Origin: Escherichia phage JM17
Length of the DNA: 64,000 bases
Sequence record: PP400779
Strand: one strand, 5' to 3'
The notes under the pieces are model-generated. The model worked only from the letters and a program-made list of their open reading frames with translations. It was not told the DNA's origin and did no database searches. Of this stretch, positions 1 to 64,000 are shown piece after piece. How positions within the stretch are numbered: position 1 is the stretch's first letter; each line of letters starts with the position of its first letter. The translations under genes were made by a program, and so were the position numbers.

Positions 1-164
1 ACCTACTCAGCAGTTTATGTCAAAAGGAAAACGTTTCTCTGCGAATACTGTTTGGAAATCTTAATTCTATTCTCTTCCGTTCTTCTGATATTCTGTAACC
101 GGATTAATGGAAGAGACCTAAAACCATTATACTGCATTTTTATTAAAGCGTTTTTGAGGTGCTT

Positions 165-749
165 ATGACTCGTCCAGCGAGACAGATTTTTAACCAAACA
201 AATATAACAAACTTTGTTGTGGATATCCCGGATAGTACACGAACTTCAGGTTTTGTGCTCAATGCCCAAACGGCACCGTTGCCAGGTGTGAGAATTCCTG
301 TTGTTGAAACTGTGACAGGCACAATGGGGTTAGGACGTGCAATGCGTGCAGGCACCACATTTGAATATGACCCTTTTGTTGTACGATTTATAGTTGATGA
401 AGACATGACGTCCTGGATGAACATGTATAAATGGATGCTCAGCACTAATAACTATATAACCGGACATAATACGGCCCACTCCGATGGTCCTGAGTTTGTT
501 ACTTTGCACATTTTAAACAACAATAAGACTGAAGTAGTTTTGACGGCAAATTTCTATAAACCATGGATTTCTGATTTGAGTGAAATTGAATTTAGTTACA
601 CTGAAGACTCTGACCCTGCCGTTACGTGCGTAGCAACTATTCACTACGCGTATATGACGATAGAAAAGGATGGCGAAGTCATTGTGTCTCAACAACCACG
701 TCAAGCAGTCGAATCTAAATCCATTTCTAGACACCCTTCCTTGCGTTAA
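165..749 (+). CDS. 3: tail completion / sheath stabilizer protein (T4 gp3-like), assigned mainly by position
   Basis: ORF (track 159..749 uses GTG); ATG at 165 follows GAGG; lies immediately upstream of gene 1 as in T4 synteny. Confidence 0.45.
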   Translation: MTRPARQIFNQTNITNFVVDIPDSTRTSGFVLNAQTAPLPGVRIPVVETVTGTMGLGRAMRAGTTFEYDPFVVRFIVDEDMTSWMNMYKWMLSTNNYITGHNTAHSDGPEFVTLHILNNNKTEVVLTANFYKPWISDLSEIEFSYTEDSDPAVTCVATIHYAYMTIEKDGEVIVSQQPRQAVESKSISRHPSLR

Positions 750-802
750 TCGCTTCTAGCTCCGTATGTTATAATCACTCATAAATTATATGAGGAAAAC
801 CT

Positions 803-1537
803 ATGGAGCTAATCTTTTTAAGTGGCATCAAACGTAGTGGTAAAGACACTACTGCTGATTACATCAATTCAAACTTTAAATCCGTAAAATACCAATTGGC
901 ATATCCGATTAAAGACGCTCTAGCAATAGCCTGGGGACGTAAACATGCTGAAGATCCTGATGTATTCACAGAGTTGAAATACGAATACTTTGAAGGCATT
1001 GGATATGACCGTGAAACACCATTAAATCTCAATAAGTTGGATGTTATTGAATTATTGGAAGAAGCGCTAATTTATTTACAAAGTCAATATTTACCAATTA
1101 ATAATGTTAAAGTATTATCATCATTAGAAGGTGGGTATTCATATCTAGATATTAAACCATATGAAGCCCTGCGTGAAGCTATAAATAATATCAACGACAC
1201 ATGGTCAATCCGCCGTCTTATGCAAGCCCTCGGTACGGATGTTGTCGTTAATTTATTTGACCGTATGTATTGGGTTAAACTTTTTGCATTAAACTATATG
1301 GATTATATTGGAAGTGATTTCGATTACTATGTTGTAACCGATACACGCCAAGTCCATGAAATGGAAACCGCTAGAGCGATGGGTGCTACAGTTATTCATG
1401 TGGTTCGCTCTGGTACGGAATCCACTGATAAACATATTACAGAAGCTGGGTTGCCTATTGAAGAAGGCGATTTAGTTATTACAAACGACGGCTCTTTAGA
1501 AGAGCTTTATTCTAAAATTGAAACAATCTTAAGGTAA
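803..1537 (+). CDS. 1: deoxynucleoside monophosphate kinase (T4 gp1)
   Basis: 244 aa; N-terminal P-loop FLSGIKRSGKDTTADY; C-terminal ...ATVIHVVR...GLPI..GDLVITNDGSLEEL matches T4 gp1 as recalled. Confidence 0.9.
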   Translation: MELIFLSGIKRSGKDTTADYINSNFKSVKYQLAYPIKDALAIAWGRKHAEDPDVFTELKYEYFEGIGYDRETPLNLNKLDVIELLEEALIYLQSQYLPINNVKVLSSLEGGYSYLDIKPYEALREAINNINDTWSIRRLMQALGTDVVVNLFDRMYWVKLFALNYMDYIGSDFDYYVVTDTRQVHEMETARAMGATVIHVVRSGTESTDKHITEAGLPIEEGDLVITNDGSLEELYSKIETILR

Positions 1538-1541
1538 TAAA

Positions 1542-2227
<686 letters not shown>

Positions 2228-2240
2228 TTTTCACAAAACA

Positions 2241-2280
2241 GTTTACATAAGGATGATGGTGTGTTACTATCATCCTATCA
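2241..2280 (+). promoter_or_regulatory. early sigma70-type promoter (GTTTAC -35, TACTAT -10) with GGATGAT/ATCATCC inverted repeat
   Basis: GTTTAC at 2241-2246, about 17-nt spacer, TACTAT; palindrome 2251-2275; upstream of ORF 2305. Confidence 0.5.
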
Positions 2281-2304
2281 AATAAACAACCTCAAGGAAA
2301 TAAA

Positions 2305-2616
2305 ATGAAAACCTATCAAGAATTCATCGCGGAAGCTACTAAAGCAGATAAAAATTTTGTTATTAACACTAACGGCCCGTTAGATGATGAATACGCTAAT
2401 GCTATTATTAAGTCAATTTCTAATCAAGGCGTTGAAGTATCAAATTTCGAATATAAGAAAAATGATACTTATATGGTAATTAGTATCAAAAAAGGTTCAA
2501 AGGCTAAAATTAAATCTGCATTTGGTGTTATGCGAGTCGACCAAATCGATAACCACGATTTTTCACAAACAGGGGTTAAACGCCAAAATACCATTTCTTC
2601 TAAAGGCATAAAATAA
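2305..2616 (+). CDS. internal protein (IP)-like; N-terminal capsid-targeting sequence MKTYQEFIAE
   Basis: 103 aa; first 10 aa equal the T4 IPIII capsid-targeting/prohead-protease leader as recalled. Confidence 0.6.
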   Translation: MKTYQEFIAEATKADKNFVINTNGPLDDEYANAIIKSISNQGVEVSNFEYKKNDTYMVISIKKGSKAKIKSAFGVMRVDQIDNHDFSQTGVKRQNTISSKGIK

Positions 2617-2656
2617 TTTACAACACGATAGGACTATGTTATAGTAGTCCTATCAA
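2617..2656 (+). promoter_or_regulatory. PeSL-like early promoter cassette (TTTACA ... TATAGT inside palindrome ATAGGACTA/TAGTCCTAT)
   Basis: perfect 9-bp inverted repeat flanking the -10 hexamer; the same core recurs near 2955, 8003, 9300, 18835, 57800. Confidence 0.5.
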
Positions 2657-2677
2657 AACAACCAAATGGAACCTAAA

Positions 2678-2941
2678 ATGAAAACTTTCAACGAATTCAT
2701 CTCAGAATCATCTGGTGTGAAAATTAACAAAGCGGTCAATCAGGTTATTGCTGATATTCTTAATTTGTATAACATTGACTTAACTCCGCATATCACGCTT
2801 GGTAACAAACGAAACTTTTTCGTATTTGACACATCCGAACTTGATGAAAATCAGTTCAATAATATTCAACGTTTTGCTAATGATAAAGGTCTTCGACACG
2901 AGCCTGGTGGCTATAAAAAATACGCAATATATTTGAAATAA
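2678..2941 (+). CDS. internal protein-like (leader MKTFNEFISE)
   Basis: CTS-like N-terminus; alternative ATG at 2666. Confidence 0.5.
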   Translation: MKTFNEFISESSGVKINKAVNQVIADILNLYNIDLTPHITLGNKRNFFVFDTSELDENQFNNIQRFANDKGLRHEPGGYKKYAIYLK

Positions 2942-3010
2942 AGGTATACAAGCCTATAGGGATATGTTATAGTAGTCCTATCAAAACAAATGAGTAAATG
3001 GAGAAATAAA

Positions 3011-3196
3011 ATGAAACGCGCTGAACTGATTCGTAATGTTGCTGTAGTAATTGCTTCAATGGCTTTTAGTTTTTCGATGTTTGTAGGATTCATTTGCGGA
3101 CTACTGACAACAACTGAAAATTCTATCTCATTGGTAGTAGCATTTCTAATCGGTTTAATCGCTATCGTTATGGATAAAATTGCAAAAGGCGAGTAA
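3011..3196 (+). CDS. small membrane protein (two predicted TM helices)
   Basis: GGAG 7 nt upstream of ATG 3011; hydrophobic stretches. Confidence 0.4.
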   Translation: MKRAELIRNVAVVIASMAFSFSMFVGFICGLLTTTENSISLVVAFLIGLIAIVMDKIAKGE

Positions 3197-3197
3197 A

Positions 3198-3560
3198 ATG
3201 AAATATCACGTATATGCGGATTTTGAAGCAAATCCTTCTAAAGACCCCGATTGTCGTTTGATACGCAGACCATTTGATTCAGCAGCTCAAGCCTGGGCCT
3301 GGATTAAAACTTGTACTCCTTCTTACACTTTCTTTGAAGTGGTAGACGATAACGGTGTTCTGCATCCAGAACCTACAGAAACTATTAATTTCCTTCTGTT
3401 TGCTGGTTATGACTGTTATCCTCTTGGTGGTATTGACGACCTTGTTGCTACAGGAAAAACTTTTGAAGCTCTTCGCGAAATTTATAAAAACGCGGAAGAA
3501 AATTTTGACTGGTATCATATTGTTGATGCTCATACCTTTGAAATGGTGGAACATTCATGA
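3198..3560 (+). CDS. hypothetical protein
   Basis: ORF with ATG 3198 two nt after the upstream stop; no motif recognised. Confidence 0.4.
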   Translation: MKYHVYADFEANPSKDPDCRLIRRPFDSAAQAWAWIKTCTPSYTFFEVVDDNGVLHPEPTETINFLLFAGYDCYPLGGIDDLVATGKTFEALREIYKNAEENFDWYHIVDAHTFEMVEHS

Positions 3561-3841
3561 TTCTTTATGCTAAAGTATCGTCCATTGAGAACGGATATGA
3601 AAGCGACCAACGTGCAGCTAAAGCACTAGTTAATGACTACGGTATTCTGACTATCTTTGAGGTTGAAAAGGTTTATATCGACCGTTCATCTTCGCAAGTT
3701 AAATTACTCTGTGAAGACGATAAATTTAACACAGTTAACTTTGATTTCTTTATTGAAACAGAAAAAGGCCCTCTTGAATATGACATTTTCAAGAATCCTT
3801 TAGGACTTGATTGCATTCAGAACACATACACAATATGGTGA
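3557..3841 (+). CDS. hypothetical protein
   Basis: ATGA start/stop overlap with upstream ORF. Confidence 0.4.
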   Translation: MILYAKVSSIENGYESDQRAAKALVNDYGILTIFEVEKVYIDRSSSQVKLLCEDDKFNTVNFDFFIETEKGPLEYDIFKNPLGLDCIQNTYTIW

Positions 3842-3962
3842 GAAATCGTTTTGCCAACTGTTAAAATGATTGATTTGCTTTAAGAATTATGTGTTATTAT
3901 TAATTCATACCCTCTATTACCAAAGGTACTCTAAAGTGCCTTTCATAATAGAAAGTTATTTA

Positions 3963-4036
3963 GGCCCTGTAGCTCAATGGTTAGCAGCAGTCCCCTCATA
4001 AGGGAAAGGTTACCAGTTCGAATCTGGTCTGGGTCA
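3963..4036 (+). tRNA. tRNA with anticodon CAU (Met, or Ile2 if lysidine-modified)
   Basis: hand-folded cloverleaf: acceptor GGCCCTG/CTGGGTC (one U-U mismatch), D-loop with GG, anticodon loop CUCAUAA, T-arm ACCAG-TTCGAAT-CTGGT. Confidence 0.6.
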
Positions 4037-4042
4037 TATATT

Positions 4043-4119
4043 CGAGGCATAGCTCAATTGTATAGAGCAACGGATTTCTAATCCGTAGGTTGAAGGTTAG
4101 AATCCTTCTGCCTCGACCA
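4043..4119 (+). tRNA. tRNA-Arg (anticodon UCU), CCA encoded
   Basis: acceptor CGAGGCA/TGCCTCG, D-stem GCTC/GAGC, anticodon stem ACGGA/TCCGT with loop TTTCTAA, T-arm GAAGG-TTAGAAT-CCTTC, discriminator A plus CCA. Confidence 0.85.
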
Positions 4120-4435
4120 AATAAGAAGCCGGGTCGCTACCGGTAAGTCGTCGGACTGATGTTCCCTGAGTAAGGACTGGTCTTAATAAATCTTTACGAT
4201 TTGTTAATATCCCCTTACATCACAGCAGAAACGGCGCACCGAATTATCGATTCGAGGAAATATCTTTGCCGTAAGCCGAGTAGCGTTTTTGACGGAACGT
4301 TCGGATATGGTCGAGATATGGCCTTTTAAAAATATTGAGTAGCGTCAACTGCTTAATAACCGGGTTCGAATCCCGGCGTTTCGTACAAACACTTGCCTTA
4401 GCAGGTGGGACCCCGACAAGGTTGCCGCAAGGCTT
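4120..4435 (+). ncRNA. non-coding region after the tRNAs with tRNA-like T-arm (CCGGG-TTCGAAT-CCCGG at 4360-4376); candidate stable RNA or decayed tRNA
   Basis: no credible ORF; T-loop motif present but no full cloverleaf could be folded by hand. Confidence 0.25.
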
Positions 4436-4466
4436 AGCCCCTTCCTTATGGTTGGGGCTTTTTGGC
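4436..4466 (+). terminator. rho-independent terminator, copy 1 of a hairpin repeated three times
   Basis: CCCCTTCCTTATGGTTGGGGCTTTTTGG. Confidence 0.6.
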
Positions 4467-4508
4467 ATAATAATAAATAGATAAGTTAATTAACTTAGGA
4501 AAAGCAAC

Positions 4509-4973
4509 ATGAAATCATACGCTGAATTTTTGACTGAACAATCTAGTTCAGATGTAAAAGCCGCTGCGATTGCAGCAATTCAAGCAGGTAAATATTCTTA
4601 CAAAGACGCCTCTGATGAAGAACGTTTCCGTTTTATTAGAGATTTTAAAGCCGAAGGTTTTACTAATGCTAATACTGTTAGCCGAGTTTTTAAAAGCCTA
4701 GCTGCATCAGGTGAATTGTTCCAGAAAGCTACAGGTAAAGCACCTGCGCCAAAAGCGGACCCTAAAGCAGCTCAAGAAAAAAATATCGCCAAAGGAATTA
4801 TTTCTAAGTATGAAGCAATTCTTAAAGAGCTTTTAGTAATCAAAACAGAAGGACAGAAACTGGCACGAGCACATAGCTTCAAAGATAATCCTCACGCTCA
4901 TAGCCTTGAGTATGTTGAAGATATCCAAAAACTTATTAAAGACCGTATCTGGTCTGCTAAACAAATTAAATAA
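4509..4973 (+). CDS. internal protein-like basic protein (leader MKSYAEFLTE)
   Basis: 154 aa, Ala/Lys-rich; CTS-like N-terminus. Confidence 0.5.
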   Translation: MKSYAEFLTEQSSSDVKAAAIAAIQAGKYSYKDASDEERFRFIRDFKAEGFTNANTVSRVFKSLAASGELFQKATGKAPAPKADPKAAQEKNIAKGIISKYEAILKELLVIKTEGQKLARAHSFKDNPHAHSLEYVEDIQKLIKDRIWSAKQIK

Positions 4974-4979
4974 TAGAAT

Positions 4980-5010
4980 GCCCCCTTCCTTATGGTTGGG
5001 GCTTTTTGGT
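4980..5010 (+). terminator. rho-independent terminator, copy 2
   Basis: same 28-nt hairpin plus T-run as 4436-4466. Confidence 0.6.
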
Positions 5011-5097
5011 ATCTAGGGCATAAAAATATTTCATAAAGATGTTTACTTCTTCCCTAGATGTGTTACTATAGACCTATAAAAACATGAGGAAAATATT

Positions 5098-5403
5098 ATG
5101 AGTCTTTATACTGAACTGAATAAAAAATCTGAAGAATCTGCTGAAACTATTTTTAAAAACGTGCAAAAGCGTATTTTAGAAAAGATGTATAACACTGCAG
5201 CTAAAGGTGAAAAATCTTGCCGGTTTCCGATTAGGTGTTCTTCAGATTTATGCGCAAATACTATTGAATGGCTGGAAAGTGAAGGTCTTACGGTAGAGAA
5301 AAACCCGGCGACTTCTATTGACAGCGAATCATATATTAGTATTTCTTGGGATAAACCACGTATGAATGAAGGACACTACAAGTTGTTAAGTTGGAAAAAT
5401 TAA
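5098..5403 (+). CDS. hypothetical protein
   Basis: ORF behind a GTTTAC...TACTAT promoter and GAGGAAAA SD. Confidence 0.4.
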   Translation: MSLYTELNKKSEESAETIFKNVQKRILEKMYNTAAKGEKSCRFPIRCSSDLCANTIEWLESEGLTVEKNPATSIDSESYISISWDKPRMNEGHYKLLSWKN

Positions 5404-5471
5404 AAATAATGATGTACAAGCACCAAGGATGGTGATACTATAGACTTATCAACTACAGAGGAGTAAACAAA

Positions 5472-5636
5472 ATGACTACTTTAATTATTTGGTTCGATGA
5501 AAATGAAGAAACATACTGTGTGAATATTGGTGAAAGTCCAATGCCTGAATTTGAATCCTCGGATAAAAACTCTGTTGTATCTTGGGCTGAAGGTTATAAA
5601 GCCGCTAAAGGTGACGTTGAAATAATTTACATCTAA
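5472..5636 (+). CDS. small hypothetical protein (54 aa)
   Basis: not in track (under 60 aa); ATG preceded by AGAGGAG and a TGTACA...TACTAT promoter. Confidence 0.3.
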   Translation: MTTLIIWFDENEETYCVNIGESPMPEFESSDKNSVVSWAEGYKAAKGDVEIIYI

Positions 5637-5683
5637 GTACGTTTATGTTATAGTAATCACATCAAATCAAGAGGAGAAACAAA

Positions 5684-5911
5684 ATGGCTACAGTTAGTAT
5701 TGATGTCGTTGATTATGAATACACTGAAGAAGTTATTCGCAACCGTCACCCTGAAGTTCGTATCGATTCAGTCCAAGATTCCAAGTTTTGGACAACTGAG
5801 CTTAATCTGAGCGGTCCTTATGAAGCTGTTAAGAAGTTCATGGTTGAAGAATACTGCGAAGGCATGCACCCCGAAGACACCAAGTTTTATGTCAATTTGA
5901 TTAAAAAATAA
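5684..5911 (+). CDS. hypothetical protein
   Basis: ORF with SD AGAGGAGAA. Confidence 0.4.
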   Translation: MATVSIDVVDYEYTEEVIRNRHPEVRIDSVQDSKFWTTELNLSGPYEAVKKFMVEEYCEGMHPEDTKFYVNLIKK

Positions 5912-5960
5912 TTTACAAACTCTTGAGAGCAGAGTATAATGCTCTCGTTGGATAATAAAC
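5912..5960 (+). repeat. PeSL-like promoter cassette, copy A of a duplicated ~48-bp element
   Basis: ATTTACAAACTCTTGAGAGCAGAGTATAATGCTCTC...GGATAATAAA; nearly identical copy at 33140-33188. Confidence 0.6.
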
Positions 5961-5981
5961 CACCAATTGAAAGGTAATAAT

Positions 5982-6575
5982 ATGAACACACTGAAGAAAC
6001 TTGTTGAATTCATCCGCACTAAACTGGGTACTGCTATGGCTAAAAATCTGACTGTCGAAGAACAGTATAACGCAGCTGCAGATAAGTTGATCACCCAAAT
6101 CAAAGAACTAAAAACGGCTTCTGTTAAATCTATTAATGAAGAAAAACGTATTCGCGAACTTGTTAATGAAAAGAACAAGCAAGCCGCTTCTAAGGAACGT
6201 GAAATTCGTAAGCTCCTGGCTGAAGGACAAGATGTTACTATGCATGCTAAGCTTGGTCTTCTGTATCGTCGAACCGCCGAACAACTTAATACAAAAGCTG
6301 ACGGGTATGCCGCTATGCGAATTGAAATTGCTCGTAAGGTGGTTGAACTTGATGATGCTCGTCAGAATCTGGCAATCAAACTCGAATACATTCGTGAAAC
6401 TCGAGCAGCCAATGCCCTTGGTATCTCTACGGCTGATGATGTAATTGAAATCGCTGCACTGACTAAGGTTGATATCGAAGACACTCTGACTCGTGTTGAA
6501 ACGTTCAATGGCACTCCAGCCGGCGTCGAAACCACTTCTGCTGATGTACAAGAATATATTAACTCTTTGAAATAA
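5982..6575 (+). CDS. coiled-coil protein, possibly PspA/IM30-like
   Basis: 198 aa, heptad-rich Lys/Glu/Ala composition; GAAAGG SD; family assignment tentative. Confidence 0.35.
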
Positions 6576-6584
6576 AATAATACG

Positions 6585-6608
6585 GAGGACTCCGGTCCTC
6601 CTTTTGGA
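6585..6608 (+). terminator. rho-independent terminator
   Basis: GGAGGAC-TCCG-GTCCTCC followed by TTTTGG. Confidence 0.55.
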
Positions 6609-6624
6609 TAATAAAGGAGTTAAC

Positions 6625-7041
6625 ATGCGAAACCAAAATAATGATATTGACTCAATGTTCGAAGAGTTCCGAGATAAGGTAAATCCACCTACGTCTTTAG
6701 TTGATTCATTACGATATGTTGCAACTGGACGTAAATGGTACTGGTCGTCTTCTTATGAGACCACCGAGAAAACGGCTAGCCATAGCAGAAAATCTTTATT
6801 AGCCCCAGGTATTATGATTCATGATATCGGAGCTATTGCTAAACTAGTTGCAGACCATGATATTAGATTCACTGATTTCGTTGCTCCTACATGGTCTGTT
6901 TGTTGTTTAAACACCGAATTGGAATATATCAGTGAACGTTCAGATGATTACATAGGCTTTAGAGACAAGCTTTTAAGGTCTAACATGTTTTATATTGATA
7001 CAGAAGTTCTAGTCAATAATAAAAATACTACTTCACTTTAA
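6625..7041 (+). CDS. hypothetical protein
   Basis: AAGGAG SD then ATG 6625. Confidence 0.4.
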   Translation: MRNQNNDIDSMFEEFRDKVNPPTSLVDSLRYVATGRKWYWSSSYETTEKTASHSRKSLLAPGIMIHDIGAIAKLVADHDIRFTDFVAPTWSVCCLNTELEYISERSDDYIGFRDKLLRSNMFYIDTEVLVNNKNTTSL

Positions 7042-7192
7042 TCGTCGATTCTGAAACTATGTATGAAGGCAAGCCTTTGCTTAAGAGAGTTGATGCTTTA
7101 AGTGCTATTGATGCGCTTTATGAAACTATGGTTGTTAGTCCTAATTTCACTAACAATTTAATCCTTGAGCAATTTATTAAGGAATGTAGAAA

Positions 7193-7498
7193 ATGAGTAA
7201 GATTATTGAAATTAAAGTACCAGAGTTTAATGATGCCAAATCCGCTTCAGATGCAATTTATAAACTTCTGAATCAAGCTGAACGTATCGAAGAAGAAGCA
7301 ACAAAGATCGCAGACCAATATGCCGTATCATTTTCTGTAGGTGATTATGGTAGCGGTCGTACTTATTATCCTAAGGGTGAAATCGTATCCCAGTGGATGA
7401 AAAATGAAATTGAAAATAATGGTGGCGATGTTAAGCGTGAAGGTGATGGTTACGTTATTACTGAAGGTGCTTGGGTTTCGTCTTCTGCGTTGTGCTAA
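7193..7498 (+). CDS. small protein, member 1 of tandem family ending GAWVSSSALC
   Basis: 101 aa; C-terminal G-W-V-S/A-S-S-x-x-C shared with the next two ORFs. Confidence 0.45.
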   Translation: MSKIIEIKVPEFNDAKSASDAIYKLLNQAERIEEEATKIADQYAVSFSVGDYGSGRTYYPKGEIVSQWMKNEIENNGGDVKREGDGYVITEGAWVSSSALC

Positions 7499-7507
7499 GG
7501 AATCATT

Positions 7508-7780
7508 ATGTCTAAAGAACAAACCGAACTGGCTGAAGCTGTAGCAAAAATCTATGCAGCTATTGAGGCTGCCAAAGAAATTGCTGATAAACAAAACACA
7601 ACATTCGATTTGTACCCAGCTTATGGTATGGGTGGAACCTATCATTCACCAGGACATCTTAAAGCCGATCTTGAACGTTGTACAAAAAACGGCTATGCTG
7701 AATGGGCTGACGTTTACCAATACGACTACAACCTGAGCCTCGAAACTGGTGGTTGGGTCGCATCTTCTCACACTTGCTAA
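7508..7780 (+). CDS. small protein, member 2 of tandem family ending GGWVASSHTC
   Basis: 90 aa; AAGGAA SD; conserved C-terminal motif. Confidence 0.45.
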   Translation: MSKEQTELAEAVAKIYAAIEAAKEIADKQNTTFDLYPAYGMGGTYHSPGHLKADLERCTKNGYAEWADVYQYDYNLSLETGGWVASSHTC

Positions 7781-7789
7781 GGAAACAAT

Positions 7790-7987
7790 ATGTCTCGTGA
7801 ATTAGATTGTGCTGTACGTACGGCAGTAGCTGCCCTGGAAAACCTGTTCCAAATTGCAACAGAAGAACGCGAAGAAGTTACATTATGGATTGAAGATAAC
7901 GCAGGTCTGAATCTCCAGAACGCAATCTCATTATCAAATAATAGTATTACTGTTCAAGGCTGGGTATCATCTAGTTATTCTTGCTAA
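7790..7987 (+). CDS. small protein, member 3 of tandem family ending QGWVSSSYSC
   Basis: 65 aa; AAGGAAA SD; conserved C-terminal motif. Confidence 0.45.
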   Translation: MSRELDCAVRTAVAALENLFQIATEEREEVTLWIEDNAGLNLQNAISLSNNSITVQGWVSSSYSC

Positions 7988-8049
7988 AACAGTTTACAAC
8001 AAGATAGGGCTATGTTATAGTAGTCCTATCAAATTAAATGGAGTCCACA

Positions 8050-8289
8050 ATGATTTATTACGAAAGTATTGGAACCAAAGTGGTTGCTAAAACTATTACT
8101 CGTGAAAAGTTTGCAAAGATATTCGATATGCGTTATAAAAAATCTGAACACAAAGGCATCCGATTCGAAGATGCGCACTGTACAATTTGCCCTTATAATG
8201 AAGACATAAACGGTACAATCGTTCCATTGGTAGAAGCTTCACATGATGACCTCTGGGATGAATATAATATCGCATGTCGTGAAATTTAA
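8050..8289 (+). CDS. hypothetical protein
   Basis: ATG 8050 after GGAG (alternative ATG 8038); Cys/His pairs present. Confidence 0.35.
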   Translation: MIYYESIGTKVVAKTITREKFAKIFDMRYKKSEHKGIRFEDAHCTICPYNEDINGTIVPLVEASHDDLWDEYNIACREI

Positions 8290-8317
8290 GTTAATGAATT
8301 AATCCGAGGAAAATATT

Positions 8318-9274
8318 ATGATGTTAGTTATTGGTTCTCGTGCACTTCACTATCACGGTCTTATTGATTCTAGCGCTATCAAAAATAGTGATTGGGACTT
8401 TATTGCGGACCAAGGTTCTTGGAATGCATTCAAAAATCAAATGATGGGTGTATATGTCCACCAAGATAACCCTGATGTCCAAGTTTTCAAATGCTTCCAT
8501 AATGGACGCGAAACTCATTTTGAAGCATATATTGTTCCGGCAATCACTAATGTCCGTGAATTAGTCGGTGAACTCACTCCTGAAGATTTCACGTCTTCTT
8601 ATGACCTTTTAAAATACGCCAAGAAAAATTTGACTAAAGACTGTTTGAACGGGTTTTACTGGGCAACTCCTGAGATATGTCTTGCAATTAAGATGTCTCA
8701 TCGTTTCAAGAAAAATAATCCATTCTTTTTAAAGACTATGAACCATATTCAGTATCTTCGTGGTAAAGGTGTTACACTGAACGATGAACTTACTGAAATT
8801 ATGCTGAAACGCCAGAAAGAAACCTTGAACTATGCTCACCCGGTTCTTGACACTTCTAAAAGTGCGTTCTTTAAAGATGACATCTATACATATGACCATG
8901 ATACTATTCATGAAGCCATTGCACTAACAGACCGTCCAGCGTATACATTTTATATGAAAGACGGTTCTGAAGTCATGACCTCACGAGAGAAGTTCGAATC
9001 GTTACCAGAAATGGTCAAATTGGCCGGTGTATATGAAGAATCATGTGTACTAGCATTAGAACGTTCTCAGATTCCTAATGACTTTAAAATTAACCCTGAA
9101 GCCAGTTTCATGATGGCATTGGAAAAGGTCTGTACAAGCATCACCTCCGGTTGGTTCCGTGAATACGCCTGGGAAAGCTACAGCAAAGTAGTAAGTATGT
9201 ACCAAAGTTTAGGACATGACGATTACGTCAAACGTTTCAAACAAAATTTCCATATGGTAAAACCTTTCAAATAA
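8318..9274 (+). CDS. hypothetical protein with nucleotidyltransferase-fold-like N-terminal motif
   Basis: 318 aa; VIGSRALHYHGL...SDWDF resembles the GS...DxD minimal NTase signature. Confidence 0.4.
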   Translation: MMLVIGSRALHYHGLIDSSAIKNSDWDFIADQGSWNAFKNQMMGVYVHQDNPDVQVFKCFHNGRETHFEAYIVPAITNVRELVGELTPEDFTSSYDLLKYAKKNLTKDCLNGFYWATPEICLAIKMSHRFKKNNPFFLKTMNHIQYLRGKGVTLNDELTEIMLKRQKETLNYAHPVLDTSKSAFFKDDIYTYDHDTIHEAIALTDRPAYTFYMKDGSEVMTSREKFESLPEMVKLAGVYEESCVLALERSQIPNDFKINPEASFMMALEKVCTSITSGWFREYAWESYSKVVSMYQSLGHDDYVKRFKQNFHMVKPFK

Positions 9275-9344
9275 TTTCGCAAAACTGTTTACACAATTAT
9301 AGGACTATGTTATAGTAGTCCTATTAAAACATGAGGAGAATATT

Positions 9345-9650
9345 ATGAAATTAGGCGAAACCAATCGAATCGGTCTTTTTACAATATTTGCATCACCTTT
9401 TTACGTAGCTCTTTCTGTTGCAGTATTACAAAAGGCTTACAGTATGGATGGTGTTCCTGGTTTTGTATTCTTATCACCGTTTTTATTATTCGTCGGAGCT
9501 TTGTTATTATATGCCACGACTAGTTTCGACCATAACGTTTGGGTTAATTATAAATGTAAATTGTCTGAAGAAGAACACGCAGAAGCTCGTAAAAAAGCTA
9601 TTGAATCTACCAATCTAGAAAATTTCATTAAAGAATGCCGAGGAAAATAA
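9345..9650 (+). CDS. small membrane protein
   Basis: two hydrophobic helices. Confidence 0.4.
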   Translation: MKLGETNRIGLFTIFASPFYVALSVAVLQKAYSMDGVPGFVFLSPFLLFVGALLLYATTSFDHNVWVNYKCKLSEEEHAEARKKAIESTNLENFIKECRGK

Positions 9651-9651
9651 T

Positions 9652-10338
9652 ATGAATAGTTCTAAAGTGTTTAATAGTCAAGCTCGTGCAGTAGGTGGTT
9701 TTGCTCATGCGATTAAAAACGACCAGATTAAAAACGAGCCTATGTTCTTTAACTGCGATTTGAATTTTGCTTTTGATAATGGCGGTCCAATTACTCGTAG
9801 CTTTATCCAAAATCTCCCTGACGATTGGAAAGACTCGGATGTAGTATTTGATTCACGAGTCCACATGCTGATGCCTGGTTGGTACCCTGCTATCCCAGGT
9901 TATCACCATGACGATGTACCACGCCCGGATATTCCGGTTGGTCAACACTTTATTACTGCAGGACAACCTGACTATGACAATCCTCGCTATTTGTCTGAAC
10001 ATATTCTTGGTCTTGTTAACGCTGATGTGTGTCCTACTCATTTTGCAACAGGAACTGCAGAGTTCAGTCAGATTCCTGATGGTGAACTTATCTATCGCCA
10101 GTGGCACAAAGAAGTCCTCGAAAAAATCGAAAAAGGCGAACTAGAGAAATGGGAAGCTCCAGATCGTACTCTTCTTCAGTTTGATTGGCAAACATGGCAC
10201 ACTGGTTCTCGTGCAATTAGTAACGGATGGCGTTGGTTCGGACGTGTATCTCGTAATACAGACCGAGTTAAAAAGATTACCAATGAAATTCGTGTCAATG
10301 CCCAAGTTTATCTGGAATTCCCTATGGAAGGCTGGTAA
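9652..10338 (+). CDS. hypothetical protein
   Basis: 228 aa; no motif recognised. Confidence 0.45.
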   Translation: MNSSKVFNSQARAVGGFAHAIKNDQIKNEPMFFNCDLNFAFDNGGPITRSFIQNLPDDWKDSDVVFDSRVHMLMPGWYPAIPGYHHDDVPRPDIPVGQHFITAGQPDYDNPRYLSEHILGLVNADVCPTHFATGTAEFSQIPDGELIYRQWHKEVLEKIEKGELEKWEAPDRTLLQFDWQTWHTGSRAISNGWRWFGRVSRNTDRVKKITNEIRVNAQVYLEFPMEGW

Positions 10339-10829
10339 TGATTAACAAAACATATTGGTCTAATATAGACGATGGCAACGAAGGTATTTCGTATTATTCA
10401 GTAGATTGGACAGGATGTCCATCCTACTTAGTGAAACATATTTGCCAAGAATTTAAAATCAACCAGCCAGCAGGTATTATCGTGAACAGATACATTAATG
10501 GATATCAACCTATCGATGAAGTAATACGAACAACTCAAGCTGAGCTTGAAAAGTTTTTCAATAAGTGCCAATGGATAACAGGATGGATTATATTTGTACC
10601 GTCAGTGTGGTTTTTTAGTACTAAAGTAAGTGCCTTTGCTATACTAGATATTATCGCTATCTTATTAGCATCTACTATCGTAAGTATAATTGGCGGTATA
10701 ATTGGTGGAGGTACTGTAGGCATCATTATTAATCTTGTTAAAAGTAGTTTACAAGAACGTAAAGACAAGATAAAGGCCAAGAATAATGAAGTTGAACGTT
10801 TTATTACCGAATGCAGGAATTTGAGATGA
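10338..10829 (+). CDS. membrane protein with glycine-zipper helix (IIGGIIGGGTVGIII)
   Basis: 163 aa; ATGA overlap with upstream ORF. Confidence 0.45.
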   Translation: MINKTYWSNIDDGNEGISYYSVDWTGCPSYLVKHICQEFKINQPAGIIVNRYINGYQPIDEVIRTTQAELEKFFNKCQWITGWIIFVPSVWFFSTKVSAFAILDIIAILLASTIVSIIGGIIGGGTVGIIINLVKSSLQERKDKIKAKNNEVERFITECRNLR

Positions 10830-11062
10830 GTATAGCAATTTACATTAAATCAGAATCATGTGATAGTTATCTGTACACATACGATAAAGATGTGTCAGAA
10901 GAAAAAATCAAAGACGATCTTAATATGGACCTTGATATGTTCTGTCCTATTGCAGATTACAAACTTGCGGTCTCTAATAGTGAAAGTCCATCTAAAGAAA
11001 CGCGCATTGAAGAATTTATATCTGAACTAATGGCCAAATCATGGGACCGAGATGATGAGTAA
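10826..11062 (+). CDS. hypothetical acidic protein
   Basis: ATGA overlap with upstream ORF. Confidence 0.4.
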   Translation: MSIAIYIKSESCDSYLYTYDKDVSEEKIKDDLNMDLDMFCPIADYKLAVSNSESPSKETRIEEFISELMAKSWDRDDE

Positions 11063-11510
11063 GAAAAATAAAGTGAAAGAACTATCAGCCGGTATTATTT
11101 TCCTTACCGAAGATAAAGAATTATTCATGGGGCGTGTAACTGGTTCTCGTCATAAAGGTGCATTAGCTCATCGGTGGGATATTCCTAAAGGCCGTGTCGA
11201 ACCTGGCGAATCTCCTATTGAAGCCGCTATTCGTGAATGCGAAGAAGAAACTGGGTTTACACAATATGACCCTGCCTTCCTGAAAGACCTAGGTGAACAT
11301 CATTACTCAGACAATAAGAATATTCATCTGTTCCTATATACCATCCCTGTAGAGCACGAGCAATTCAGAAACAGTGTTTGTAATTCCTATCATACATTCC
11401 CAGACGGACGACAGATTCCTGAATTTGATGCATTCGCTTTAATTAAACCTTCTCAATGGGAATATGTAATGGGCAAATCATTATATAAGGTGCTCACTAC
11501 CCTCCTATAA
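11052..11510 (+). CDS. nudE: Nudix hydrolase (T4 NudE-like)
   Basis: Nudix box GRVEPGESPIEAAIRECEEETG; located next to lysozyme gene e. Confidence 0.8.
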   Translation: MMSKKNKVKELSAGIIFLTEDKELFMGRVTGSRHKGALAHRWDIPKGRVEPGESPIEAAIRECEEETGFTQYDPAFLKDLGEHHYSDNKNIHLFLYTIPVEHEQFRNSVCNSYHTFPDGRQIPEFDAFALIKPSQWEYVMGKSLYKVLTTLL

Positions 11511-11512
11511 GT

Positions 11513-11544
11513 AATAAATACCTCCTATAAACGTGGGAGGTATT
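11513..11544 (+). promoter_or_regulatory. RBS-sequestering hairpin with embedded late-promoter-like AATAAATA upstream of gene e
   Basis: stem TACCTCC (11519-11525) / GGAGGTA (11536-11542) contains the SD GGAGG; ATG at 11545. Confidence 0.5.
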
Positions 11545-12033
11545 ATGAATATATTTGAAATGCTTCGTAATGACGAAGGTCTTAGACTGACTTTATACAA
11601 AGACACTGAAGGCTTTTGGACGATTGGCATAGGCCATTTGGTAACAAAGAACCCGTCTTTAGCCATAGCTAAAGCTGAACTTGACAGAATTATCGGACGT
11701 AAATGCAACGGTACAATTACCCTTGATGAGGCTGAAAAGCTATTTAATGAAGACGTTGATAAAGCCGTTCGCGGAATCTTGGGTAATGCTAAACTTAAAC
11801 CGGTATATGATTCTTTAGATGCGGTTCGTCGATGTGCATTGGTCAATATGGTCTTCCAAATGGGTGTAGCAGGCGTCGCCGGTTTTACTAATTCTCTTCG
11901 TATGCTTCAACAGAAACGTTGGGACGAAGCGGCAGTAAATCTAGCCCAATCTAAATGGTATCGTCAGACACCTAATCGCGCGAAACGCGTAATCTCAACA
12001 TTTAAAACAGGAACTTGGAAAGCGTATATATGA
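11545..12033 (+). CDS. e: lysozyme (endolysin, T4 gene e)
   Basis: [32 protein letters not shown]... near-identical to T4 lysozyme as recalled; catalytic E11/D20/T26 context present. Confidence 0.95.
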
Positions 12034-12311
12034 AAACATACAATGAATTTTTATCAGAATCTATTCTTAACGAAGCTACTGACACATTTGCAACTAAGCT
12101 AGGTGCAGCTTTGGTTGAAGCCGAAAGTCTATTAGCACGTATTTCTGAACTTGCTAGTAAGATAGATACTCGCAAATTTGAACGTACCAGCGATATCGCT
12201 AAGCTTGAAGCCTTGTTACGTATGTGCGATAAACCGGAAGAAATCGCTAAGAACGGCTCGCTGATGAAACAACGTCTTGAAAAATATATTTCAGGCGCTT
12301 CAGAAAAATAG
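12030..12311 (+). CDS. internal protein-like (leader [10 protein letters not shown])
   Basis: CTS-like N-terminus; ATGA overlap with the e stop codon. Confidence 0.5.
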
Positions 12312-12313
12312 TT

Positions 12314-12370
12314 GTTTACTTCCTCCAAGGGTTTTGATACTATACATTCATCAACTACTTGGAGGAAATT
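12314..12370 (+). promoter_or_regulatory. PeSL-like promoter: GTTTAC, TACTAT, arms TTCCTCCAAG / CTTGGAGGAA (anti-SD / SD)
   Basis: left arm lies in the promoter spacer; right arm carries the SD before ATG 12371. Confidence 0.5.
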
Positions 12371-12480
12371 ATGACCCGTCCGAAGCGTCCATTGCGATAA
12401 ATCAAGCACGCTTAGATGAAAAAATTGCTCAACGTCCGACTTGGTACAAATACTTTGGTAAATCAATTTACTAAGGAAAA

Positions 12481-12741
12481 ATGAAAATGTATCAAGAATT
12501 TATCGTTGAAGCAGATGCCAAAGGTCCTAAATTTAAAGTTAAAGCTTTCATTGGTGATGCGGAAGACTTTGGCTCATTAAAACGTAATGGGTATTCTTTC
12601 TTAGGTGGCAATGGTAAAGAAATCAACACCTATGCAAAACGTAGTGAAATTGCTTATGTTGTAGCAAGTCCTAAAGTAGATGTTGACGATATTGGATACG
12701 ATTTTAACAACTTCGGAATTATTTCTGGCGGTAAAGCTTAA
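12481..12741 (+). CDS. internal protein-like (leader MKMYQEFIVE)
   Basis: CTS-like N-terminus; AAGGAAAA SD. Confidence 0.5.
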   Translation: MKMYQEFIVEADAKGPKFKVKAFIGDAEDFGSLKRNGYSFLGGNGKEINTYAKRSEIAYVVASPKVDVDDIGYDFNNFGIISGGKA

Positions 12742-12806
12742 ATTGTTTACGCTTAAGTATTAATATGGTATATAATTACTCTATCAAAACAAACAAGGAA
12801 ACAAAA

Positions 12807-13109
12807 ATGAAAACATATCAAGAATTTATTACTGAAGCGCGAGTGAGTGCAGGTAAATTAGAAGCCGCTATAAATAAAAAGGCCCATTCATTTCATGATT
12901 TGTCCGATAAAGACCGTAAGAAACTTGTAAGCCTTTATATTGACAAAGAGCGTATTCTCGCTCTTCCTGGCGCTAATGAAGGTAAACAGGCCAAGCCTTT
13001 GAATGCTGTCGAAAAGAAAATTGATAACTTTGCTTCTAAATTCGGTATGTCTATGGATGACCTTCAGCAAGCGGCTATCGAAGCAGCTAAAGTAATTAAA
13101 GGTAAATAA
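12807..13109 (+). CDS. internal protein-like (leader MKTYQEFITE)
   Basis: CTS-like N-terminus; GTTTAC...TATAAT promoter and AAGGAAAC SD upstream. Confidence 0.55.
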   Translation: MKTYQEFITEARVSAGKLEAAINKKAHSFHDLSDKDRKKLVSLYIDKERILALPGANEGKQAKPLNAVEKKIDNFASKFGMSMDDLQQAAIEAAKVIKGK

Positions 13110-13220
13110 CAGTTTACTTCTCCTAGAATTGTGATAGTATATTCATAATTCTAGGAGGGGTAAATACAGAAATGGACAATTCATGTGCCACGGAATGGCC
13201 CAACATAAAAGAGAAACTAA

Positions 13221-13760
13221 ATGAGAACATTTTTAACTGGACCTTATCTATCCCTGATGAATGCTTTTACACACCATTCTGATGCTAGAGTAGAAGAAAT
13301 TTGTAAGAACGGTTACGTCCCACCATTTGAAGACGTACTCAAGCAGTACTGTACACTTCGTTTAGACGGCGGCAGACAATCAGGTAAATCGACCGCAGTA
13401 ACTAATTTTGCTGTTAATTGGCTGTATGATGGTGGAACAGTTATTGTTCTTTCTAATACTTCAGCTTATGCTAAAATTTCTGCTGGCAACATTAAAAAAG
13501 AATTTTCTCGTTATTCTAGCGATGATATTCGATTCCGTTTATTTACTGATTCTGTTCGTAGTTTTATTGGCAATGAAGGTTCTAAATTCCGTGGATTAAC
13601 GCTTTCTCGTATTCTGTACATAATTGACGAGCCTATTAAAGCTCCTGATATGGATAAGATTTACAATGTCCATATTAAAACAGTCCAACACTGTTGCAAA
13701 AGCAAATATTGCATCGGCGGTATTGCTCGTCCTCAATTTTTTGTGATTGGAATGCAATGA
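13221..13760 (+). CDS. P-loop NTPase, function unknown
   Basis: Walker A GGRQSGKST, Walker B-like ILYIIDEP; start uncertain because a 36-aa ORF (13172-13282) with a strong SD overlaps. Confidence 0.4.
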   Translation: MRTFLTGPYLSLMNAFTHHSDARVEEICKNGYVPPFEDVLKQYCTLRLDGGRQSGKSTAVTNFAVNWLYDGGTVIVLSNTSAYAKISAGNIKKEFSRYSSDDIRFRLFTDSVRSFIGNEGSKFRGLTLSRILYIIDEPIKAPDMDKIYNVHIKTVQHCCKSKYCIGGIARPQFFVIGMQ

Positions 13761-14065
13761 TGACCACTATTGAAGTTTTTGAGTATTGTTATAACAGCCC
13801 AGTATGCAATAAAAGGGCTCTTGTAGAAAATTATGAGATTTACCATTTTAAACCTAAACGATATCGTTTGACTAAAGGACCGTTCGCAGGGCAGCAGGTT
13901 CTTTGTACTGCTCCTAATGCACGGTTGATGACTAGTATTCCGCATTTCAAAATGGAATTTATTGATGGGCCATTTAAGGGATTAATCACTCAAAGTTTAA
14001 TGGCGTTTAATTCCGACCCATTTTTGATTAAAGAAAAAACTTGGATAAATTTATTTTCTAATTGA
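13757..14065 (+). CDS. hypothetical protein
   Basis: ATGA overlap with upstream ORF. Confidence 0.4.
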   Translation: MMTTIEVFEYCYNSPVCNKRALVENYEIYHFKPKRYRLTKGPFAGQQVLCTAPNARLMTSIPHFKMEFIDGPFKGLITQSLMAFNSDPFLIKEKTWINLFSN

Positions 14066-14071
14066 GGTTAT

Positions 14072-14434
14072 ATGAAAGCATATCAAATTCTTGAAGGTGC
14101 ACATAAAGGCACTATTTATTTTGAAGACGGTACTCAAGCCCGGATTATTGTCTCTAAGACTTTTAAAGAAGACTCTATTGTAGACCCGGAAATTTTCTAC
14201 GGTTTGAAGGCCCGTGAAATTGAAATTGAACATCAACCTAAAGTTAAAATTGAAGGTGGTCAACATCTGAACGTTAACGTTCTGCGTCGTGAAACTCTGG
14301 AAGATGCAGTTAAGCATCCGGAAAAATATCCGCAGCTGACCATCCGTGTATCTGGTTATGCAGTTCGCTTTAACTCTCTGACTCCGGAACAGCAGCGCGA
14401 CGTTATCGCTCGTACCTTTACTGAGAGTCTATAA
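14072..14434 (+). CDS. glycyl-radical cofactor protein (GrcA/YfiD-like C-terminal module) with phage-specific N-terminus
   Basis: C-terminal ~60 aa ([63 protein letters not shown]) match E. coli GrcA as recalled, glycyl radical motif RVSGY; codon usage in this segment is host-like. Confidence 0.7.
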
Positions 14435-14658
14435 TGGCTAAATTGATTATAGAAGGGTCTGAAGATGTTTTAAAATGTTTTGCCGCCTGGTTTAGTTGCT
14501 CAGGCGAGCAATCATTCACTGAAACATTTAGAATGGGTGATATTACTGGAAACTATCCGACAACTGATATCACTGTACGTGGATATGGTATTAATGAGCC
14601 TATCCAATTGGTCGAATATGACCTTGCCACTGATGAGGAAATTCCTTATGTCGATTGA
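14434..14658 (+). CDS. hypothetical protein
   Basis: TAATG overlap with upstream ORF. Confidence 0.4.
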   Translation: MAKLIIEGSEDVLKCFAAWFSCSGEQSFTETFRMGDITGNYPTTDITVRGYGINEPIQLVEYDLATDEEIPYVD

Positions 14659-14914
14659 AGACATCAAAGGCCACAAGCCGCATACCAATGATAAAATTGG
14701 TAAAGTGAACGCTATTAAAGATGCTGAAGTCCGTCTTGGATTGTTGTTTGATGCTCTGATTGAAGAAGCATATATCTTGAAAGAAAATGAAACAGAGCAA
14801 CAAACCAAAGAAGATATGGATGCAGTGCAGGCTCTTAAGTACGCTAAGCAACATCTAAAAGAAGCCAGCATGTGGGCATGTCGTGCAGTATTTCGACCTG
14901 AGGAAAAATACTAA
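14648..14914 (+). CDS. small all-alpha protein, possibly MazG/HisE-like NTP pyrophosphohydrolase
   Basis: 88 aa; acidic pattern LIEEAYIL...E..E; assignment tentative. Confidence 0.3.
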   Translation: MSIEDIKGHKPHTNDKIGKVNAIKDAEVRLGLLFDALIEEAYILKENETEQQTKEDMDAVQALKYAKQHLKEASMWACRAVFRPEEKY

Positions 14915-15129
14915 TGGCTTCTACTATTACTGGGTTATTGGACTTCCAAGAAAAGGTCAACAAAATTTGTAGTGAATACTTAAAGTATCTTGAAGAAGAC
15001 CTTGAAGATTGTAAGGAAGAAGGCGAAGAAGACTATGCTGATCAGCGTCGACGCCAAATCGAAGAGATGAGGCGTTTCGCCAATATAGTATCTAAAGAAT
15101 CTTGGGCTTTAACTCCATTTTATCAATAA
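14914..15129 (+). CDS. hypothetical acidic protein
   Basis: start overlaps upstream stop (TAATG). Confidence 0.4.
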   Translation: MASTITGLLDFQEKVNKICSEYLKYLEEDLEDCKEEGEEDYADQRRRQIEEMRRFANIVSKESWALTPFYQ

Positions 15130-15134
15130 AGTAG

Positions 15135-15190
15135 TTTACTTCTCCTCTAGTTGTGTTACTATAGACCTGTCAACTAGAGGAGAAATCAAA
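15135..15190 (+). promoter_or_regulatory. PeSL-like promoter: GTTTAC, TACTAT, 12-bp arms CTCCTCTAGTTG / CAACTAGAGGAG
   Basis: -35 at 15135-15140, -10 at 15157-15162; right arm contains the SD for ATG 15191. Confidence 0.5.
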
Positions 15191-15649
15191 ATGACTATCA
15201 ATTCAGACGTTTTTATCCGCCGTAATAAACTCCGTCGAATCTTTGAAACGGAGTTCCGCAAAATAAATGCCGGTATAAAAGATGCTGCAAAGTCTCTTGG
15301 ACTACCAGGCTTTCATATCAAGTATTCTCAACATCTCTTAGATCGTGCCATCCAGAGAGAAATAGATGAGAATTACGTTTTTGAATTATTTCATAAAGTA
15401 AAAAATCATGTTAAAGAAGTTGCAGAATTTTTATCAATGCCGGCACGTCCAGATGTTGATGAAGATTTTGTCGAAGGTGTCGAATATCGCCCAGGCCGTT
15501 TAGAAATAACTGATGGAAATCTTTGGTTAGGACTTACAGTTTGTCGCGAAAATCCAGCATTCAAAATGAAGACTCTTCAATGCAGAATGGCTATTATTAA
15601 CAGTAAACGACTACCAGGAAAAGCTTCTAAAGCAGTGATTAAAATCTAG
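15191..15649 (+). CDS. hypothetical protein
   Basis: 152 aa; no motif recognised. Confidence 0.45.
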   Translation: MTINSDVFIRRNKLRRIFETEFRKINAGIKDAAKSLGLPGFHIKYSQHLLDRAIQREIDENYVFELFHKVKNHVKEVAEFLSMPARPDVDEDFVEGVEYRPGRLEITDGNLWLGLTVCRENPAFKMKTLQCRMAIINSKRLPGKASKAVIKI

Positions 15650-15657
15650 AGGTAAAC

Positions 15658-16200
15658 ATGAGAAAAGCACTACTCGCTGGTCTATTTGCTCTTTCGTTAT
15701 CAGCATATAGCTCCGAGCATACTTTTAGTAATGTCCAACTCGATAACTTGAATTATGCTTATCAGTTCGGGGAACAGTTTTCTAAGGACGGAAAATTTAA
15801 AACGCATGAAAATATGCATAAGAAAGGACTTGGATACATAATGGCCGCAATACTATGGCAAGAATCATCTGCCGGTATTAATCTTAAAGATAAGAAAGGT
15901 CACCATGCGTATGGAATGTTCCAAAACTATCTACCAACAATGAGGGCAAGAATTAACCAGCTTGGTTATAATATGACTGATGCCCAAATTAAGAAAATGC
16001 TATCTAAGCGGTCTAATTCAGCCAGATGGGCTTATATCGAATTTTCTTATTGGTTAAATATACATAACGGGGATATAAGGAAAGCTATATCCTCATATAA
16101 TGCGGGATGGAAGACAAGTGCTGGAAGTAAATATGCTTCTGAAGTCCTAGAAAAGGCTAATTACCTTAAATCAAATAAACTACTGGAAATAAAAGAATGA
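15658..16200 (+). CDS. secreted lytic transglycosylase-like (SLT domain) protein
   Basis: signal peptide MRKALLAGLFALSLSAYS; SLT-like motifs ILWQESS, YGMFQ, SSYNAGW. Confidence 0.5.
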   Translation: MRKALLAGLFALSLSAYSSEHTFSNVQLDNLNYAYQFGEQFSKDGKFKTHENMHKKGLGYIMAAILWQESSAGINLKDKKGHHAYGMFQNYLPTMRARINQLGYNMTDAQIKKMLSKRSNSARWAYIEFSYWLNIHNGDIRKAISSYNAGWKTSAGSKYASEVLEKANYLKSNKLLEIKE

Positions 16201-16544
16201 CCAAAATGTTGGCTTTAATAGTTGGCTTGGTTTCATTTAACGCTCTTGCTAATACTACATATACTGATGTAACGGAGTATACAAACAGAACGGCGTCTGA
16301 TTATTGTGGTAAAAGTCGAGAGTGTAAAGTAGATTTTTCACAAAAATTGTTATATGCGTATAAAGACGGAGAAAAAGATGGGGCGTCTAGTAGGTTCAAG
16401 GCGTCTACTTTAATTAAAAGATACTATAAAAAATGGCAAATATTAGAATGCTCGGTGGCGGAACCTAAAGATAAGGCAGCATGCAATTCTATGGTGGACC
16501 GTCTAGTTGACTCTTATACTAGAGGACTTGCAGCAAGTGATTAA
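16197..16544 (+). CDS. secreted/periplasmic small protein
   Basis: signal peptide MTKMLALIVGLVSFNALA. Confidence 0.4.
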   Translation: MTKMLALIVGLVSFNALANTTYTDVTEYTNRTASDYCGKSRECKVDFSQKLLYAYKDGEKDGASSRFKASTLIKRYYKKWQILECSVAEPKDKAACNSMVDRLVDSYTRGLAASD

Positions 16545-17001
16545 AAACTATATCAAGGGCGATATTGTCGCCCTGTTTTCTAAAGGTAATAATATTGCTC
16601 ATGGGTGTAATTGTTTTCATACAATGGGCGCCGGTGTGGCAGGACAATTAGCAAAGGCTTATCCAAAAATTCTGGAAGCCGATAAACTTCAAACCGAATT
16701 CGGAGACGAGTCTAAACTCGGGACTTATTCGGTTTATGAAAAATATTTTAAGACCCATAAAGCTTATTGCTTTAATCTTTATACGCAGTTTGAGCCGGGA
16801 CCTAATTTTGAGTACTCTGCTTTAATGAATTGTATAATAGAATTAAATGAATTCGGAAAGAATAAGATAATAAAGCCTGTAATTTATATGCCAAGAATTG
16901 GTGCAGGTATTGGTGGTGGAAACTGGGATGTCATCGAAGAGATTTTAGATACATATTCCACTAAACTAGAAATTGTGATTGTTGATTGGGAACCTAAATG
17001 A
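16507..17001 (+). CDS. macro-domain protein (ADP-ribose binding / putative ADP-ribosyl hydrolase)
   Basis: GDIVALFSKGNNIAHGCNCFHTMGAGVAGQLAKAYP and IGAGIGGGNWDVI resemble macro-domain motifs; start uncertain (overlaps upstream ORF). Confidence 0.5.
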   Translation: MTLILEDLQQVIKNYIKGDIVALFSKGNNIAHGCNCFHTMGAGVAGQLAKAYPKILEADKLQTEFGDESKLGTYSVYEKYFKTHKAYCFNLYTQFEPGPNFEYSALMNCIIELNEFGKNKIIKPVIYMPRIGAGIGGGNWDVIEEILDTYSTKLEIVIVDWEPK

Positions 17002-17180
17002 AATTAACTAAAGAAGAGAAAGCTAAACTGTTCGAACTTATCCATGACCTATTGGATGAACAAGCAGCCACCAATGCGTATGATGAATATGCTCCTTTGA
17101 CAGACGAAGAATATCACGCATTGATGGAATCATTTGACAGGAAAGAACAAGAACTCATTGACTATGTGAATTCACTATAA
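16998..17180 (+). CDS. hypothetical acidic protein
   Basis: ATGA overlap. Confidence 0.4.
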   Translation: MKLTKEEKAKLFELIHDLLDEQAATNAYDEYAPLTDEEYHALMESFDRKEQELIDYVNSL

Positions 17181-17189
17181 GGGACTCTT

Positions 17190-17771
17190 ATGGCTAGTTT
17201 AATTTTTACCTATGCCGCTATGAACGCTGGTAAGTCTGCTTCATTACTTACTGCTGCACATAACTATAAAGAGCGTGGCATGGGTGTATTAGTTCTTAAA
17301 CCGGCTATTGATACTCGCGATTCAAAAGGTGAAATAGTCTCTCGTATTGGTATTCGTCAGGATGCCAATATAATTACAAAAGACATGGATATCTTTGAAT
17401 TTTATAAATGGGCTGCAGCACAAAAGGATATTCATTGTGTATTTGTTGACGAAGCTCAGTTCTTAACTACTGAAAAGGTGTATCAACTTAGTCGTATTGT
17501 TGACGTGTACAATGTGCCGGTAATGGCATATGGACTACGAACAGATTTTAAAGGTAATCTATTTGAAGGTTCTCAAGCATTAATGGCTATTGCCGATAAG
17601 CTTGTTGAACTTAAAGGTGTCTGTCATTGTGGTAAAAAGGCCACAATGGTAGCTAGAGTCACGGAAGACGGACTTCCAATTACAGATGGCAGTCAAATTG
17701 AAATTGGTGATACCGATAGATATGTGTCATTATGCCGGAAGCATTGGAATGATTTGACAGGGTTGTTATAA
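17190..17771 (+). CDS. tk: thymidine kinase
   Basis: P-loop FTYAAMNAGKSASLL; C-terminal CHCGKKA...LCRKH zinc ribbon; 193 aa. Confidence 0.9.
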   Translation: MASLIFTYAAMNAGKSASLLTAAHNYKERGMGVLVLKPAIDTRDSKGEIVSRIGIRQDANIITKDMDIFEFYKWAAAQKDIHCVFVDEAQFLTTEKVYQLSRIVDVYNVPVMAYGLRTDFKGNLFEGSQALMAIADKLVELKGVCHCGKKATMVARVTEDGLPITDGSQIEIGDTDRYVSLCRKHWNDLTGLL

Positions 17772-17798
17772 ATACTAATATCTAACCAAGAGGTATAT

Positions 17799-18011
17799 AT
17801 GCAGCAATTAAACGAAAGACAACTTCGTAATCTTACTGTAACCCAATTAGATGAAATCCGAAGAGAATTAGGACATTCTATTTCTCATTTAAACGAGGAT
17901 ATCCGTCAAACTGGTTCTAAAGCTGATTATACACGCAAACGCAAGCTGGAAAAATACCTCACAGATGTTAAGGCCGTCCAAAGGCGAAAAATAAATACTG
18001 GCCAAAATTAA
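17799..18011 (+). CDS. hypothetical basic protein
   Basis: ORF with SD AAGAGG. Confidence 0.4.
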
Positions 18012-18023
18012 CAGGAGGCCTAT

Positions 18024-18326
18024 ATGGCCTTAAGAGCGATAGCTGTCATAGCGATGCTGGGGTTTTTTGCAGCAACAACTCCTATCGTTGGTACTGCACA
18101 TATCGACCCATATTTTGATAACTTTATGGAATCAGGGATTAAAAACGTATATACTTTGTTTGAAATTCAAAATGTTGAGAATTCTGAAAAATTCTATAAG
18201 TATATGGCAAAGCATTACAAAAATAGCCCCTGTGATGATGCATTTGAATGTCATGAACAAGGCGTAAAAACTGCCAGACAATTTGCTGAGTTCATGAAAA
18301 TAAAATTAGAGCCTACATCTATCTAA
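18024..18326 (+). CDS. secreted small protein
   Basis: N-terminal signal-like hydrophobic segment. Confidence 0.4.
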   Translation: MALRAIAVIAMLGFFAATTPIVGTAHIDPYFDNFMESGIKNVYTLFEIQNVENSEKFYKYMAKHYKNSPCDDAFECHEQGVKTARQFAEFMKIKLEPTSI

Positions 18327-18332
18327 TTTACT

Positions 18333-18363
18333 AGCCCCTTCCTTATGGTTGGGGCTTTTTGGC
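18333..18363 (+). terminator. rho-independent terminator, copy 3
   Basis: same hairpin as 4436 and 4980. Confidence 0.6.
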
Positions 18364-18427
18364 ATCTATCAGTTTACTTCTCCTCAGGTTGTGTTATAGT
18401 AGTCCTTACTTACTAGAGGAGAACGTT

Positions 18428-18607
18428 ATGACACGTAAAGAAAAGATTTCTAAGTTGATGTTTTTGATTGAAGAGTATGCTAATTCTGTATCCGATTGGG
18501 AAAATGCTCATGGTTGCGAAGATGGAGACATCGACATTAACAGAGCTATGAAAAAGATGGCCGACGCCCACACCGAATTGCAAATGTATGTTAACGAGAT
18601 TATGTGA
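18428..18607 (+). CDS. small hypothetical protein
   Basis: ATG 18428 after AGAGGAGAA within a PeSL-like element. Confidence 0.35.
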   Translation: MTRKEKISKLMFLIEEYANSVSDWENAHGCEDGDIDINRAMKKMADAHTELQMYVNEIM

Positions 18608-18614
18608 GGATATT

Positions 18615-18821
18615 ATGCTTTACGATTATACTGGAAAATCTGAAGACGGTGTACTTGAACTTTTACCTGAAAGCGCTGAAGATGATGATATGGTGGTGAT
18701 GTTTTGTAAAAATGGTCCTGGGGATAATGGATGGATTTATCTTCGCCAAGAAAATGACCTAATTGTTTTGGACCCAAAACAAGTTGAAGAACTTTATCAA
18801 CATTTAAAACACAATCGGTAG
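18615..18821 (+). CDS. small hypothetical protein
   Basis: ATG 18615 after GAGGA. Confidence 0.35.
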   Translation: MLYDYTGKSEDGVLELLPESAEDDDMVVMFCKNGPGDNGWIYLRQENDLIVLDPKQVEELYQHLKHNR

Positions 18822-18985
18822 TTTACATCTTGGTAGGACTATGTTATAGTAGTCCTATCAAAACAAACGGAGAACAAAATGAAACTTTTGCTTATCGCTT
18901 ATGTTGTAGTACAATACAATTATCCGATGTTTACCTATAACATGGTAAACGGCATAGTGAATCTTATTGAAACGAGTATGGTAAA

Positions 18986-19165
18986 ATGACCCGTGAACAA
19001 GCTAATAAATTGATGGACCTTATCCGTGACTTACGTGAAGCTGATTCAGATTTGAATGACGTAGCTTATCATGCGGTAAATGATAACGGAGATTTTTATG
19101 AAAATCAGGTTGACGCTTGCCAGAATGCTTTGGTGAATTTTGTTGAAACTTTAATTGGTGAATAA
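18986..19165 (+). CDS. small hypothetical acidic protein (59 aa)
   Basis: not in track (under 60 aa); ORF found by hand. Confidence 0.3.
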   Translation: MTREQANKLMDLIRDLREADSDLNDVAYHAVNDNGDFYENQVDACQNALVNFVETLIGE

Positions 19166-19166
19166 T

Positions 19167-19700
19167 ATGAAAACTGTAATTGAAACAACCGAGTTGTTCG
19201 GTGATTTATGTATCGAAAAACGTGGTTATGTGTATGTTCTGACACAAGAAGATGATGCTGCTACTATTCTTCCTATGGAACTGGATAAGATTTTGAAACT
19301 CAATCCGTCTGGACGTCGTCGAGAGGTAATTAACATTGATGAAGACCTTCAAGTTCGTTTTTATCATGGACTTTATAGTGGGGTTAATATCGAAACCGAA
19401 GATGAATGTTTTTCTATTAATAATTGGAAAACATTTGTCACTAAGGTGAAAGAATTCATGGAATCTGAAACAGCCAAAAAGGCCAAACTTCAATGGGCTA
19501 AATGCCGTAATGCTTTTATTACAAATCAGGACCGCCCTGACTATACAACAGTCCTGGGAGTTAATCCTTCTTATGAAGACGGTGATGTCGTAGTTATTCG
19601 TCAAATTGATGACCTTCGTCAACATATCATTACATTAGACAAAGATGAAGCAGTTGCTCTTAAAGCTTATCTTGATTCTATTATCCCGACTTTGAAATAA
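19167..19700 (+). CDS. hypothetical protein
   Basis: 177 aa. Confidence 0.45.
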   Translation: MKTVIETTELFGDLCIEKRGYVYVLTQEDDAATILPMELDKILKLNPSGRRREVINIDEDLQVRFYHGLYSGVNIETEDECFSINNWKTFVTKVKEFMESETAKKAKLQWAKCRNAFITNQDRPDYTTVLGVNPSYEDGDVVVIRQIDDLRQHIITLDKDEAVALKAYLDSIIPTLK

Positions 19701-19709
19701 GGAATTATT

Positions 19710-20183
19710 ATGATTATCAATGAAAACTCTTGGCATTTTAAAATTTATGCCGCATTCAATAGTACATGGAATCGTCCGAAAACGTTGTGTGCTTATTTTT
19801 GGAAAACGTTAATCCCGGTATTGGCTGTTTCAATTATTGGATTTGCGATTTTAGCAGCAGTCACAATCATTGGCCAGGAAATTTTAACTAAATTCTTTGT
19901 TTTTAGCAGTCTATGGACATTAGTTCCAGCCTCAATCGGTGTAGGCATTTTAATGGTAGCAGTCATGGCTTTTATTGCTACCGGGTTGGTAATTGGTCCT
20001 TCCTGGTTGTTAGACAAATATAACGACAGAAAATATTATAAAGAAATTGAGCTCATTGCACAAAACCAAGAACGAATTAAAAATGGACTTGAGCCTATTG
20101 AACGTAAGAAATCATTAATAGGTGAATACCTTAAAGCTCGTAAAGAAAAAGTCTGTCCTACTCTTGAATATAAGGCTAAATGA
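19710..20183 (+). CDS. membrane protein
   Basis: three hydrophobic helices. Confidence 0.45.
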   Translation: MIINENSWHFKIYAAFNSTWNRPKTLCAYFWKTLIPVLAVSIIGFAILAAVTIIGQEILTKFFVFSSLWTLVPASIGVGILMVAVMAFIATGLVIGPSWLLDKYNDRKYYKEIELIAQNQERIKNGLEPIERKKSLIGEYLKARKEKVCPTLEYKAK

Positions 20184-21169
20184 TGAAAACAATTATGAAA
20201 GGCTACTTTGGTAGCCACCTTTATGGAACGTCTACTCCTGAATCTGACGTCGATTTTAAAGAAATTTATGTCCCTCATGCTCGTGATATCTTGACCGGTA
20301 ACGTTAAAGAACACATGAGCAAGAACACGAATAACACTGCTTCTAAGAACACAAAAGACGACGTAGACCATGAGTTGTATAGTCTCAAATATTTCTTTAA
20401 ACTAGCTGCAGATGGTGAAACCGTCGCATTAGATATGCTTCACACTCCACCGAGTCTAGTAGTTAAATCTGATTTGCCTGATGTATGGAAGTATATTCAA
20501 GATAACAGGTCTCGTTTCTATACCACTAACATGAAATCTTATTTAGGGTATGTCCGTAAGCAAGCTTCTAAATACAGTGTCAAGGGTTCTCGTCTGGCTG
20601 TTCTCCGCCAAGCCCTTAAACGTTCTAATGAATGGGGACAATACTTTGATAACGGTGCAGTAATTCGTTTATCACATATGAAGAATGTTCTGCCTGTAGG
20701 TGAATTTGCTTCGTGGGTTGAAACCGAAAACGAGAAAACAGGTAAGCAAACATTCTATAATCTGTTAGACCGTAAATTCCAAGATACGTTAACCAATAAA
20801 GAGTTCAATGCCATCCTGGTTAAACTGGAAGAGAACTATGGTGAACGTGCTCGTAAGGCAGAAGCTAACGAAGGTATTGACTGGAAAGCATTGAGTCATG
20901 CATGTCGTGGTGGACTTCAACTACTGGAAATTTACAAAACCAGCGACCTGGTTTACCCACTTCAGGACGCTCCATTTATTCTTGATGTTAAGCTTGGTAA
21001 ACATACGTTTAAAACTGTACAAGAATTCCTAGAAGATATCGTTGACCAAGTTGAACAAGCATCAGAACAAGCCGCTAAGAACGGTATGCAACAAAAAGTA
21101 GATATGAGTTTCTGGGATGACTTCCTTGAACAAGTCTATCTCGAAAATCATAATTCTTACTATAAATAA
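20180..21169 (+). CDS. nucleotidyltransferase-fold protein (Pol-beta-like NTase motif)
   Basis: 329 aa; GSHLYGTSTPESDVDF equals the GS-x(9-13)-DxD NTase signature. Confidence 0.5.
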   Translation: MMKTIMKGYFGSHLYGTSTPESDVDFKEIYVPHARDILTGNVKEHMSKNTNNTASKNTKDDVDHELYSLKYFFKLAADGETVALDMLHTPPSLVVKSDLPDVWKYIQDNRSRFYTTNMKSYLGYVRKQASKYSVKGSRLAVLRQALKRSNEWGQYFDNGAVIRLSHMKNVLPVGEFASWVETENEKTGKQTFYNLLDRKFQDTLTNKEFNAILVKLEENYGERARKAEANEGIDWKALSHACRGGLQLLEIYKTSDLVYPLQDAPFILDVKLGKHTFKTVQEFLEDIVDQVEQASEQAAKNGMQQKVDMSFWDDFLEQVYLENHNSYYK

Positions 21170-21200
21170 GTAGATAAATAACCATTAACTTGAGGTAAAT

Positions 21201-21467
21201 ATGAAAAAATTAGTAATTGGTTTATTCGCAGTAATGATGACATTCTCTGTTTGTGCTACCACGGGCGCAGGAGCTGGTGGTAACCAGTCTTCTGGGCCTT
21301 CTAACGGTTCGGTAAATGCATCACATTCTCAGGGTATTGAGAACATTAAATCAAGCTATATTAATAGCACGGCCGGACAAGCAACTGAAGCATGGTCAAA
21401 GGGTCGAGTAGTTACTCGCTCTGTATTCTGTGATATGCCTAATTATGTTGCTAAGTGCGATAAGTAA
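21201..21467 (+). CDS. secreted small protein
   Basis: signal peptide MKKLVIGLFAVMMTFSVCA. Confidence 0.4.
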   Translation: MKKLVIGLFAVMMTFSVCATTGAGAGGNQSSGPSNGSVNASHSQGIENIKSSYINSTAGQATEAWSKGRVVTRSVFCDMPNYVAKCDK

Positions 21468-21575
21468 ATGTGGGGACCTTCGGGTCCCTTTAGGGGGTTA
21501 AAATATTTTTAAAAAGTAGTGTACATGCTTTTAGGATATGTTATTATAGACCTATCAAAACAAGAGGAGAACAAA

Positions 21576-21794
21576 ATGAAAACCAAAATGTTAGAAATGA
21601 TTCGTGAAGCCGGTGATAAAGGTCTTATGGTTAACACTCGTGATGCAGACCAACGTCAAGCATTCGGTGAACTGAAAGCTAAAGGTCTAGTTAAAGCATC
21701 CTTAGGAATCGGTAATGCATTACGAGTCACCTTAACCCCAGCCGGTAAAGCAGTGTTCTTTCAACCTCTTACCAAAAAATCTCGTCGCAAATAA
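21576..21794 (+). CDS. small basic protein, possibly DNA-binding
   Basis: ATG 21576 after AGAGGAGAA. Confidence 0.35.
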   Translation: MKTKMLEMIREAGDKGLMVNTRDADQRQAFGELKAKGLVKASLGIGNALRVTLTPAGKAVFFQPLTKKSRRK

Positions 21795-21863
21795 TTGTTT
21801 ACTTTTGCTTTAAACATGTTATTATAGACCTATCGAAACGAAATGAGTAAATTGGAGAATAAA

Positions 21864-22844
21864 ATGTTCAACGTTCAAATCAAAAAAGGTATCTACCGTA
21901 ATAACGAAATCTCTGGTTCTTATGTTGCCACAAAGACCTGGTTCCCGGCAAAGCTTAATCCTGAATGTTCCCACTTAGGTGATGGTAAAATTTTCGTTAT
22001 GATTGATGGTTCTGAACGTGGAGTATGGGTCTTCAAATCAGACATCGTAATGGAAGGAGTTGAGACATCACCGGTTGCAGTTGTTGAAAGCACCGAAGAT
22101 ATGAAAACTCGTATCAACAAACGCTTTAAAGTAATGAACATGATGACGAATGGCATTATCGATGGCAAAATTCGTTCACTCATTATTTCAGGTGCAGCTG
22201 GTATTGGTAAGACGTATTCTCTGGATAAAGCACTTAATAATGCTAATGATAATGGTTTCATCAAATACAAAAGCATTAATGGTAAAATCTCTGGTATTGG
22301 CCTTTACGAACAACTTTGGCTCAACCGTGATGCAGACAGCGTTCTCTTAATCGACGACGTTGACGTATTCTCAGATATGGACATCTTGAACCTTCTTAAA
22401 GCAGCATTAGATACCGGAGATAAACGCAAAGTTTGTTGGAGCACTGCGTCATCTTATCTCGATGATAAGGGTATTGATAAAGAATTTGAGTTTGAAGGTA
22501 CTATCGTTTTCATTACAAACGTTGATATCGATAAAGAGTTAGAACGCGGTTCGAAACTTGCTCCACACCTTCAAGCTTTAGTATCTCGTTCAGTGTATCT
22601 CGACCTTGGAGTACACTCTAATGAAGAGATTATGGTTCGAGTTGAAGATGTAATATTATCTACTGACATGATGCAGAAACGTGGTCTGACGGATGCAGAA
22701 ACGTATAAAGCATTGTCCTGGATGAAGGCTAATGTATCTCGTCTTCGCAATGTATCATTACGTACCGCTCTTTATGTAGCAGATTTTATTTCAACTGATA
22801 AAGATGGTTGGGAGGAAATCTCTGAAGTAACTTTACTGAAATAA
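21864..22844 (+). CDS. AAA+ / P-loop ATPase
   Basis: Walker A ISGAAGIGKT, Walker B VLLIDDVD; alternative start 21843. Confidence 0.5.
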   Translation: MFNVQIKKGIYRNNEISGSYVATKTWFPAKLNPECSHLGDGKIFVMIDGSERGVWVFKSDIVMEGVETSPVAVVESTEDMKTRINKRFKVMNMMTNGIIDGKIRSLIISGAAGIGKTYSLDKALNNANDNGFIKYKSINGKISGIGLYEQLWLNRDADSVLLIDDVDVFSDMDILNLLKAALDTGDKRKVCWSTASSYLDDKGIDKEFEFEGTIVFITNVDIDKELERGSKLAPHLQALVSRSVYLDLGVHSNEEIMVRVEDVILSTDMMQKRGLTDAETYKALSWMKANVSRLRNVSLRTALYVADFISTDKDGWEEISEVTLLK

Positions 22845-22981
22845 GCTTATAGGAAGTTCTGAGGTAACAAAAGCCATAAAGATGAATAATCATATGGCTT
22901 ACCTCAAAGAAGGACACCAGGAACCTACTGAGGGCATAGAAATATTTAAAATAATGATGTACAAATCAAAGAGGATATGTT

Positions 22982-23269
22982 ATGGATTTTATGCAAAAAA
23001 TTAAAGCCGCAGTCGAACTGTATGCTCATCGTATGGTTAGTTCTACGATGCAATATAGTGAGGAGGTTCGCCAGGACTCTTCCTTGAAAGGAAAAACTAA
23101 AGCCTTAATTACCTTAGATCGTTTGCAAAAGAATGCCATAGAGATGCTCCAGTACGACAAGGGTGTATATAAGAAAGAACAGGAAGAGAAACTTAAATCT
23201 GAAAAATTACAAAAAATCCCGAAGTCTGTTTGGTTCAGTGGAAAAAATACCGAAAAAAGTTTCTTTTAG
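22982..23269 (+). CDS. hypothetical protein
   Basis: 95 aa. Confidence 0.35.
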   Translation: MDFMQKIKAAVELYAHRMVSSTMQYSEEVRQDSSLKGKTKALITLDRLQKNAIEMLQYDKGVYKKEQEEKLKSEKLQKIPKSVWFSGKNTEKSFF

Positions 23270-23327
23270 TTGTTTACAAGGTCTATGGTTATGTTATTAT
23301 AGACCTATCAACTACTGGAGGTAAAAC

Positions 23328-23855
23328 ATGAACGCTAAAGATATTTTCAACCTGGTAAATTATAACGACGGTAAATTTAAATCTGAAGCACAAAGTAAGT
23401 TCTTTAATGACATTGCTTATGGTAACGAGATTACCGTGGACGGAGGTCAGATTTTCAAATCTCGCTGGAATTGGATTGTTATCATCGATTCAGTTGGAAT
23501 TGTGGAAGTCTACAAAAACACTAACAAAAAACGTACATTATTCTGGTCTCGTGAAACTAACGAGCAGTACAAAAAGGATAAAGCATCTCGTTTATCCAAA
23601 GTAACCCAGGAAGATATCGACTTCATTAAGAAAGATATCGAGATGTACGAAAATTTAATCGCTGAAGACCAGGCAGTACTCGATAAGTTTGATGAAATTA
23701 AAGCTTCTCGTGAAATCCCTGACTTCATGAAAGAAACAGTAAACGAACGATACGCTCTCACTTCAGAACGTATTGCAAACTATACAAAACAGAAAGCAGA
23801 ACGTATTAGTACTCTTCGGAAATTTGAAGAACGTTTAAAGACGGTTCACGCATAA
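23328..23855 (+). CDS. hypothetical protein
   Basis: 175 aa; SD GGAGG. Confidence 0.4.
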   Translation: MNAKDIFNLVNYNDGKFKSEAQSKFFNDIAYGNEITVDGGQIFKSRWNWIVIIDSVGIVEVYKNTNKKRTLFWSRETNEQYKKDKASRLSKVTQEDIDFIKKDIEMYENLIAEDQAVLDKFDEIKASREIPDFMKETVNERYALTSERIANYTKQKAERISTLRKFEERLKTVHA

Positions 23856-23917
23856 ACGCTTTACCCAAGGACGGGTTATAATGGTTTTGAGTTCCAATTC
23901 AATCTGAGGAAATAGTT

Positions 23918-24913
23918 ATGAGCATTACATCTGATGCGGTAAAACATGAAATTAACGGTTTATGTGCTTCACAGATTAAAGTGTGGTTTAAAGACCATAA
24001 TGATCGCAGAGCACTTAATTATGAGCAAATTGCTATCCAAGTTCATCAATTACTGGTTAGTAAATTTGATTTTCATATGCCGTCTGAAATCTATACTAAT
24101 CTGCCGCGAGCACTTATTAAAGCGTGTAAAGGTTACGGAAAATCAATGGCTGATGGAATCTTCAGCGCGCTGAATAAACTTAACGTTCTGTCGATGATTA
24201 ACTCTAACAACATCCTGCGTAATCTAGGACGTACTGATTTGTTCGGCCGTGAACAGGGTAAAATGCCTTTGAAATGGATTGTTGCTCATCTTAACGAGAA
24301 CCAAACACGTTTTATGGCCGTAACAGCACGTTTACAAATGGGCCTAGATCGTCAGATGAACTTTAAAACTCATCCATGTTATTCAGGTTCAACAAACTTT
24401 TATAAATGTGAGCTTCAAAAGGTCGGTGGCAAAACTGTCTTAGTAGTTCGTGTAACGTTTGAAGGACGACGTCAAGGATATTTTGACATAATCGGCTCTG
24501 GCCTTAAACATTGTGGATTTATCGACGAAGTTGATATCAAGCGAGACGGCATTGGATACCGTATTGGATATGTTTGTACTCTTAAAGAAGAGATTTCAGG
24601 ACCAGCACCAGGACTAAAAGACGTTAGATATAAAGACGAGCTCGTTGAAGAAATAAAAGAAGTTGAATATGATATCAACCAAGAAGATGCTCTTAAAGAC
24701 CTTATTGATGAACTGAATCAAGACGTTATTCCGGTTCAGAAATTTGAATCAAAACATGCTGAGCAAATCAAATACTTTGAAGCTTTGATTAACGAACTTA
24801 ATGTAACTATTCAACAGACTGACGATGAAATCTCACGATTAGCAGGCTTAAACGGTAAAAATAAAACAGAACGAGCTAATCTTATTCAAGTAGTAAAACT
24901 TCTTAAGGAATGA
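23918..24913 (+). CDS. hypothetical protein with coiled-coil C-terminus
   Basis: 331 aa. Confidence 0.45.
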   Translation: MSITSDAVKHEINGLCASQIKVWFKDHNDRRALNYEQIAIQVHQLLVSKFDFHMPSEIYTNLPRALIKACKGYGKSMADGIFSALNKLNVLSMINSNNILRNLGRTDLFGREQGKMPLKWIVAHLNENQTRFMAVTARLQMGLDRQMNFKTHPCYSGSTNFYKCELQKVGGKTVLVVRVTFEGRRQGYFDIIGSGLKHCGFIDEVDIKRDGIGYRIGYVCTLKEEISGPAPGLKDVRYKDELVEEIKEVEYDINQEDALKDLIDELNQDVIPVQKFESKHAEQIKYFEALINELNVTIQQTDDEISRLAGLNGKNKTERANLIQVVKLLKE

Positions 24914-24970
24914 TGTACAACCAAGGATGGTTGGAGTATAATGAATCTATCTTAACGAGAGGAAAATATT

Positions 24971-25924
24971 ATGACACGTTCACATTACATTGATTATTTT
25001 GCAGGTCTTATCGCTAACGTTCATGCCCAACGTGCTTCTGGTTCATTAGGATTTGATGTTCCACACCGAGTTGTAGTAAGTGGTATTCTTCGCGATTTTG
25101 GTACATACACAGGCCAAGAAAATCATATCTGTAAAGATACTCAGAATGCGTATTCTCATTCATTAGGGACACTGCTTCAATGGTTCAAACGTTCTCGTTT
25201 ATTATCTTCTACTGTAGCTCGCGATAACATTAAAAACTTTATGAAGCCGAGCTTTATTAAATCTGCGACATCTAAAACCGATTTGGTTGAATTCACTATT
25301 GTTAATGATGTTAAAAAGACTCATTTGGCTGATTGGTTATCTACCATTCCTGAAACTAAATTTGCTGATAAATTTGCTTGTGAATTCAATAACCAAGTGA
25401 ATATGCTTTTTAAACATTCTCGTAAATTATTTACAGGTGGCGATGGTCGTACAAATAAAGTTCATGCTAAAGATTGGGTTACTGCAGTATTCAAACCAAC
25501 CGGTAATGGTAACGCATCATTGTCAATTGATATCCAGGTTCCTTATTACTACTCACGTAATCTCGGTACCATGAAAGCCGAAGAAATTAATAAGCGCAAC
25601 AAAACCGTTCGTTCGCTGTCTTATAAACTTTGTACGATGTTACAGATTATGGATGTTGTTGAAATGTTCGACGAAACCGAAGATAACGGTTCAATGTTAT
25701 TCAGTTCTAATATTCGAATTAAGCTGAAGAACCCTAATACATATAAACCTAAGCCTATTAAAGAACCTAAAGTAGAAAAAGTTGATAACTTAAGAGAAGA
25801 ACGCGAATATCTCAAATCTCGTCTGAAAGAAGTCGAAGCCCAGATTGCAGAACAGACTAAATCGTTAAAAGCTCTGAATGCGAAAGCGGATGGTTTACGA
25901 AATGCCATTGAGGTATTGAAATGA
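24971..25924 (+). CDS. hypothetical protein with coiled-coil C-terminus
   Basis: 317 aa. Confidence 0.45.
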   Translation: MTRSHYIDYFAGLIANVHAQRASGSLGFDVPHRVVVSGILRDFGTYTGQENHICKDTQNAYSHSLGTLLQWFKRSRLLSSTVARDNIKNFMKPSFIKSATSKTDLVEFTIVNDVKKTHLADWLSTIPETKFADKFACEFNNQVNMLFKHSRKLFTGGDGRTNKVHAKDWVTAVFKPTGNGNASLSIDIQVPYYYSRNLGTMKAEEINKRNKTVRSLSYKLCTMLQIMDVVEMFDETEDNGSMLFSSNIRIKLKNPNTYKPKPIKEPKVEKVDNLREEREYLKSRLKEVEAQIAEQTKSLKALNAKADGLRNAIEVLK

Positions 25925-26235
25925 AAAAGCGTCTATTAGAAGACATTGCAGCTTCAAGTAATTCCAGTTTAATTAAAATTATTATGGCCGGTGAAGAAGA
26001 CGATCTGGAAATGCGCGGAAAGATTCATGGTTGTGATGATTATAGCAGCCCTATTAATTGGGATTCTGTAATGGTCATGGTTGAACGCCGCGAACGTGCT
26101 TCTAAAAACGTTCCTAATTGCCCTGAATGTGGAACTGAACAGGTGCAATTGGTCCATTGGCAGACTAATAATCTTCGTTATAAATGTCGCCATTGTAAAC
26201 ACCGATTTGACCGAGAAGAAAATGACCAAGCGTAA
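25921..26235 (+). CDS. zinc-ribbon protein
   Basis: CPECGTEQ ... CRHCKH. Confidence 0.45.
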
Positions 26236-26466
26236 AGAATATATGGAGACTGCTGAAAAGGCAGTCCGTGAATTAGCAATAGCTTATTATAATGAACATG
26301 GTAAATTTCCTGATAGATACAGCGTGCTTAAATCAGCTTTAACTCGTTCATATAAAAAATATGCTATCAGAAGTAAGTGATATTATATACAAACATAAAG
26401 AACAAACGGGCCAAAGTCTTGATTACGACGAGACTTTTAAACAAGTACTAGGAATTAAGGAATAAT

Positions 26467-26730
26467 ATGTTTAAAGTATATGGTTATGATAGCAACATCC
26501 ATAAATGTGTGTATTGCGATAATGCAAAACGTCTTTTGACCGTGAAGAAACAGCCATTTGAATTTATCAATATTATGCCGGAAAAAGGTGTTTTTGATGA
26601 TGAGAAAATTGCTGAGCTTCTGACTAAACTAGGTCGTGATACTCAAATCGGCTTGACAATGCCTCAGGTATTTGCTCCTGATGGAAGTCACATTGGTGGA
26701 TTTGACCAACTGCGAGAATATTTTAAATGA
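26467..26730 (+). CDS. nrdC: phage thioredoxin/glutaredoxin (T4 NrdC)
   Basis: 87 aa; MFKVYGYDSNIHKCVYCDNAKRLL... with CVYC active site, matches T4 thioredoxin as recalled. Confidence 0.85.
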   Translation: MFKVYGYDSNIHKCVYCDNAKRLLTVKKQPFEFINIMPEKGVFDDEKIAELLTKLGRDTQIGLTMPQVFAPDGSHIGGFDQLREYFK

Positions 26731-27062
26731 ACGATATTGATTTTGCCAAAGCATATAAATTTGTAGCAACTCTTCTCGGCCCTGACGCTCCTACTAAGCT
26801 TGAAGTTTTAAATTCGATTCCGACTTCATTGGTTCGAGATGCTGAAATATGGACATGGGACGACCCAGCTGTTTGTGAAGACCTGTACATTCTGATGAAT
26901 GACATGATGGTTAAAAAGCCTGAAACAATGGTTACTATTACTGTTGAAGAATATAATCGCCTACAAGCCATCGAAGAGCTTCTGTGGAATGTTGAATCTG
27001 ATTTGCCATCTGGGCTAGAATCCTGGGTTGATTATGAAGAGCTCAATAAGCTCCGCGGTTAA
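26727..27062 (+). CDS. hypothetical acidic protein
   Basis: ATGA overlap with nrdC. Confidence 0.45.
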   Translation: MNDIDFAKAYKFVATLLGPDAPTKLEVLNSIPTSLVRDAEIWTWDDPAVCEDLYILMNDMMVKKPETMVTITVEEYNRLQAIEELLWNVESDLPSGLESWVDYEELNKLRG

Positions 27063-27190
27063 ACCGTGGTATTCGGCTCGATGGGAGACAGTCGAGCCAG
27101 ACGTCGAAACAGTTTACAACGACGAAGAAACATGTTATGATGAGCCTTCAATAAATGAATTAATTGATATGGAAATGGGAAGAGATTATT

Positions 27191-27361
27191 ATGCAAGTTA
27201 AATTATTGTACCGTTTATTAAAAAATGGCAAGCATGATTGGTATTTGCTTATTAAAACCGATCCGAATTTTTTCTCCGGACAACCATTTACAGTTCGTCC
27301 TACTAAACGTCAGCTTCGCAAAGCTAAACGTTCTCATCGTAACTTTTATAACGTTTACTAA
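27191..27361 (+). CDS. small basic protein
   Basis: 56 aa from ATG 27191. Confidence 0.3.
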   Translation: MQVKLLYRLLKNGKHDWYLLIKTDPNFFSGQPFTVRPTKRQLRKAKRSHRNFYNVY

Positions 27362-27400
27362 ATTATAAATACCCTTATCTATTTAAGGTAAGGGTTTATC

Positions 27401-27874
27401 ATGTTATTATCAGGCGCAAAATATAAAGAAGAAAAACAAAAATTTTATGATGCACAGAATGGTAAGTGTCCTATTTGCCACCGTGAATTAGACCCTGATG
27501 TTCAAGGTAACCATCTTGACCACGACCACGAATTAAACGGGCCAAAAGCAGGTAGAGTTCGTGGGTTACTCTGTAATCTGTGCAACGCAGCAGAAGGTCA
27601 AATGAAGCATAAGTTCAACCGTTCCGGTCTTAAAGGACGTGATGTCGACTACCTCGAATGGCTTGAAGCTCTTCTTGTTTATTTGAAACAAGATTATTCT
27701 GATAATAATATCCATCCTAATTTTGTTCCAGACAAAACTAAAGAGTTCTCAAGACTAGGTAAAGAGGAAATGATGGCTGAGATGCTTCAAAGAGGATTTG
27801 AATATAATGAATCTGACACCAAAACACAGTTAATAACTTCATTTAAGAAGCAGCTTAGAAAGAGTTTAAAATGA
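27401..27874 (+). CDS. 49: endonuclease VII (Holliday junction resolvase, gp49)
   Basis: 157 aa; CPICHREL...HLDHDHE...CNLCN zinc/HNH-like motifs. Confidence 0.9.
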   Translation: MLLSGAKYKEEKQKFYDAQNGKCPICHRELDPDVQGNHLDHDHELNGPKAGRVRGLLCNLCNAAEGQMKHKFNRSGLKGRDVDYLEWLEALLVYLKQDYSDNNIHPNFVPDKTKEFSRLGKEEMMAEMLQRGFEYNESDTKTQLITSFKKQLRKSLK

Positions 27875-28692
27875 ATGTAGTATATAAACTATCATTTATT
27901 AGTAGAATTAATGCTAAAACCCCGCCATATTATTATATTGGAAGTAAAACCAATTGCACTTTTGACGGAACGAATATTATTGATAAAAATGGTAAATTTT
28001 ATTATTCGTCTTCGTCATCTTCCGAATTTCAAAAAGCTCTGTTGAAAGAAACACCGAAAGTTGAAATATTATATTTTCAATTAGTCGGAGATGAACAAAT
28101 AACTAGCATTGAAGCTGAATTTCAAAAGAATATAGAAAAAGATATATGGAATAAAGAGTATTTTAATTTAGCATATGCTAATGGTCAATTTACAACGTAT
28201 GGTGTTTCTCCTTCTAAAGAAACTAGAGAAAAGCAATCAATAACCATGATTAAAAGAAATCGTAATAAAGGTAAAAATCATGGATTTTATGGAAAGCATC
28301 ATACTAATTTAGCCAGAAAGAAAATATCAGAAGCTTCTAAAAAATACTGGAAAGAAAATCCACATCATGGATTTTCGCACACAAAGGAAGCTAAAATTAA
28401 AATTGGAATTTCATCTTCTATCAGGCATAAAGGAAGTGGAAATCCGATGTACGGCGTAAAACCTTGGAAAACTCCTAGAGCAATTAAATCTGGTACTTAT
28501 ATATTATGGTTAAAATACGCAGAAATTTTATATGATTATTTAGGTCCGGATTTTAAAAGTAAATCATCTATTTTTGCGGAGTTAAATTTACCGAAATTTA
28601 GAATTGATAATTTCATCAAAAGGTTTAAAATGGGTTGGAACCCATATTTAGACGAAGAATTTCAAAAGGATAAATTAGAATTATGTCTTTAG
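27871..28692 (+). mobile_element. free-standing GIY-YIG-type homing endonuclease gene
   Basis: VYKLSFI...YYYIGSKTN catalytic motif; NUMOD3-like repeats GKNHGFYGKHH and GSGNPMYGVKPW; AT-rich. Confidence 0.55.
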
Positions 28693-30500
28693 AGAAAGAT
28701 GTTTTAAATTTTATTTCAAATAAAGATAAAGAATTAAATACCGAAAATGCCAACAAAGATTCTCGTGTCTTTCCAACAAAAAGAGATTTAATGGCCGGTA
28801 TTGTTTCTAAACATATCGCTTGTAGTATTCTTCCGAGCCATATTGTAAATGCTCATAATGTCGGATTAATTCATTTTCACGATTTAGATTACAGTATATC
28901 ATTGCCTTTTACTAATTGCTGTTTAGTAGATTTAAAAGGAATGCTTGAGAACGGATTTAAGCTTGGTAATGCACAGATTGAAACTCCTAAATCAATTGGC
29001 GTTGCTACTGCAATTATGGCACAAATTACTGCACAGGTTGCTTCTCACCAATATGGCGGAACGACTTTTGCTAATGTAGATAAAGTACTTTCTCCTTATG
29101 TTAAACGCACCTATGCAAAACATATTGAGGATGCAGAAAAATGGCAAATCGCCGATGCGTTGAATTATGCTCAATCCAAAACAGAAAAAGATGTCTATGA
29201 CGCATTTCAAGCTTATGAGTATGAAGTAAATACTCTTTTTAGCTCAAACGGTCAAACTCCTTTTGTTACTATAACATTTGGAACAGGAACTGACTGGACT
29301 GAACGAATGATTCAGAAAGCAATTCTGAAAAATCGTATTAAAGGCCTTGGTCGTGATGGAATAACTCCTATTTTCCCTAAGCTTGTTATGTTCGTTGAAG
29401 AAGGCGTTAATCTTTATAAAGACGATCCGAATTACGACATTAAGCAACTTGCTTTAGAGTGCGCAAGCAAAAGGATGTATCCTGATATTATTTCAGCTAA
29501 GAATAATAAAGCTATCACTGGTTCATCTGTTCCTGTTTCTCCAATGGGTTGTCGTAGTTTCTTGAGTGCATGGAAAGATTCGACTGGTAATGAAATTCTT
29601 GATGGACGTAATAATCTTGGTGTTGTAACACTGAATCTTCCTCGTATTGCGTTAGATTCTTATATTGGAACACAGTTCAATGAACAGAAATTTGTTGAGC
29701 TATTTAACGAACGAATGGACCTGTGTTTTGAAGCTTTGATGTGTAGAATTAGTTCCTTAAAAGGAGTTAAAGCGACTGTTGCTCCTATTCTTTACCAAGA
29801 AGGTGCATTTGGGGTTCGTCTTAAACCTGATGACGACATAATTGAGTTATTTAAAAACGGTAGAAGTTCAGTGTCCCTAGGATACATTGGTATTCACGAA
29901 TTGAATATTCTTGTCGGTCGTGATATTGGGCAAGAAATTTTAACTAAAATGAATGCTCATCTTAAACAGTGGACTGAAAGAACCGGATTTGCTTTTAGTT
30001 TATATTCTACTCCTGCTGAAAACCTTTGTTATCGCTTCTGTAAACTTGATACAGAAAAATATGGAAGTGTAAAGGATGTCACTGATAAAGGCTGGTACAC
30101 TAACAGTTTCCATGTTTCAGTAGAAGAAAATATTACTCCGTTTGAAAAGATTTCTCGTGAAGCGCCATATCATTTCATTGCGACAGGTGGTCACATTTCT
30201 TATGTTGAACTTCCTGATATGAAAAATAACTTAAAAGGTCTTGAGGCCGTATGGGATTATGCTGCACAACATTTAGATTATTTTGGCGTTAATATGCCAG
30301 TAGATAAATGTTTTACATGCGGAAGTACCCATGAAATGACTCCTACTGAAAACGGATTTGTTTGTTCAGTTTGTGGAGAAAGTGATCCTAAAAAGATGAA
30401 CACCATAAGAAGAACATGCGGTTATTTGGGAAATCCGAACGAACGAGGATTTAATCTCGGTAAAAATAAAGAAATCATGCATAGGGTTAAACACCAATGA
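28683..30500 (+). CDS. nrdD: anaerobic ribonucleoside-triphosphate reductase (class III, NrdD)
   Basis: 605 aa; C-terminal glycyl radical motif RRTCGYLG; Cys-rich zinc site; uninterrupted (no intron). Confidence 0.95.
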   Translation: MSLEKDVLNFISNKDKELNTENANKDSRVFPTKRDLMAGIVSKHIACSILPSHIVNAHNVGLIHFHDLDYSISLPFTNCCLVDLKGMLENGFKLGNAQIETPKSIGVATAIMAQITAQVASHQYGGTTFANVDKVLSPYVKRTYAKHIEDAEKWQIADALNYAQSKTEKDVYDAFQAYEYEVNTLFSSNGQTPFVTITFGTGTDWTERMIQKAILKNRIKGLGRDGITPIFPKLVMFVEEGVNLYKDDPNYDIKQLALECASKRMYPDIISAKNNKAITGSSVPVSPMGCRSFLSAWKDSTGNEILDGRNNLGVVTLNLPRIALDSYIGTQFNEQKFVELFNERMDLCFEALMCRISSLKGVKATVAPILYQEGAFGVRLKPDDDIIELFKNGRSSVSLGYIGIHELNILVGRDIGQEILTKMNAHLKQWTERTGFAFSLYSTPAENLCYRFCKLDTEKYGSVKDVTDKGWYTNSFHVSVEENITPFEKISREAPYHFIATGGHISYVELPDMKNNLKGLEAVWDYAAQHLDYFGVNMPVDKCFTCGSTHEMTPTENGFVCSVCGESDPKKMNTIRRTCGYLGNPNERGFNLGKNKEIMHRVKHQ

Positions 30501-30967
30501 ATTATGATAGATTTTATCCTTGCGATTTTGTGAATGGCCCTGGTTGCAGGGTCGTTCTTTTCGTTACAGGTTGTTTGCATAAATGTGAAGGGTGTTATAA
30601 TAAATCAACATGGAATGCTAGAAATGGTATTCCATTCACTGGTGAAACACTAGAACAATTAATTGAATGCTTGAATAATGATTATATAGAAGGATTGACT
30701 ATAACCGGAGGAGACCCTCTCTATCCTGACAACCGAGATGTTATTCATTGCATTGCTCAAACAGTAAAAAATCTTTATCCCAATAAAAGCATTTGGTTGT
30801 GGACAGGATATAAGTTTGAAGATATTAAACAACTAGAAATGCTTAAATATGTTGATGTTATTATTGATGGGAAGTATGAGAAAAATCTTCCGACTAAAAA
30901 GCTGTGGCGAGGATCAGATAATCAGCGACTTTGGTCAAATACCGATGGGGTGTGGAAACATGATTAA
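30497..30967 (+). CDS. nrdG: anaerobic RNR activating enzyme (radical SAM, NrdG)
   Basis: radical-SAM cysteine cluster in GCLHKCEGCYN; ATGA-coupled to nrdD. Confidence 0.9.
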   Translation: MNYDRFYPCDFVNGPGCRVVLFVTGCLHKCEGCYNKSTWNARNGIPFTGETLEQLIECLNNDYIEGLTITGGDPLYPDNRDVIHCIAQTVKNLYPNKSIWLWTGYKFEDIKQLEMLKYVDVIIDGKYEKNLPTKKLWRGSDNQRLWSNTDGVWKHD

Positions 30968-31077
30968 ATTGAATTACATTATGGATACTATAAATGATAT
31001 GATTTTTCGTTTTGGTCCAGAATTTTATTCGCAATATAGTTTAGTGCTTATCAATGCTTAGTTAATTAAGGGCAAAT

Positions 31078-31293
31078 ATGTATAAATTTCGTAAAGGTTT
31101 AGCTGATTTTCTTACAACTGTAACGTTCTTTTTGTTTATGGCAGTTGGAGCTATTTTTCTTATTCCTTTTACTGGTGTATTTTTCGTGATTAGTTTAATT
31201 TCTCCAGAAAAGGGTTTATCCTCCAGCGAATTCAATGAACGTTTGGACAAAATTACTAATAAACTGAATTCTGTTCTTGATAAAAAGGCTTAA
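31078..31293 (+). CDS. small membrane protein
   Basis: two TM helices. Confidence 0.4.
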   Translation: MYKFRKGLADFLTTVTFFLFMAVGAIFLIPFTGVFFVISLISPEKGLSSSEFNERLDKITNKLNSVLDKKA

Positions 31294-31295
31294 TT

Positions 31296-31613
31296 ATGAT
31301 TAGTTTTGAGCGGTATGTAGTAGAGAGTTGGAATGGTTTTGATATGTTCGGTAATGACTATTATTTCTATGAATGTAGTCTGAACCCAAGCTTCTGGGCT
31401 GGACGTGAACAAGACCTCGAAGAAATCAACGCTCGTGCCGATTTGTTAGGTGAACTGCCTACGGTTTATTTTACCTTTGATGAATCCGGCTTCGTTATCC
31501 AGGTTTATTTTCCTGAAGAAAACTCTGGTGAGGATTCTGTTAATCCTCCTTATTGGGCTTACCAAGGAATTATTTCTCGTGGAACAAAACTCGAACTTAA
31601 AGAACAAGATTGA
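31296..31613 (+). CDS. hypothetical acidic protein
   Basis: 105 aa. Confidence 0.4.
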   Translation: MISFERYVVESWNGFDMFGNDYYFYECSLNPSFWAGREQDLEEINARADLLGELPTVYFTFDESGFVIQVYFPEENSGEDSVNPPYWAYQGIISRGTKLELKEQD

Positions 31614-31902
31614 AATTTATGGCATCCCTGAAGAAGTTGGACGTTGTCCAGGATGTTATACTGTTACAAAACTTTTAAAGGAGCTCAATGCTCCTTATAC
31701 ATTTTATAAAGTCCTCACTAATAATGGTAAGATTGAATATGACCGTCCTTTAATCGTATCTCTTGCTAAACGTGCAGGATTCACTTCACTTAATATTCGT
31801 TATCCTGTCATATTTTTAAATGATAAGAAACAAAAGAATATTGCAGAGTTTAAAAAGTCCTTGATTTCATTAGGATATGACTCTGATATCATAGAAGATT
31901 GA
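31579..31902 (+). CDS. glutaredoxin-like redoxin (NrdH-like)
   Basis: CPGC active site after KIEIYG; only in-frame ATG is 31450 inside the upstream gene, so a GTG start at 31579 is proposed (uncertain). Confidence 0.45.
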   Translation: MEQNSNLKNKIEIYGIPEEVGRCPGCYTVTKLLKELNAPYTFYKVLTNNGKIEYDRPLIVSLAKRAGFTSLNIRYPVIFLNDKKQKNIAEFKKSLISLGYDSDIIED

Positions 31903-32069
31903 CCAGGTGCCGCCTGGTCTTCTTTATCTCATTTCTAATATAATCCATTGGAATCTTCACTTCACTATCTCCTTGTGCCCCTCTCAAATCAAAAATATTT
32001 TCATAAAACCAGTTTACATCCTCGATAGATATGTTAAGATTAACACCATCTACTATAGAGGAAAATAAA

Positions 32070-32252
32070 ATGACAATTGAAGATAAAGAAATTAAGGTTG
32101 ACCAGTACTATTCGGTCAACGGTAATGCAGTACAGATAACCAAAGTTTCAAGCCTGGATGTTTGGTACCGTTCAATCAAATATCCAGAAATTGGTGAAAT
32201 GATTTGTGACCGTGGTATCTTCTGTTCAATTGCGAAGGAAATTAAGTCATGA
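32070..32252 (+). CDS. small hypothetical protein
   Basis: ATG after AGAGGAAAA. Confidence 0.35.
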   Translation: MTIEDKEIKVDQYYSVNGNAVQITKVSSLDVWYRSIKYPEIGEMICDRGIFCSIAKEIKS

Positions 32253-32497
32253 TTAGTTTAGATTCAAAGAAAGTTGTTCTAACCCTTAAAGTTAATGACG
32301 AACGTCCGGTATTCGTTACCATTTCCGATTTGCATGTTGAAATTGCTAATGACGTTCGTACTTATCAAGCAAATAAAACTCATTGGGATTATATCCCGAT
32401 GTTGACGCTTACTCAGCGTTTAGAATCAATCGGTCTTAAAGACCTTTCAGTAAGTGAAGTGAATTTTATCAAACGCGTTGTATCAATCAACCTCTGA
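32249..32497 (+). CDS. hypothetical protein
   Basis: ATGA overlap. Confidence 0.4.
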   Translation: MISLDSKKVVLTLKVNDERPVFVTISDLHVEIANDVRTYQANKTHWDYIPMLTLTQRLESIGLKDLSVSEVNFIKRVVSINL

Positions 32498-32504
32498 GGT
32501 ACTT

Positions 32505-32798
32505 ATGGGTAAAACATATCGTCGTAAAGATTTGAAAGTTCGCGATTACGACTATTTTGGTAAGCGTAAAGCTCCTGACGGTGTTAGCCACAAAGACATG
32601 GTTGAAAACATTTTCCGCTCAGATAAATGGAAACGTATGAAAGGCATTGATTCTGAAGTCAAGAATGAAATGAATCGACAACTCCGCAAAGAAGTTCGTA
32701 AGTTGAAAAAAGATGTTTACAGTAAAGAAGAGTATGATTATAATACTTCTCATACTGAAGCCAAACGTAAAGCTAACGAATGTTATCGTTACAGTTGA
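32505..32798 (+). CDS. hypothetical basic protein
   Basis: ATG after GAGG. Confidence 0.4.
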   Translation: MGKTYRRKDLKVRDYDYFGKRKAPDGVSHKDMVENIFRSDKWKRMKGIDSEVKNEMNRQLRKEVRKLKKDVYSKEEYDYNTSHTEAKRKANECYRYS

Positions 32799-32936
32799 GG
32801 AAATTATGAATATCAAACGAATGCTTTTTAAGCAGGGATTATATACTTTAAATGTTAATCCAAAGGGTGATACAACTAAATGGTCTGTAAATGACTGGAT
32901 TAAGTTCATCGATGAAAATGGGGCGTGGAACACAAA

Positions 32937-33137
32937 ATGAATCCTGAAAATATTGTGTCATGGCAACTTCGTGAAGAACGTGCCGAATTCTTTGCCAATA
33001 TGAAACTCAACGGCGTTGAGGATGAAGACTTCTTACGCTGGTTCTGGATTTACAAATACAAAGAATGCCAGTACGCTGTACTACTGACTTGTGCAGTTAT
33101 GTACGAAGGCTGGAAAGGCGCTAAAAAGTTCGGATAA
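32937..33137 (+). CDS. hypothetical protein
   Basis: ATGA overlap. Confidence 0.4.
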   Translation: MNPENIVSWQLREERAEFFANMKLNGVEDEDFLRWFWIYKYKECQYAVLLTCAVMYEGWKGAKKFG

Positions 33138-33139
33138 CG

Positions 33140-33188
33140 ATTTACAAACTCTTGAGAGCAGAGTATAATGCTCTCATTGGATAATAAA
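33140..33188 (+). repeat. PeSL-like promoter cassette, copy B of the duplicated ~48-bp element
   Basis: identical to 5912-5960 except one base (CTCTCATTGG versus CTCTCGTTGG). Confidence 0.6.
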
Positions 33189-33206
33189 ATAACCGAGGAA
33201 AATAAT

Positions 33207-33539
33207 ATGTCTACTAAAATCAAAAACGTAGTTAATTCTTTCGCTTTCGATAAAGTTGTTGCTCTTCTGGAATCCGGCAATATTGTTACTCCTCAAGTTC
33301 TTGACGCATGGGAATTCCGTCTTTATGAAATCATGCAAAAACACGACCAGAAAATTGGACGTAATTCTATTCGCGAAATTCTAGTACAATATATTCTTTC
33401 TGAATTTGACGTTGCTGCATTTGGTGTTGAATCTAAAGCTTATCAGAAACATGAAATCTCTGAAAAGACTATCCGTCGTATGAAAAATCAGCGTAAGAAA
33501 AAATTCGTTGACCTGAAAATTGTTAAGGCGGCAAAATGA
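33207..33539 (+). CDS. hypothetical protein
   Basis: ATG after GAGGAAAA. Confidence 0.45.
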   Translation: MSTKIKNVVNSFAFDKVVALLESGNIVTPQVLDAWEFRLYEIMQKHDQKIGRNSIREILVQYILSEFDVAAFGVESKAYQKHEISEKTIRRMKNQRKKKFVDLKIVKAAK

Positions 33540-33763
33540 GCGTATTAACAGAAACCTTTATTAATGACCTGCGTCTAGCTGGTTACGAAGTTGGTACAAA
33601 TAGCCTAGGTCTTCCTCAGATTGAAGGTCCTGGATTTATTCTAGAATACGAATTCAAACAATGGTGGTTATATGCTACGGTTGACGATGCGTTAAATATT
33701 GATTTTGTTGACCAATTTGATTCGTTGGATGCCGCCTTATTTGCAGCAAAGGAAATAGAATGA
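33536..33763 (+). CDS. hypothetical acidic protein
   Basis: ATGA overlap. Confidence 0.4.
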   Translation: MSVLTETFINDLRLAGYEVGTNSLGLPQIEGPGFILEYEFKQWWLYATVDDALNIDFVDQFDSLDAALFAAKEIE

Positions 33764-33853
33764 AACTATCTTGAATCGCTATAACCGAAGAAAAGTTTGG
33801 TGAATTTTAAGTCGATAACTTTATGAAAGTTACGTATCTTTGATAGTATCTCG

Positions 33854-33890
33854 TGCTTTAAGATAGGTCTCTAAATATTATGATATAATA
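33854..33890 (+). promoter_or_regulatory. candidate middle-type promoter (MotA-box-like TGCTTTA plus TATTAT/TATAAT) inside palindrome ATAGGTCT/AGACCTAT upstream of gene 55
   Basis: TGCTTTA at 33854-33860; -10 candidates 33876-33890; inverted repeat flanks. Confidence 0.35.
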
Positions 33891-33918
33891 GACCTATGAA
33901 TTGAGCCAAGAGGTACTT

Positions 33919-34476
33919 ATGACTGAACAAAAACCTAAAAATAACTATGTGAATAATAAAGAGCTTCTCGCCGCTATAATCGAGTGGAAAAAGGAGCTCT
34001 TAAATAATAAAGACCCAAACAAAATTATTCGTCAGAATGATACCATCGGTTTAGCAATTATGCTTATCGCCGAAGGCCTGTCCAAACGTTTCAACTTTTC
34101 AGGATATACCCAGTCTTGGAAGCAGGAGATGATTGCAGATGGGATTGAAGCCTCTATTAAGGGACTTCATAATTTCGACGAAACTAAGTACAATAACCCA
34201 CATGCATACATAACTCGAGCTTGTTTTAATGCTTTTGTCCAACGTATCAAAAAAGAACGTAAGGAAGTTGCAAAGAAATATAGTTACTTCGTTCATAATG
34301 TCTATGACAGTCATGACGATGATATGGTAGCGTTGGTAGATGAAACGTTTATTCAAGACATCTACGATAAAATGACGCATTATGAAGAATCCGCTTATAA
34401 AGCTCCTGGGGCTGAAAAGAAGGAAGTTGTTAGCGATTCGCCTAGTTTGGATTTTTTATATGAGGATGACAATTGA
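33919..34476 (+). CDS. 55: late-transcription sigma factor gp55
   Basis: 185 aa; ...[49 protein letters not shown]... matches T4 gp55 as recalled. Confidence 0.9.
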
Positions 34477-34675
34477 CATCTCTAACTACTTAGAAGAACC
34501 TTTTGACGAAGCAATCCCTTATTTGGTAAAACTGTTGGGTCGTGAATTTAAAATTAATTTTGACATCGACCCTTTGAACCCACATGACGTGTCATTTTCG
34601 ATAAATGGGACTCCGGTTGAGTATGAGTTCTGTATTGAAGAGGGTGGACGTTTTTATTTTAATTTAATGAGATAA
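34466..34675 (+). CDS. hypothetical protein (in the slot where T4 carries alpha-gt)
   Basis: start overlaps the 3' end of gene 55. Confidence 0.35.
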
Positions 34676-34676
34676 T

Positions 34677-35000
34677 ATGACTACCGAGATTATTGAAAAT
34701 AAAGAAGCAGAAGATGCAGTAGCTAAAATGCTACAAGAAATCCAAAAGAAAAATGAAGCTGAAGCACGTAAAAAATCAGAAAAGATTCTTAAAAAGAATC
34801 GTTTTGAACTAAACCGTCTTTATGCTCATGCTCAAGAAGCAGCAATTCAAAACAACTTCGAAGCTTACGAATATGCTATTAAGAAATCTCGGGATATTCT
34901 ACGACAACCATATAATGACAAGTTAATTAAAATCCAGTGGGTTACTACTCGTCAGGCTATTGAGGACATCATTAATGGCGCTAGTTCAAACAAAGTTTAA
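34677..35000 (+). CDS. hypothetical coiled-coil protein
   Basis: 107 aa. Confidence 0.4.
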   Translation: MTTEIIENKEAEDAVAKMLQEIQKKNEAEARKKSEKILKKNRFELNRLYAHAQEAAIQNNFEAYEYAIKKSRDILRQPYNDKLIKIQWVTTRQAIEDIINGASSNKV

Positions 35001-35220
35001 ACGTCTGAAGCTGAACGCAGGGTTCACCCTTAAATTGGGAGGTCCTCTTTGTGTTAAAATTTCTGAAAAGGAATATCACGACGGTTCTATTACAGAAATT
35101 TGTCCGCCTATTGTAAAGGCAGACCCAAAACAACTCGTGTGGGCTGATTCATTTCAAGTTAAGAAATGGTGGAAACGATGAGAGAAATCGGTTTAGGTAT
35201 TTTCTGAGAGATGATTATGC

Positions 35221-35394
35221 ATGACGAACGACCTGACCTCTGAAAATTTCGATAAAATCCGTAAAGGCAAAGCAGAAAGAATGAGACGTTTTAAAGAGTC
35301 TTACGATAAAGCTAAAGCCGAAGGAACTATTACATACAAGCCCATTCGATTTAAAAGTTCAAATGAGCCTCTGTACGGTGTACTATGTGGATAG
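35221..35394 (+). CDS. small hypothetical basic protein (57 aa)
   Basis: not in track; followed directly by a terminator. Confidence 0.3.
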   Translation: MTNDLTSENFDKIRKGKAERMRRFKESYDKAKAEGTITYKPIRFKSSNEPLYGVLCG

Positions 35395-35418
35395 GAACTC
35401 TTCGGAGTTCCTTTTTTG
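35394..35418 (+). terminator. rho-independent terminator
   Basis: GGAACTC-TTCG-GAGTTCC followed by TTTTTTG. Confidence 0.6.
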
Positions 35419-35463
35419 CTTTATAAACGGATGATAGAATGAATTAACTAATGAGGAAATAAT

Positions 35464-36483
35464 ATGAAAATTTTGCACTTAGGCGACTTCCATATCGGAG
35501 TCAAACAAGACGACCCATGGGTTCAAGATATTCAACGTGATGGTATTCGTCAAGCAATTGAATACTCTAAGAAACACGGGATTAAAACTTGGATTCAGTA
35601 CGGTGATTGGTTTGACGTCCGTAAAGCAATAACACATCGTACAATGGAATTCAATCGTGAAATCGTTGATATGATTTCTAAAGCAGGCATTCACGTTCAT
35701 GTCACGATAGGAAACCATGACATGGCGTTTAAGAATACAATAACACCTAACACTGTTTCTGAATTGTTAACTCAATTTGAAAACTTTACTATTTACGAGC
35801 ATCCGACTACTGTAGATTTTGACGGATGTCTGATTGATATCGTTCCATGGATGTGTGAAGAAAATACAGGTGAAATCTTAGAGCACATCAAGACTTCTTC
35901 TGCCGCGTATTGTGTTGGGCACTGGGAACTGAACGGCTTTTATTTCTATAAAGGGATGAAGTCTCATGGGCTTGAACCTGATTTCTTAAAGACCTATAAA
36001 CAAGTCTGGTCTGGCCACTTCCACACAATCTCTGAAGCTGCTAACGTCAAATATATTGGGACACCATGGACCCTTACTGCAGGTGATGAGAACGACCCGC
36101 GCGGATTCTGGGTATTTGACACTGATGTTGAACGTATGGAATTTATTCCTAATGAAACAACATGGCATCGACGAATCACTTATCCATTTAAAGGCAAAAT
36201 CAATTATTCTGATTATACTAATCTAGCCGTACGTGTTATAGTATCAGAAATTGATTCAGAGTTGACTAAGTTTGAATCTGAACTTGAAAAAGTAGTTCAC
36301 TCTCTTCGTATGGTTTCTAAAGTTGATAACAGTGTTGAATCTGATGACGACCAGGAAATCGAGATTAAATCACTTCAAGATATCATTAAAGAATATATTG
36401 ACGCGATTCCAGATATCTCAGACGAAGACAGAGAAGCGCTGGTCAAATATTCCAACGAACTTTATATTGAGGCGACACAATGA
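35464..36483 (+). CDS. 47: recombination endonuclease subunit gp47 (Mre11-like)
   Basis: 339 aa; phosphoesterase motifs LHLGDFH, GDWFD, GNHD. Confidence 0.9.
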   Translation: MKILHLGDFHIGVKQDDPWVQDIQRDGIRQAIEYSKKHGIKTWIQYGDWFDVRKAITHRTMEFNREIVDMISKAGIHVHVTIGNHDMAFKNTITPNTVSELLTQFENFTIYEHPTTVDFDGCLIDIVPWMCEENTGEILEHIKTSSAAYCVGHWELNGFYFYKGMKSHGLEPDFLKTYKQVWSGHFHTISEAANVKYIGTPWTLTAGDENDPRGFWVFDTDVERMEFIPNETTWHRRITYPFKGKINYSDYTNLAVRVIVSEIDSELTKFESELEKVVHSLRMVSKVDNSVESDDDQEIEIKSLQDIIKEYIDAIPDISDEDREALVKYSNELYIEATQ

Positions 36484-36737
36484 CTTTAGATGAATTTAAT
36501 AATGCTGGTCTTGGGCTTGAAGTTGAAATAGACGTTAAAGATGATGATGGATTCGAGAACACTATCAAGTATTGGATTGAACCATTACGTGTTGAAGGCA
36601 ATGAAGTTAAAGCAGTTCATGTCTGCACCGACTGGGCTATTGAATTTAGCTTTAATATAATGGACAACGATACTCCCGGCTCTATTCTTAAAATGGCTGA
36701 AGCGTGTATTGAGGATGCGTATAATGACGAAGACTGA
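36480..36737 (+). CDS. hypothetical acidic protein
   Basis: ATGA overlap with gene 47. Confidence 0.45.
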   Translation: MTLDEFNNAGLGLEVEIDVKDDDGFENTIKYWIEPLRVEGNEVKAVHVCTDWAIEFSFNIMDNDTPGSILKMAEACIEDAYNDED

Positions 36738-36963
36738 TTATGAAATCCATCGTCATGAATTTAGTATTGGTGACGGTTATATTGGTATCGTTGAATGGAC
36801 TGAGAATTACGAGGAATCAACTCCTCGTTTCTTTGGAACAATGTATGTTACCTGTGAGTACGCACCAGGTGTTGTTATGTATGCAGAACTAGATGAATAT
36901 TTTGCTGATAGGGATGACATGTTAAAATATGTAGAGGACTTCATTCGAAGAGAATACATATGA
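36709..36963 (+). CDS. hypothetical protein
   Basis: alternative ATG at 36718. Confidence 0.4.
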   Translation: MRMRIMTKTDYEIHRHEFSIGDGYIGIVEWTENYEESTPRFFGTMYVTCEYAPGVVMYAELDEYFADRDDMLKYVEDFIRREYI

Positions 36964-38648
36964 AATCATTTAAATTAAATCGTGTTCGTTATCAAAACAT
37001 CATGTCGGTAGGTGGGAATCCTATTGATATCCAATTAGATAAAGTCCAAAAGACATTAATCACTGGTAAAAATGGTGGCGGTAAATCTACGATGTTAGAA
37101 GCCATTACTTTCGGACTTTTCGGTAAACCATTTCGTGATGTTAAGAAAGGACAAATCATTAATAGCACGAACAAGAAAGAGCTCTTAGTTGAGCTTTGGA
37201 TGGAATTCGATGATAAAAAATACTTCATTAAACGTGGCCAAAAGCCCAATATTTTCGAAATCTCCGTTGACGGTGTTCGTCTTGATGAATCTGCCAGCAG
37301 TCGCGACTTCCAAGAAGAATTTGAACGTAGCATCGGAATGTCATACGCGTCTTTTAAACAAATCGTTGTGCTTGGGACGGCAGGATATACCCCTTTCATG
37401 GCTCTTAGCACCCCTGCTCGTAGAAAACTTGTCGAAGACCTTTTAGAAGTCGGCACACTCGCTGAAATGGATAAAATCAATAAGTCTCAAGTTCGCGAAC
37501 TTAATTCTCAGGGACAAGTTCTTGATGCCAAGAAAGATGGTGTTATCCAACAAATTAAGATTTATAACGAGAATATCGAACGTCAAAAGAAATTATCTGG
37601 TGATAATGTAGCGCGTCTACAGAATATGTATGACGACCTAGCCAAAGAAGCTCGTTCATTAAAAGCAGAAATTGAAGAAGCTAATGAGCGACTACTTAAT
37701 ATCGTTCTTGATGAAGACCCTACTGAGGCATTCAACAAGATAGGACAAGAAGCATTCTTGATTAAATCTAAAATCGACTCATATAACAAAGTTATTAAGA
37801 TGTATCATGATGGCGGTACATGTCCTACTTGTGCATCACAGTTGCACCAGGGTGACCCTATTGTCTCTAAGATTACCGATAAGCTTCATGAATGTAATCA
37901 CTCATTCGAGCAACTTACCTGTCACAGAGATAATCTGAGTGTCCTAGTGGACGAATATCGAGCTAATGTTAAGACTAAACAGGACCTTGCATCCGATATT
38001 CGTACCAAGAAACAAGCAATGATTGCCACTATTGATAAAGCTAAGAAAGTTAAAGCTGCAATAGAACAAGCCTCGGCGGAATTTATCGACCATGCTGATG
38101 AGATAGCTTTGCTTCAAAAAGAACTTGATAAAATCATTAAAACAAAATCAGATATCGTTCTTGAAAAATATCATCGTGGTATTATCACAGATATGTTAAA
38201 AGATTCTGGTATTAAAGGTGCTATCATTAAAAAATATGTGCCTCTGTTTAATAAGCAGATTAACCATTATCTTAAAATCATGGAAGCCGATTACGTGTTT
38301 TCTATTGACGAAGAATTCAATGAATCTATAAAATCACGTGGCCGTGAAGAGTTCAGTTATGCTTCATTTAGTCAAGGTGAAAAGGCACGTATCGATATCG
38401 CATTGTTGTTTACATGGCGAGATATTGCTGAAAAGGTTTCTGGTGTTAAAATCAACACTCTAATTCTTGATGAGGTTTTTGATGGTGCTGTCGATTCTGA
38501 GGCTGTTAAGGCTATAGATACCATCCTTGGTAGTTTACAAAATACTAACGTGTTCATTATCTCTCATCGAGACCATGACCCTCAACGTTATGGACAACAT
38601 CTTCAAATGAGCAAAGTTGGACGATTTACTGTGATGACTGTCTCATAA
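36960..38648 (+). CDS. 46: recombination endonuclease subunit gp46 (Rad50/SbcC-like ATPase)
   Basis: 562 aa; Walker A GKNGGGKST; central coiled coil with CPTC zinc hook; Walker B LILDEVFDG. Confidence 0.9.
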   Translation: MKSFKLNRVRYQNIMSVGGNPIDIQLDKVQKTLITGKNGGGKSTMLEAITFGLFGKPFRDVKKGQIINSTNKKELLVELWMEFDDKKYFIKRGQKPNIFEISVDGVRLDESASSRDFQEEFERSIGMSYASFKQIVVLGTAGYTPFMALSTPARRKLVEDLLEVGTLAEMDKINKSQVRELNSQGQVLDAKKDGVIQQIKIYNENIERQKKLSGDNVARLQNMYDDLAKEARSLKAEIEEANERLLNIVLDEDPTEAFNKIGQEAFLIKSKIDSYNKVIKMYHDGGTCPTCASQLHQGDPIVSKITDKLHECNHSFEQLTCHRDNLSVLVDEYRANVKTKQDLASDIRTKKQAMIATIDKAKKVKAAIEQASAEFIDHADEIALLQKELDKIIKTKSDIVLEKYHRGIITDMLKDSGIKGAIIKKYVPLFNKQINHYLKIMEADYVFSIDEEFNESIKSRGREEFSYASFSQGEKARIDIALLFTWRDIAEKVSGVKINTLILDEVFDGAVDSEAVKAIDTILGSLQNTNVFIISHRDHDPQRYGQHLQMSKVGRFTVMTVS

Positions 38649-38702
38649 ACGCTTTAACATGATGTGGTTATAATGACCACATCAAATTAAATGGAGAACA
38701 AC

Positions 38703-38891
38703 ATGGAGTATTCAACCGGTCAACATCTTCTTGTTGTCCCTGAAATTAAAAAATATGTTTTGACCAATACGTTTTCAGGTGAAGAACATATTGTTACTGA
38801 ACAAATGCTCAAATCTGCTTTTAAAGATGAGTATAATAAAATAATGTCTAATCGCAATTCCGCATGGACAGTTACCGACTTCTACGAATAA
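38703..38891 (+). CDS. small hypothetical protein
   Basis: ATG after GGAG. Confidence 0.4.
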   Translation: MEYSTGQHLLVVPEIKKYVLTNTFSGEEHIVTEQMLKSAFKDEYNKIMSNRNSAWTVTDFYE

Positions 38892-38903
38892 GAGAGAAAT
38901 AAT

Positions 38904-39320
38904 ATGTTTACTACTGTTAAAGGTTTCACTGCTGCTGATCTGAAAGTTACTTCTATCCGTACTGACGCTAACCCACATAACCATAATCGTGTTCGTAAAG
39001 CATGGGTCCTGCATTGTGATGAAGCAAGTGCTAAAAAACTCCAATCTTTGCCACAAGAAACTCGTTTTATGATTTATGGTTTTATTGATAACGATGTATC
39101 TGATATGTGGATTCATCTGATGCGTAAGCACTATAAAGATTCTATCGAAGCAGGTGCTAAAATCGTTCTTGATAAAGACGGTTCTGAGCGTCTGGAAGAT
39201 TTCTACTGTGTTGATGCCGACGAACAACTAATTGCAGCTGGCGAAATTGTTGCTTCTAAAATTCCAGAATATATTGAATCACTGCCTGAAGCTATTAAAA
39301 AGCAGATGGTTGCTGCTTGA
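38904..39320 (+). CDS. rpbA: RpbA-like protein (assigned by position)
   Basis: 138 aa between 46 and 45 as in T4. Confidence 0.4.
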   Translation: MFTTVKGFTAADLKVTSIRTDANPHNHNRVRKAWVLHCDEASAKKLQSLPQETRFMIYGFIDNDVSDMWIHLMRKHYKDSIEAGAKIVLDKDGSERLEDFYCVDADEQLIAAGEIVASKIPEYIESLPEAIKKQMVAA

Positions 39321-39850
39321 TAATTATGAATTTAATATATCTTATAACCTTTTATAATCGTGAGATTAAAAATGAATACCCGTGTTATTATATAGGTTCT
39401 AAAGTTTCGTGTCATTTTAATGGAAAGGATATTATTGAAGATTCTACCGGTAAAATATATACCGGTAGTGTTAATTCCTCGTATTCTCCTTTATATAACA
39501 GATTAATAGACCAAGGCGAATATTCTGTAAAAATTTTAGGCGAAACCACATTAGACCCTAGAAGAATAGAAAGACTATTCCAACTCAATGTTAAAGCCGT
39601 TTCAAATGAAAAATATTTTAATAAGGCTTATGCTAACGAGAAGTCTAGAATATCAGCTAAAGGATATGCACCGTATAAAAATTTAAAAACAGGCAAAATA
39701 GTAAAACTTTCTAAAAACGAAATAAACGAAGATTACGTCGGTGTTAGAAAAAATTGCAAATTGTCGGAGAATCATTTAAACGCAATTAGAGAATTTCAAA
39801 AAAACATATTGGACCAAAGAACGAAGAGAGAAAGTTTCTATTCGTTCTAA
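39317..39850 (+). mobile_element. GIY-YIG-like homing endonuclease gene, N-terminal (catalytic) part; possibly split
   Basis: IYLITFYNREIKNEYPCYYIGSK paralogous to ORF 27871; ends 4 nt before the next ORF. Confidence 0.45.
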
Positions 39851-39854
39851 AAAA

Positions 39855-40217
39855 ATGTTTAACGATAGAGATTTTGCTTTAAAATTTAAAGATATAATGA
39901 ATTCTCCTAATGTTAAAGATAAAATAAAAATATCTAAAACATTGTATTGGTCTAAACCTGAAAATAGAGCAAAGGCCTCTATCGCAGCTTCGAAAAGAAA
40001 TGCAACCAAAGAATTTAAGGATAAATTCAGAAAATCTAAAGCTAGAGGTACATGGATATTTCATGAACAAAAATTAAAGGAATTGTGGATTGCTTTAGGA
40101 AAACCAAGTTATATTACATTTAGAAAACATGCAATTCAGCATGGTTTTAATGATGAATCATACCAAGGTGCTATCCGGTCTTGGACAAATTATTATGCTA
40201 ATAGGAAACCTAAATGA
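39855..40217 (+). mobile_element. C-terminal basic (DNA-binding-like) part of the split homing endonuclease
   Basis: Lys/Arg-rich 120 aa immediately downstream; together the two ORFs equal one HEG in size. Confidence 0.4.
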
Positions 40218-40900
40218 AACTTAGCCGTGAAACCGTAAATATTCTGAAAAACTTCGCTTCTATTAACTCTGGCATTCTGCTGAGTCAAGGTAAATTTATT
40301 ATGACTCGTGCAGTTAATGGCACCACTTATGCGGAAGCAAATATCTCTGATGAAATTGATTTTGACGTAGCACTTTATGATTTGAATAGCTTCTTAAGCA
40401 TTTTGAGTCTAGTGTCTGATGATGCTGAAATTTCAATGCACACTGATGGCAATATTAAAATTGCAGATACACGTTCCACAGTTTATTGGCCTGCCGCTGA
40501 CAAGAGCACCATTGTTTTTCCTAATAAGCCAATTCAATTCCCAGTGGCTTCTGTGATTACTGAAATTAAAGCTGAAGACCTTCAACAATTGCTTCGAGTT
40601 TCACGTGGACTTCAGATTGATACAATTGCTATTACAAATAAAGATGGTAAAATTGTTATCAATGGCTATAATAAAGTTGAAGATTCCGGACTAACTCGTC
40701 CTAAGTATTCTTTGACTCTTACTGATTATGACGGTTCTAATAACTTTAACTTCGTAATCAATATGGCTAATATGAAAATCCAGCCAGGTAACTATAAAGT
40801 AATGTTGTGGGGAGCTGGTGATAAAGTTGCAGCTAAGTTTGAAAGCTCTCAAGTAAGTTATGTTATTGCGATGGAAGCCGATTCTACTCACGACTTCTAA
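40214..40900 (+). CDS. 45: sliding clamp gp45
   Basis: 228 aa; matches T4/RB69-type gp45 as recalled. Confidence 0.9.
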   Translation: MKLSRETVNILKNFASINSGILLSQGKFIMTRAVNGTTYAEANISDEIDFDVALYDLNSFLSILSLVSDDAEISMHTDGNIKIADTRSTVYWPAADKSTIVFPNKPIQFPVASVITEIKAEDLQQLLRVSRGLQIDTIAITNKDGKIVINGYNKVEDSGLTRPKYSLTLTDYDGSNNFNFVINMANMKIQPGNYKVMLWGAGDKVAAKFESSQVSYVIAMEADSTHDF

Positions 40901-40975
40901 GTCAAAGCTTTACGTTTATTGTGATACGATTATGGAGGAGAAATCCTCCAGTTTAATGATAATGAGGAAAATTAC

Positions 40976-41938
40976 ATGATTACTATCAATTCCAAAGAAC
41001 ACATTCTAGAACAGAAATATCGTCCTTCTTCCATTGACGAATGTATTCTGCCTGCGTATGACCATGAAACATTCAAGTCTTTAGTATCTAAAGGAAAACT
41101 TCCTCATATTATTTTGCACTCTCCATCTCCTGGTACCGGTAAAACAACCGTAGCAAAAGCATTATGTAATGATATCAATGCCGAAATGATGTTCGTCAAC
41201 GGTTCTGATTGTAAGATTGATTTTGTGCGTGGTCCATTAACTGCATTCGCTCGTTCAGTCTCAATGGAAGGCAAGCCTAAAGTTATTGTTATTGATGAAT
41301 TTGACCGTAGTGGCCTCGCCGAATCACAACGGCACCTTCGTACATTCATGGAAGAATTCTCTAGTAACTGTTCTATTATTATTACTGCCAACAACATCGA
41401 TGGAATTATCGAACCGTTACGTAGTCGTTGTCGAGTTATCGAATTCGGACGTCCAACCGAAGAAGATAAAATCTCGATGATGAAGAAAATGATTCATCGT
41501 ATGGTTGAAATCTGTAAGAATGAAAATATCGAAATCGCGGATATGAAAGTTGTTGCAGCTCTGGTTAAAAAGAACTTCCCAGACTTTCGTCGTACAATTG
41601 GTCAATTAGACCAGTACTCGTCTAAAGGTGTTCTTGATGCGGGTATTTTGTCTATCGTAACTAATGACCGTGGCACAGTCTCTGATGTTATCGAAGCAAT
41701 GAAGAACAAAGATATCAAACAGCTTCGTGCATTAGCTCCAAAATATGCCGCTGATTATTCATGGTTCATCGATAAATTAGTTTCAGAATGTTATGACCAA
41801 GTTGCACCTGGTAAAAGTATTATTTCGCTTTACGAAATTGCAGGTGAAAATAATAAGTTTCATGGACTAGCTAGTAATATTGAATTACATGTTATGTATA
41901 TGCTTCTTCAACTGACTTGTGAATTGACTTGGAAATAA
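40976..41938 (+). CDS. 44: clamp loader large subunit gp44 (AAA+)
   Basis: Walker [11 protein letters not shown], Walker B VIVIDEFD, sensor motifs. Confidence 0.9.
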
Positions 41939-41939
41939 T

Positions 41940-42503
41940 ATGAACTTATTTGATGATGACGTCCAGCTTAACGAGCACCAAATTGCATGGAAGTCTAACG
42001 ACGCTGATGCGATTCAAAAATGTGCTGACATGTTTAAAGAAAAACCTGAGAATGAATTCTTTAAAATCATTAATGCTATTAATGAAAAGAAATCTATGTC
42101 AATTGCTCAGGTCGACTACTCAAAATTTATGGTTGAGAACTCATTATCCCAGTTCCCAGAATGTATGCCAGCCGTTTACATGATGAACTTAGTCGGTTCT
42201 GAATTAAGTGATGAAGCGCACTTCAACTATATGATGGCGGCAATTCCACGTGGTCGTCGATTCTCTAAATGGGCTAAACTAGTCGAAGACACTTCAGAGT
42301 TACTAGTTATCAAACTGTTGATGAAACATTACACAATCAACATGAATGATGCTACCGAGTATAAGCGGCTCCTTGAAAAAAATAACAAGTTGCCAATAGT
42401 CCTTAAAGAACTGAAGGCCATGGTCACTGATGAGTTTCTCAAAGAAGTTACAAAAAATGTGAAAGAACAAAAACAATTTAAAAAATTAGCATTGGAATGG
42501 TAA
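41940..42503 (+). CDS. 62: clamp loader small subunit gp62
   Basis: 187 aa directly after gene 44. Confidence 0.75.
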
Positions 42504-42505
42504 AA

Positions 42506-42874
42506 ATGATCGAAATTAAATTGAAGAACCCCGAAGATTTTCTGAAAGTCAAAGAGACTCTGACCCGTATGGGCATCGCTAATAACAAGGATAAAGTTCT
42601 TTATCAGTCCTGTCATATCCTCCAAAAGCAAGGTAAATATTACATCGTCCACTTTAAAGAAATGCTGCGTATGGACGGACGTCAGGTTGATATTGATGGT
42701 GAAGACTATCAGCGACGTGATTCGATTGCTCAGTTGCTTGAAGACTGGGGCTTGATTGTTATTGAAGACTCTGCTCGTGAAGATCTGTTTGGCCTGACTA
42801 ATAACTTCCGTGTTATCTCTTTTAAACAGAAAGATGACTGGACTTTGAAAGCAAAATATACAATTGGTAATTAA
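42506..42874 (+). CDS. regA: translational repressor RegA
   Basis: 122 aa; MIEIKLKNPEDFLKVKETLTRMGIANNKDKVLYQSCHILQK... matches T4 RegA as recalled. Confidence 0.8.
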   Translation: MIEIKLKNPEDFLKVKETLTRMGIANNKDKVLYQSCHILQKQGKYYIVHFKEMLRMDGRQVDIDGEDYQRRDSIAQLLEDWGLIVIEDSAREDLFGLTNNFRVISFKQKDDWTLKAKYTIGN

Positions 42875-42955
42875 AGCAATGGGACTTCGGTCCCATTTGG
42901 AGTATAATAAGTTCATCAACAAACAAAAGACAATAACTCGTCTAAAGGAAATTAA

Positions 42956-45667
42956 ATGAAAGAATTTTACTTAACGGTTGAACAGATTGGTGATTCAATT
43001 TTTGAACGTTACATCGATTCTAATGGCCGTGAACGTACTCGTGAAGTAGAATATAAACCATCACTGTTTGCTCATTGTCCAGAAAGTCAGGCTACGAAAT
43101 ATTTCGATATCTACGGTAAGCCGTGTACTCGTAAGTTGTTCGCTAATATGCGTGATGCCTCCCAATGGATTAAACGCATGGAAGATATCGGACTTGAAGC
43201 ACTTGGCATGGACGATTTCAAATTGGCGTATTTGTCTGACACTTATAACTATGAAATCAAATACGACCATACAAAAATTCGTGTGGCTAACTTCGACATC
43301 GAAGTAACATCTCCGGATGGGTTCCCTGAGCCATCACAAGCAAAACATCCGATTGATGCTATCACCCATTATGACTCAATTGACGACAGGTTCTACGTAT
43401 TTGATCTATTGAATTCTCCATATGGTAATGTAGAAGAATGGTCTATTGAAATCGCTGCTAAGCTTCAAGAACAAGGCGGTGATGAAGTTCCATCTGAAAT
43501 TATCGATAAAATCATTTATATGCCGTTCGATAACGAAAAAGAATTGTTGATGGAATATCTCAACTTCTGGCAACAGAAAACTCCTGTCATTTTGACTGGA
43601 TGGAACGTTGAGTCATTCGATATTCCATATGTGTATAACCGAATCAAGAATATTTTTGGCGAATCTACTGCGAAACGTTTATCACCACATCGTAAAACTC
43701 GTGTTAAAGTTATCGAAAACATGTATGGTTCTCGTGAAATCATTACATTGTTCGGTATCTCTGTTCTTGATTACATTGACCTTTACAAAAAATTCTCTTT
43801 TACCAATCAACCGTCGTATTCTCTGGATTACATTTCAGAATTTGAATTGAACGTTGGTAAACTGAAATATGATGGCCCTATTTCTAAGCTTCGTGAAAGC
43901 AATCACCAACGATATATTTCTTATAACATTATCGACGTGTATCGTGTATTGCAAATTGATGCTAAGCGTCAGTTCATCAACTTGAGCTTGGACATGGGTT
44001 ATTATGCTAAGATACAGATTCAATCTGTGTTTAGCCCAATTAAAACATGGGATGCTATTATTTTTAATAGCCTTAAAGAGCAGAACAAGGTGATTCCACA
44101 AGGTCGTTCTCACCCGGTTCAACCTTATCCCGGCGCTTTTGTTAAGGAACCTATTCCAAATCGATACAAATATGTAATGAGTTTCGACCTTACATCTCTG
44201 TATCCAAGTATTATTCGCCAAGTGAATATTAGCCCGGAAACAATAGCAGGAACGTTTAAAGTAGCTCCATTGCATGATTATATTAACGCAATCGCTGAAC
44301 GTCCTTCAGATGTGTACAGTTGCTCTCCTAACGGCATGATGTATTATAAAGACCGTGATGGTGTAGTTCCAACTGAAATCACTAAGGTCTTTAATCAACG
44401 TAAAGAACATAAAGGTTACATGCTTGCAGCTCAACGTAATGGTGAAATAATTAAAGAGGCATTGCATAATCCTAATCTTTCTGTTGACGAACCATTAGAT
44501 GTTGATTATCGTTTCGACTTCAGTGATGAGATTAAAGAAAAGATTAAAAAGTTGTCTGCTAAATCTCTTAATGAAATGTTGTTTAGAGCTCAACGTACTG
44601 AAGTTGCAGGTATGACCGCACAAATTAACCGTAAATTGCTCATCAACTCACTTTATGGTGCACTTGGAAACGTTTGGTTCCGTTATTATGATTTGCGTAA
44701 TGCTACTGCAATCACAACATTCGGGCAAATGGCTTTACAGTGGATTGAACGTAAAGTTAATGAATATCTGAATGAAGTTTGTGGTACAGAAGGTGAAGCT
44801 TTCGTTCTTTATGGTGATACGGACTCTATTTACGTATCTGCTGATAAAATTATCGATAAGGTTGGTGAATCTAAATTCCGTGATACTAACCATTGGGTAG
44901 ACTTCTTAGATAAGTTTGCACGTGAACGTATGGAACCTGCTATTGATAGAGGTTTCCGTGAAATGTGCGAATACATGAACAATAAACAACACTTAATGTT
45001 CATGGACCGAGAAGCTATCGCTGGGCCTCCGCTTGGTTCTAAAGGTATTGGCGGATTTTGGACTGGTAAGAAACGTTATGCATTAAACGTGTGGGATATG
45101 GAAGGTACTCGTTACGCTGAGCCTAAACTCAAAATCATGGGTCTAGAAACTCAGAAATCTTCGACCCCTAAAGCAGTACAGAAAGCTCTTAAAGAATGTA
45201 TTCGTCGTATGCTTCAAGAAGGTGAAGAATCATTACAAGAATATTTTAAAGAGTTTGAAAAAGAATTCCGTCAATTGAATTATATTAGCATCGCGTCGGT
45301 ATCTTCTGCGAATAACATTGCTAAATATGACGTCGGTGGATTCCCTGGTCCTAAATGCCCGTTCCATATTCGTGGAATTCTGACATATAACCGAGCTATC
45401 AAAGGTAATATCGATGCACCACAAGTTGTAGAAGGTGAAAAAGTATATGTTCTGCCTTTACGTGAAGGAAACCCATTCGGTGATAAATGTATCGCATGGC
45501 CTTCTGGTACTGAAATCACAGATTTAATTAAAGACGATGTACTTCATTGGATGGACTACACTGTTCTCCTTGAGAAGACATTTATTAAACCACTTGAAGG
45601 ATTCACATCAGCAGCGAAACTCGATTATGAGAAGAAAGCATCTCTGTTCGATATGTTCGATTTTTGA
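42956..45667 (+). CDS. 43: DNA polymerase (family B, gp43)
   Basis: 903 aa; exonuclease motifs FDIEV and YNIIDV; polymerase motifs DLTSLYPSII, KLLINSLYGALG, YGDTDS; from memory resembles the RB69-type polymerase. Confidence 0.97.
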   Translation: MKEFYLTVEQIGDSIFERYIDSNGRERTREVEYKPSLFAHCPESQATKYFDIYGKPCTRKLFANMRDASQWIKRMEDIGLEALGMDDFKLAYLSDTYNYEIKYDHTKIRVANFDIEVTSPDGFPEPSQAKHPIDAITHYDSIDDRFYVFDLLNSPYGNVEEWSIEIAAKLQEQGGDEVPSEIIDKIIYMPFDNEKELLMEYLNFWQQKTPVILTGWNVESFDIPYVYNRIKNIFGESTAKRLSPHRKTRVKVIENMYGSREIITLFGISVLDYIDLYKKFSFTNQPSYSLDYISEFELNVGKLKYDGPISKLRESNHQRYISYNIIDVYRVLQIDAKRQFINLSLDMGYYAKIQIQSVFSPIKTWDAIIFNSLKEQNKVIPQGRSHPVQPYPGAFVKEPIPNRYKYVMSFDLTSLYPSIIRQVNISPETIAGTFKVAPLHDYINAIAERPSDVYSCSPNGMMYYKDRDGVVPTEITKVFNQRKEHKGYMLAAQRNGEIIKEALHNPNLSVDEPLDVDYRFDFSDEIKEKIKKLSAKSLNEMLFRAQRTEVAGMTAQINRKLLINSLYGALGNVWFRYYDLRNATAITTFGQMALQWIERKVNEYLNEVCGTEGEAFVLYGDTDSIYVSADKIIDKVGESKFRDTNHWVDFLDKFARERMEPAIDRGFREMCEYMNNKQHLMFMDREAIAGPPLGSKGIGGFWTGKKRYALNVWDMEGTRYAEPKLKIMGLETQKSSTPKAVQKALKECIRRMLQEGEESLQEYFKEFEKEFRQLNYISIASVSSANNIAKYDVGGFPGPKCPFHIRGILTYNRAIKGNIDAPQVVEGEKVYVLPLREGNPFGDKCIAWPSGTEITDLIKDDVLHWMDYTVLLEKTFIKPLEGFTSAAKLDYEKKASLFDMFDF

Positions 45668-45707
45668 TATAATGTCATGGACGGTAAACTAATTAAATGA
45701 GAGAAAT

Positions 45708-46343
45708 ATGAAAACTACTCCTATTACTATCGCTATTGACGCAATCATAAAACAAGCTTCTTCTTTGGCCGCTATGGCCAAAGTAATTAGTCAAAACCCT
45801 GCTCGTTATAATGCTATTCTAGAAACTCTTCGACGCCCTGGACTTAGTAATTATGAAAGCCGGGTAATTATTACAGGTGTTGGTAAGAATGCTAATATCG
45901 CAACTAAAGCTTCCGAGACATTTGCTTCACTAGGTATTCCTAGCATGTATTTGAACACTGGGCATTATTCTCACGGTGATGCAGGATTCATTGCGCCTAA
46001 TGATGTGTTGATTCATATTAGTCGTTCTGGTAAGACTGAAGAAATGATAGGTGTTGCTAAACATCTTCGTATGATTCGTCCTCAGGTTAAACAGATTCTG
46101 TTACATTGTAACCCAGACATTCCACAAGAATACGAAGCTCTTTTTGATTATACGTTCTGTACTGGCATCGCGGTAGAGGTTGATGAGAATTCTCTGGCTC
46201 CGACTATGTCCACTACATTGTTGTTAGCGCTTATCGATACGTTTGCTATCAACCTTTCGTCTGAACGTGGATTTACCTCTAATGATTTCCTTAAGTTCCA
46301 TCCAGGCGGTGCACTAGGTGCCATGTTACGAGGCGAACAATGA
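45708..46343 (+). CDS. SIS-domain sugar-phosphate isomerase (KdsD/KpsF/GmhA-like)
   Basis: 211 aa; SIS motifs ITGVGKNANIATK and ISRSGKTEE. Confidence 0.55.
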   Translation: MKTTPITIAIDAIIKQASSLAAMAKVISQNPARYNAILETLRRPGLSNYESRVIITGVGKNANIATKASETFASLGIPSMYLNTGHYSHGDAGFIAPNDVLIHISRSGKTEEMIGVAKHLRMIRPQVKQILLHCNPDIPQEYEALFDYTFCTGIAVEVDENSLAPTMSTTLLLALIDTFAINLSSERGFTSNDFLKFHPGGALGAMLRGEQ

Positions 46344-46483
46344 AAGCAATAACAATAGGACTTTTACTATTGATGCTTGTCATGACTATCTACTGGAGCT
46401 TAACGGCTCCGGTAATGATTCCAACACTTGTAATTGGATGGATTATGATTGGACTACAAGCAAAGTATGAATGCTTTAACTAG
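46340..46483 (+). CDS. small hydrophobic membrane peptide (47 aa)
   Basis: ATGA overlap with the SIS gene stop; not in track. Confidence 0.3.
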   Translation: MKAITIGLLLLMLVMTIYWSLTAPVMIPTLVIGWIMIGLQAKYECFN

Positions 46484-46524
46484 AATAGTGTACAATACTC
46501 CTACTTACCAATGAGGACTTTAAC

Positions 46525-48210
46525 ATGAAAAAAGCTGTTATTCTTGGTGCTGGACTGGCAACTCGTTTGTATCCAATAACGCATCATATTCCTAAGGTGC
46601 TTGTTAACTATAAACAAGATACTATTCTGAGCAATTTGTATACAATTTATTCTGACCTTGGCGCAGATGAAATTATTGTAGTAGTTCATTCAAAATTTGC
46701 TGAAACTGTTCGAGCTTATTGTGAACAAGAAGGGTTCAATGTGACTATTCGTACAGTTGATGAAGCGTATGGTTCTGCTTATGCTCTTGCTAAATTACAC
46801 AAAGATTTAGACGGCCATAATGTAATTGTTAACTGGTGTGATATTATTCCTGATTTTGGTTCATGGTCTTGGAATGTTAACGCAATCTATGTTAAGGGTG
46901 ACGAATGTCGATATAATTTCGACGGTGAAAATATCACTAACGTAGGTTCAACAGGTGGTAATGTTGTAGGAATTTATCAGTTCAAAGACTGGGAATTCTA
47001 TATGGGTTCTACTGATGAGGAAATTCATGAATACTGCAAAGGACGTGATTTCGTAGAATTCCTTTACGGCAGCGCATTCAATAAATCAGAGCTTATGAAT
47101 CTAATTGATTTAGGTGATATGCCTAAACTTGAAAAAGCTCATGAAGTTCGTGAACTTAATCGTAGTTTTAATGCAGTTGAAATTGGTGAAGAAACTGTAA
47201 CTAAATTCGCATTAACCGAACAGGGTCGAGCTCTTCAGAAAGATGAGATTTCGTGGTATCTTAAAGTGAAATCAGATTCAGTTCCTCAGTTAGTTTCTGT
47301 TAATGAAAATAACTTTGAAATGGAACGCATTAAAGGTAAGCCTGCATTTGAATATATTAAATCCAAATCAAGTCTTGCTCGTCCACAAATTGTTGATGCA
47401 ATTTTAGATGCACTGAAATTCAGCACAGACACTTATTTTGTAAGTCCTGAAACTGTTCGTCGTGATTTCACTAAAGAATTCTATACGAAAGTTATTGATC
47501 GTTGTGAAAGCATTCAACCATTGATTGATTCATTTGGTAAAATCACACATGTGAACTACACTAAGATTGGACGTCTGAAGCCAATGCTGAAACAAGCTTT
47601 AGAACACCTCATTCGTTATCATAACCGTTCTCAGGGACAGTACTCTGTTATTCACGGTGACCCGAACTTCAGTAATACTATGATTACTGATAATGGCGAA
47701 GTCAAGTTTATCGACCCTCGTGGATATTTTGGTGAAACCAAGATTTACGGGCCAAAATTGTACGATGAAGCTAAAGTGCTTTACGCTGTTTCAGGTTATG
47801 ATGAATTCAATGCTAATCCGACTTGGGGACAGTTTACTATTGATGAAACAACTTGTAATGTGACTATTAACATCAATCCATTAGTTTACAAATATGGAAA
47901 GATGAGTTCGTTTAACGAGTATCATCATTTGGCAGTGGCAATTATCTGGATTGCATTAGGTGGTTATTTCAAGAATAATCCACTTAAAGCGGTAGCCGCA
48001 TATTATAAAGGTATGGAACTTCTGACTAAGCAATTACGTAACATGGGCCGTGTACTTCAGGACGGCTCTATTAGTTATGACGTAGCAGAACCTGTAACGG
48101 CTACTCTGATTACAAAAAATCCTGGTAAATGGGTACTAACTGATAAAGAAACTGGTGTTTCCTATCGTCCAATCGGTGGCGATATCACTCATCAATGGGA
48201 ACGAATTTGA
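46525..48210 (+). CDS. bifunctional sugar-1-phosphate nucleotidyltransferase / sugar kinase (N-terminal NDP-sugar pyrophosphorylase, C-terminal APH/choline-kinase-like kinase)
   Basis: 561 aa; N-terminal GAGLATRLYP..PK signature; C-terminal Brenner motif HGDPNFSNTMITDNGEVKFIDPRGYFG. Confidence 0.6.
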   Translation: MKKAVILGAGLATRLYPITHHIPKVLVNYKQDTILSNLYTIYSDLGADEIIVVVHSKFAETVRAYCEQEGFNVTIRTVDEAYGSAYALAKLHKDLDGHNVIVNWCDIIPDFGSWSWNVNAIYVKGDECRYNFDGENITNVGSTGGNVVGIYQFKDWEFYMGSTDEEIHEYCKGRDFVEFLYGSAFNKSELMNLIDLGDMPKLEKAHEVRELNRSFNAVEIGEETVTKFALTEQGRALQKDEISWYLKVKSDSVPQLVSVNENNFEMERIKGKPAFEYIKSKSSLARPQIVDAILDALKFSTDTYFVSPETVRRDFTKEFYTKVIDRCESIQPLIDSFGKITHVNYTKIGRLKPMLKQALEHLIRYHNRSQGQYSVIHGDPNFSNTMITDNGEVKFIDPRGYFGETKIYGPKLYDEAKVLYAVSGYDEFNANPTWGQFTIDETTCNVTININPLVYKYGKMSSFNEYHHLAVAIIWIALGGYFKNNPLKAVAAYYKGMELLTKQLRNMGRVLQDGSISYDVAEPVTATLITKNPGKWVLTDKETGVSYRPIGGDITHQWERI

Positions 48211-48956
48211 TACATTATCTCTACAAAACTACTAATCTTATAAACGGTAAAGTTTATTTAGGAATGCACTCGGCTGAAGAAGCCGAGCCTTTAGATTTAT
48301 ATAAAGGTTCTGGTAAATTATATAAAAAGGCTGAAAGGAAATATGGGAAGGAAAATTTTCTTAAAGAAATCATTTCCTACCATAGCTCAAGAGAAGAATT
48401 AAAAATAGCTGAAAAGGCTCTAATAACATTAGACATAGTTAAAGACCCAAATTATTACAATCTTAAAACTGGTGGCGAAGGTGGTTCTGACGGGTTATCC
48501 CAAAGGTCCAAGGATAAAATTTCTAAGGCAAATAAAGGACGTTTAGTTGGTGATAAAAACCCAAGATGGGGTAAAACTTTGTCAGCTGAATCTATAGCTA
48601 GGGGTAAAGAAAAGCACAGGAGGTATGGTAAACCTGCATTACATGGTCTAAAGATTAATGTAGATGGCAAATATTATGAATCCTGTCGGGAAGCGGCTAA
48701 AGATTTAGGTATATCTTCTGCCACGATTCAAAAGAGAGTAAAATCGCCTAAATATCTTAATTATCGGTATCAGGACGAAAGCAAAAATGCTCACAAGTCT
48801 CAAAAATTTGTTAAAATAAACGAAAATTACTATGAATCTCTTAGGATAGCTGAAAAGAAAACGGGTATTCCTAGAAAGCGTATAGCTGATAATATTAAAA
48901 ATTCTATTGAAGGATATTGCTATGAAACCATTACATCTTTGCGTGGACGTCGATGA
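48195..48956 (+). mobile_element. GIY-YIG homing endonuclease gene (Seg-like)
   Basis: IHYLYKTTNLINGKVYLGMHS; NUMOD3-like repeats; overlaps both neighbours (16 nt upstream, 35 nt downstream). Confidence 0.55.
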
Positions 48957-49296
48957 TTGTATAACAGAGTGGAATAACAATCGTGATTACGTGAACTTCA
49001 AACCAGACGTCGAAATGGTGTCTGCCATTAATGCCCTGTATGATGCAGGGCATACAATAACGCTTTACACTGCTCGAGGTATGAAGTCAGTAGGTCCTGG
49101 TCGTATAGCAATTGACATTCTCCCAAGTCTGATTCAGAACTTGGCAAACATTGGCTTGAAGTACCATAATTTGCTAACACATAAACCAGTATATGATTGG
49201 ATTATCGACGACAAAGCTATGCGTCCTGACGAATTCAAAGCTCTTATGAATAAAGGCGAATTCGAAACATTTAAATCATATAAACCGAATCTATAA
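48922..49296 (+). CDS. HAD-superfamily phosphatase (KdsC-like small sugar-phosphate phosphatase)
   Basis: motif I LHLCVDVDDCIT, motif II TLYTARG, Lys in THKP, motif IV WIIDD. Confidence 0.55.
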   Translation: MKPLHLCVDVDDCITEWNNNRDYVNFKPDVEMVSAINALYDAGHTITLYTARGMKSVGPGRIAIDILPSLIQNLANIGLKYHNLLTHKPVYDWIIDDKAMRPDEFKALMNKGEFETFKSYKPNL

Positions 49297-49353
49297 TAAT
49301 TTAAGTAAGACCTGCAAAAACCATCGCATCAATTAACGTGAGATGCAAAAAAA

Positions 49354-50514
49354 ATGAATACTTTTAAAATTGGAACGAATTTTGATTTAGCTCTTCTTGA
49401 TAAAATCGTAGAGCTCAATAAAACTTATCCTAATAGCTTGATAAACGAAGTATACGGCTCTACAAGAGAAATGGCTTTTGTAGCAGCCAGACCTGATTTT
49501 AGGCTTCCTGACGTTGACAAAAAGATGTTAGAAGATTACGTTAAACGTTGTAACGAATTAGGTATTTGCTTTAACTATACACTCAACACGATAAATCCTG
49601 GTTCAAAAAGAGAACTAGTTGAGTGGAAGAAGAAAGCTATTCAGGATTATGTTCAGTATCTTTGGTCAATAGGCGTATGGCGTATTACTATCGCTAACCC
49701 TGTTGTTATGGAAATTGTTCGTGAAGTCAATAAAGACATTGAGATTGAAGTTTCAACAATTCTACATGTCGATGCTGTAACTCAAATCAAATACTTGCAT
49801 GACCAGTATAATATCAAAAAGGTCTGCTGTGGAATTCATAAGAACCGTTCAGTTTCTTTCCTGAAGCGTGCAGCAGAGTTTTGCAATAAGAACAATATAA
49901 TATTTGAAGTTCTTGTAAATGAGTTCTGTTCTAATGCCGGTAAAGGGTATACAACACATTGTAGCTATCGTGACTCTTGCTATATTTTCCATAGTACTGA
50001 TGTTACAGCTGATGATGCTAAATCCTTAAACGGATATCCTATGCAGCACTGTATTAAAGCTCGTGATACAGACCCATTTAACTGGTTGAGAACTCGTTTT
50101 GTTCGTCCTCAAGATTTGAAACTTTATAATGATATTGGTATCACTCAATTCAAAGTTTCAGGACGTACAGGTAGCACAGACTACATTTTGAAAGTTCTTG
50201 AAGCATACGCTTCTGAAAAGTTTGAAGGTAATTTGTTAGAACTGTGGAAGCCTTTAGAGACTATTTTCACTCTTGAAAATGAGACCGAGTTTTCACATAC
50301 GGTAAATATTGAAACCTCTTTGTTAGATGGCTTTTTAGAAAAAAGGTGGTTCAGACATCCAGATTTCGATTGTGCTAATGAGATCTGCGGGACGACGTGT
50401 ACATATTGTGAAAGATATTATAAACGTCAGTTATCTAAAAATGGGTTAGCAGAAAACTCTATATCTATTATTGATATAACTAACTCTGATGACGCTTTGA
50501 GGTACCCGGAATGA
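49354..50514 (+). CDS. Cys-rich enzyme of unknown function (possible metal/Fe-S protein, U32-like features tentative)
   Basis: 386 aa; Cys clusters VCCGIH, FCSNAGKGYTTHCSYRDSCY, CANEICGTTCTYCERY. Confidence 0.45.
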   Translation: MNTFKIGTNFDLALLDKIVELNKTYPNSLINEVYGSTREMAFVAARPDFRLPDVDKKMLEDYVKRCNELGICFNYTLNTINPGSKRELVEWKKKAIQDYVQYLWSIGVWRITIANPVVMEIVREVNKDIEIEVSTILHVDAVTQIKYLHDQYNIKKVCCGIHKNRSVSFLKRAAEFCNKNNIIFEVLVNEFCSNAGKGYTTHCSYRDSCYIFHSTDVTADDAKSLNGYPMQHCIKARDTDPFNWLRTRFVRPQDLKLYNDIGITQFKVSGRTGSTDYILKVLEAYASEKFEGNLLELWKPLETIFTLENETEFSHTVNIETSLLDGFLEKRWFRHPDFDCANEICGTTCTYCERYYKRQLSKNGLAENSISIIDITNSDDALRYPE

Positions 50515-50750
50515 TTTCTAGAAAAACTTTTAATCACCAACTTAATGAAGAGATTTTGACTACGAAACTGAACACTAACGAACAAATTCTTAAAAAGGCC
50601 CTTATGGGCCTGTTTGAAACCAAAGCGGCTAAAGTGATTAAAGGACCTGTTCAATTAGAATATTACGCTGATACATTTCTTCATAGTGTTCTTGGAAGTA
50701 TCGATGCTGAAGCTTTACGTTATATCAACATTGCCAAGAAATTCAAATAA
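50511..50750 (+). CDS. hypothetical protein (doubtful)
   Basis: ATGA overlap; an internal hairpin GGCCC-TTAT-GGGCC (50590-50607) could instead be a terminator. Confidence 0.3.
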   Translation: MISRKTFNHQLNEEILTTKLNTNEQILKKALMGLFETKAAKVIKGPVQLEYYADTFLHSVLGSIDAEALRYINIAKKFK

Positions 50751-50792
50751 GCTTTACGAATTGAGTATATAATAAATTGTATTGAGGTAAAC

Positions 50793-51509
50793 ATGGGAAA
50801 ACATAACACAATGAAATATATCAAAGCCGCAGATTTTCAAACCGCATTTAAAGCAGTCAATCGTGAAATTTTAGAAAACCCGGAATTCGTAACTGATTCT
50901 CGTATTGGACGTTGTAATGAAATTGGGTCTATGACAGTAGTTGTTGACACTCCATCATCATTCAAAATGACTGACCCACGTATTAACCGCATCTCTTATG
51001 AATATGCCGAAGACTTCTGGAAGTTTATGATTTCTGGTGGTACCAACGCAGAAGAAGCGTTTAAGGCATATCCTAATGTCGCTAAATTTATTTCTAAACC
51101 AAAATCAGATGTTTTGCCGGCGAACTTCAATACTTTCTATGGTCCTCGCATTGCGGCCCAATTACCAGCTCTTCTAAAAGAACTTAAAGAGAAGCCTAAC
51201 TCTCGAAGAGTTGTGTTCCAAATTCTAGAAAGTTCTGATCAGGCTTTGCTTGATTCGGATGAAACGCTTGAATATCCATGTACTGACTCAGTGACTTATT
51301 ATATTCGTGATGGTAAGCTTTATACCCACTGTCATATGCGTTCTCAGAACTGTGCTGTTGTTATGCAGTTGGATTTTTATCTCCAAGGAAAATTACTTCA
51401 TTATATCGCTAACGAATGCGGTGTAGAAGTTGGTGATTATACTCATACCATGGTAAGTGCCCATGTGTTTGAACGTGATTTTGATTATGTTAAAGGATTC
51501 CTTGACTAA
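50793..51509 (+). CDS. 42: dCMP hydroxymethylase (thymidylate synthase family, gp42-like, divergent)
   Basis: 238 aa; nucleophile Cys in EYPCTDSVTYYIRD; MRSQNCAVVMQLDFY with Asp at the pyrimidine-specificity position (Asn in thymidylate synthases). Confidence 0.65.
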   Translation: MGKHNTMKYIKAADFQTAFKAVNREILENPEFVTDSRIGRCNEIGSMTVVVDTPSSFKMTDPRINRISYEYAEDFWKFMISGGTNAEEAFKAYPNVAKFISKPKSDVLPANFNTFYGPRIAAQLPALLKELKEKPNSRRVVFQILESSDQALLDSDETLEYPCTDSVTYYIRDGKLYTHCHMRSQNCAVVMQLDFYLQGKLLHYIANECGVEVGDYTHTMVSAHVFERDFDYVKGFLD

Positions 51510-52408
51510 TGGCTATTTTCCGCGTACCAATCTTGAGTATGCGGTCTTATGAAACTGGACAGTATGCTATCCTTAAGGATGGCAACTTCCAACTTCATTT
51601 GCACCGTGCTAATCCGGGTGATGTGATTACATATCCACGTAATGCATCTGATATTAAAGAATGCGAACGTCTTTTCCCAGAATTTAAGTTTGTTCCATTA
51701 TGGTATAAAGATAACGCTTATAACACTCGTAAATATTTCTGGTCTGAAAATGAATTTGTGGTTGATTCATTAATTGCTTATTATGATTGCGATTTTCTAA
51801 TCACAGATATAACTGGATATGACGGCGCTTTTGATGTAGAATTCAATTTCAATATCACTGCAGACCCTAATAAACCACGTTTTTATATTGACGAATTCTT
51901 AAAAACCGACATGTTGTCGGTTAATCGTTCAATCCAAACAACTGTGTTGAATGAACGTCAAAAAGAAGTGCTGGTTAACGCAGGTGCAGATGGTAATAAG
52001 ATTATCGTAACGCAGAAAGTTATACGTCCTTCCATCATGCAGCGTCTTGTAGGTGATTTGGCTCCTATTTATCTAGATGGTATTTTTCATCCATTTCGAA
52101 TTAGTGACCCGTGCTATCGTTTTGAACAAGTGGTTGAATGTGCAATTCAATTAGGTCAACCGCTTTATATAACCGATCCAAATAATAGCTTTGACAGAAA
52201 TAAGTATCCTGAAGAAGCGTTGATTCGAATTTTTAAACCAACTAAAACTGAGTACTATCAAATTCTTAAAGGACGTCCGAAGATTCAATATTTCGAAAAT
52301 CCTGAAGAAGTATTTCATCCAGGTCTTGGTGAGTTCATCTACTTTAATGCTTTAATTTCTTCACCGTATAATATACCTAAATATGAAGATGTCGTAATCG
52401 AGGAATAA
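51509..52408 (+). CDS. protein of unknown function in the beta-gt slot (candidate DNA glycosyltransferase, unproven)
   Basis: 299 aa; no resemblance to T4 beta-gt recognised. Confidence 0.4.
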   Translation: MAIFRVPILSMRSYETGQYAILKDGNFQLHLHRANPGDVITYPRNASDIKECERLFPEFKFVPLWYKDNAYNTRKYFWSENEFVVDSLIAYYDCDFLITDITGYDGAFDVEFNFNITADPNKPRFYIDEFLKTDMLSVNRSIQTTVLNERQKEVLVNAGADGNKIIVTQKVIRPSIMQRLVGDLAPIYLDGIFHPFRISDPCYRFEQVVECAIQLGQPLYITDPNNSFDRNKYPEEALIRIFKPTKTEYYQILKGRPKIQYFENPEEVFHPGLGEFIYFNALISSPYNIPKYEDVVIEE

Positions 52409-52409
52409 A

Positions 52410-52958
52410 ATGGCTAAAATTATTTTAGTAGATGGCCCGGATAATGCTGGTAAAACAACTTTCATTAATGACATAATGGAAATTAGTGAAAGATATGTAA
52501 AAATTGATTTCCCTAAACGAACAGTTGATGGACGTTTCGATGTTAAGTCTCGAAATGAAGTTGGCTGTTTTGAAACGATGTTGAATTATTTAGACCCTAC
52601 TAAGATTTATCTGTTAGACCGTGGATATATTAGTAACTGGGTTTACGGACGTATTCGACAAGATGCGGACTCGGTTCTTGACGTTTATGAACAGGATTAT
52701 ATTCGTCTTTGCCAAAACCATGATGTGTTCACAATTATTTTAACACGTAACGAAATGACTGAAAGTTTTGAAGATGACCTTATTACTTTGTCTTCATTAG
52801 GTTTTAATACAGTCATTTCACATTTTGAAGAGTTTGCAATTCATAACAAAATCCAAACGTATCAATTACTTAATCATGATGGTGCTAACAAAGTTATAGG
52901 ATTTAATGCAAGCGAACGTAATGATTTGATTACAGAAATCATCAAATGGGCTCGTTAA
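52410..52958 (+). CDS. P-loop nucleotide kinase (thymidylate-kinase-like)
   Basis: IILVDGPDNAGKTT plus DRGY motif in LLDRGYISNW. Confidence 0.5.
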   Translation: MAKIILVDGPDNAGKTTFINDIMEISERYVKIDFPKRTVDGRFDVKSRNEVGCFETMLNYLDPTKIYLLDRGYISNWVYGRIRQDADSVLDVYEQDYIRLCQNHDVFTIILTRNEMTESFEDDLITLSSLGFNTVISHFEEFAIHNKIQTYQLLNHDGANKVIGFNASERNDLITEIIKWAR

Positions 52959-53056
52959 GAGCCATTTAAAGTTTTAAATGCTGTATAACCCTTAGTATAT
53001 AATCATTTTATCTTTTAAACATGAGTAAAATATAATGATGCCTATGGAAAAATACA

Positions 53057-54229
53057 ATGTCTGATTTAAAATCTCGTCTGATTAAAGCTTCTACTTCTAA
53101 AATGACTGCAGACTTGACTAAGTCTAAGCTGTTTAATAATCGTGATGAAGTCCCTACTCGTATTCCGATGTTGAATATTGCACTAGGTGGTGCTCTGAAT
53201 GCAGGATTGCAATCAGGCTTGACTATTTTTGCTGCACCTTCTAAACATTTTAAAACATTGTTTGGACTAACTATGGTCGCAGCGTATATGAAGAAATATA
53301 AAGATGCAATCTGTTTGTTTTATGACTCAGAATTCGGTGCTTCAGAATCTTACTTCCGTTCGATGGGTGTTGATTTAGACCGTGTAGTTCATACTCCGAT
53401 TCAATCTGTCGAACAACTTAAAGTCGATATGACTAATCAGCTTGACGCTATTGAACGCGGTGATAAAGTTATTATCTTTATCGATTCAATCGGTAATACT
53501 GCATCTAAGAAAGAAACCGAAGATGCATTGAACGAGAAAGTTGTAGGTGATATGTCTCGTGCTAAGGCACTTAAATCTCTTTTCCGTATTGTGACTCCTT
53601 ATCTGACTATTAAAGATATTCCATGTGTTGCAATCAACCATACCGCAATGGAAATTGGCGGATTGTACCCTAAAGAGATTATGGGCGGCGGTACAGGTAT
53701 TCTTTATTCTGCTAACACTGTATTCTTTATCTCTAAACGTCAGGTTAAAGAAGGTACAGAATTGACCGGTTATGACTTCACGTTGAAAGCAGAAAAATCT
53801 CGCACAGTTAAAGAGAAATCTACTTTCCCGATCACGGTTAATTTTGATGGCGGTATTGACCCATTCAGTGGCTTGTTAGAAATGGCAACTGAAATTGGTT
53901 TTGTAGTTAAGCCTAAAGCCGGTTGGTATGCTCGCGAATTCCTTGACGAAGAAACAGGTGAAATGATTCGTGAAGAAAAATCATGGCGTGCTAAAGCTAC
54001 TGATTGTGTAGAATTCTGGGGGCCGTTGTTTAAACATAAGCCTTTCCGAGATGCAATTGAAACTAAATATAAACTAGGTGCTATCTCTTCTATTAAAGAA
54101 GTTGATGACGCTGTTAACGACCTTATTAATTGCAAAGCAACAACTAAAGTTCCGGTTAAAACTTCTGATGCTCCGTCTGCAGCAGATATAGAAAACGACC
54201 TTGACGAAATGGAAGATTTCGATGAATAA
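53057..54229 (+). CDS. uvsX: recombinase UvsX (RecA-like)
   Basis: 390 aa; Walker A-like segment and acidic C-terminus; matches T4 UvsX as recalled. Confidence 0.9.
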   Translation: MSDLKSRLIKASTSKMTADLTKSKLFNNRDEVPTRIPMLNIALGGALNAGLQSGLTIFAAPSKHFKTLFGLTMVAAYMKKYKDAICLFYDSEFGASESYFRSMGVDLDRVVHTPIQSVEQLKVDMTNQLDAIERGDKVIIFIDSIGNTASKKETEDALNEKVVGDMSRAKALKSLFRIVTPYLTIKDIPCVAINHTAMEIGGLYPKEIMGGGTGILYSANTVFFISKRQVKEGTELTGYDFTLKAEKSRTVKEKSTFPITVNFDGGIDPFSGLLEMATEIGFVVKPKAGWYAREFLDEETGEMIREEKSWRAKATDCVEFWGPLFKHKPFRDAIETKYKLGAISSIKEVDDAVNDLINCKATTKVPVKTSDAPSAADIENDLDEMEDFDE

Positions 54230-54563
54230 TCTCGATGATTTAAATCTAGAAATCGTTGATGAATCCCCTTCTTCGGAAGGGGAAGACATTCGCAAAGAAC
54301 GAGTGTTTAATGAATCTCTTAAAATTATCCGTTCAGCAATGGAAAATGTCATTCAAGAGATTCTGATTACACTTGAAGACGGTTCCCATCATATAGTCTA
54401 TATTACAAAACTAGACTGGGTTGATGGTAAAATCGTAATGGACTTTGCAGTTCTTGACCAGGACAGAAAAGCAGAACTTGCACCACATGTTGAAAAATGT
54501 GTTACAATGCAAGTACAACAAGCTTTTAATGAACGAACCAAGAAAAAATTTAAATTCTTTTAA
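54222..54563 (+). CDS. 40: gp40-like head vertex assembly chaperone (by position)
   Basis: ATGAATAA overlap with the uvsX stop. Confidence 0.45.
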   Translation: MNNLDDLNLEIVDESPSSEGEDIRKERVFNESLKIIRSAMENVIQEILITLEDGSHHIVYITKLDWVDGKIVMDFAVLDQDRKAELAPHVEKCVTMQVQQAFNERTKKKFKFF

Positions 54564-54572
54564 GGAGTTATC

Positions 54573-56015
54573 GTGGTAGAAATTATTTTGTCTCATCTCG
54601 TATATGACCAGGCTTATTTTTCTAAGGTCTGGCCTTATATGGATTCTGAGTATTTTGAGCGTGGACCGGCAAAAAATGTCTTTAAAATTATAAAGAGCCA
54701 TGTTAACGAATATAATGCAATGCCATCTATCAATGCGTTAAAGGTGGCTTTAGATAACAGTTCTTTAACTGAAGCCGAATATAAAGGAACTTCAGACCTA
54801 ATTGAAAAATTGGCTGATACTCCTGAAGACCATGAATGGTTGGTTAAAGAAACTGAGAAATATGTCCAGCAAAAAGCGATGTATAATGCTACGTCCAAAA
54901 TCATTGAGATTCAGTCTAATGCTGAACTACCTCCAGAACAACGTAACAAGAAAATGCCTGACGTAGGAGCTATTCCTGATATTATGCGTCAAGCACTTTC
55001 AATTTCGTTCGATAGTTATGTTGGACATGACTGGATGGAAGACTACGAAGCACGCTGGCTTTCTTATCTAAATAAAGCACGTAAGGTCCCGTTCAAATTA
55101 AACATTTTGAATAAAATAACCAAAGGCGGTGCAGAAACAGGTACACTAAACGTTTTAATGGCTGGTGTTAACGTCGGTAAATCTTTAGGCCTTTGTTCAC
55201 TTGCTGCAGATTATCTTCAAACAGGTCATAACGTTCTTTATATTTCTATGGAAATGGCTGAAGAAGTTTGCGCTAAGCGTATAGATGCAAACATGCTTGA
55301 CGTATCACTTGATGATATCGATGATGGTAACGTATCTTATGCTGAATATAAAGCCAAGATGGAAAAATGGCGTTCAAAAACAACATTAGGACGTTTAGTA
55401 GTTAAACAGTATCCTACTGGTGGAGCTAATGCTAATACATTTCGTGCATTGCTTAATGAGTTAAAACTTAAGAAGAACTTTGTGCCATCTGTAATCATGG
55501 TTGATTACTTAGGTATTTGTGGGTCTTGTCGTATCAGAGTTTACACTGAAAATAGCTACACATTAGTTAAAGCTATCGCAGAAGAACTTCGTGCATTAGC
55601 AGTAGAATCTGAAACAGTTCTATGGACTGCAGCTCAAGTGGGACGTGCAGCATGGGATGCTTCAGACATGAACATGAGTGATATCGCAGAATCAGCAGGT
55701 TTACCAGCAACGGCAGATTTCATGTTGGCTGTAATTGAAACCGAAGAACTTGCACAAGCTGAACAACAACTTATCAAACAAATCAAATCACGATACGGCG
55801 ATAAGAATAAGTGGAATAAATTCCTGATGGGTGTACGTAAAGGCAATCAGAAATGGGTTGAGATTGAGCAAGAAGGCATGAACACACCTAACACAGTAAA
55901 TGAAAACGCAGGTGCTCAGATGCGTCAGGCAGAGGTGAATCGTACGGAACGCGTAGGTAAAGCCAAAGCAACACGTGCTGACCTAGATAGCTTAGCCAAT
56001 GAGTTAAAATTTTAA
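54573..56015 (+). CDS. 41: replicative DNA helicase gp41 (DnaB-like)
   Basis: 480 aa; GTG start after AAGGAG; Walker A GVNVGKSLG; matches T4 gp41 as recalled. Confidence 0.9.
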   Translation: MVEIILSHLVYDQAYFSKVWPYMDSEYFERGPAKNVFKIIKSHVNEYNAMPSINALKVALDNSSLTEAEYKGTSDLIEKLADTPEDHEWLVKETEKYVQQKAMYNATSKIIEIQSNAELPPEQRNKKMPDVGAIPDIMRQALSISFDSYVGHDWMEDYEARWLSYLNKARKVPFKLNILNKITKGGAETGTLNVLMAGVNVGKSLGLCSLAADYLQTGHNVLYISMEMAEEVCAKRIDANMLDVSLDDIDDGNVSYAEYKAKMEKWRSKTTLGRLVVKQYPTGGANANTFRALLNELKLKKNFVPSVIMVDYLGICGSCRIRVYTENSYTLVKAIAEELRALAVESETVLWTAAQVGRAAWDASDMNMSDIAESAGLPATADFMLAVIETEELAQAEQQLIKQIKSRYGDKNKWNKFLMGVRKGNQKWVEIEQEGMNTPNTVNENAGAQMRQAEVNRTERVGKAKATRADLDSLANELKF

Positions 56016-56021
56016 TAAAAA

Positions 56022-56043
56022 GGAGACTTCGGTCTCCTTTCGG
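56022..56043 (+). terminator. rho-independent terminator
   Basis: GGAGAC-TTCG-GTCTCC followed by TTTCGGGGTTT. Confidence 0.5.
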
Positions 56044-56103
56044 GGTTTACATCTTCCTCTAGGCATGATATGATGTACTTACACAAACCAAGAGGAAAAC
56101 ATT

Positions 56104-56478
56104 ATGAATATGTCTCAAGCAATTTTTACTGCAATCACCGAAAACACAACTGTTGAAGTAGTTTCTCCGCTGGCAACCTACGTTATTCTTGCTCCTAAAA
56201 CTATTGTATCTCGTATGGAAAACATGGGCAAACGTATCGTACAAATTGTTGGAGCTGGAAATCAAAAACTTGATTATCTACGAACCATCAAAGCTTATGA
56301 ACATTTCCAACTCGAAAAAGGTTCTCCTATCCAGGTAGAACTCGTAAATGGTGATATCGTTCGAGCAATGTTCCATCATTTCTATGCATTGAATGACCCA
56401 TCTAAAGCGGTTCGTTTAATTGCATATGACGCAAACCAAAACGAAATCAACGCAGATGTATCTAAATTACGTTTTTAA
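56104..56478 (+). CDS. hypothetical protein
   Basis: 124 aa. Confidence 0.45.
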   Translation: MNMSQAIFTAITENTTVEVVSPLATYVILAPKTIVSRMENMGKRIVQIVGAGNQKLDYLRTIKAYEHFQLEKGSPIQVELVNGDIVRAMFHHFYALNDPSKAVRLIAYDANQNEINADVSKLRF

Positions 56479-56533
56479 GTTTACTTCTCCAGTAGTTGTG
56501 TTATTATAGATCTATCAACTACCGGAGAACAAA

Positions 56534-56851
56534 ATGAAAACCATCGATTGTAAAGCAGAATTTAAGATTTTTTATCATGGTTCAAGTAGTTCAGCTAACA
56601 TCGAAAACATGCTTTGTCCTCCTGAAGAAACAGGAGTTCTGTCTGAAACTGGACGTAAGAAAAACTTGGATCGTGTATTCTTTACTGAAGATATCGGTTT
56701 AGCAAAGATTTATGCAGGACGAGCAGCACGCTCTTATGGAGGTGAACCACGTCTCTATCGAGTAATTTCTCCGGTAGATGTAGTTCAAATGAATGATACT
56801 AAAGGTGCTACAGTTTATCACGCTGAATGGGCATTTTGCGAGGAAATATGA
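56534..56851 (+). CDS. hypothetical protein with H-G-S, Tyr, Glu pattern (possible ART-like fold, speculative)
   Basis: KIFYHGSSS ... RLYRV ... TVYHAEWAF. Confidence 0.35.
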   Translation: MKTIDCKAEFKIFYHGSSSSANIENMLCPPEETGVLSETGRKKNLDRVFFTEDIGLAKIYAGRAARSYGGEPRLYRVISPVDVVQMNDTKGATVYHAEWAFCEEI

Positions 56852-57036
56852 GCAAATTAACTAAAGTTACTTTTATCGGTTGGTTTAAAAGCGGTGAGAT
56901 GTTCACTAAAGATATCATGTTATCAGGTGATCGCGAAGAAATCGAGTGGGTTACGGTACAACTTGCTGAAGTGAACAACGCATTAGTTAAAGCATTTGTT
57001 AATGACGAGAAAGTTTTCGAAGCAGATTTTCGATAA
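56848..57036 (+). CDS. small hypothetical protein
   Basis: ATGA overlap. Confidence 0.4.
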   Translation: MSKLTKVTFIGWFKSGEMFTKDIMLSGDREEIEWVTVQLAEVNNALVKAFVNDEKVFEADFR

Positions 57037-57107
57037 TTTTAAAATAACTGTTTACAAGCCCCACATACTGTGTTACTATCTTTCTATCAACTACAGAGGA
57101 AATTGAA

Positions 57108-57476
57108 ATGAAAAAATTAATCGCTTTAGCAATGGTATTTGGATTAACCGGATGTGGTGCTCATGGCTTTATCCCTAATAACGTCGGCCAACTGATTTAC
57201 AATCCGAATGTTAAACAATATGAACAACCTAAAGTTGAAGTGGAAGACCCGGTTACTGTAGGTAATCGAATGATTCAAGCTGATGCCCATGCTCAACGTT
57301 ATCGTGACTCTGATACCGTAGCATTGTCAAAAGAACAACGCGTTAAAGAACATTGTCTACAGGCTACTGAAATCGCATTCATTCGCTATGTTGAAACAAC
57401 TGGTAAAGAGCCTACCCAGAAACAAATCGCGAATAACTACGTCCAGTGTATTGAACGTTTAAACAAATTTAATTAA
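57108..57476 (+). CDS. lipoprotein
   Basis: signal peptide with lipobox LTGC. Confidence 0.45.
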   Translation: MKKLIALAMVFGLTGCGAHGFIPNNVGQLIYNPNVKQYEQPKVEVEDPVTVGNRMIQADAHAQRYRDSDTVALSKEQRVKEHCLQATEIAFIRYVETTGKEPTQKQIANNYVQCIERLNKFN

Positions 57477-57537
57477 TTGGTTTACACCAAAGTTAAAACA
57501 AGATACTATAAACATAACAAATCAAGAGGAAATTAAC

Positions 57538-57786
57538 ATGGAATTATTCGTAGCTAGTTCAGTAGCAGTTTTAATCGCAGGTATTGGTTCAATCATCATT
57601 TACATGTTGCCTTGGGTAATAGCACTTATTCGTGGCACAAAAAGCACAACAGCAATCTTCTTTGTATCTTTACTCTTTAACTGGACGATGATTGGTTGGA
57701 TTGGAACTTTAATTTGGTCTATCGTTGCCGAAAAGAAATCTGCTCAGCAGCCTCAACAAGTAATTATTATTCGCGAAAAAGAATAA
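57538..57786 (+). CDS. small two-TM membrane protein (superinfection-immunity-like)
   Basis: 82 aa; two TM helices with WTMIGWIGTLIWSI. Confidence 0.4.
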   Translation: MELFVASSVAVLIAGIGSIIIYMLPWVIALIRGTKSTTAIFFVSLLFNWTMIGWIGTLIWSIVAEKKSAQQPQQVIIIREKE

Positions 57787-57844
57787 ACTTGTTTACATTA
57801 TAGATGGACTATAGTAGTCCTATCAAATCAACTAAGGAGTTAAA

Positions 57845-58138
57845 ATGAAAAAGTTATCATTGGCAGCAATCTTACTTGCAGTATCATGTGCACCGTCTCC
57901 AGTTACGGCAGGTTATGATAAAGACCTCTGTGAGTGGTCAATGACTGCAAATCAAGAAGATGTTGAACAACAAATCTTCTCTGATATCATGAACATCACT
58001 AAACGAGACCGTCCTAATATGGTTAATAAAGTTGTTGAACAACTTAAGTCTGGCGGTATCATGCAGTACAATTATGTTTTGTATTGTGACCCTAATTTCG
58101 ATAACAAAGATATCGTAACCGAAATCACAGGTGAATAA
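57845..58138 (+). CDS. secreted/periplasmic 97-aa protein (spackle-like by size and position)
   Basis: signal peptide MKKLSLAAILLAVSCA; located between 41 and 61. Confidence 0.35.
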   Translation: MKKLSLAAILLAVSCAPSPVTAGYDKDLCEWSMTANQEDVEQQIFSDIMNITKRDRPNMVNKVVEQLKSGGIMQYNYVLYCDPNFDNKDIVTEITGE

Positions 58139-58790
58139 TATGATTTATTATATGCACAAAAATGCGCCATTTAAATATGGTAAATTTCCTAATGCACAAT
58201 GTTATAATATAACGCCGAATGAAAATAATAACGGATACCATCTCGGTGTAATTTTTGTAATTGTTAAAGATAACGAAATCGTTGCCTGGGCAGATTTTAA
58301 AGGTACAACATATGATGTTAATCCTGTGCCTTTCACATATTACAATATAATGGATTTGGCATATGATTATAATTGGTTTACTCATGACACGTTGGCTCAT
58401 ATTGAAGGTGTAGGATTTGACATCTCTTATTCTAGCTATTCATTATGTCCTATGAGCCGATCTCACGGTAAAGATGTATCATATCTTTCAATTCGGAAAC
58501 GTGTAAACTTCAAACGTAGTACAGAGTATGTTGGTGGACTCTTTGTTAAAGATAATAAAATAACCCGTATTAGTTATCCTTTAAGTGTAGGTCAAAAAGA
58601 TGTTGATGTTGATTTAGACTTAACTGAAAGTAACATTAATCGTATTGCTTCTGTATATTTTGATATCGATGAAAAAATTGTAGTGTGTGGATACGAATTA
58701 CCACCTGAAGAAAAGGCTGAAACAATTGAAGTCGAATTAGAAATTTCTGTTGATGACCAAATATTTAACGCATTTATGAATCGAGGTTAA
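58131..58790 (+). CDS. hypothetical protein
   Basis: 219 aa. Confidence 0.45.
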   Translation: MNNMIYYMHKNAPFKYGKFPNAQCYNITPNENNNGYHLGVIFVIVKDNEIVAWADFKGTTYDVNPVPFTYYNIMDLAYDYNWFTHDTLAHIEGVGFDISYSSYSLCPMSRSHGKDVSYLSIRKRVNFKRSTEYVGGLFVKDNKITRISYPLSVGQKDVDVDLDLTESNINRIASVYFDIDEKIVVCGYELPPEEKAETIEVELEISVDDQIFNAFMNRG

Positions 58791-58791
58791 A

Positions 58792-58989
58792 ATGACTACT
58801 GCAATTTGCACTGGTTCTAAAATTAGTGTTTTTACAAGTTTTGAAGATTATGAAGTTGTTTCAAAACACCAATGCCATATTAGCGTAAAAGCTAATGATG
58901 GTGTAATTTGGAATATTCCACACTATGAAGACACTACATATGAAGTCACAGATGCGAACGGTGATAAAGCGATCTTTGTGATTGATTAA
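58792..58989 (+). CDS. small hypothetical protein
   Basis: 65 aa. Confidence 0.4.
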   Translation: MTTAICTGSKISVFTSFEDYEVVSKHQCHISVKANDGVIWNIPHYEDTTYEVTDANGDKAIFVID

Positions 58990-59008
58990 ATATACTCAGG
59001 AGGTACCT

Positions 59009-59476
59009 ATGGGTATTATTAACACTGCAATAGATTCTGTTTATGCATATAAGTTTATTCGACTAATGCAAAAACCTTTTACCGAATGGAAAGCATACGA
59101 AGCCAAAATCATCGATGAACGTGGAAGTGTTCTTAAACGTCCTTCTACTCCAGAAGAGAAAGCGGCTTATACACCTTTTCATGCTTCAGTTCGTTCAATG
59201 AAGCGAATGATGAGCACTGTTCCAGGTCTTAATGGAATGGCCTCAATGATGTCTGCCTGGAGTGCTGTAGCTTCACGCTATAACATTACAGAAGAACAAC
59301 AGAAAGAAATATTTAAAGAACTCCCTTTATTTGAGGATATGGTTGCTGGTGATTCAGGTGGCAGCCCTCAAGCTATTGCATCAGGAACAACTACAGGTGC
59401 AGTCGTAAATAAAGGCCCCGAACAAATTCCTTCCAAGAAAAGAAAGCGAATTAAAGTAAATATTAATAAGTTGTGA
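59009..59476 (+). CDS. hypothetical protein
   Basis: ATG after AGGAGG. Confidence 0.4.
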   Translation: MGIINTAIDSVYAYKFIRLMQKPFTEWKAYEAKIIDERGSVLKRPSTPEEKAAYTPFHASVRSMKRMMSTVPGLNGMASMMSAWSAVASRYNITEEQQKEIFKELPLFEDMVAGDSGGSPQAIASGTTTGAVVNKGPEQIPSKKRKRIKVNINKL

Positions 59477-59515
59477 TAAGATGGCCTTATTAATTTAAGG
59501 CCTCTGGAGAATACT

Positions 59516-60538
59516 ATGGCTGAATGGATAGATAATGAATTTGCTTATCGTGCGTTTTCTCACCTACCTCGTTTTAGACAAATCAATAATTCAAGCACAT
59601 TTAAATTAACATTTCGATGTCCAGTTTGTGGCGACTCCCAGACAGATGCAATGAAAGCTCGCGGATGGTATTACGGTGGTACTCCTGGTAATGTACATTG
59701 CTATAACTGTCAATACCACAATACAATTTCCGGATACTTAAAAGAGTACGATGAAGAGCTTTATCGCGAATATCTAATGGAAGTTCGTAAAGAAAAAGCT
59801 AGAATGGAACCAAAGATTGAAAAGGTTCCTGAAGCTAAGCCGGAGCCAGAGAAAAAGACTATAAATTCTTTGCCGTCTTGTTCTCGTCTGGACAAGTTGC
59901 CTGAAGAGCATCCTATTGTGAAATATGTTAAGTCTCGGTGTATTCCTAAAGAATCATGGAACAGATTATGGTTCACATTAGAATGGCCCAAATTGGTCAA
60001 CAAGATTCAACCTGGTACGTATAAGAAAGAGATTCCCGAACCACGTTTAGTGATTCCTATTTTTAATAAAGACGGGAAGGCCGAGTCATTCCAAGGACGT
60101 GCACTTCGTAAAGATGCTCCTCAGAAATATATCACTATTAAAGCATTTGAGTCTGCAACAAAAATTTATGGTGTTGAACGTGTTAAGGAAGGAGACGTCT
60201 GGGTAATGGAAGGCCCTATTGATAGTTTATTCATACCCAATGCAATCGCTATTACAGGCGGCTCAATAGATTTAGATGTGGTACCATTTAAAGAACGTCG
60301 GGTATGGGTAATGGATAATGAACCTAGGCATCCGGATACTATAGCTCGCATGAAGCGATTAGTTGATGCAGGCGAACGTGTCATGTTCTGGGACCGAGCT
60401 CCATGGAGTTCAAAGGATGTGAATGATATGGTAATGAAAGAAAATGCAACACCACAAGAAATTTTAGAATATATGAAACAGAATATTTCAAGTGGGTTGC
60501 ATGCTAAAATGAGATTATCTCGTTATTCGAAGATTTAA
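59516..60538 (+). CDS. 61: DNA primase gp61
   Basis: 340 aa; zinc ribbon CPVCGDS...CYNC; TOPRIM-like WVMEGPID. Confidence 0.85.
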   Translation: MAEWIDNEFAYRAFSHLPRFRQINNSSTFKLTFRCPVCGDSQTDAMKARGWYYGGTPGNVHCYNCQYHNTISGYLKEYDEELYREYLMEVRKEKARMEPKIEKVPEAKPEPEKKTINSLPSCSRLDKLPEEHPIVKYVKSRCIPKESWNRLWFTLEWPKLVNKIQPGTYKKEIPEPRLVIPIFNKDGKAESFQGRALRKDAPQKYITIKAFESATKIYGVERVKEGDVWVMEGPIDSLFIPNAIAITGGSIDLDVVPFKERRVWVMDNEPRHPDTIARMKRLVDAGERVMFWDRAPWSSKDVNDMVMKENATPQEILEYMKQNISSGLHAKMRLSRYSKI

Positions 60539-60732
60539 ACCAGACCTATAATAGCAAAGGCCAAATCAACTACAGTATCCAATGGAACAGAAGGAACTAT
60601 AATACCATGGGCAACTAACAATGGTGCAATCCCGAAGTTCCATGAAATAATGCCACCTACAACTATTGCAGCGATAGCAGTTTTCTTTTTATTGCCTTTA
60701 ATAGCGTTGATTAACGATGGAAGTTTAAACAT
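60535..60732 (-). CDS. small membrane protein encoded on the opposite strand
   Basis: the only convincing minus-strand gene: strong RBS TAAGGAGATATT-ATG; two hydrophobic helices; AATAAATA late-promoter-like box upstream. Confidence 0.4.
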   Translation of the reverse strand: MFKLPSLINAIKGNKKKTAIAAIVVGGIISWNFGIAPLLVAHGIIVPSVPLDTVVDLAFAIIGLV

Positions 60733-60821
60733 AATATCTCCTTAGTTACCTTATTATTTATTACGCTTTATAAAATTAATGTTAGAATTAACTCTCTTAT
60801 ACTGAATTGAAAGGAAAAATA

Positions 60822-61343
60822 ATGGCACACTTTAACGAATGTTCACAACTTATTTCTGGTGTTGATAAAGCAGAAGAAGCTTATTTTAATGCTCTGATTC
60901 ACGAAGATAAAGACCCACTGCAGGTAATGCTTGATATGCAGAAATCTTTACAGGTTCGTCTGGCAAATGACAAGCCTGAACATAACAAACATCCTGATGA
61001 ATTGGCTACTGCTGGTGATGTTGTTGATTGGCTGCGTAATCAGAAAGATTATATTGATGATGAATTTCGTGAACTGCTGACTTCACTTGGCGGTATGAGC
61101 AATGGTGAAAAAGCTGCCAGCAGTGTATGGAAGCCGTGGAAGGCACAACACGCTGAATATCGAAATCGTCGTATCGATGAACTGTCTCCTGAAGACCAGC
61201 TTGAAATTAAATTTGAAATGATTGATATTCTGCATTTCGTTCTAAATATGTTCCAAGGTCTAGGACTTTCTGCTGAAGAAATCTTCAAACTGTATTATCT
61301 GAAAAACCAACACAACTTTGAACGTCAGGATAATGGTTACTGA
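60822..61343 (+). CDS. 56: dCTPase/dUTPase gp56 (MazG-like)
   Basis: MAHFNEC... matches T4 gp56 as recalled. Confidence 0.8.
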   Translation: MAHFNECSQLISGVDKAEEAYFNALIHEDKDPLQVMLDMQKSLQVRLANDKPEHNKHPDELATAGDVVDWLRNQKDYIDDEFRELLTSLGGMSNGEKAASSVWKPWKAQHAEYRNRRIDELSPEDQLEIKFEMIDILHFVLNMFQGLGLSAEEIFKLYYLKNQHNFERQDNGY

Positions 61344-61388
61344 TTAAGTTATAAATACACCTGTAATTAAACAACAAAGGAGTTAATT

Positions 61389-61625
61389 ATGGGTGGTTAT
61401 GTAAACATCAAAACCTTTACGCATCCTGCTGGTGAAGGTAAAGAAGTTAAAGGTATGGAAGTTTCTGTGCCGTTTGAGATTTATTCAAACGAACATCGGA
61501 TTGCAGATTCTCATTACCAAATCTTTCCATCAGAAAAGGCAGCTTATTCTACTGTAGTTTCTGATGCAGCTGACTGGAAAACTAAGAACGCTGCAATGTT
61601 TACCCCTACACCAGTAAGCGGTTAA
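61389..61625 (+). CDS. hypothetical protein
   Basis: 78 aa, followed by a terminator. Confidence 0.4.
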   Translation: MGGYVNIKTFTHPAGEGKEVKGMEVSVPFEIYSNEHRIADSHYQIFPSEKAAYSTVVSDAADWKTKNAAMFTPTPVSG

Positions 61626-61634
61626 ATAATTTAA

Positions 61635-61661
61635 GGAATCCTTCGGGATTCCTTTTTTTTT
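61635..61661 (+). terminator. rho-independent terminator
   Basis: GGAATCC-TTCG-GGATTCC followed by T9. Confidence 0.65.
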
Positions 61662-61728
61662 GTTTCTACAGTTTACAACCACTAAAAACTGTGTTAAGAT
61701 ATTTTTACTTACTCAAGAGGAGAACAAT

Positions 61729-61956
61729 ATGTTAAATCGTTGGATTAAACCTAATAACACATTAGGTGCTTTGATTGCTCAAGAAGTTTCGTTGAAATAC
61801 GGTCTTGGATATTACGATGATGTGGTCGTACACTCATTCATGATGGATGGTGAAGACGTCAAATTTAATGCCGAAATCCGTTGGGATGATGGTGGTGTTC
61901 GTTTTGTTCGAGGAACAATTAATGCTTACGATACTGAAGAAGTTGTTTGCTGTTAA
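61729..61956 (+). CDS. hypothetical protein
   Basis: ATG after AGAGGAGAA behind a GTTTAC promoter. Confidence 0.4.
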   Translation: MLNRWIKPNNTLGALIAQEVSLKYGLGYYDDVVVHSFMMDGEDVKFNAEIRWDDGGVRFVRGTINAYDTEEVVCC

Positions 61957-62333
61957 ACCAGGCGAAGGTATGATGCCTATTCCTGATACACACGAAAAAA
62001 GTTGGGAATATATCGGTGACGGAATGATGGAAGAAGTTGTTCGTCCTAAGTCTGCTTCAAGCTCTTCAAGTTATAATCATTCATACGTATCGTCTTGGCC
62101 TGGTGATTCTGGGTCAAGTTATTCTGATTGTGGTTCAAGCTCAGGGAGCTGCGAATGAACAGATTGGTAAGATGGTTTAAAAGCTGGGACGATGGTGTCG
62201 GTCCAGAAGATTGGCTGGATGTTCTTGAAGAGAATATGGCTAAAGAATTCCAGAAACACGAAGAAAAGCTCGTCGAAGATGAAGGCGAACGTATTGTAAA
62301 ACTTTATATGGGTGAACCATCGAGGAAATTATA

Positions 62334-62798
62334 ATGGATGCTATGTTATTTAAAATGTATTTGCTTGAAGCCAAGTCGTTTAAACATATACCAGTAGAAG
62401 ATAAGACTCCACTAGAAATAGCTATTCTCATTAACAAAAGTCTAAATAATCCGCAATATATCGTAGAAGAATTCTGCAAATTGCAGATTCCTAAAGGTTA
62501 CAAAATTCGTGTAGATCGAGTTGGAGCTATTACTCATTCTAAAAATTCTCCGTTTAGTCTTGAAGAAGGCATAAAGGACTTAGGTTATGAATCTACGGAA
62601 AATGCCGTTTATGTGAATCCTGAAAAGCGTTTAGACTTGTTTGAAAAGCGAGACCATAAGTATTTTGCCAAAAAATACTTTATTACATCATTAGCAGATT
62701 TAATCCATTTGCAACGAGCTATTTGGAAATTTTTTAAGACAAAAGGTGTAGCACTAGAAACATTCTCTGAACCTGCTAGTTTTTATTTAGGTGAATAA
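62334..62798 (+). CDS. hypothetical protein
   Basis: 154 aa. Confidence 0.4.
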   Translation: MDAMLFKMYLLEAKSFKHIPVEDKTPLEIAILINKSLNNPQYIVEEFCKLQIPKGYKIRVDRVGAITHSKNSPFSLEEGIKDLGYESTENAVYVNPEKRLDLFEKRDHKYFAKKYFITSLADLIHLQRAIWKFFKTKGVALETFSEPASFYLGE

Positions 62799-62799
62799 T

Positions 62800-62988
62800 A
62801 TGGACCTTATGAGTATGTTTGACGAGCCTGAAGTTGAGGCTCCTAAAGTGCATCGTAGTGAACTTGTTGATGAACTAGATAGTATTATACAGCGTCATGG
62901 CTTTAGTTTACCATTAGATGTCCTGAAAGACCTCGCCTCTTATTATGATGACCCTCCACCATGGAGTCCTTGGAGTCCTTGGAAATGA
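62800..62988 (+). CDS. small acidic protein ending PPPWSPWSPWK
   Basis: coding region contains tandem 9-bp repeat AGTCCTTGG x2. Confidence 0.35.
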   Translation: MDLMSMFDEPEVEAPKVHRSELVDELDSIIQRHGFSLPLDVLKDLASYYDDPPPWSPWSPWK

Positions 62989-63204
62989 AAGAGAAATTGA
63001 AAGAGAAATTCTTACTAGAAATCAAGGAAAAAGACTTTGAGACATGGTATCGAATGGTGAAAGGGTTGACATTGCTTTTTAAAACATCCTTATTCATGTT
63101 AGAACAACCTGGTCCTGATGGACCTTTAGTAGGAAAGCTTAAAAAGTAGTTTACATTCCCTCCTCTCGTGTTATGATAGGCTTATCTTTAAATGGAGGTC
63201 TATC

Positions 63205-63786
63205 ATGACATGTCAATCTGAACTTCAAGAACGTGAATACCTAACAAATCTGATTGATAGCAAATTCACCCGCCAAGAACAAAACATTCTCTGGGCTTGC
63301 ACCGATTCTAAGGAAGACCCGGATTTTCACTATGAATTAGACCATCTTGTTCGTAAGCATATGACTTCTACAGTACCAGTAGAACTCTACCGCGGTGTAA
63401 CTCCAGAAGAAGTAGAACGTCTTTCCCTTCTTTCTGTTGGATGCCATTGGTCTCCTGGACGAGTAACATCGTTCACAACTGATTTCAGTACAGCTCGTCA
63501 ATTCTCTGGGAGATGGGAATATCAGACGTACACTATTCTTAGTCTCAGGAATGCTCCATTCATTTTTGATTACTACCAAAACATGATTAACATTGTACTC
63601 GCCGGAAAGAACCCTAAGCATGTTATGGAAGAAACGCGTGTTGACGTCCTAGATATGATTGAATCTGAACAAGAGTACATGGTCTCAAGTATCTCTAGAT
63701 TTGAGATTGTGGAAATTGAAGAGTTAGAGTATGACCCTTTGTCTCGAGTATACAAAATCATTCATTTGAAAATGTTGAATTTTTAG
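63205..63786 (+). CDS. putative ADP-ribosyltransferase (ModA/ModB-like), first of two tandem paralogues
   Basis: 193 aa; R-S-E-type pattern ELYRG ... FSTAR ... EQEYM; N-terminus similar to the next ORF. Confidence 0.35.
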   Translation: MTCQSELQEREYLTNLIDSKFTRQEQNILWACTDSKEDPDFHYELDHLVRKHMTSTVPVELYRGVTPEEVERLSLLSVGCHWSPGRVTSFTTDFSTARQFSGRWEYQTYTILSLRNAPFIFDYYQNMINIVLAGKNPKHVMEETRVDVLDMIESEQEYMVSSISRFEIVEIEELEYDPLSRVYKIIHLKMLNF

Positions 63787-63841
63787 TGTACAAACTCTAC
63801 AGACGATGATACTATACCTTTATCAACCAGAGGAGAAACCA

Positions 63842-64000
63842 AAATGTTTATGCCGTATAACGAGTGTGAAATTGAAGAAATGGTTCGTCGTGCTCAAAAC
63901 CCTGAATATCAAGATGAATTGCAGTATGAAATTGATAGTCAATTCAGCGACATTGAACAAAGTGTCCTGTGGCAGTGTATGGAAAACAAGCCAGACTGTA
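63842..64000 (+). CDS. second ModA/ModB-like paralogue (3' end beyond the window)
   Basis: N-terminal QFSDIEQSVLWQCMENKPD parallels KFTRQEQNILWACTDSKED of the upstream ORF. Confidence 0.3.

Follow-up and report, generated by a model that had tools for sequence, protein, structure and literature searches.

The gene at positions 14072 to 14434 (+ strand) of the window, by which we mean the whole 64,000-nucleotide stretch of phage DNA analysed here, raises the question of how one half of a phage gene comes to match a host gene almost base for base, and what its product could do for the phage. The open reading frame called by the first-pass annotation does exist, and encodes 120 amino acids plus a stop codon. 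At the nucleotide level it is 98.6% identical to vs.6 of phage RB69, whose copy is named GrcA in RefSeq, and 99.2% identical to the same gene of other Mosigvirus-like phages; a megablast search with it matched 791 phage records, and its product shares 113 of 120 residues (94%) with T4 Vs.6 (NP_049730). The surrounding gene order, vs.8-vs.7-vs.6-vs.5-vs.4-regB-vs.1, matches the RB69/T4 block. The nucleotide identity to RB69 and the shared vs.8-regB synteny make the source of the window a T-even phage of the RB69 type and identify the gene as vs.6, orthologous to T4 Vs.6 (called Y06I in older papers), a predicted autonomous glycyl radical cofactor. The gene, which the first-pass annotation had not recognised as vs.6, and its function are already known; its product has counted as a textbook spare part since 2001, and GrcA annotation is present in RefSeq phage genomes. 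From the comparisons that follow we consider it highly probable that Vs.6 is a spare part for PFL, encoded by a mosaic gene in which one tract has been recurrently overwritten by host DNA.

Small genes follow one another closely around vs.6. The frame before it, vs.7, ends at 14065 with the stop codon TGA (14063-14065), which is overlapped by a Shine-Dalgarno-like GAGG (14064-14067, + strand) lying 4 nt upstream of the vs.6 ATG, and the vs.6 stop overlaps the vs.5 start in the sequence TAATG, with the ATG at 14434. A scan of 12300-15800 gave 7 promoter-like sites against 11.1 in shuffled sequences and no convincing terminator, so nothing in this interval rises above expectation in favour of an independent vs.6 transcription unit. 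Two genes downstream, the vs.4 homolog (14648-14914, + strand) matches Pfam Acb2_Tad1_hairpin (E 1.1e-16), by which it is probably an Acb2-type anti-CBASS cyclic-nucleotide sponge. On the other side, the vs.8 homolog (13221-13760, + strand) carries a Walker-A-like GGRQSGKST and a weak PHROG match to phrog_2, the ATPase part of the large terminase (1e-5), with no Pfam match. Further upstream, positions 12795-13141 match the T4 region of the internal protein gene ipII at 93.7% identity, in a neighbourhood that is 76-79% identical to T4; short pieces of 13096-13164 match several places of the T4 region in both orientations, and the RB69 counterpart of 12795-13141 is annotated as hypothetical only.

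At the protein level, the proposal of a GrcA-like glycyl-radical module was borne out. The Pfam Gly_radical profile matches residues 59-101 of Vs.6 (E 2.2e-18), reaching the end of the profile, and phmmer aligns residues 21-120 to residues 27-127 of E. coli GrcA (PDB 6OWR, E 1e-42). The near-identity to GrcA/YfiD first noticed in the C-terminal 60 or so residues is complete: residues 61-120 equal GrcA 68-127 at 60 of 60 positions, including the motif RVSG95YAV, so that the alignment to grcA proposed as a check returned strong similarity and an intact radical glycine context. The codon of the predicted radical glycine, Gly95, lies at 14354-14356 (+ strand) and corresponds by alignment to GrcA G102 and PflB G734. 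Among NCBIfam models, TIGR04365 (GrcA; InterPro IPR011140) is by far the best match, but Vs.6 scores 158.3 bits, below the equivalog cut-off of 170, with E. coli GrcA at 233.9, because its N-terminal half is divergent. We therefore class Vs.6, by sequence alone, as a GrcA homolog of a phage subfamily (PHROG 1209) and not as a strict equivalog; phrog_1209 has its function listed as unknown in PHROGs. Vs.6 has the structural features that define GrcA: it is a small, stand-alone protein, carries the radical loop, has a domain that mimics PFL and is homologous to GrcA in its N-terminal half.

This last feature runs against the earlier view that the N-terminus is unrelated to GrcA. The phmmer alignment begins at residue 21, and when profiles of the phage and host N-terminal halves were built with the identical tract removed, hhalign matched them end to end (probability 96.3%, E 1.7e-9, 61 columns, 30% identity). 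The gene is not, as had been supposed, a host C-terminus fused to a foreign N-terminus, and would instead be a full-length phage homolog with an overwritten tract. The first 60 residues of GrcA lack order and help it to bind cleaved PFL and to be activated, whereas residues 61-127 fold like PFL 693-759. Given the N-terminal divergence, the affinity or specificity of Vs.6 for PFL may differ from that of GrcA.

Which enzyme does Vs.6 serve? The first-pass annotation had left host PFL and the phage NrdD as possible clients, and the comparisons point to the first. Residues 57-120 of Vs.6 align with PFL 696-759 (1H16/1CM5; phmmer E 2.6e-26), with 49 of 64 residues identical (77%). According to Andorfer et al. 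2021 (PMC8683613), which cites work by Knappe and co-workers (Wagner et al. 2001, pmid 11444864), YfiD and T4 Y06I are spare parts of about 14 kDa: the PFL-activating enzyme puts a glycyl radical on YfiD or Y06I, and PFL cleaved by oxygen at Gly734 is reactivated. The Y06I biochemistry described there was done in vitro on the T4 ortholog, not on an RB69-type protein. It has also been described that the radical passes from GrcA G102 to PflB C419 (PMC12338860).

We hypothesise that the same takes place during infection. Once oxygen had cleaved host PflB at its radical glycine, Vs.6 would bind the damaged enzyme and supply its own C-terminal domain, which is identical to that of host GrcA, in place of the lost PFL C-terminus. 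Host PflA would then install the radical on Gly95 of Vs.6, from where it would move to Cys419 of PflB and restore the reaction that turns pyruvate into acetyl-CoA plus formate, which could keep fermentative ATP and formate flowing in micro-aerobic or anaerobic infection. In class III ribonucleotide reductases like those of T4 and E. coli, both reducing equivalents come from formate (PMC4493059), so that formate from repaired PFL could in turn be the reductant for the class III NrdD of the phage. Such a chain from PFL repair through formate to NrdD would be a reason for phages of facultative anaerobes to keep vs.6.

A more direct connection to NrdD could also be considered, in which Vs.6 would replace the damaged part of the oxygen-sensitive phage NrdD, or would receive its radical from NrdG and then act on NrdD, instead of acting on host PFL. 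The phage does encode the pair, as first annotated and here confirmed by Pfam: nrdD (28683-30500, + strand), a formate-dependent class III ribonucleotide reductase (Pfam NRDD, 5e-171), and nrdG (30497-30967, + strand), the activase of NrdD (Fer4_12, 6.8e-48, and Radical_SAM). Moreover, vs.6 comes directly after nrdG in the phages Aeh1 and phiAS5, with a 4-nt overlap between the two genes in Aeromonas phage Aeh1, where the order is nrdD-nrdG-vs.6-nrdC-nrdH, and the Gly_radical domain led Nolan et al. 2006 to guess that the protein takes part in nucleotide metabolism. This synteny with nrdG is, however, equally explained by a supply of formate to NrdD (PMC4493059). A spare part must duplicate the C-terminus that is lost, and the one that Vs.6 duplicates is that of PFL: BLASTP of Vs.6 against the window's NrdD found no detectable similarity (best E 5.7, away from the radical loop), and the radical loop of NrdD, RRTCGYLG, follows a Cys-rich zinc-finger motif that Vs.6 lacks. 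The T4 ortholog is, in addition, reported to act on PFL with PFL-AE (PMC8683613). We consider a direct role on NrdD very unlikely, and as a spare part for that enzyme Vs.6 was rejected for want of similarity to the C-terminus of the window's NrdD. The start of nrdD (28683) is overlapped by 10 nt by an open reading frame of 273 aa (27871-28692, + strand) with a NUMOD3 module, a homing-endonuclease-like DNA-binding module.

It is also conceivable that Vs.6 acts on the PFL system in the opposite sense, as a decoy that titrates PflA or blocks PflB or GrcA and so shuts down host fermentation; inhibitors that imitate host proteins are common in phages, the N-terminal half of Vs.6 is strongly unlike GrcA, and the equivalog cut-off is missed. 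For such a protein, loss of the glycine or divergence would be expected, whereas the radical glycine and the sequence of the whole catalytic domain are intact and identical to the host's. Together with the reconstitution of PFL activity reported for the T4 ortholog (PMC8683613), this makes a decoy highly improbable, and repair of host PFL is the function that we retain for Vs.6.

The DNA that encodes the structured glycyl-radical domain is where the gene departs from its phage background. Codons 61-117 (14252-14422, + strand) are identical to E. coli grcA at 169 of 171 bases (98.8%), the two differences both being synonymous. In the 5' half, codons 1-60 (14072-14251, + strand), with AT-rich phage codons encoding a diverged homolog of the disordered half of GrcA, only 106 of 176 aligned bases are identical (60%) and the differences are mostly non-synonymous (Fisher p = 5e-22 for the contrast). 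The 13 codons immediately upstream of the tract are at 64% identity to E. coli grcA. At the other end, the last three codons and stop, GAG AGT CTA TAA (14423-14434, + strand), use phage-type synonymous codons, with 3 of 9 bases differing from the E. coli GAA AGC CTG, all synonymously; these three codons sit where vs.6 overlaps the ribosome-binding site and start of vs.5, and no homology to E. coli was found past the vs.6 stop codon. When the 64-kb window was compared by megablast with the complete genomes of 5,426 E. coli strains, only the tract gave matches: a 25-kb query and a 171-nt query returned the same 10,839 E. coli places, the other 39 kb none. The tract is present in all 5,426 genomes, the best of them at 169 of 171 bases, and since no allele among them is identical to that of the window, the two differences appear private to the phage.

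Composition tells the same two parts of the gene apart. The last 183 nt have a GC content of 47.5%, the mean of the window being 36.8% (z = 2.7, within the highest 0.4% of segments of that size), and codons that are rare in the window's other long open reading frames are used throughout the tract: CTG for 5 of 5 leucines (12% elsewhere), CCG for 3 of 3 prolines (18%) and ATC for 2 of 2 isoleucines (26%). The GC-richness and the host-like CTG and CCG codons noted at first sight were thus confirmed, but CGT, named along with them, is not diagnostic of host origin, being the phage's own preferred arginine codon (56%). A host origin likewise holds, at the DNA level, only for codons 61-117, the remainder of vs.6 appearing as an old phage grcA homolog.

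In which direction did the DNA move? That the 3' ends of host grcA genes derive from phages would be suggested by the shared sequence itself and by nothing else. The tract has the GC content and codon usage of the host, and it is present in every one of the E. coli genomes searched. Furthermore, the two halves of host grcA diverge in parallel with species relationships: dS for the 5' and 3' halves is 0.56 and 0.60 between E. coli and Klebsiella, and 0.067 and 0.048 between E. coli and Escherichia sp. On codon usage, GC and this parallel divergence, a phage-to-host transfer was rejected and seems to us extremely unlikely; as read from the same evidence, the direction of transfer is from host to phage.

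Nor does conservation of the protein account for the tract. A single ancient acquisition of grcA, whose C-terminal identity has since been kept by purifying selection on the protein alone, would agree with the strong protein-level conservation of the glycyl-radical domain in all hosts and phages, but such selection leaves synonymous sites unprotected. Hosts with near-identical tract proteins have diverged at these sites from E. coli to a dS of 0.38 (Citrobacter), 0.60 (Klebsiella) and 1.13 (Salmonella), with nucleotide identities of about 92%, 87% and about 83% over the same tract, whereas phage and E. coli differ by 0-0.048, the window's own tract by 0.048. Other phage genera, with proteins equally conserved, have saturated dS to hosts, and neither the host-type codon usage of the tract nor the Klebsiella synonymous variants carried by Klebsiella phages would be expected. 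Purifying selection alone is effectively refuted by synonymous-site divergence, and we assign it next to no probability.

The comparison with T4 dates the exchange. Over the region the window is 76-79% identical to T4, but identity rises to a plateau of 97-100% at 14245-14424; within vs.6, the 5' half is 89% identical with a dS of 0.39, against 0.048 in the tract. The plateau and the low dS place the tract after the T4/RB69 split, and on synonymous divergence it is much younger than both that split and the rest of vs.6. Against RB69 itself (5001-5363), the window differs by 1 base in the 5' 180 nt and by 4 in the tract, numbers too small to interpret. The sequence of events that we propose is that vs.6 was an old full-length phage homolog of grcA whose 3' tract, codons 61-117, was later, and recently, overwritten by E. 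coli grcA DNA.

Homologs from 14 phages, compared with the grcA genes of over 80 genomes of Enterobacterales and Pasteurellaceae, indicate that this was not confined to one lineage or one host. In all T4-type and RB69-type phages examined, codons 61-117 are those of E. coli grcA with 0-3 private differences. In the Klebsiella phage pKp20 (Jiaodavirus), codons 1-60 are of the phage type, with 72-74% nucleotide identity to T4 and the window, and codons 61-114 differ by 3 bases from a Klebsiella grcA; the tract of this phage is 96.5% identical to Klebsiella against 86.5% to E. coli (dS 0.12 against 0.70). The 5' junction, at codon 60/61, is the same in Tequatro-, Mosig- and Jiaodavirus. Across phage records, the E. 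coli tract is found 642 times at 95% identity or more, mostly in Escherichia/Shigella phages, and 107 times at 80-90%, the sampled ones being Klebsiella phages. The Klebsiella tract is found 110 times at 95% or more, all sampled ones being Klebsiella phages, and 520 times at 80-90%, the sampled ones mostly E. coli phages, with few records intermediate between the two types. Between E. coli and Klebsiella phages the tract dS is 0.70, equalling the 0.60 of their hosts, and that of the phage 5' halves is about 1.5.

The Klebsiella tract in Klebsiella phages points to recurrent host-to-phage gene conversion, which would be bounded where phage-host homology ends. T-even phages are able to recombine inside the cell with homologous cytosine-containing DNA, as in plasmid marker rescue and with insertion/substitution vectors. 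On balance, we lean with some reserve towards the view that the glycyl-radical domain of Vs.6 evolves in concert with host grcA, the same tract of about 171 nt being repeatedly overwritten by homologous recombination with the host chromosome during infection.

The same data can, however, be read with fewer host steps. A single chimera could have arisen in a Tevenvirinae ancestor, with host-matched tracts then spreading by recombination from phage to phage and the host step being a rare event that happened once or twice. Recombination among T-even phages is free, and the junction shared at codon 60/61 would also fit a lone ancestral chimera with a few exchanges after it. The junctions should also coincide if a heteroduplex extends only as far as homology lasts, a fit with the 64% identity upstream of the tract and the absence of homology past the stop codon. 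At least two host sources are required by the E. coli and Klebsiella tract types, and a tract younger than the T4/RB69 split (dS 0.048 against 0.39) does not agree with a chimera ancestral to both. RB69 is, moreover, reported to be unable to recombine with T4 (PMC6024577), by which separate host-capture events in Mosigvirus and Tequatrovirus are probable. We regard the single ancestral chimera as rather unlikely.

Some observations do argue for few host steps. Among phage records, no match at 90% or more was found to the Salmonella grcA tract, and a Tequatrovirus isolated on Salmonella has a tract with 0 differences from E. coli grcA. IsaacDaniel (321-683), a Tequatrovirus isolated on Hafnia, has a tract with 99.4% identity to E. 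coli grcA and 88% to that of Hafnia. Whether their isolation host was Hafnia, Yersinia or Salmonella, the T4-type phages have E. coli-type tracts at 98-100%, so the tract would report the usual host of a lineage and not the host of isolation. In Karam-, Slopek-, Pseudoteven- and Krischvirus, T5-like and Aeromonas phages, the tract diverges to an ordinary degree from every one of the more than 80 sampled host genes, identity to any sampled host being 72-86% in Karam-, Slopek-, Krisch- and Pseudotevenvirus and the T5-like phages. The missing Salmonella type, the E. coli tract of the Hafnia isolate, the ordinary divergence in other genera and the lack of an exact E. coli allele together suggest that conversion is infrequent when set against the pace of host switching. 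A few historical events followed by phage-phage spread, in place of ongoing conversion, is accordingly a doubtful alternative that we keep beside the recurrent conversion that we prefer. In a separate comparison, of the vs.6 genes (601-963) of two related phages, Klebsiella phage 05F and Citrobacter phage Miller, nucleotide identity was 83% for the 5' half and 77% for the 3' tract; at the protein level it is the tract that is better conserved, and the reversed nucleotide pattern could reflect older, independent tract replacements.

That phage GrcA resembles that of the host was already known; by the searchable literature, beyond whose reach some key older papers lie, no prior description of the vs.6/grcA mosaic or of its host matching was found, and the host-matched 171-nt tract appears to be the new part. 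If our reading is correct, it would be a natural and ongoing case of gene conversion from host to virulent phage in the best-studied phage family, and could show that strictly lytic phages, which have modified DNA and degrade the host chromosome, still gain host sequence by homologous recombination. The tract could also mark the recent principal host of a T-even lineage. Vs.6 would be split into a catalytic domain locked to that of the host and a phage-specific N-terminal half free to evolve, and since recognition of damaged PFL has been ascribed to the N-terminal half, any tuning specific to the phage should be sought there.

The closest known system is the T4 Vs.6/Y06I, which has the same position in the gene block, the same length and the same mosaic with an E. 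coli tract. Seven substitutions separate it from the window's protein, all but one falling in the N-terminal half, and the divergence of the 5' halves (89% nucleotide identity, dS 0.39) is as expected for a Mosigvirus-Tequatrovirus pair. E. coli GrcA/YfiD is likewise a small stand-alone glycyl-radical protein with a homologous N-terminal half, but Vs.6 is seven residues shorter and only about 30% identical in that half, and vs.6 lies in an operon-like block of small genes of a lytic phage, whereas E. coli grcA adjoins ung. Full-length GrcA homologs with the same MKAYQ... N-terminal signature and a common loop are found in T5-like Demerecviridae (L010 and L011, 601-969), next to tRNA genes, and in Aeromonas T4-like phages such as Aeh1 (L012, 1501-1878), directly after nrdG; their tracts are 60-78% identical in nucleotides to any sampled host grcA, with no recent host patch. 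The phage grcA homolog thus appears to be an old full-length gene found across Straboviridae and T5-like phages. Outside this family, the nearest likeness is with the cyanophage genes psbA and psbD, host-like metabolic genes with intragenic recombination between host and phage (Sullivan et al. 2006, PMC1484495). There, too, the phage copy of a damage-prone host component exchanges segments with the host's own, and mosaics result. The vs.6 case differs in concerning fermentation and radical repair in enteric T-even phages and not photosystem II, and in that what is exchanged is one fixed tract of 171 nt, which matches the extent of a structured domain and is nearly identical to that of the host.

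What the first reader, a model, noticed from the sequence alone, without database searches (positions are those of the whole stretch)
15658..16544. Secreted SLT-like transglycosylase followed by a second secreted protein
ORF 15658 has a signal peptide and SLT-like motifs (ILWQESS, GMFQ, YNAGW); the next ORF also has a signal peptide. An exported muralytic enzyme separate from lysozyme e could remodel the periplasm or act in superinfection exclusion.
Basis: inference. Interest (0 to 1): 0.4.

Follow-up and report, generated by a model that had tools for sequence, protein, structure and literature searches.

The report
T4-type vs.1–vs exported gene pair
These two genes are the known T4-family genes vs.1 and vs in an RB69-like phage: vs.1 looks like an exported cell-wall-cutting enzyme, and vs, annotated as a modifier of a cytoplasmic tRNA synthetase, looks from its sequence like an exported partner of that enzyme.

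Summary
Window 15658-16200 and 16197-16544 are two overlapping (ATGA) ORFs, and both start with a Sec-type signal peptide.

The window is an RB69-like Mosigvirus (98-99% DNA identity). The ORFs are the annotated genes vs.1 and vs, in the order regB–vs.1–vs–tk.4–tk–rI.

**Vs.1** belongs to the GH23/SLT lytic-transglycosylase fold:
- Glu69 (E-S), GMFQ and SYNAG are conserved across 39 relatives.
- This similarity was already published in 2006.

**Vs** is the less expected part. It is annotated 'valyl-tRNA synthetase modifier'. Yet all 54 distinct relatives examined carry a signal peptide, and some carry a lipobox. All have four conserved Cys in a four-helix bundle.

A vs-like gene lies next to or near vs.1 in 64 of 70 T4-like loci, including Acinetobacter and Pseudomonas phages.

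Published T4 transposon data show both genes matter for fitness, more so in minimal medium.

My best reading is an early, exported lytic transglycosylase plus a co-exported partner. Nothing here tests enzyme activity, export or binding. The classical ValRS genetics remain unexplained. The genes are known; the reading of Vs is new but unproven.

The parts
15134..15162 (+). T4-early-promoter-like element (GTTTAC, 17 nt, TACTAT) upstream of regB. Likely start of the regB–vs.1–vs transcript.
   Evidence: Read directly. The match to the T4 early consensus is from my own knowledge. The generic sigma-70 scan found no more sites than chance, so this is weak.
15191..15649 (+). regB endoribonuclease gene (context; immediately upstream, same strand)
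   Evidence: Pfam REGB_T4 E 6e-69; RB69 annotation
15649..15652 (+). Shine-Dalgarno GAGG, 5 nt before the vs.1 ATG. Its first base is the last base of the regB stop codon.
   Evidence: Sequence
15658..16200 (+). vs.1: 180-aa precursor of an exported GH23/SLT-type lytic transglycosylase-like protein (stop codon included)
   Evidence: - ORF. RB69 vs.1 annotation. 82% identical to T4 Vs.1.
- phrog_600 E 9e-67.
- Pfam SLT 18.8 bits, below the 21.3 cut-off. 38 of 39 relatives hit SLT.
15658..15711 (+). Vs.1 predicted signal peptide (residues 1-18, MRKALLAGLFALSLSAYS; predicted cut AYS|SE). No Cys, so not a lipoprotein.
   Evidence: The N-terminus varies in sequence but keeps its character in relatives. 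AF2 pLDDT is 61-67 here against more than 90 in the fold.
15862..15864 (+). Codon of Glu69, the predicted catalytic acid (E-S motif at the end of helix 59-70)
   Evidence: Invariant in 39 relatives; helix boundaries; sequence
16197..16544 (+). vs: 115-aa precursor of a small exported four-helix protein, annotated 'valyl-tRNA synthetase modifier' (stop codon included). Its start overlaps the vs.1 stop (ATGA).
   Evidence: - ORF. RB69 vs annotation. 67% identical to T4 Vs.
- phrog_1256 E 9.5e-35. PF26829 precomputed.
- AF2 pLDDT 86.6, helices 20-37, 41-64, 69-85 and 90-113.
16197..16250 (+). Vs predicted signal peptide (residues 1-18, MTKMLALIVGLVSFNALA; predicted cut ALA|NT). Mature protein is 97 aa, 11.0 kDa, with Cys37, Cys43, Cys85 and Cys96.
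   Evidence: AF2 pLDDT is below 50 for residues 1-16. The four Cys are invariant in 36 relatives and aligned in all 54 distinct Vs-like proteins.
16537..17001 (+). tk.4 macro-domain gene (context). GTG start overlaps the end of vs. The T4 orthologue was named AdfM, an anti-DarTG2 factor, in a preprint.
   Evidence: RB69 annotation; Pfam Macro E 1.9e-6; bioRxiv 10.1101/2025.11.20.689424

Best explanation
The two ORFs are the RB69-type alleles of the T4 genes vs.1 and vs. They are transcribed before replication in the unit regB–vs.1–vs, and they are translationally coupled.

**Vs.1.** It is made with a cleavable Sec signal peptide. The mature protein is a soluble, basic periplasmic protein of about 18.7 kDa with the GH23 (SLT, family-1 lytic transglycosylase) fold. 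Glu69 would act as the single catalytic acid. The enzyme would cut MurNAc-GlcNAc bonds of the host sacculus and leave 1,6-anhydro-MurNAc ends.

**Vs.** It is also exported. The mature 11-kDa protein is a four-helix bundle. Its two helix-turn-helix loops are each probably stapled by a disulfide (Cys37-Cys43 and Cys85-Cys96).

**The pair.** I infer that Vs is the periplasmic partner of Vs.1. It most likely binds Vs.1 and restrains or directs its activity. The infected cell's wall would then be remodelled during the latent period without premature lysis. This helps phage yield most in slowly growing cells in minimal medium.

**What is shown and what is inferred.**
- Shown here: gene identity, fold, conserved catalytic motifs, signal-peptide character, conserved Cys, and conserved adjacency of the two families.
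- Taken from the literature: early expression and the fitness phenotypes in T4.
- Inferred: actual export, enzyme activity, disulfides, physical interaction, and the direction of regulation.
- Left open: how this fits the classical finding that the vs gene controls a modification of cytoplasmic valyl-tRNA synthetase.
For: **Identity**
- 98-99% DNA identity to RB69-like phages, whose annotation reads regB, vs.1, vs, tk.4, tk, rI.1, rI.
- T4 has the same gene order.

**Vs.1 fold and motifs**
- Invariant E69, S71, G86, Q89, N90, Y147, N148, G150 and Y159 in 39 relatives.
- 38 of 39 relatives hit Pfam SLT, best E 1.3e-7.
- AF2 pLDDT 89.5.

**Export**
- Signal-peptide features are present in both proteins.
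- 54 of 54 distinct Vs-like and 52 of 62 Vs.1 sequences pass the test. The Vs.1 failures are mostly mis-called starts or truncations. Only 50 of 386 control ORFs pass.
- One lineage of Vs-like proteins has a lipobox, LSGC. A lipobox only makes sense for an exported protein.
- AF2 leaves both N-termini outside the fold.
- T4 Vs expressed in the cytoplasm with an N-terminal His tag went to inclusion bodies (PMC8076793).

**Pairing**
- In 70 IMG/VR loci with a Vs.1 relative, a Vs-like ORF starts within -8 to +7 nt of the vs.1 stop in 54.
- It lies within 1.5 kb in 8 more and is present but degraded in 2.
- Very diverged copies from Acinetobacter phage Mokit and from loci L020 and L072 still hit phrog_1256, at E 3.6e-27, 1e-36 and 9e-23. 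hhalign aligns all four Cys of the Mokit copy.
- Vs evolves faster than Vs.1: mean pairwise identity 38% against 58%, and lower in 97% of 1891 pairs.

**Expression and phenotype in T4**
- Both genes show early RNA and middle protein, and both proteins were detected (PMC9697503 supplement).
- In the HIDEN-SEQ supplement Data S8, insertions in vs and vs.1 have 26.6 and 22.6 mean reads in LB. Neighbouring genes have 180-770.
- Both drop further in M9: log2FC -2.19 for vs (adjusted p 0) and -0.87 for vs.1 (p 0.0055, adjusted 0.155).
- A clean vs deletion impairs plaques in M9Glc.
Against: **Classical work on vs (my recollection; those papers could not be read here)**
- T4 vs mutants fail to convert host valyl-tRNA synthetase to a urea- and heat-stable form.
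- A purified ~10-kDa factor does this in vitro.
- vs+ phage rescue a temperature-sensitive valS host in vivo.
- Together these imply a cytoplasmic action of the vs product.
- I could not check how the vs locus was tied to this particular ORF.

**Weaknesses in the evidence here**
- This Vs.1 sequence scores below Pfam's SLT gathering cut-off (18.8 against 21.3 bits).
- Sequence and profile searches of PDB found no lytic transglycosylase.
- The four Cys all lie at one end of the predicted bundle.
- No interaction between Vs and Vs.1 was computed or measured.
- Adjacency and co-fitness could reflect shared transcription and polar effects of insertions rather than shared function.
- Aeromonas T4-like phages keep vs.1 without a vs-like gene.
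Confidence: 0.6

Rival explanations
1. Vs is what its name says: a cytoplasmic protein that binds host valyl-tRNA synthetase. Its hydrophobic N-terminus is not used for export, or only part of the pool is exported. Its position next to vs.1 reflects shared early transcription only. Vs.1 is an independent exported lytic transglycosylase.
For: - Classical genetics and biochemistry of vs (own knowledge; cited in PMC8076793, and in the HIDEN-SEQ preprint).
- The defect specific to minimal medium fits a translation or amino-acid-supply role at least as well as an envelope role.
- vs is hit harder than vs.1 in M9, so it may have a function of its own.
- Four Cys at one end of a helical bundle could bind zinc.
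Against: - A tripartite signal peptide is kept in 54 of 54 distinct relatives while its sequence drifts, and a lipobox variant exists.
- Start/stop overlap with an exported enzyme is conserved from enterobacterial to Acinetobacter and Pseudomonas phages.
- Vs diverges fast, although ValRS is a highly conserved target.
- Many lineages insert a third exported protein (phrog_4957) right after it.
Confidence: 0.25
2. Vs is dual-purpose, or the ValRS effect is secondary. The exported, mature ~11-kDa protein is the main species and works in the periplasm. The ValRS 'modification' comes from a minor unexported pool, or from association after cells are broken.
For: - The predicted mature size (11.0 kDa here and in T4) is nearer than the 12.9-13.1 kDa precursor to the ~10 kDa I recall for the purified factor.
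- All the export and pairing evidence listed for the best explanation also applies.
- The preprint states that the biological role of the ValRS modification is not known.
Against: - In vivo rescue of a temperature-sensitive valS host by vs+ phage (own recollection) argues against a pure post-lysis artefact.
- There is no direct evidence on localisation.
Confidence: 0.3
3. Vs.1 is an accessory lysis or superinfection-exclusion factor. It would weaken the wall to speed lysis, or act against incoming phage.
For: - It is an exported muralytic-type fold encoded near rI and rI.1.
- In Acinetobacter phage Mokit the vs.1–vs cluster runs directly into the antiholin rI gene.
- In a Felix-O1-like phage the relative sits between rIIB and a spanin gene.
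Against: - It is expressed early or middle, not late.
- It does not replace e lysozyme, which remains essential in T4.
- rI and sp insertions behave neutrally in the same data sets where vs.1 and vs insertions are depleted.
- No data link it to exclusion.
Confidence: 0.1

Closest known systems
T4 Vs.1 (P13311) / RB69 Vs.1 (AAP76017); phrog_600
   Same: - Orthologue: 82% protein identity to T4, and about 98.5% DNA identity to RB69 over the region.
- Same length and the same position between regB and vs.
- The SLT similarity was already reported for six T4-like phages (PMC1524935).
- Some GenBank records already annotate it as 'transglycosylase SLT domain-containing protein'.
   Different: Nothing material. 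The function of the family has not been tested experimentally, as far as the searchable literature shows. PHROGs lists it as 'unknown function'.
T4 Vs, 'valyl-tRNA synthetase modifier' (P13310); phrog_1256 / PF26829
   Same: Orthologue: 67% identity to T4 Vs, the same 115 aa, and the same position and overlap with vs.1.
   Different: The family name implies a cytoplasmic role. The sequence features found here point to the periplasm: a conserved signal peptide, a lipobox variant, four conserved Cys, and coupling to an exported enzyme. I found no paper in the searchable library that discusses this.
Family-1 lytic transglycosylases (E. coli Slt70, MltC, MltE; P. aeruginosa Slt, MltF, MltD), GH23
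   Different: - Only 14-18% identical, and not found by sequence or profile search of PDB.
- Single domain of about 160 residues with a family-specific N-terminal helix (residues 25-38).
- No lipid anchor and no accessory domains.
- Phage-encoded and phage-restricted.
'Specialised' small exported lytic transglycosylases of envelope-spanning machines (EtgA of the T3SS; VirB1, P19 and IpgF/IagB types)
   Different: - No secretion or conjugation machine is encoded nearby.
- It is expressed early by a lytic phage.
- Resemblance to VirB1, P19 and IpgF is from memory and was not tested.
Periplasmic muramidase / small-protein control pairs: T4 Spackle (gp61.3)–gp5 lysozyme, Ivy–MltB, T6SS Tse3–Tsi3
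   Different: - Spackle's target is a virion protein of another phage particle, not a co-expressed enzyme.
- No binding between Vs and Vs.1 has been shown.

Membership tests
GH23 / SLT family-1 lytic transglycosylase (for Vs.1) | Lysozyme-like GH23 fold | tested here: met
   [not shown]
GH23 / SLT family-1 lytic transglycosylase (for Vs.1) | Catalytic Glu in an E-S motif at the end of a helix, plus G-x-x-Q and (A/S)-Y-N-x-G motifs | tested here: met
   E69-S70-S71, G86-M-F-Q89 and S146-Y-N-A-G150. E69, S71, G86, Q89, Y147, N148 and G150 are invariant in 39 relatives. E69 ends helix 59-70.
GH23 / SLT family-1 lytic transglycosylase (for Vs.1) | Score above Pfam PF01464 gathering threshold | tested here: inconclusive
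   This sequence scores 18.8 bits against a cut-off of 21.3. However, 38 of 39 family members match at E <= 0.01, best 1.3e-7.
GH23 / SLT family-1 lytic transglycosylase (for Vs.1) | Non-hydrolytic cleavage of MurNAc-GlcNAc giving 1,6-anhydro-MurNAc | not testable with these tools
   Needs purified protein and muropeptide analysis.
Sec-exported soluble periplasmic protein (for Vs.1 and Vs) | Tripartite signal peptide (basic n-region, hydrophobic h-region, small residues at -3/-1) and no further TM segment | tested here: met
   Heuristic test only; no SignalP was available. This window. Vs-like 54/54, Vs.1 52/62, controls 50/386. Maximum KD19 in the mature parts is 0.96 and 1.45.
Sec-exported soluble periplasmic protein (for Vs.1 and Vs) | Demonstrated export and cleavage | not testable with these tools
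   Needs fractionation, reporter fusions or N-terminal mass spectrometry.
T4 Vs 'valyl-tRNA synthetase modifier' family (phrog_1256 / PF26829) | Sequence homology to T4 Vs | tested here: met
   67% identity to T4 Vs; phrog_1256 E 9.5e-35; PF26829 precomputed on all relatives.
T4 Vs 'valyl-tRNA synthetase modifier' family (phrog_1256 / PF26829) | Binds and alters host valyl-tRNA synthetase in the cytoplasm | not testable with these tools
   Sequence features argue for export, which sits uneasily with this function.
Proteinaceous periplasmic inhibitors of lysozyme-fold enzymes (Spackle, Ivy, Tsi3 types) (for Vs) | Structural similarity to a known inhibitor | tested here: not met
   [not shown]
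Proteinaceous periplasmic inhibitors of lysozyme-fold enzymes (Spackle, Ivy, Tsi3 types) (for Vs) | Binds and inhibits its cognate enzyme | not tested
Only genomic coupling and co-fitness are available.

The most novel reading that the evidence does not exclude
The protein that textbooks and databases call the T4 'valyl-tRNA synthetase modifier' is primarily a Sec-exported, disulfide-stapled periplasmic protein. It forms a conserved two-component module with the exported lytic transglycosylase Vs.1, probably as its regulator. The module remodels the infected cell's wall during the latent period and matters most in nutrient-poor conditions. The 60-year-old ValRS modification would then be a side activity of an unexported pool, or an indirect effect. 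The annotation carried by hundreds of phage genomes would be misleading.
Probability: 0.4. Interest if true: 0.65.

Novelty: already known. Interest (0 to 1): 0.4.

Why it matters
As catalogued genes these are ordinary. They are near-identical copies of RB69 vs.1 and vs, and the SLT similarity of vs.1 has been in print since 2006.

What could matter is the mismatch uncovered around vs. Its biological role has never been explained. A 2025 preprint found it to be the T4 gene most needed in minimal medium. Its sequence says 'periplasm, partner of a wall-cutting enzyme' in lineages from E. coli phages to Acinetobacter phages.

If that reading is right, three things follow:
- The old ValRS question becomes directly testable with simple genetics (single against double deletions, signal-less complementation).
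- A widespread annotation would need correcting.
- T4-like phages would gain a third muralytic system, besides e and gp5. It would act early from within the periplasm, with its own control protein.

Tried and rejected
**Searches that found nothing useful**
- Sequence and profile searches of PDB with Vs.1, Vs and the Vs.1 family alignment found no relative with a solved structure. Only fold comparison worked.
- NCBIfam has no model for either protein.
- The local Pfam copy lacks PF26829, so Vs gave no Pfam hit.
- An exhaustive HMMER search of 1.84 billion representatives with a narrow Vs profile found only 8 proteins. This made the family look tiny. The PHROG profile and synteny showed it is much wider.

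**Ideas tested and dropped**
- Vs.1 as a lipoprotein: rejected, because it has no Cys.
- Vs.1 as a redundant endolysin: rejected, because it is expressed early and e is essential.
- A pure toxin/immunity pair in which vs.1 is harmful and dispensable: unlikely, because vs.1 insertions themselves lower fitness. Polarity on vs cannot be excluded.

**Uninformative or unavailable**
- The generic promoter/terminator scan gave counts equal to chance.
- Miller 2003 (PMC150520) and Müller & Marchin 1975 (PMC354445) are not held. A title search for what I recall as the original sequencing paper of this region (Valerie et al. 1986) found nothing. The ValRS statements therefore rest on my memory and on secondary citations.
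- Model coordinates are not exposed, so Cys-Cys distances could not be measured and disulfide against zinc site could not be decided.
Full report
**What is there**

The finding covers two ORFs on the + strand: 15658-16200 (180 aa) and 16197-16544 (115 aa). The stop codon of the first overlaps the start codon of the second (ATGA). A GAGG Shine-Dalgarno sequence lies 5 nt before the first ATG, and the second ORF has only a weak one. This is the usual layout of translational coupling.

Both proteins begin with a basic n-region, an uncharged hydrophobic core and small residues at -3/-1:
- MRK-ALLAGLFALSLSAYS|SEHTF
- MTK-MLALIVGLVSFNALA|NTTYT

Neither has a further hydrophobic segment.

**Which genes these are**

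The region is 98-99% identical in DNA to RB69 and other Mosigvirus phages. In RB69 the same ORFs are annotated vs.1 and vs ('valyl-tRNA synthetase modifier'). The gene order there is regB–vs.1–vs–tk.4–tk.2–tk–rI.1–rI. T4 has the same order. The proteins are 82% (Vs.1) and 67% (Vs) identical to their T4 counterparts.

Pfam confirms the neighbours: RegB (E 6e-69), a macro domain in Tk.4, and the antiholin RI.

A T4-early-promoter-like element (GTTTAC, 17 nt, TACTAT) sits just upstream of regB. That reading relies on my memory of the consensus, and the generic promoter scan was no better than chance.

In T4, both genes give early RNA and middle-class protein, and both proteins were detected by mass spectrometry (PMC9697503 supplement).

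**Vs.1 is a lytic-transglycosylase-type protein**

The window protein matches Pfam SLT only weakly, at 18.8 bits against a cut-off of 21.3. Sequence and profile searches of PDB find nothing. The assignment holds on other grounds:
- 128 relatives were found, all about 170-190 aa. Every relative that carries a source name is from a phage, apart from one filed under Acinetobacter baumannii on a phage-sized (169-kb) contig.
- Of 39 diverse relatives, 38 hit SLT, with a best E of 1.3e-7.
- E69, S71, G86, Q89, N90, Y147, N148, G150 and Y159 are invariant down to 39% identity. These are the E-S, G-x-x-Q and (A/S)-Y-N-x-G signatures of family-1 lytic transglycosylases (my knowledge of the family).
- An AlphaFold2 model built on that alignment is confident (pLDDT 89.5), and E69 ends a helix.

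This similarity is not new. Nolan et al. 2006 reported it for six T4-like phages and cited an earlier PSI-BLAST match (PMC1524935). Some GenBank records already call the protein 'transglycosylase SLT domain-containing protein'. PHROGs still lists the family (phrog_600) as function unknown. I found no experimental study.

By tblastn, relatives occur in 2060 phage records. These include Felix-O1-like and Vi1-like myoviruses.

**Vs looks exported, which is unexpected for its name**

Thirty-six relatives (PF26829, phrog_1256) share the following:
- an N-terminus that drifts in sequence but always keeps signal-peptide character;
- four invariant Cys (37, 43, 85, 96);
- a nearly invariant C-terminal SMVDRLVDSYNRGL.

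The AF2 model (pLDDT 86.6) is a four-helix bundle. Residues 1-16 are left unstructured. The Cys pairs flank the helix 1-2 and helix 3-4 turns. This fits two loop-stapling disulfides. All four Cys lie at the same end of the bundle, however, so a zinc site cannot be excluded.

**The pair is conserved far beyond T4**

I fetched 70 IMG/VR loci that encode a Vs.1 relative and examined what lies downstream.

| Downstream of vs.1 | Loci |
|---|---|
| Intact Vs-like ORF starting within -8 to +7 nt of the vs.1 stop | 54 |
| Intact Vs-like ORF within 1.5 kb (RB43-like group, one or two ORFs intervening) | 8 |
| Degraded Vs-like gene (internal deletion in L031, frameshift in L044) | 2 |
| None (four Aeromonas 44RR/31-like phages, two jumbo phages) | 6 |

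'Vs-like' means 99-122 aa, a signal-like N-terminus and exactly four Cys in the mature part.

Many of these ORFs were invisible to an HMM built from the enterobacterial Vs proteins. They nevertheless hit phrog_1256 strongly: Acinetobacter phage Mokit at 3.6e-27, L020 at 1e-36 and L072 at 9e-23. hhalign aligns all four Cys of the Mokit protein (probability 82%, E 1e-5).

Further points:
- All 54 distinct Vs-like proteins pass a simple n-region + h-region + (-3,-1) test. Only 50 of 386 other ORFs from the same loci pass it. The hydrophobicity criterion was part of the selection, so only the other two criteria are independent.
- In one lineage (L040, L041, L043, L067) the signal ends in a lipobox, LSGC. 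That only makes sense for an exported protein.
- Vs diverges faster than Vs.1. Mean pairwise identity is 38% against 58%, and Vs is the less conserved of the two in 97% of 1891 comparisons.
- Many lineages add a third signal-peptide protein (phrog_4957) between vs and tk.4.
- In the window itself, vs is the only one of 213 ORFs of at least 60 aa that meets the Vs-like criteria.

**Functional data from the literature**

A 2025 preprint (HIDEN-SEQ) reports that vs is the T4 gene most depleted in M9-glucose relative to LB. It also reports that a clean vs deletion impairs plaque formation in M9Glc, and it states that the role of the ValRS modification is unknown.

Its supplementary table Data S8 shows more:

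| Gene | Mean reads in LB | log2FC, LB to M9 | Significance |
|---|---|---|---|
| vs | 26.6 | -2.19 | adjusted p 0 |
| vs.1 | 22.6 | -0.87 | p 0.0055, adjusted 0.155 |
| regB, tk.4, vs.3, vs.4, tk.3 (neighbours) | 180-770 | about 0 (regB +1.17) | not significant |

The two genes therefore share a fitness phenotype that their neighbours lack. Polar effects of vs.1 insertions on vs cannot be excluded. Loss of vs alone being worse than an insertion in vs.1 is what a 'Vs restrains Vs.1' model predicts. It is equally compatible with Vs having a function of its own.

The e lysozyme gene remains essential, with 2.5 mean reads. Vs.1 is therefore not a back-up endolysin.

T4 Vs expressed in the cytoplasm with an N-terminal His tag was insoluble (PMC8076793). 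This is weakly consistent with a protein meant for export.

**The conflict**

As I recall the classical work (Neidhardt, Marchin, McClain and colleagues), vs mutants fail to convert host ValRS to a stable form. A ~10-kDa factor does so in vitro, and vs+ phage rescue a valS(ts) host in vivo. I could not read those papers, nor the paper that assigned vs to this ORF.

A cytoplasmic action is hard to square with a conserved cleavable signal peptide. Three ways out exist:
- an unexported pool acts on ValRS;
- the ValRS effect is indirect, or arises after cell breakage;
- the N-terminus is not an export signal after all.

I rate export of Vs at roughly 85%, and a functional partnership with Vs.1 at roughly 55%.

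**Verdict**

The finding is real and correctly described. It concerns two known and annotated genes, and the SLT similarity is already published. On that basis it is ordinary.

The added value of this check is the evidence that Vs belongs with Vs.1 in the periplasm: a conserved signal peptide, a lipobox variant, conserved Cys, near-universal coupling and shared fitness phenotype. This contradicts the sense of its annotation. The point is unproven but cheap to test, so I give moderate interest.

Noticed in passing
L020:3366-3767, L008:2282-2707 and equivalents in L023, L025-L028, L035, L037, L053, L057-L067: Many T4-like lineages carry a third signal-peptide protein directly after the vs-like gene and before tk.4. 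It is 130-146 aa, has 2 Cys and an 'AWE…PGYPE' motif after the signal, and belongs to phrog_4957 (unknown function). It is absent from this window and from T4. In Acinetobacter phage Mokit the run of exported proteins continues into the antiholin rI gene.
   Followed up: partly
L006:1393-1650 (= L031) and L044:3049-3376: Natural damaged vs alleles. Phage vB_EcoM_005 has an in-frame internal deletion that removes Cys37 and Cys43 (85 aa). One IMG/VR contig has vs split by a frameshift. In both, vs.1 upstream is intact. These are possible natural tests of vs loss.
   Followed up: partly
L040, L041, L043, L067 (ORF starting at the vs.1 stop): In one lineage the Vs-like protein starts MKKLFVLLVVFALSGC…. 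This is a lipoprotein-type signal with a lipobox Cys in addition to the four conserved Cys.
   Followed up: partly
window 14072-14434 (+): vs.6 homologue: a 120-aa protein whose C-terminus is a glycyl-radical domain (Pfam Gly_radical, E 2.2e-18). It resembles a GrcA-like 'spare part' for a glycyl-radical enzyme. This was already noted by Nolan et al. 2006.
   Followed up: no
window 16537-17001 (+): tk.4 macro-domain gene. Its GTG start overlaps the end of vs by 8 nt. A 2025 preprint names the T4 orthologue AdfM and shows it protects T4 from the DarTG2 defence system.
   Followed up: partly
window 16556-16584 (+): GC-rich hairpin followed by a T-rich tail (AGGGCGATATTGTCGCCCT GTTTTCT), 12 nt after the vs stop and inside the 5' end of tk.4. 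It could be an attenuator or an RNA-stabilising end of the regB–vs.1–vs transcript. The region's count of terminator-like sites is not above chance (6 found, 3.2 ± 2.0 expected).
   Followed up: no
window 17001-17190 compared with APCEc01, JK45 and similar records: Several near-identical Mosigvirus genomes match this stretch in two pieces, with about 415 extra bases (3216 against 2801 bases). The extra bases hold two additional small ORFs between tk.4 and tk.2 that this window lacks.
   Followed up: no
L009:2299-2739, L070:3356-3796, L079:3531-3971: Aeromonas 44RR/31-like phages keep vs.1 but have no vs-like gene. Instead, a 75-aa protein and a 146-aa lipoprotein-like protein (…GMYGC…) lie between vs.1 and tk.4. 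This might be a non-homologous replacement of Vs.
   Followed up: no
L011:1408-1956 and L010:1450-2013: Vs.1 relatives also occur outside Straboviridae. In a Felix-O1-like phage the gene has a clear signal peptide and lies between rIIB and a spanin gene. A relative also occurs in the Vi1-like phage Ag3. Neither has a vs-like neighbour.
   Followed up: partly

What the first reader, a model, noticed from the sequence alone, without database searches (positions are those of the whole stretch)
16507..17001. Macro-domain protein in the early region
Glycine-rich macro-domain-like motifs suggest ADP-ribose binding or hydrolysis. The window also ends with ModA/ModB-like ADP-ribosyltransferase candidates (63205 onward), so this protein could reverse ADP-ribosylation, whether phage-imposed or part of a host defence (for example DarT-type DNA ADP-ribosylation).
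Basis: inference. Interest (0 to 1): 0.6.

Follow-up and report, generated by a model that had tools for sequence, protein, structure and literature searches.

The report
Anti-DarT macrodomain gene tk.4/adfM
This is the copy, in a T4-like (Mosigvirus) phage, of T4 gene tk.4/adfM, a small macrodomain enzyme that most likely strips ADP-ribose off phage DNA to defeat the bacterial DarTG2 defence; the feature is real, but it is already annotated and already described for T4.

Summary

The window is about 99% identical to Mosigvirus phages. The gene lies in the conserved block regB-vs.1-vs-tk.4-tk, and its product is 85% identical to T4 Tk.4. T4 Tk.4 has long been annotated as carrying an "A1pp phosphatase motif". 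A November 2025 preprint showed it is needed for T4 to resist DarTG2 and renamed it AdfM.

One point has not, as far as I found, been made in print. This family has an invariant Gln (Q84, motif N-x-Y-T-Q; 262 of 262 sequences) where DarG, TARG1 and phiKZ AdfM have the catalytic Lys. That is the active-site type of Streptomyces SCO6735, which cleaves thymidine-linked ADP-ribose without a lysine.

So T4-type and phiKZ-type "AdfM" belong to different macrodomain subtypes. Enzymatic removal of ADP-ribose is inferred, not shown.

Interest is low to moderate.

The parts
16537..17001 (+). tk.4/adfM coding sequence: 154 aa, GTG start, TGA stop at 16999-17001. The start overlaps the end of vs (GTGATTAA) and the stop overlaps the ATG of the next gene (ATGA).
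16522..16526 (+). GAGGA Shine-Dalgarno sequence, 10 nt upstream of GTG 16537.
   Evidence: Read directly from the sequence. Conserved in T4, RB32 and moha.
16600..16614 (+). Codons for H22-G23-C24-N25-C26. N25 is the conserved macrodomain Asn, equivalent to DarG N22 and SCO6735 Asn27. H22 corresponds to SCO6735 His24 and Poa1p His23.
   Evidence: N25 in 261 of 262 and H22 in 253 of 262 family members. hhalign to E. coli DarG and to TARG1. Residue roles from PMC9411070 and PMC13309987.
16624..16644 (+). Codons for M30-G-A-G-V-A-G36, the first glycine-rich (phosphate-binding) loop of the macrodomain.
   Evidence: G33 and A35 are each conserved in 261 of 262 sequences, and both are invariant in the 101-sequence alignment. 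Aligned with MGAGIA of TARG1 and MGKGIA of DarG.
16774..16788 (+). Codons for N80-L-Y82-T83-Q84, at the end of strand 75-84. Q84 occupies the position of the catalytic Lys of DarG (K80) and TARG1 (K84), and equals SCO6735 Gln85.
   Evidence: hhalign pairs NLYTQ with NFPTK of DarG, with YLITK of TARG1 and with NMIGQ of BT1257. Q84 and Y82 are in 262 of 262 sequences. The strand ends at residue 84 in the model. Gln85 is stated to be equivalent to K80/K84 in PMC9411070.
16891..16926 (+). Codons for P119-R-I-G122-A-G124-I-G-G-G-N-W130, the second glycine-rich loop. G122 and G124 correspond to SCO6735 Gly126 and Gly128. G126 occupies the position of TARG1 Asp125.
   Evidence: phmmer alignment to 5e3b, PRIGCGLAGGTW. 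Alignment to TARG1, PRIGCGLDRLQW. Family conservation.
16197..16544 (+). vs (valyl-tRNA synthetase modifier), the upstream neighbour. It serves as a synteny anchor.
   Evidence: PHROG 1256, E=1e-34. 67% identity to T4 Vs. Annotations.
17190..17771 (+). tk (thymidine kinase), the downstream synteny anchor. A single tk.2-like 60-aa gene (16998-17180) lies between it and tk.4.
   Evidence: 81% identity to T4 Tk, and 48% identity of the small ORF to T4 Tk.2. Annotations.

Best explanation
The gene is the Mosigvirus orthologue of T4 tk.4, now called adfM (anti-DarT factor, macrodomain). It encodes a stand-alone 154-aa macrodomain of the ALC1/TARG1-like clade, made from the early/middle block regB-vs.1-vs-tk.4-tk.

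Proposed mechanism: when the phage infects a cell carrying DarTG2, the DarT2 toxin ADP-ribosylates thymidines in single-stranded phage DNA and blocks replication. The macrodomain binds the ADP-ribose through its two glycine-rich loops and hydrolyses the thymine-ribose bond. This restores the DNA and releases free ADP-ribose.

The chemistry is probably not that of DarG or TARG1, because the catalytic lysine is replaced by an invariant glutamine (Q84). The likely model is SCO6735. There, the equivalent Gln, held in place by the conserved Asn (here N25), positions the distal ribose, and an activated water starts the reaction.

Status of each step:
- Shown here: the fold, the orthology, the synteny and the active-site residue pattern.
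- Shown elsewhere, for the 85%-identical T4 protein: the gene is needed for resistance to DarTG2.
- Inferred: that the protein acts enzymatically on thymidine-linked ADP-ribose, and that it uses the Gln/water mechanism.
For: Fold:
- Pfam Macro is above threshold.
- The AF2 model has pLDDT 96.
- The only NCBIfam hit and the only PADLOC hit are both DarG.

Orthology:
- 85% identity to T4 Tk.4 over the full length.
- The same order regB-vs.1-vs-tk.4-...-tk is found in T4, RB32, moha and five other Tevenvirinae genera.

Function of the orthologue:
- tk.4 was the single significant hit when a T4 transposon library was grown on DarTG2 cells, and a clean knockout is sensitised.

Active site:
- Q84 is at the DarG K80 / TARG1 K84 position and is invariant in 262 of 262 family members. 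N25, G122 and G124 are also conserved.
- SCO6735 has Gln85 at that same position. Its Q85A mutant is inactive. The enzyme cleaves dT-ADPr on DNA and protects against DarT. Its loop PRIGCGLAGGTW matches this family's loop.

Domain fusions in the family:
- Macro-NADAR-DUF4326 and Macro-NUDIX proteins exist. NADAR is the domain of the guanine-ADPr eraser AdfN/DarG1.
Against: No biochemistry exists for T4 Tk.4 or for this protein. The preprint itself says only that enzymatic removal 'seems likely'. The genetic evidence comes from a preprint, on a protein that is 85% identical rather than identical.

The catalytic lysine that is essential in DarG, and retained in phiKZ AdfM (K78), is absent here. 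Activity therefore rests on the analogy with SCO6735. Yet SCO6735 is not the closest structure overall: Foldseek ranks it 26th, at E=9e-7.

The invariant residues D49, C26 and Y82 have no role in the SCO6735 model. DarG, and inactive SCO6735, can also inhibit DarT by binding it, so a partly non-catalytic mode of action is possible.
Confidence: 0.75

Rival explanations
1. The protein is a Poa1p-like phosphatase or processor of small ADP-ribose derivatives. It would hydrolyse ADP-ribose-1''-phosphate, O-acetyl-ADP-ribose, or an ADP-ribose-derived immune signal, rather than ADP-ribose attached to DNA. This is what the database labels 'phosphatase', 'A1pp motif' and 'Poa1p-like' imply.
Against: These labels come from domain matches, not from assays. 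The only phenotype known for the orthologue is sensitivity to DarTG2, a DNA-modifying system. Poa1p has Ser, not Gln, at the key position. Many macrodomains show weak Appr-1''-p phosphatase activity in vitro that has no physiological meaning (established knowledge).
Confidence: 0.1
2. The protein is a non-catalytic antidote. It would neutralise DarT2 by binding the toxin, or by shielding ADP-ribosylated DNA, rather than by hydrolysis.
For: DarG inhibits DarT by interaction as well as by hydrolysis, and catalytically dead SCO6735 Q85A inhibits DarT in vitro. The canonical catalytic Lys is missing here.
Against: The whole active-site constellation (H22, N25, Q84, G122, G124 and the glycine-rich loops) is invariant or nearly so across 262 sequences from very different phages. 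That pattern is expected of an enzyme, not of a binder matched to a variable toxin. The protein also lacks DarG's C-terminal toxin-binding domain: it is 154 aa, against 355 aa for E. coli DarG.
Confidence: 0.07
3. The protein erases the phage's own ADP-ribosylation. It would remove the marks placed by Alt, ModA or ModB on host proteins, or ModB-type RNAylation.
For: A ModA/ModB-like transferase is encoded in the same window at 63205-63786. Writer and eraser genes often occur in the same genome.
Against: There is no linkage: the two genes lie 46 kb apart. The T4 enzymes modify arginine (established knowledge), and the TARG1/DarG/SCO6735 clade is characterised on Glu/Asp esters and on thymine or uracil bases. 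The arginine-specific macrodomains cited in that literature (MavL type) are a different kind. In the preprint tk.4 is reported as a hit only in the presence of DarTG2.
Confidence: 0.04

Closest known systems
T4 Tk.4 = AdfM (NP_049723; bioRxiv 10.1101/2025.11.20.689424)
   Same: 85% identity over the full length, the same length, the same position between vs and tk, and every family-invariant residue including Q84.
   Different: The start codon is GTG instead of ATG. Residue 127 is Gly (the family consensus), where T4 has Lys. One small gene lies between it and tk, against three in T4. The host genus of the phage lineage is Mosigvirus rather than Tequatrovirus.
Streptomyces coelicolor SCO6735 (PDB 5E3B; PMC9411070)
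   Same: It is a stand-alone ALC1/TARG1-like macrodomain. It has Gln at the catalytic-Lys position, the conserved Asn and His upstream, and an almost identical PRIG[AC]G[IL][AG]GGxW loop. It is an orphan protector against DarT-type thymidine ADP-ribosylation.
   Different: Overall similarity is low: profile E=2.5e-14, and Foldseek rank 26. It is a bacterial, DNA-damage-induced gene rather than a phage gene. Whether the window protein's D49, C26 and Y82 have counterparts in SCO6735 was not checked.
DarG (DarG2) antitoxin macrodomain (PDB 5M31/5M3E/5M3I; NCBIfam NF048014)
   Different: DarG has the catalytic Lys80, a C-terminal DarT-binding domain and an adjacent darT gene. This protein has Gln84, a single domain and no darT neighbour. 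It scores 33.8 bits against a 250-bit cut-off.
phiKZ gp104 'AdfM' (Cell Rep 2026, PMC13309987)
   Same: It is a phage stand-alone macrodomain that counters DarTG2, and it carries the same name. For gp104, removal of ADP-ribose from DarT2-modified DNA was shown in vitro.
   Different: gp104 is a true DarG-type macrodomain. It has the FPTK motif with K78 and scores 137.8 bits on the DarG model, against 30-34 bits for T4 and window Tk.4. It is also imported into the phage nucleus.
Human TARG1/OARD1 (PDB 4J5R)
   Same: It is the top Foldseek hit, has the same fold, and also cleaves thymidine- and uracil-linked ADP-ribose.
   Different: The catalytic dyad K84/D125 of TARG1 is Q84/G126 here.
Bacteroides thetaiotaomicron BT1257 (PDB 2FG1/2AFC) and yeast Poa1p (PDB 6LFQ)
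   Different: BT1257 has no known function and a longer loop after the Gln. Poa1p has Ser at the Gln position and is characterised as an ADP-ribose-1''-phosphate phosphatase.

Membership tests
Macro domain (Pfam PF01661) | Score at or above Pfam's gathering cut-off | tested here: met
   28.2 bits against a cut-off of 22, covering profile positions 2-117 of 118.
Macro domain (Pfam PF01661) | Three-layer alpha/beta/alpha macro fold with two glycine-rich ADP-ribose-binding loops and a conserved Asn | tested here: met
T4 Tk.4 / AdfM orthologous group | High full-length sequence identity to T4 Tk.4 | tested here: met
   130 of 153 residues identical (85%) with no gaps, E=3e-104.
T4 Tk.4 / AdfM orthologous group | Conserved position downstream of vs and upstream of tk | tested here: met
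   The order regB-vs.1-vs-tk.4-(small genes)-tk is found in the window, T4, RB32 and moha. tk.4 lies next to vs and/or upstream of tk in the other Tevenvirinae genera examined.
T4 Tk.4 / AdfM orthologous group | Required for phage growth on DarTG2-expressing cells | not testable with these tools
   Shown only for T4. It needs a deletion mutant of this phage.
DarG antitoxin (NCBIfam NF048014) | Score at or above the equivalog cut-off of 250 bits | tested here: not met
   33.8 bits. A genuine E. coli DarG scores 451 bits.
DarG antitoxin (NCBIfam NF048014) | Catalytic Lys80 | tested here: not met
   Gln84 aligns with K80 of E. coli DarG (NFPTK against NLYTQ). Gln is invariant in the family.
DarG antitoxin (NCBIfam NF048014) | C-terminal DarT-binding domain and an adjacent darT (DUF4433) gene | tested here: not met
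   The protein is 154 aa and a single domain. Its neighbours are vs and a tk.2-like gene. Compare the darT-darG pair in L003.
TARG1-type hydrolase | Catalytic dyad Lys84/Asp125 | tested here: not met
   The aligned residues are Q84 and G126.
SCO6735-type (Gln) thymidine-ADPr hydrolase | Gln at the catalytic-Lys position, together with the conserved Asn that positions it | tested here: met
   Q84 and N25 are present and conserved. The equivalence of SCO6735 Gln85 to K80/K84, and the role of Asn27, come from PMC9411070. The Gln equivalence therefore rests on transitivity through TARG1 and DarG, not on a direct alignment of that segment.
SCO6735-type (Gln) thymidine-ADPr hydrolase | Gly126/Gly128 in the phosphate-binding loop | tested here: met
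   A direct phmmer alignment pairs PRIGAGIGGGNW with PRIGCGLAGGTW of 5e3b.
SCO6735-type (Gln) thymidine-ADPr hydrolase | Hydrolysis of dT-ADPr on single-stranded DNA, abolished by Gln-to-Ala | not testable with these tools
   This needs a biochemical assay.
Poa1p-like ADP-ribose-1''-phosphate phosphatase | Close structural similarity to Poa1p | tested here: met
Poa1p-like ADP-ribose-1''-phosphate phosphatase | Phosphatase activity on Appr-1''-p | not testable with these tools
   The annotation is only inferred from the domain match.

The most novel reading that the evidence does not exclude
T4-type AdfM is not a captured DarG. It belongs to a separate and very large macrodomain branch that has Gln where the others have Lys: at least 1,159 clusters at 50% identity with E<=1e-30, and matches in 2,798 phage records. 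This branch carries an invariant N-x-Y-T-Q signature, also seen in BT1257, and shares its key residue with SCO6735.

On this reading, Tevenvirinae and chimalliviruses recruited two mechanistically different erasers against the same toxin. The Gln-type enzymes would work by a lysine-independent, water-initiated mechanism. They might act as general erasers of base-linked ADP-ribose, on thymine in DNA and on uracil in RNA. In some phages they are fused to the guanine-specific NADAR eraser or to a Nudix domain.
Probability: 0.5. Interest if true: 0.45.

Novelty: already known. Interest (0 to 1): 0.25.

Why it matters
The main value is in closing the question. The gene can be annotated confidently as adfM (tk.4), an anti-DarTG2 counter-defence gene, in this phage and in hundreds of near-identical Mosigvirus and Tequatrovirus genomes. 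Those records currently label it 'hypothetical protein', 'phosphatase', or even 'leucine aminopeptidase'.

The residue-level point has practical consequences. The catalytic Lys of DarG is an invariant Gln here, as in SCO6735. The obvious 'catalytic-dead' control copied from DarG (K80A) therefore has no counterpart in this protein. Q84A and N25A are the mutants to make.

It also shows that the name AdfM now covers two different active-site types.

If the Gln-type enzymes prove to be broad erasers of base-linked ADP-ribose, the roughly 5% of sequenced phages that carry a homologue would share a common way of escaping nucleic-acid ADP-ribosylating defences. This matters when choosing therapeutic phages for hosts that carry DarTG.

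Tried and rejected
1. TTG 16507 as the start codon. Rejected in favour of GTG 16537.

2. A plain five-sequence MAFFT alignment (A1) placed the TARG1 and DarG catalytic Lys in a gap next to T73. This contradicted the secondary structure. Profile alignments and the model replaced it.

3. The single-sequence phmmer alignment to BT1257 put 'IYKD' opposite 'LYTQ'. The profile methods align 'NMIGQ' instead, and I used those.

4. A terminator-like hairpin at 16556-16574, with pairing to the Shine-Dalgarno sequence, looked like a possible regulatory element. It is identical in T4 and teqhad but absent in five other Tevenvirinae genera. I therefore did not treat it as part of the feature.

5. I looked for darT next to metagenomic homologues (P0113 and P0112). 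The contexts were phage-like, contained no DarT gene, and were uninformative.

6. I looked for biochemical tests of phage Tk.4-type macrodomains in the hydrolase-specificity papers (PMC12879935, PMC11833690, PMC13036486). None had been tested.

7. I could not obtain a direct alignment of the SCO6735 segment around Gln85, because the alignments shown are limited to the five best hits. Only the C-terminal loop was aligned directly.

8. Two literature queries failed because a search term was too short.

Full report
**What is at the coordinates.**
The + strand carries an ORF at 16507-17001. The TTG at 16507 is only the first possible start after the previous stop codon. The real start is GTG 16537, which gives a 154-aa protein. 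Four lines of evidence support this.
- The GTG aligns with the ATG of T4 tk.4.
- A GAGGA Shine-Dalgarno sequence lies 10 nt upstream.
- It is the start annotated in the near-identical phage moha.
- Homologues cover 99-100% of the 154-aa form.

The start overlaps the stop codon of the upstream gene (GTGATTAA). The stop overlaps the ATG of the next gene (ATGA), which is the usual tight packing of T4 early/middle genes. The small ORFs on the opposite strand (30-42 aa) show nothing of note.

**Is it a macrodomain?**
Yes, by every test I ran.
- Pfam Macro (PF01661) scores 28.2 bits against a gathering cut-off of 22 and covers almost the whole model.
- PHROG 335 matches at E=2e-66.
- Sequence searches of the PDB find only macrodomains: BT1257, Poa1p, SCO6735, DarG and TARG1.
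- An AlphaFold2 model built on 101 homologues has pLDDT 96 and pTM 0.91.

The protein therefore belongs to the ALC1/TARG1-like clade of macrodomains.

**Which gene is it?**
The region is 98.8% identical in DNA to Mosigvirus phages such as mar005P1, moha, APCEc01 and JK36. In those records the gene is variously labelled 'macro domain protein', 'phosphatase', 'Poa1p-like' or 'hypothetical'.

The local gene order is:
- regB (15191-15649)
- vs.1 (15658-16200)
- vs (16197-16544)
- this gene
- a tk.2-like 60-aa gene (16998-17180)
- tk (17190-17771)
- rI.1

T4 and RB32 have the same order, and the gene there is tk.4. The protein is 85% identical to T4 Tk.4 with no gaps. RefSeq has long described T4 Tk.4 as 'phosphatase; contains A1pp phosphatase motif'.

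The gene keeps its place near vs and tk in Moonvirus, Gelderlandvirus, Karamvirus, Jiaodavirus and Roskildevirus. A second allele, about 58% identical, circulates in other Tequatrovirus phages. Homologues occur in 2,798 of 50,697 phage records. In a library of 1.84 billion representative proteins, 1,159 clusters match at E<=1e-30.

**What is known about the function?**
A bioRxiv preprint of 20 November 2025 (10.1101/2025.11.20.689424) ran a T4 transposon library on E. coli expressing DarTG2. tk.4 was the single significant hit, and a clean knockout was sensitised. The authors renamed the gene adfM (anti-DarT factor, macrodomain). They suggested that 'it seems likely' the protein removes ADP-ribose from DNA enzymatically. 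They reported no biochemistry.

A Cell Reports 2026 paper (PMC13309987) used the same name for phiKZ gp104. [quoted passage not shown]

T4's other eraser, AdfN (gene 30.3, a NADAR protein), handles the guanine modification made by DarT1.

**How it most likely works.**
The interesting detail lies in the active site. Profile-profile alignment places the motif N80-L-Y-T-Q84 opposite NFPTK80 of E. coli DarG and opposite YLITK84 of TARG1. Q84 sits at the end of strand 75-84 in the model. TARG1's second catalytic residue, D125, corresponds to G126 here.

The Gln is not a peculiarity of this phage. It is present in 262 of 262 sequences: the window protein plus 261 homologues, including 150 representatives of 50%-identity clusters. 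The following residues are similarly conserved:
- Y82 and D49: 262 of 262
- N25, C26 and N80: 261 of 262
- G122 and G124: 260 of 262

The closest solved structure, BT1257, has the same pattern (NMIGQ).

There is a biochemical precedent. S. coelicolor SCO6735 lacks the catalytic Lys80 of DarG and the Lys84/Asp125 dyad of TARG1, and has Gln85 at the lysine position.
- Its Q85A and Q85E mutants are inactive.
- Asn27 holds the Gln in the right rotamer.
- Gly126 and Gly128 are important for activity.
- The enzyme cleaves thymidine-linked ADP-ribose on DNA and protects Streptomyces from DarT.
- A water-initiated mechanism was proposed for it (PMC9411070).

Its loop PRIGCGLAGGTW aligns directly with PRIGAGIGGGNW of the window protein.

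I therefore propose that this protein uses the SCO6735-type, lysine-independent mechanism on DarT2-modified thymidines. This step is inferred. SCO6735 is also not the closest structure overall (Foldseek rank 26).

**Two kinds of 'AdfM'.**
phiKZ gp104 carries the DarG motif FPTK and scores 137.8 bits on NCBI's DarG model. T4 Tk.4 scores 30.3 bits and the window protein 33.8 bits, all against a 250-bit cut-off designed for full-length DarG. The two phage groups therefore use different subtypes of the same clade against the same toxin.

**Supporting context.**
Some family members are fused to other ADP-ribose modules: Macro-NADAR-DUF4326 (P0238), DUF4326-Macro (P0242) and Macro-NUDIX (P0237). A fusion to NADAR, the guanine-ADPr eraser domain, fits a role against DarT-type toxins. 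A Nudix partner would dispose of the released ADP-ribose. The window itself encodes a NudE-like Nudix protein at 11052-11510.

**Rivals.**
- Phosphatase or small-molecule processing. The 'phosphatase / Poa1p-like' reading rests on domain labels and on fold similarity that DarG and TARG1 share equally. Poa1p has Ser at the Gln position.
- Non-catalytic DarT2 inhibitor. This is conceivable, because inactive SCO6735 inhibits DarT. However, the strict conservation of the active site across very different phages argues for catalysis, and DarG's toxin-binding domain is absent.
- Reversal of the phage's own Alt/ModA/ModB marks. This has no support. The ModA/ModB-like gene does exist at 63205-63786, but it lies 46 kb away. 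This clade is characterised on acidic-residue esters and on thymine or uracil bases, not on arginine.

**Verdict.**
The feature is a well-conserved, already annotated gene whose function was recently assigned in T4, so I rate it 'already known' and of low to moderate interest.

The residue-level finding is a useful refinement and directly testable, but it is not a new kind of system. That finding is the invariant Gln in place of the catalytic Lys, the SCO6735/BT1257-like active site, and the distinction from phiKZ AdfM.

Noticed in passing
window 16556-16574 (with 16520-16527 and 16575-16582): A terminator-like hairpin, AGGGCGAT-ATT-GTCGCCCT followed by GUUUUCU, lies 19 nt inside tk.4. In the predicted RNA fold, the tk.4 Shine-Dalgarno region pairs with the U-rich tail (z=-2.4). 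The hairpin is identical in T4 and teqhad despite nearby third-position changes. It is absent in five other Tevenvirinae genera, so it is lineage-specific at best.
   Followed up: partly
window 11052-11510 (+): A 152-aa ORF carries a canonical Nudix box (GRVEPGESPIEAAIRECEEE) and is probably the T4 nudE/e.1 orthologue. From memory, T4 NudE is reported to act on ADP-ribose, so it could degrade the product of the macrodomain. Neither the orthology nor the activity was tested here.
   Followed up: no
window 63205-63786 (+) and 62334-62798 (+): The first ORF is a ModA/ModB-like ADP-ribosyltransferase (PHROG 832, E=1e-38) and is annotated as such in near-identical phages. The second is Mrh (PHROG 1234). 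I found no functional link to tk.4.
   Followed up: partly
window 16998-17180 (+): Only one small gene lies between tk.4 and tk: 60 aa, 48% identical to T4 Tk.2, PHROG 653, function unknown. T4 has three genes there (tk.3, tk.2, tk.1) and RB32 has five, so this is a variable mini-region.
   Followed up: partly
L006:404-858 (Citrobacter phage CF1): The tk.4 homologue of Citrobacter phage CF1 is annotated as two CDS (404-682 and 682-858), and tblastn matches it in two pieces. The gene appears to be disrupted in that phage.
   Followed up: no
proteins P0238, P0242, P0237 (metagenomic family members): Gln-type macrodomains of this family occur fused to NADAR plus DUF4326, to DUF4326 alone, and to a NUDIX domain. 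A Macro-NADAR fusion would combine the thymine and guanine ADP-ribose erasers in one protein.
   Followed up: partly
residues D49, C26, Y82 of the window protein (codons at 16681-16683, 16612-16614, 16780-16782): These residues are invariant or nearly so in 262 family members, but they have no assigned role in the TARG1, DarG or SCO6735 mechanisms. The phmmer alignment pairs D49 with an Asp of Poa1p.
   Followed up: no
L003:845-2565 (E. coli pSTEC1012_1): A darT-darG pair sits between hsdS and hsdR of a type I restriction-modification system. The DarG there scores 451 bits on NF048014 and has K80. The 'plasmid' record is 1.2 Mb long, which is unusually large.
   Followed up: no
window 16197-16544 (+), gene vs: The upstream gene vs, whose stop overlaps the tk.4 start, was the most strongly depleted T4 gene in minimal medium in the same HIDEN-SEQ preprint. 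The two overlapping genes are thus each conditionally essential, under different conditions.
   Followed up: no

Follow-up and report, generated by a model that had tools for sequence, protein, structure and literature searches.

Three open reading frames (ORFs) in the window, the whole 64-kb stretch of DNA that was analysed and a segment of a Mosigvirus (RB69-like, T4-like) genome, are very probably free-standing homing endonuclease genes (HEGs) of the GIY-YIG class, each placed precisely at a Mosigvirus gene junction. The probability of this explanation as a whole, including the homing mechanism described below, is put at about 0.85. An earlier note on the same DNA had proposed three such genes; the ORFs are present where it placed them (Table 1), and their mobility is backed by their patchy occurrence, by exact empty sites and by linked patches in the flanking sequences. 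The names given to the neighbouring genes (49, nrdD, rpbA, 45 and HAD) match the annotation of close relatives. When all ORFs of at least 60 aa were scanned with GIY-YIG-type profiles, only these three matched, and no further homing endonuclease genes were found in the window by these profiles or by a PHROG scan of ten more large ORFs. Selfish DNA is ordinary for this phage group, and the kind of element is already known. Record counts are drawn from a collection of 50,697 phage records. Since none of these records covers more than 97% of positions 27000–49500, and phage FL18 is not among the three that bear HEG3, the combination of HEG1, HEG2 and HEG3 in one genome appears to be unique within the collection.

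Table 1. Positions in the window of the three homing endonuclease genes and of the sequence features linked to them
Feature	Position	Strand	Context or basis
HEG1, intact SegG-like GIY-YIG gene, 273 aa, with NUMOD3 repeats	27871..28692	+	Exactly at the 49/nrdD junction
Foreign 5' allele of nrdD linked to HEG1	28693..29060	+	Co-conversion tract, presumed target region
HEG2 5' ORF, 174 aa, SegG-like GIY-YIG catalytic domain and linker, ending prematurely after the frameshift	39326..39850	+	phrog_7504, E 2e-17
A7 run, +1 frameshift lesion dividing HEG2	39798..39804	+	Alignment with five relatives; A6 in intact alleles
HEG2 3' ORF, 120 aa, helical C-terminal part of the ancestral enzyme, with a presumed DNA-binding role	39855..40217	+	Architecture
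Patch in the first codons of gene 45, linked to HEG2, MKLSRETVN vs MKLSKDTIA	40214..40240	+	Presumed altered target site
HEG3, intact I-TevI/Seg-type GIY-YIG gene, 253 aa	48195..48956	+	Flanked by the nucleotidyltransferase/kinase and HAD phosphatase genes of the cytosine-arabinosylation cluster
HAD phosphatase gene with its 5' end replaced, MKPLHLCVD vs MHRVENMLNLCFD	48922..48948	+	Brought in with HEG3; overlaps the HEG3 3' end

In profile searches, similarity to GIY-YIG and NUMOD domains is present in HEG3; in Pfam and NCBIfam it is limited to NUMOD3 in HEG1 and is missing from HEG2. HEG3 scores 63.0 bits with TIGR01453 (cut-off 56.05) and matches NUMOD1, NUMOD3, the I-TevI DNA-binding domain (I-TevI_DNA-bd, PF20987) and phrog_314 (E 3e-43), while the Pfam SegE_GIY-YIG model stays under its cut-off (18.6 vs 25). 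A profile of the HEG3 family built without I-TevI matches the catalytic domain of I-TevI in the PDB (1LN0/1MK0, E 3e-12). The Tyr of GIY, the Tyr-x-Gly of YIG, the Glu and the Asn (Y10, Y21, G23, E73 and N89) are invariant in the family alignments. In an alignment that includes I-TevI, nothing in HEG3 lines up with the catalytic Arg (I-TevI R27): HEG3 and its two closest relatives show a gap or Glu/Pro where the others have R-x3-H, and carry D-x-Y-x-G-S-G in place of this segment.

HEG1 and HEG2 share 31% identity and are linked to the class through T4 SegG, which is 40% identical to HEG1 over 128 aa (E 5e-27) and 38.4% identical to HEG2 over 136 aa (E 2e-8, tblastn against the phage collection). 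The intact allele of HEG2, 296 aa, is found in phage AV116, where the run has six A residues, and four members of its family are 292–296 aa long. Among 24 SegG-like sequences Y5, Y22-I-G24, E81 and N99 are invariant; the canonical Arg of helix 1 is missing, and R12, situated between the two motifs, is almost invariant. All of the catalytic-domain invariants of SegG are present in HEG1 and HEG2, with HEG2 carrying the family residues Y5, R12, Y22, G24, S25, K26, Y44, S47, E81 and N99, and the catalytic domains of both fit the alpha/beta fold of the GIY-YIG class. The Pfam GIY-YIG models match neither HEG1 nor HEG2 even at E 10, intact HEG2 has no matches in Pfam or NCBIfam at permissive thresholds, and the HEG1/HEG2 family profile finds no GIY-YIG chain among the PDB sequences, only spurious beta-propeller repeats. 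Comparison by hhalign of the SegG-like profile with a GIY-YIG alignment gives a probability of just 44%, covering the Glu-Asn half only. HEG1 does have a Pfam match to NUMOD3.

Comparison with genomes that do not have the insertions, as the earlier note had proposed, is informative at all three sites. Phage PhAPEC2 lacks all three HEGs and has intact junctions that represent the exact empty sites; the HEG3 site is also empty in phage AV111. HEG1 is present in 49 records, HEG2 in 9 and HEG3 in 3. The ORF proposed between 49 and nrdD is there, and it is SegG-like with NUMOD3. Its start overlaps the stop codon of gene 49 (ATGA) and its end overlaps nrdD, which starts at 28683, by 10 nt. HEG1 is 97% identical in the Tequatrovirus fPS-2, where gene 49 reaches only 69–80% identity over its body. 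The similarity continues downstream into nrdD for about 370 nt, an altered stretch common to the two genera that has 64–83% identity to the HEG-less PhAPEC2 and 95–99% identity to fPS-2. As far as position 29050 or so, about 99 of the 107 informative sites agree with fPS-2. This nrdD allele (at least 90% identity) is found in 49 records, a number equal to that of HEG1, the agreement being one of counts.

HEG2 (39326–40217) stands in place of the 42-nt spacer between rpbA and gene 45, and the same site in Tequatroviruses holds HEG2 orthologues with 59% aa identity. Codons 3–9 of gene 45 have about 12 differences from PhAPEC2, among them a Ser codon changed from TCT to AGC, with near identity beyond. 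The full 77-nt allele of gene 45 is confined to the same 9 records that have HEG2 (9/9 linkage), and other Mosigviruses align to it only from nt 27, which leaves a patch of 26 nt.

The third gene was described as lying inside the modification cluster and overlapping HAD by 35 nt, and this overlap is exact since the HAD ATG is at 48922. HEG3-specific DNA begins at 48207, with a TTG that overlaps the TGA of the upstream gene. The homologue in the Acinetobacter phage Ac42 is likewise annotated with a TTG start, which makes it possible that the ATG at 48195 extends the frame only by chance. Directly before motif I of the HAD gene, TGC GTG GAC is present in the HEG-bearing loci (the window, a20 and Ac42), with TTT GAT or ATA GAT in four HEG-less phages, a small comparison of 3 loci against 4. 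From the pattern of linked polymorphism, the patches linked to the three HEGs are presumed to be target sites that homing has altered or co-converted. Around HEG2 and HEG3 the sequence resembles that of relatives too closely for longer co-conversion tracts to be recognised.

The location of HEG3 inside the cytosine-arabinosylation cluster, its overlap with the HAD gene, and the presence of a related HEG next to the orthologous HAD gene in the distant Acinetobacter phage could indicate that the flanking modification genes were themselves recently imported by horizontal transfer, as the earlier note had hinted. This is highly improbable. The genes on either side of HEG3 have 99–100% identity to those of HEG-less Mosigviruses, therefore recent mobility of these genes is unsupported. 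In steps of 100 nt, the upstream nucleotidyltransferase/kinase gene and the downstream HAD and peptidase-U32 genes match the HEG-less PhAPEC2 at 98–100% all the way to the junctions. The HAD protein is found at 95% identity or more in over 150 records, the cluster being general in Mosigviruses, with HEG3 in only 3 of them. The foreign DNA is restricted to approximately 742 nt (48207–48948).

Homing of these genes would proceed in a mixed infection, in which the enzyme would cut the HEG-less allele of the gene directly downstream, the cleavage sites being placed from linked polymorphism only. The predicted targets of these three uncharacterised enzymes are the 5' region of nrdD for HEG1, the opening ~26 nt of gene 45 (or else the rpbA-45 spacer) for HEG2, and the HAD phosphatase codons just ahead of catalytic motif I for HEG3. 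Recombinational repair from the HEG-bearing genome would then copy the HEG and a short stretch of the DNA beside it, and the copied tract would bear an altered, presumably cleavage-resistant site, providing putative immunity. Every cassette is also fitted into its operon. HEG1 occupies the old start of nrdD, through its ATGA overlap with gene 49, and provides a new one; the end of HEG2 furnishes gene 45 with a ribosome-binding site and an ATGA overlap; and HEG3 provides the HAD gene with a new start codon and N-terminus. Promoter-like sites around HEG2 are not in excess (5 vs a shuffled mean of 8.5), and within 27000–50000 the T4 late-promoter motif TATAAATA occurs just once, at 27364 ahead of gene 49. 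Three terminator-like sites, one of which is a hairpin, are also found around HEG2 (shuffled mean 0.9).

Such tight ties to the translation signals of essential neighbours might be expected if the ORFs were domesticated, immobile nuclease-like genes serving the phage, either in regulation or solely in the exclusion of competitors, and marker exclusion by the T4 Seg enzymes does benefit the carrier (PMC2988022). There is very little probability of this, however, as the patchy presence among near-identical genomes, the identical cassettes in two genera and the frequency of frameshifted HEG2 copies point to selfish elements rather than to genes conserved for a function.

HEG2 does lie between rpbA and 45 and is split, as had been noted, but its start is not the TTG at 39317. 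The gene starts instead with the ATG at 39326, because all relatives begin with MNLIY or MNVVY. Nor is the gene interrupted by a stop as such: the lesion is a +1 frameshift in a homopolymer, which leaves two ORFs in different frames, the shifted frame meeting a TAA at 39848–39850. The first of the two ORFs holds the catalytic part, and the second a presumed DNA-binding part, so labelled from the architecture. HEG2 in this phage has most likely been inactivated recently, since the change from A6 to A7 cuts the C-terminal region off from the nuclease domain and would abolish activity. Decay of this sort is expected of a HEG once empty sites run low.

A single-base homopolymer difference such as A7 vs A6 is the commonest type of sequencing error, several other records vary only by homopolymer lengths in HEG2, and the truncated product is recorded on only two contigs. 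The split could on these grounds be a sequencing or assembly artefact, the A-run having been miscounted in a phage that truly has the intact 296-aa gene. This is unlikely, given that the same A7 allele extends without a difference across the whole 901 nt in FL18, an independent record in GenBank. Homopolymer indels of other kinds are found in HEG2 in three more records, one of them with A11 instead of A7, which is too big a change for a typical miscall. Four independent homopolymer indels are seen among 10 HEG2 sequences within 0.89 kb and none in the 3 kb flanks; random miscalls are not expected in the HEG alone, and the three A6 runs in these flanks are constant in the same five records.

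The four length variants, arising independently among 10 near-identical sequences, and the density of A-runs of at least six in HEG2 (three within 110 nt; 3.4 per kb vs 0.95 per kb in the window) would also suit a reversible on/off contingency locus, or a frame rescued by transcriptional slippage, either of which might hold a possibly self-cutting nuclease at a low, tolerable level. A run of seven A residues is short for efficient RNA-polymerase slippage. The heptamer A_AAA_AAC is in phase within the run; programmed -1 frameshifting there was rejected because the intact frame lies +1 of the upstream ORF and the -1 frame, being the wrong one, stops shortly after. One of the lesions is in an A5 run and another is a 4-base expansion, a pattern that resembles decay more than switching, and the A-runs may merely mirror Lys-rich DNA-binding repeats in an AT-rich gene. 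Hypermutable homopolymer contingency loci have been described in T2 and T4 in a 2025 preprint (10.1101/2025.10.21.683753), which favours a switch, but its text does not mention homing endonucleases. Switching or rescue of this kind is considered very unlikely.

In T-even phages, free-standing homing endonuclease genes count among the main causes of local mosaicism and marker exclusion, and the general understanding of these elements is unchanged by the findings presented here. The cassette of HEG1 and ~370 nt of nrdD, common to a Mosigvirus and a Tequatrovirus at 95–99% identity, represents transfer between genera. RB69-type phages have been described as not recombining with T4 (PMC6024577). 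HEG3 is located in a DNA-hypermodification cluster, and the enzyme that it encodes can presumably cleave arabinosylated DNA, a property that could make it an aid to the engineering of such phages. Two further readings are unlikely, even if only one of them need be true in a functionally meaningful way: that the HEG3 lineage has specialised on the sequence for catalytic motif I of the HAD sugar-phosphatase in cytosine-glycosylation clusters, following this gene across the Tevenvirinae and Twarogvirinae, or that the HEG2 A-runs are a reversible dosage switch. Were the first true, homing would shuffle DNA-hypermodification alleles between distant phages; were the second true, nuclease dosage in the population would be set by reversible frameshift.

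Of the known systems, T4 SegG is an active GIY-YIG endonuclease inserted at 32/59 with gene 32 as its target (PMC2988022). Its catalytic domain is shared, with all invariant residues, by HEG1 (40%) and HEG2 (38%), and its C-terminal tail is also common to HEG1. Like SegG, HEG1 and HEG2 are promoter-less cassettes in the same orientation between essential replication genes; the adjacent gene holds the implied target, and the flank is co-converted (PMC2988022). They differ in position, at 49/nrdD and rpbA/45 rather than between 32 and 59, and in the NUMOD3 region inserted in HEG1. HEG2 is further distinguished by a longer and distinct C-terminal helical region that has no database family, and by the frameshift.

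HEG3 has the organisation of I-TevI and TIGR01453, with an N-terminal GIY-YIG domain, a NUMOD3 linker and a C-terminal helix-turn-helix (PF20987, with weak similarity to 1i3j). Unlike I-TevI, which is encoded by the td intron of T4, it is free-standing, does not have the Arg-x3-His of helix 1 but a Seg-type Y-x-G-S-G, and overlaps its presumed target gene at the 3' end, giving that gene its new start codon. Its closest non-identical relative is gp079 of Ac42, annotated as a homing endonuclease and 51% identical in aa over 96% of the length, which is also directly upstream of the orthologous HAD phosphatase gene and has the same three codons before motif I. Ac42 belongs to the Twarogvirinae; its gene does not overlap HAD, and three small ORFs separate gp079 from the kinase/transferase gene. 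The inactivation of HEG2 has a parallel in I-TevIII, which is truncated in T4 and intact in RB3 (PMC2988022), as HEG2 is intact in sister phages. The HEG2 lesion is, however, a frameshift of one base in a homopolymer and not a large deletion, and several independent HEG2 lesions coexist in the population.

The window comes from the genome of a T-even-type, RB69-like phage (genus Mosigvirus). Across 27000-49500, 142 phage records match over at least 80% of the length; the top match is phage AV111 (97% identity, 97% coverage) and no record gives full coverage. The gene order in close relatives is 49, nrdD, nrdG, ... 55, 47, 46, 45.2, rpbA, 45, 44, 62, regA, 43, followed by a cytosine-arabinosylation cluster made up of genes for an arabinose-5-phosphate isomerase, a bifunctional nucleotidyltransferase/kinase, a HAD phosphatase, a peptidase-U32-like protein and a ThyA-like protein. 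Roles for the RB69 homologues of these genes are given in PMC13326640.

Three ORFs, here HEG1, HEG2 and HEG3, are present where an earlier note, made from the sequence alone, had placed homing endonuclease genes (HEGs). When two GIY-YIG-type domain profiles were run against all window ORFs of at least 60 aa, these three were the only matches. Profile searches find GIY-YIG/NUMOD similarity in HEG1 (NUMOD3) and in HEG3 (NUMOD1, NUMOD3 and the I-TevI catalytic domain). The identification was right: all three are free-standing GIY-YIG-class HEGs of a kind typical for T-even phages, HEG2 being recently frameshifted and the other two intact. Each is already in GenBank at 99-100% identity, labelled 'homing endonuclease' or 'hypothetical protein', and literature searches found no papers on any of them. 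No record in the phage collection appears to carry all three together.

Positions and characteristics of the three genes, and of broken HEG2 copies in related phages
Feature	Position	Product or run length	Matches or source
HEG1	27871-28692	273 aa	NUMOD3, PHROG 7504
HEG2	39326-40217	two ORFs, different frames	SegG-like catalytic domain
HEG3	48195/48207-48956	253 aa	I-TevI_DNA-bd, NUMOD1, NUMOD3
Broken HEG2 copy	run 1	A7	FL18
Broken HEG2 copies	run 2	A11; A6	AV115; G2285
Broken HEG2 copy	third run	A4	AV111

Comparison with PhAPEC2, which lacks all three genes, and at the HEG3 site also with AV111, as the note had proposed, finds uninterrupted junctions at the insertion sites. In PhAPEC2, gene 49 and nrdD are joined by an ATGA overlap, and HEG1 starts exactly at the ATG of this overlap, supplying a new nrdD start 10 nt ahead of its own stop. 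Among 50,697 phage records, 49 contain HEG1 (97-99.8% identity); they include Mosigvirus as well as Tequatrovirus phages. It is 97% identical to the copy in the Tequatrovirus fPS-2, and over the following ~370 nt of nrdD the identity to fPS-2 is 95-99%; in the body of gene 49 it is 69-80%. Compared with PhAPEC2, that nrdD stretch reaches only 64-83%. At sites where PhAPEC2 and fPS-2 are discordant the window agrees with fPS-2 at ~99 of 107 up to ~29050, beyond which nrdD turns Mosigvirus-like. The nrdD 5' allele, at an identity of at least 90%, occurs in 49 records, equal in count to the HEG1 carriers; the remaining records (6 at 80-90% and 1,223 at 60-80%) are nearly all at ~79% or below. We read HEG1 and the flanking nrdD tract as a cassette spread by homing, with a putative cleavage site within the nrdD 5' region.

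The final ~110 nt of gene 49 (27760-27870) are 96% identical to fPS-2 and about 92-99% to PhAPEC2, a hint that the HEG1 cassette reached Tequatrovirus from a donor resembling Mosigvirus. In Yersinia phage fPS-2, a second annotated homing endonuclease interrupts nrdD and seems to be carried by an intron (L008:4586-5362), and a third HEG lies after nrdD (L008:6752 onward), making three within 4 kb around this gene.

HEG2 replaces the 42-nt spacer that sets rpbA and gene 45 apart in PhAPEC2. Gene 45 has its ribosome-binding site within the last codons of HEG2 and overlaps them by ATGA. In its codons 3-9 there are ~12 differences from PhAPEC2 (LSRETVN vs LSKDTIA), among them a Ser codon altered from TCT to AGC by three base changes; downstream of this patch there is near identity. 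The full 77-nt gene 45 allele is found in the nine HEG2-carrying records only, other Mosigviruses aligning just from nt 27. Tequatroviruses have HEG2 orthologues (59% aa identity) at the same rpbA-45 site. A 'putative DNA endonuclease' is annotated adjoining the gene 45 start in phage vB_EcoM_VR26; HEGs of more than one family may occupy the rpbA-45 junction. Phage G2285 has an extra 238-aa ORF near the end of gene 46 on the opposite strand (L004:90-806, minus), missing from the window and the AV phages, that may be another mobile insertion.

HEG2 had been described as starting at 39317, which is a TTG, and as interrupted by a stop. The start is instead the ATG at 39326, as in every relative (MNLIY...). 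The split into two ORFs stands, but its cause is one extra A rather than an interrupting stop. In alignment with five relatives, the run at 39798-39804 is A7 in the window and FL18, and A6 in AV116; A7 shifts the frame, which reaches TAA at 39848. Intact HEG2 is 296 aa, and four other family members are 292-296 aa. Nine copies are in GenBank, 5 apparently intact and 4 broken by different homopolymer changes. Among five compared loci, length variation is confined to the 0.89-kb HEG2, and the three A6 runs in 3 kb of its flanks are all constant. The exact truncated product is known from two contigs only (FL18 is one). The simplest reading is recent, recurrent decay of a HEG; an artefactual frameshift, or use of the A-runs as a reversible switch, is a weaker explanation.

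Runs of 6 or more A lie at 39748, 39798 and 39849 in HEG2, with spacings of 50 and 51 nt, which probably reflect a ~17-aa Lys-rich, NUMOD3-like repeat in the linker. A perfect 9-bp inverted repeat with a 7-nt loop, CTACCGGTA-AAATATA-TACCGGTAG, is located within the catalytic-domain coding region (39444-39468) and scored as terminator-like in a scan. It may be a hairpin with a role in RNA processing or regulation, or may have arisen by chance.

In the HEG-less phages AV111 and PhAPEC2, the kinase/transferase gene end, TAATG, runs directly into the HAD gene. In the window, ~742 nt (48207-48948) stand in place of 42 nt at this junction, giving a new HAD N-terminus (MKPLHLCVD vs MHRVENMLNLCFD). 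The 35-nt overlap noted between HEG3 and the HAD gene is borne out, the HEG3 stop falling within the HAD motif-I codons. The same note saw a hint of recent mobility of the flanking modification genes. On both sides of HEG3 these are 98-100% identical to HEG-less PhAPEC2, which argues that they were not recently imported.

HEG3 is found in three records only (a20, BEU50 and NRG-P0074), at 100% protein identity. Identical copies aside, its closest homologue (51% aa identity) comes from Acinetobacter phage Ac42, a member of another subfamily; there too, the gene sits immediately upstream of the HAD orthologue. TGC GTG GAC ahead of motif I is common to the window and Ac42; four HEG-less phages have TTT GAT or ATA GAT at this position. 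In this small sample, the location and the common codons suggest that the conserved motif-I region of the HAD phosphatase gene is the target of one HEG lineage. In Serratia phage X20, a segB-like 'putative endodeoxyribonuclease' (L014:1563-2201) is directly downstream of the orthologous HAD gene, before the peptidase-U32 gene. HEGs thus seem to insert repeatedly in the neighbourhood of the HAD gene.

Searches with HEG1 find the NUMOD3 motif (E 5e-8) and PHROG 7504 'homing endonuclease' (E 1e-33), but no Pfam GIY-YIG match. Over its first 128 residues, HEG1 has 40% identity to T4 SegG (E 5e-27), with which it also has the C-terminal tail in common; SegG is listed among active GIY-YIG enzymes in a T4 review (PMC2988022). 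In an alignment of 24 relatives, Y5, Y22, G24, S25, K26, Y44, S47, E81 and N99 are invariant. They fit the Tyr / Tyr-x-Gly / Glu / Asn signature of GIY-YIG enzymes, although the canonical helix-1 Arg is missing. With the SegG-like domain profile, a PDB sequence-profile search and hhalign against a GIY-YIG alignment were both negative or weak, so membership of the superfamily rests on fold and SegG homology. In its catalytic domain, HEG2 shares 31% identity with HEG1 and 38% with SegG. The most conserved part of the HEG2 family is the 3' ORF, modelled as helices only, for which a fold search gave no informative match; the earlier label 'DNA-binding' is thus putative, drawn from the usual architecture.

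HEG3 scores 63 bits against TIGR01453 'group I intron endonuclease' (cut-off 56) and matches PHROG 314 (E 3e-43). Its N-terminal family profile, with I-TevI left out, hits the catalytic domain of I-TevI among PDB sequences (E 3e-12). The Tyr, Tyr-x-Gly, Glu and Asn positions are kept, yet HEG3 differs from I-TevI-type enzymes in having a Seg-type Y-x-G-S-G segment in place of the helix-1 Arg-x3-His.
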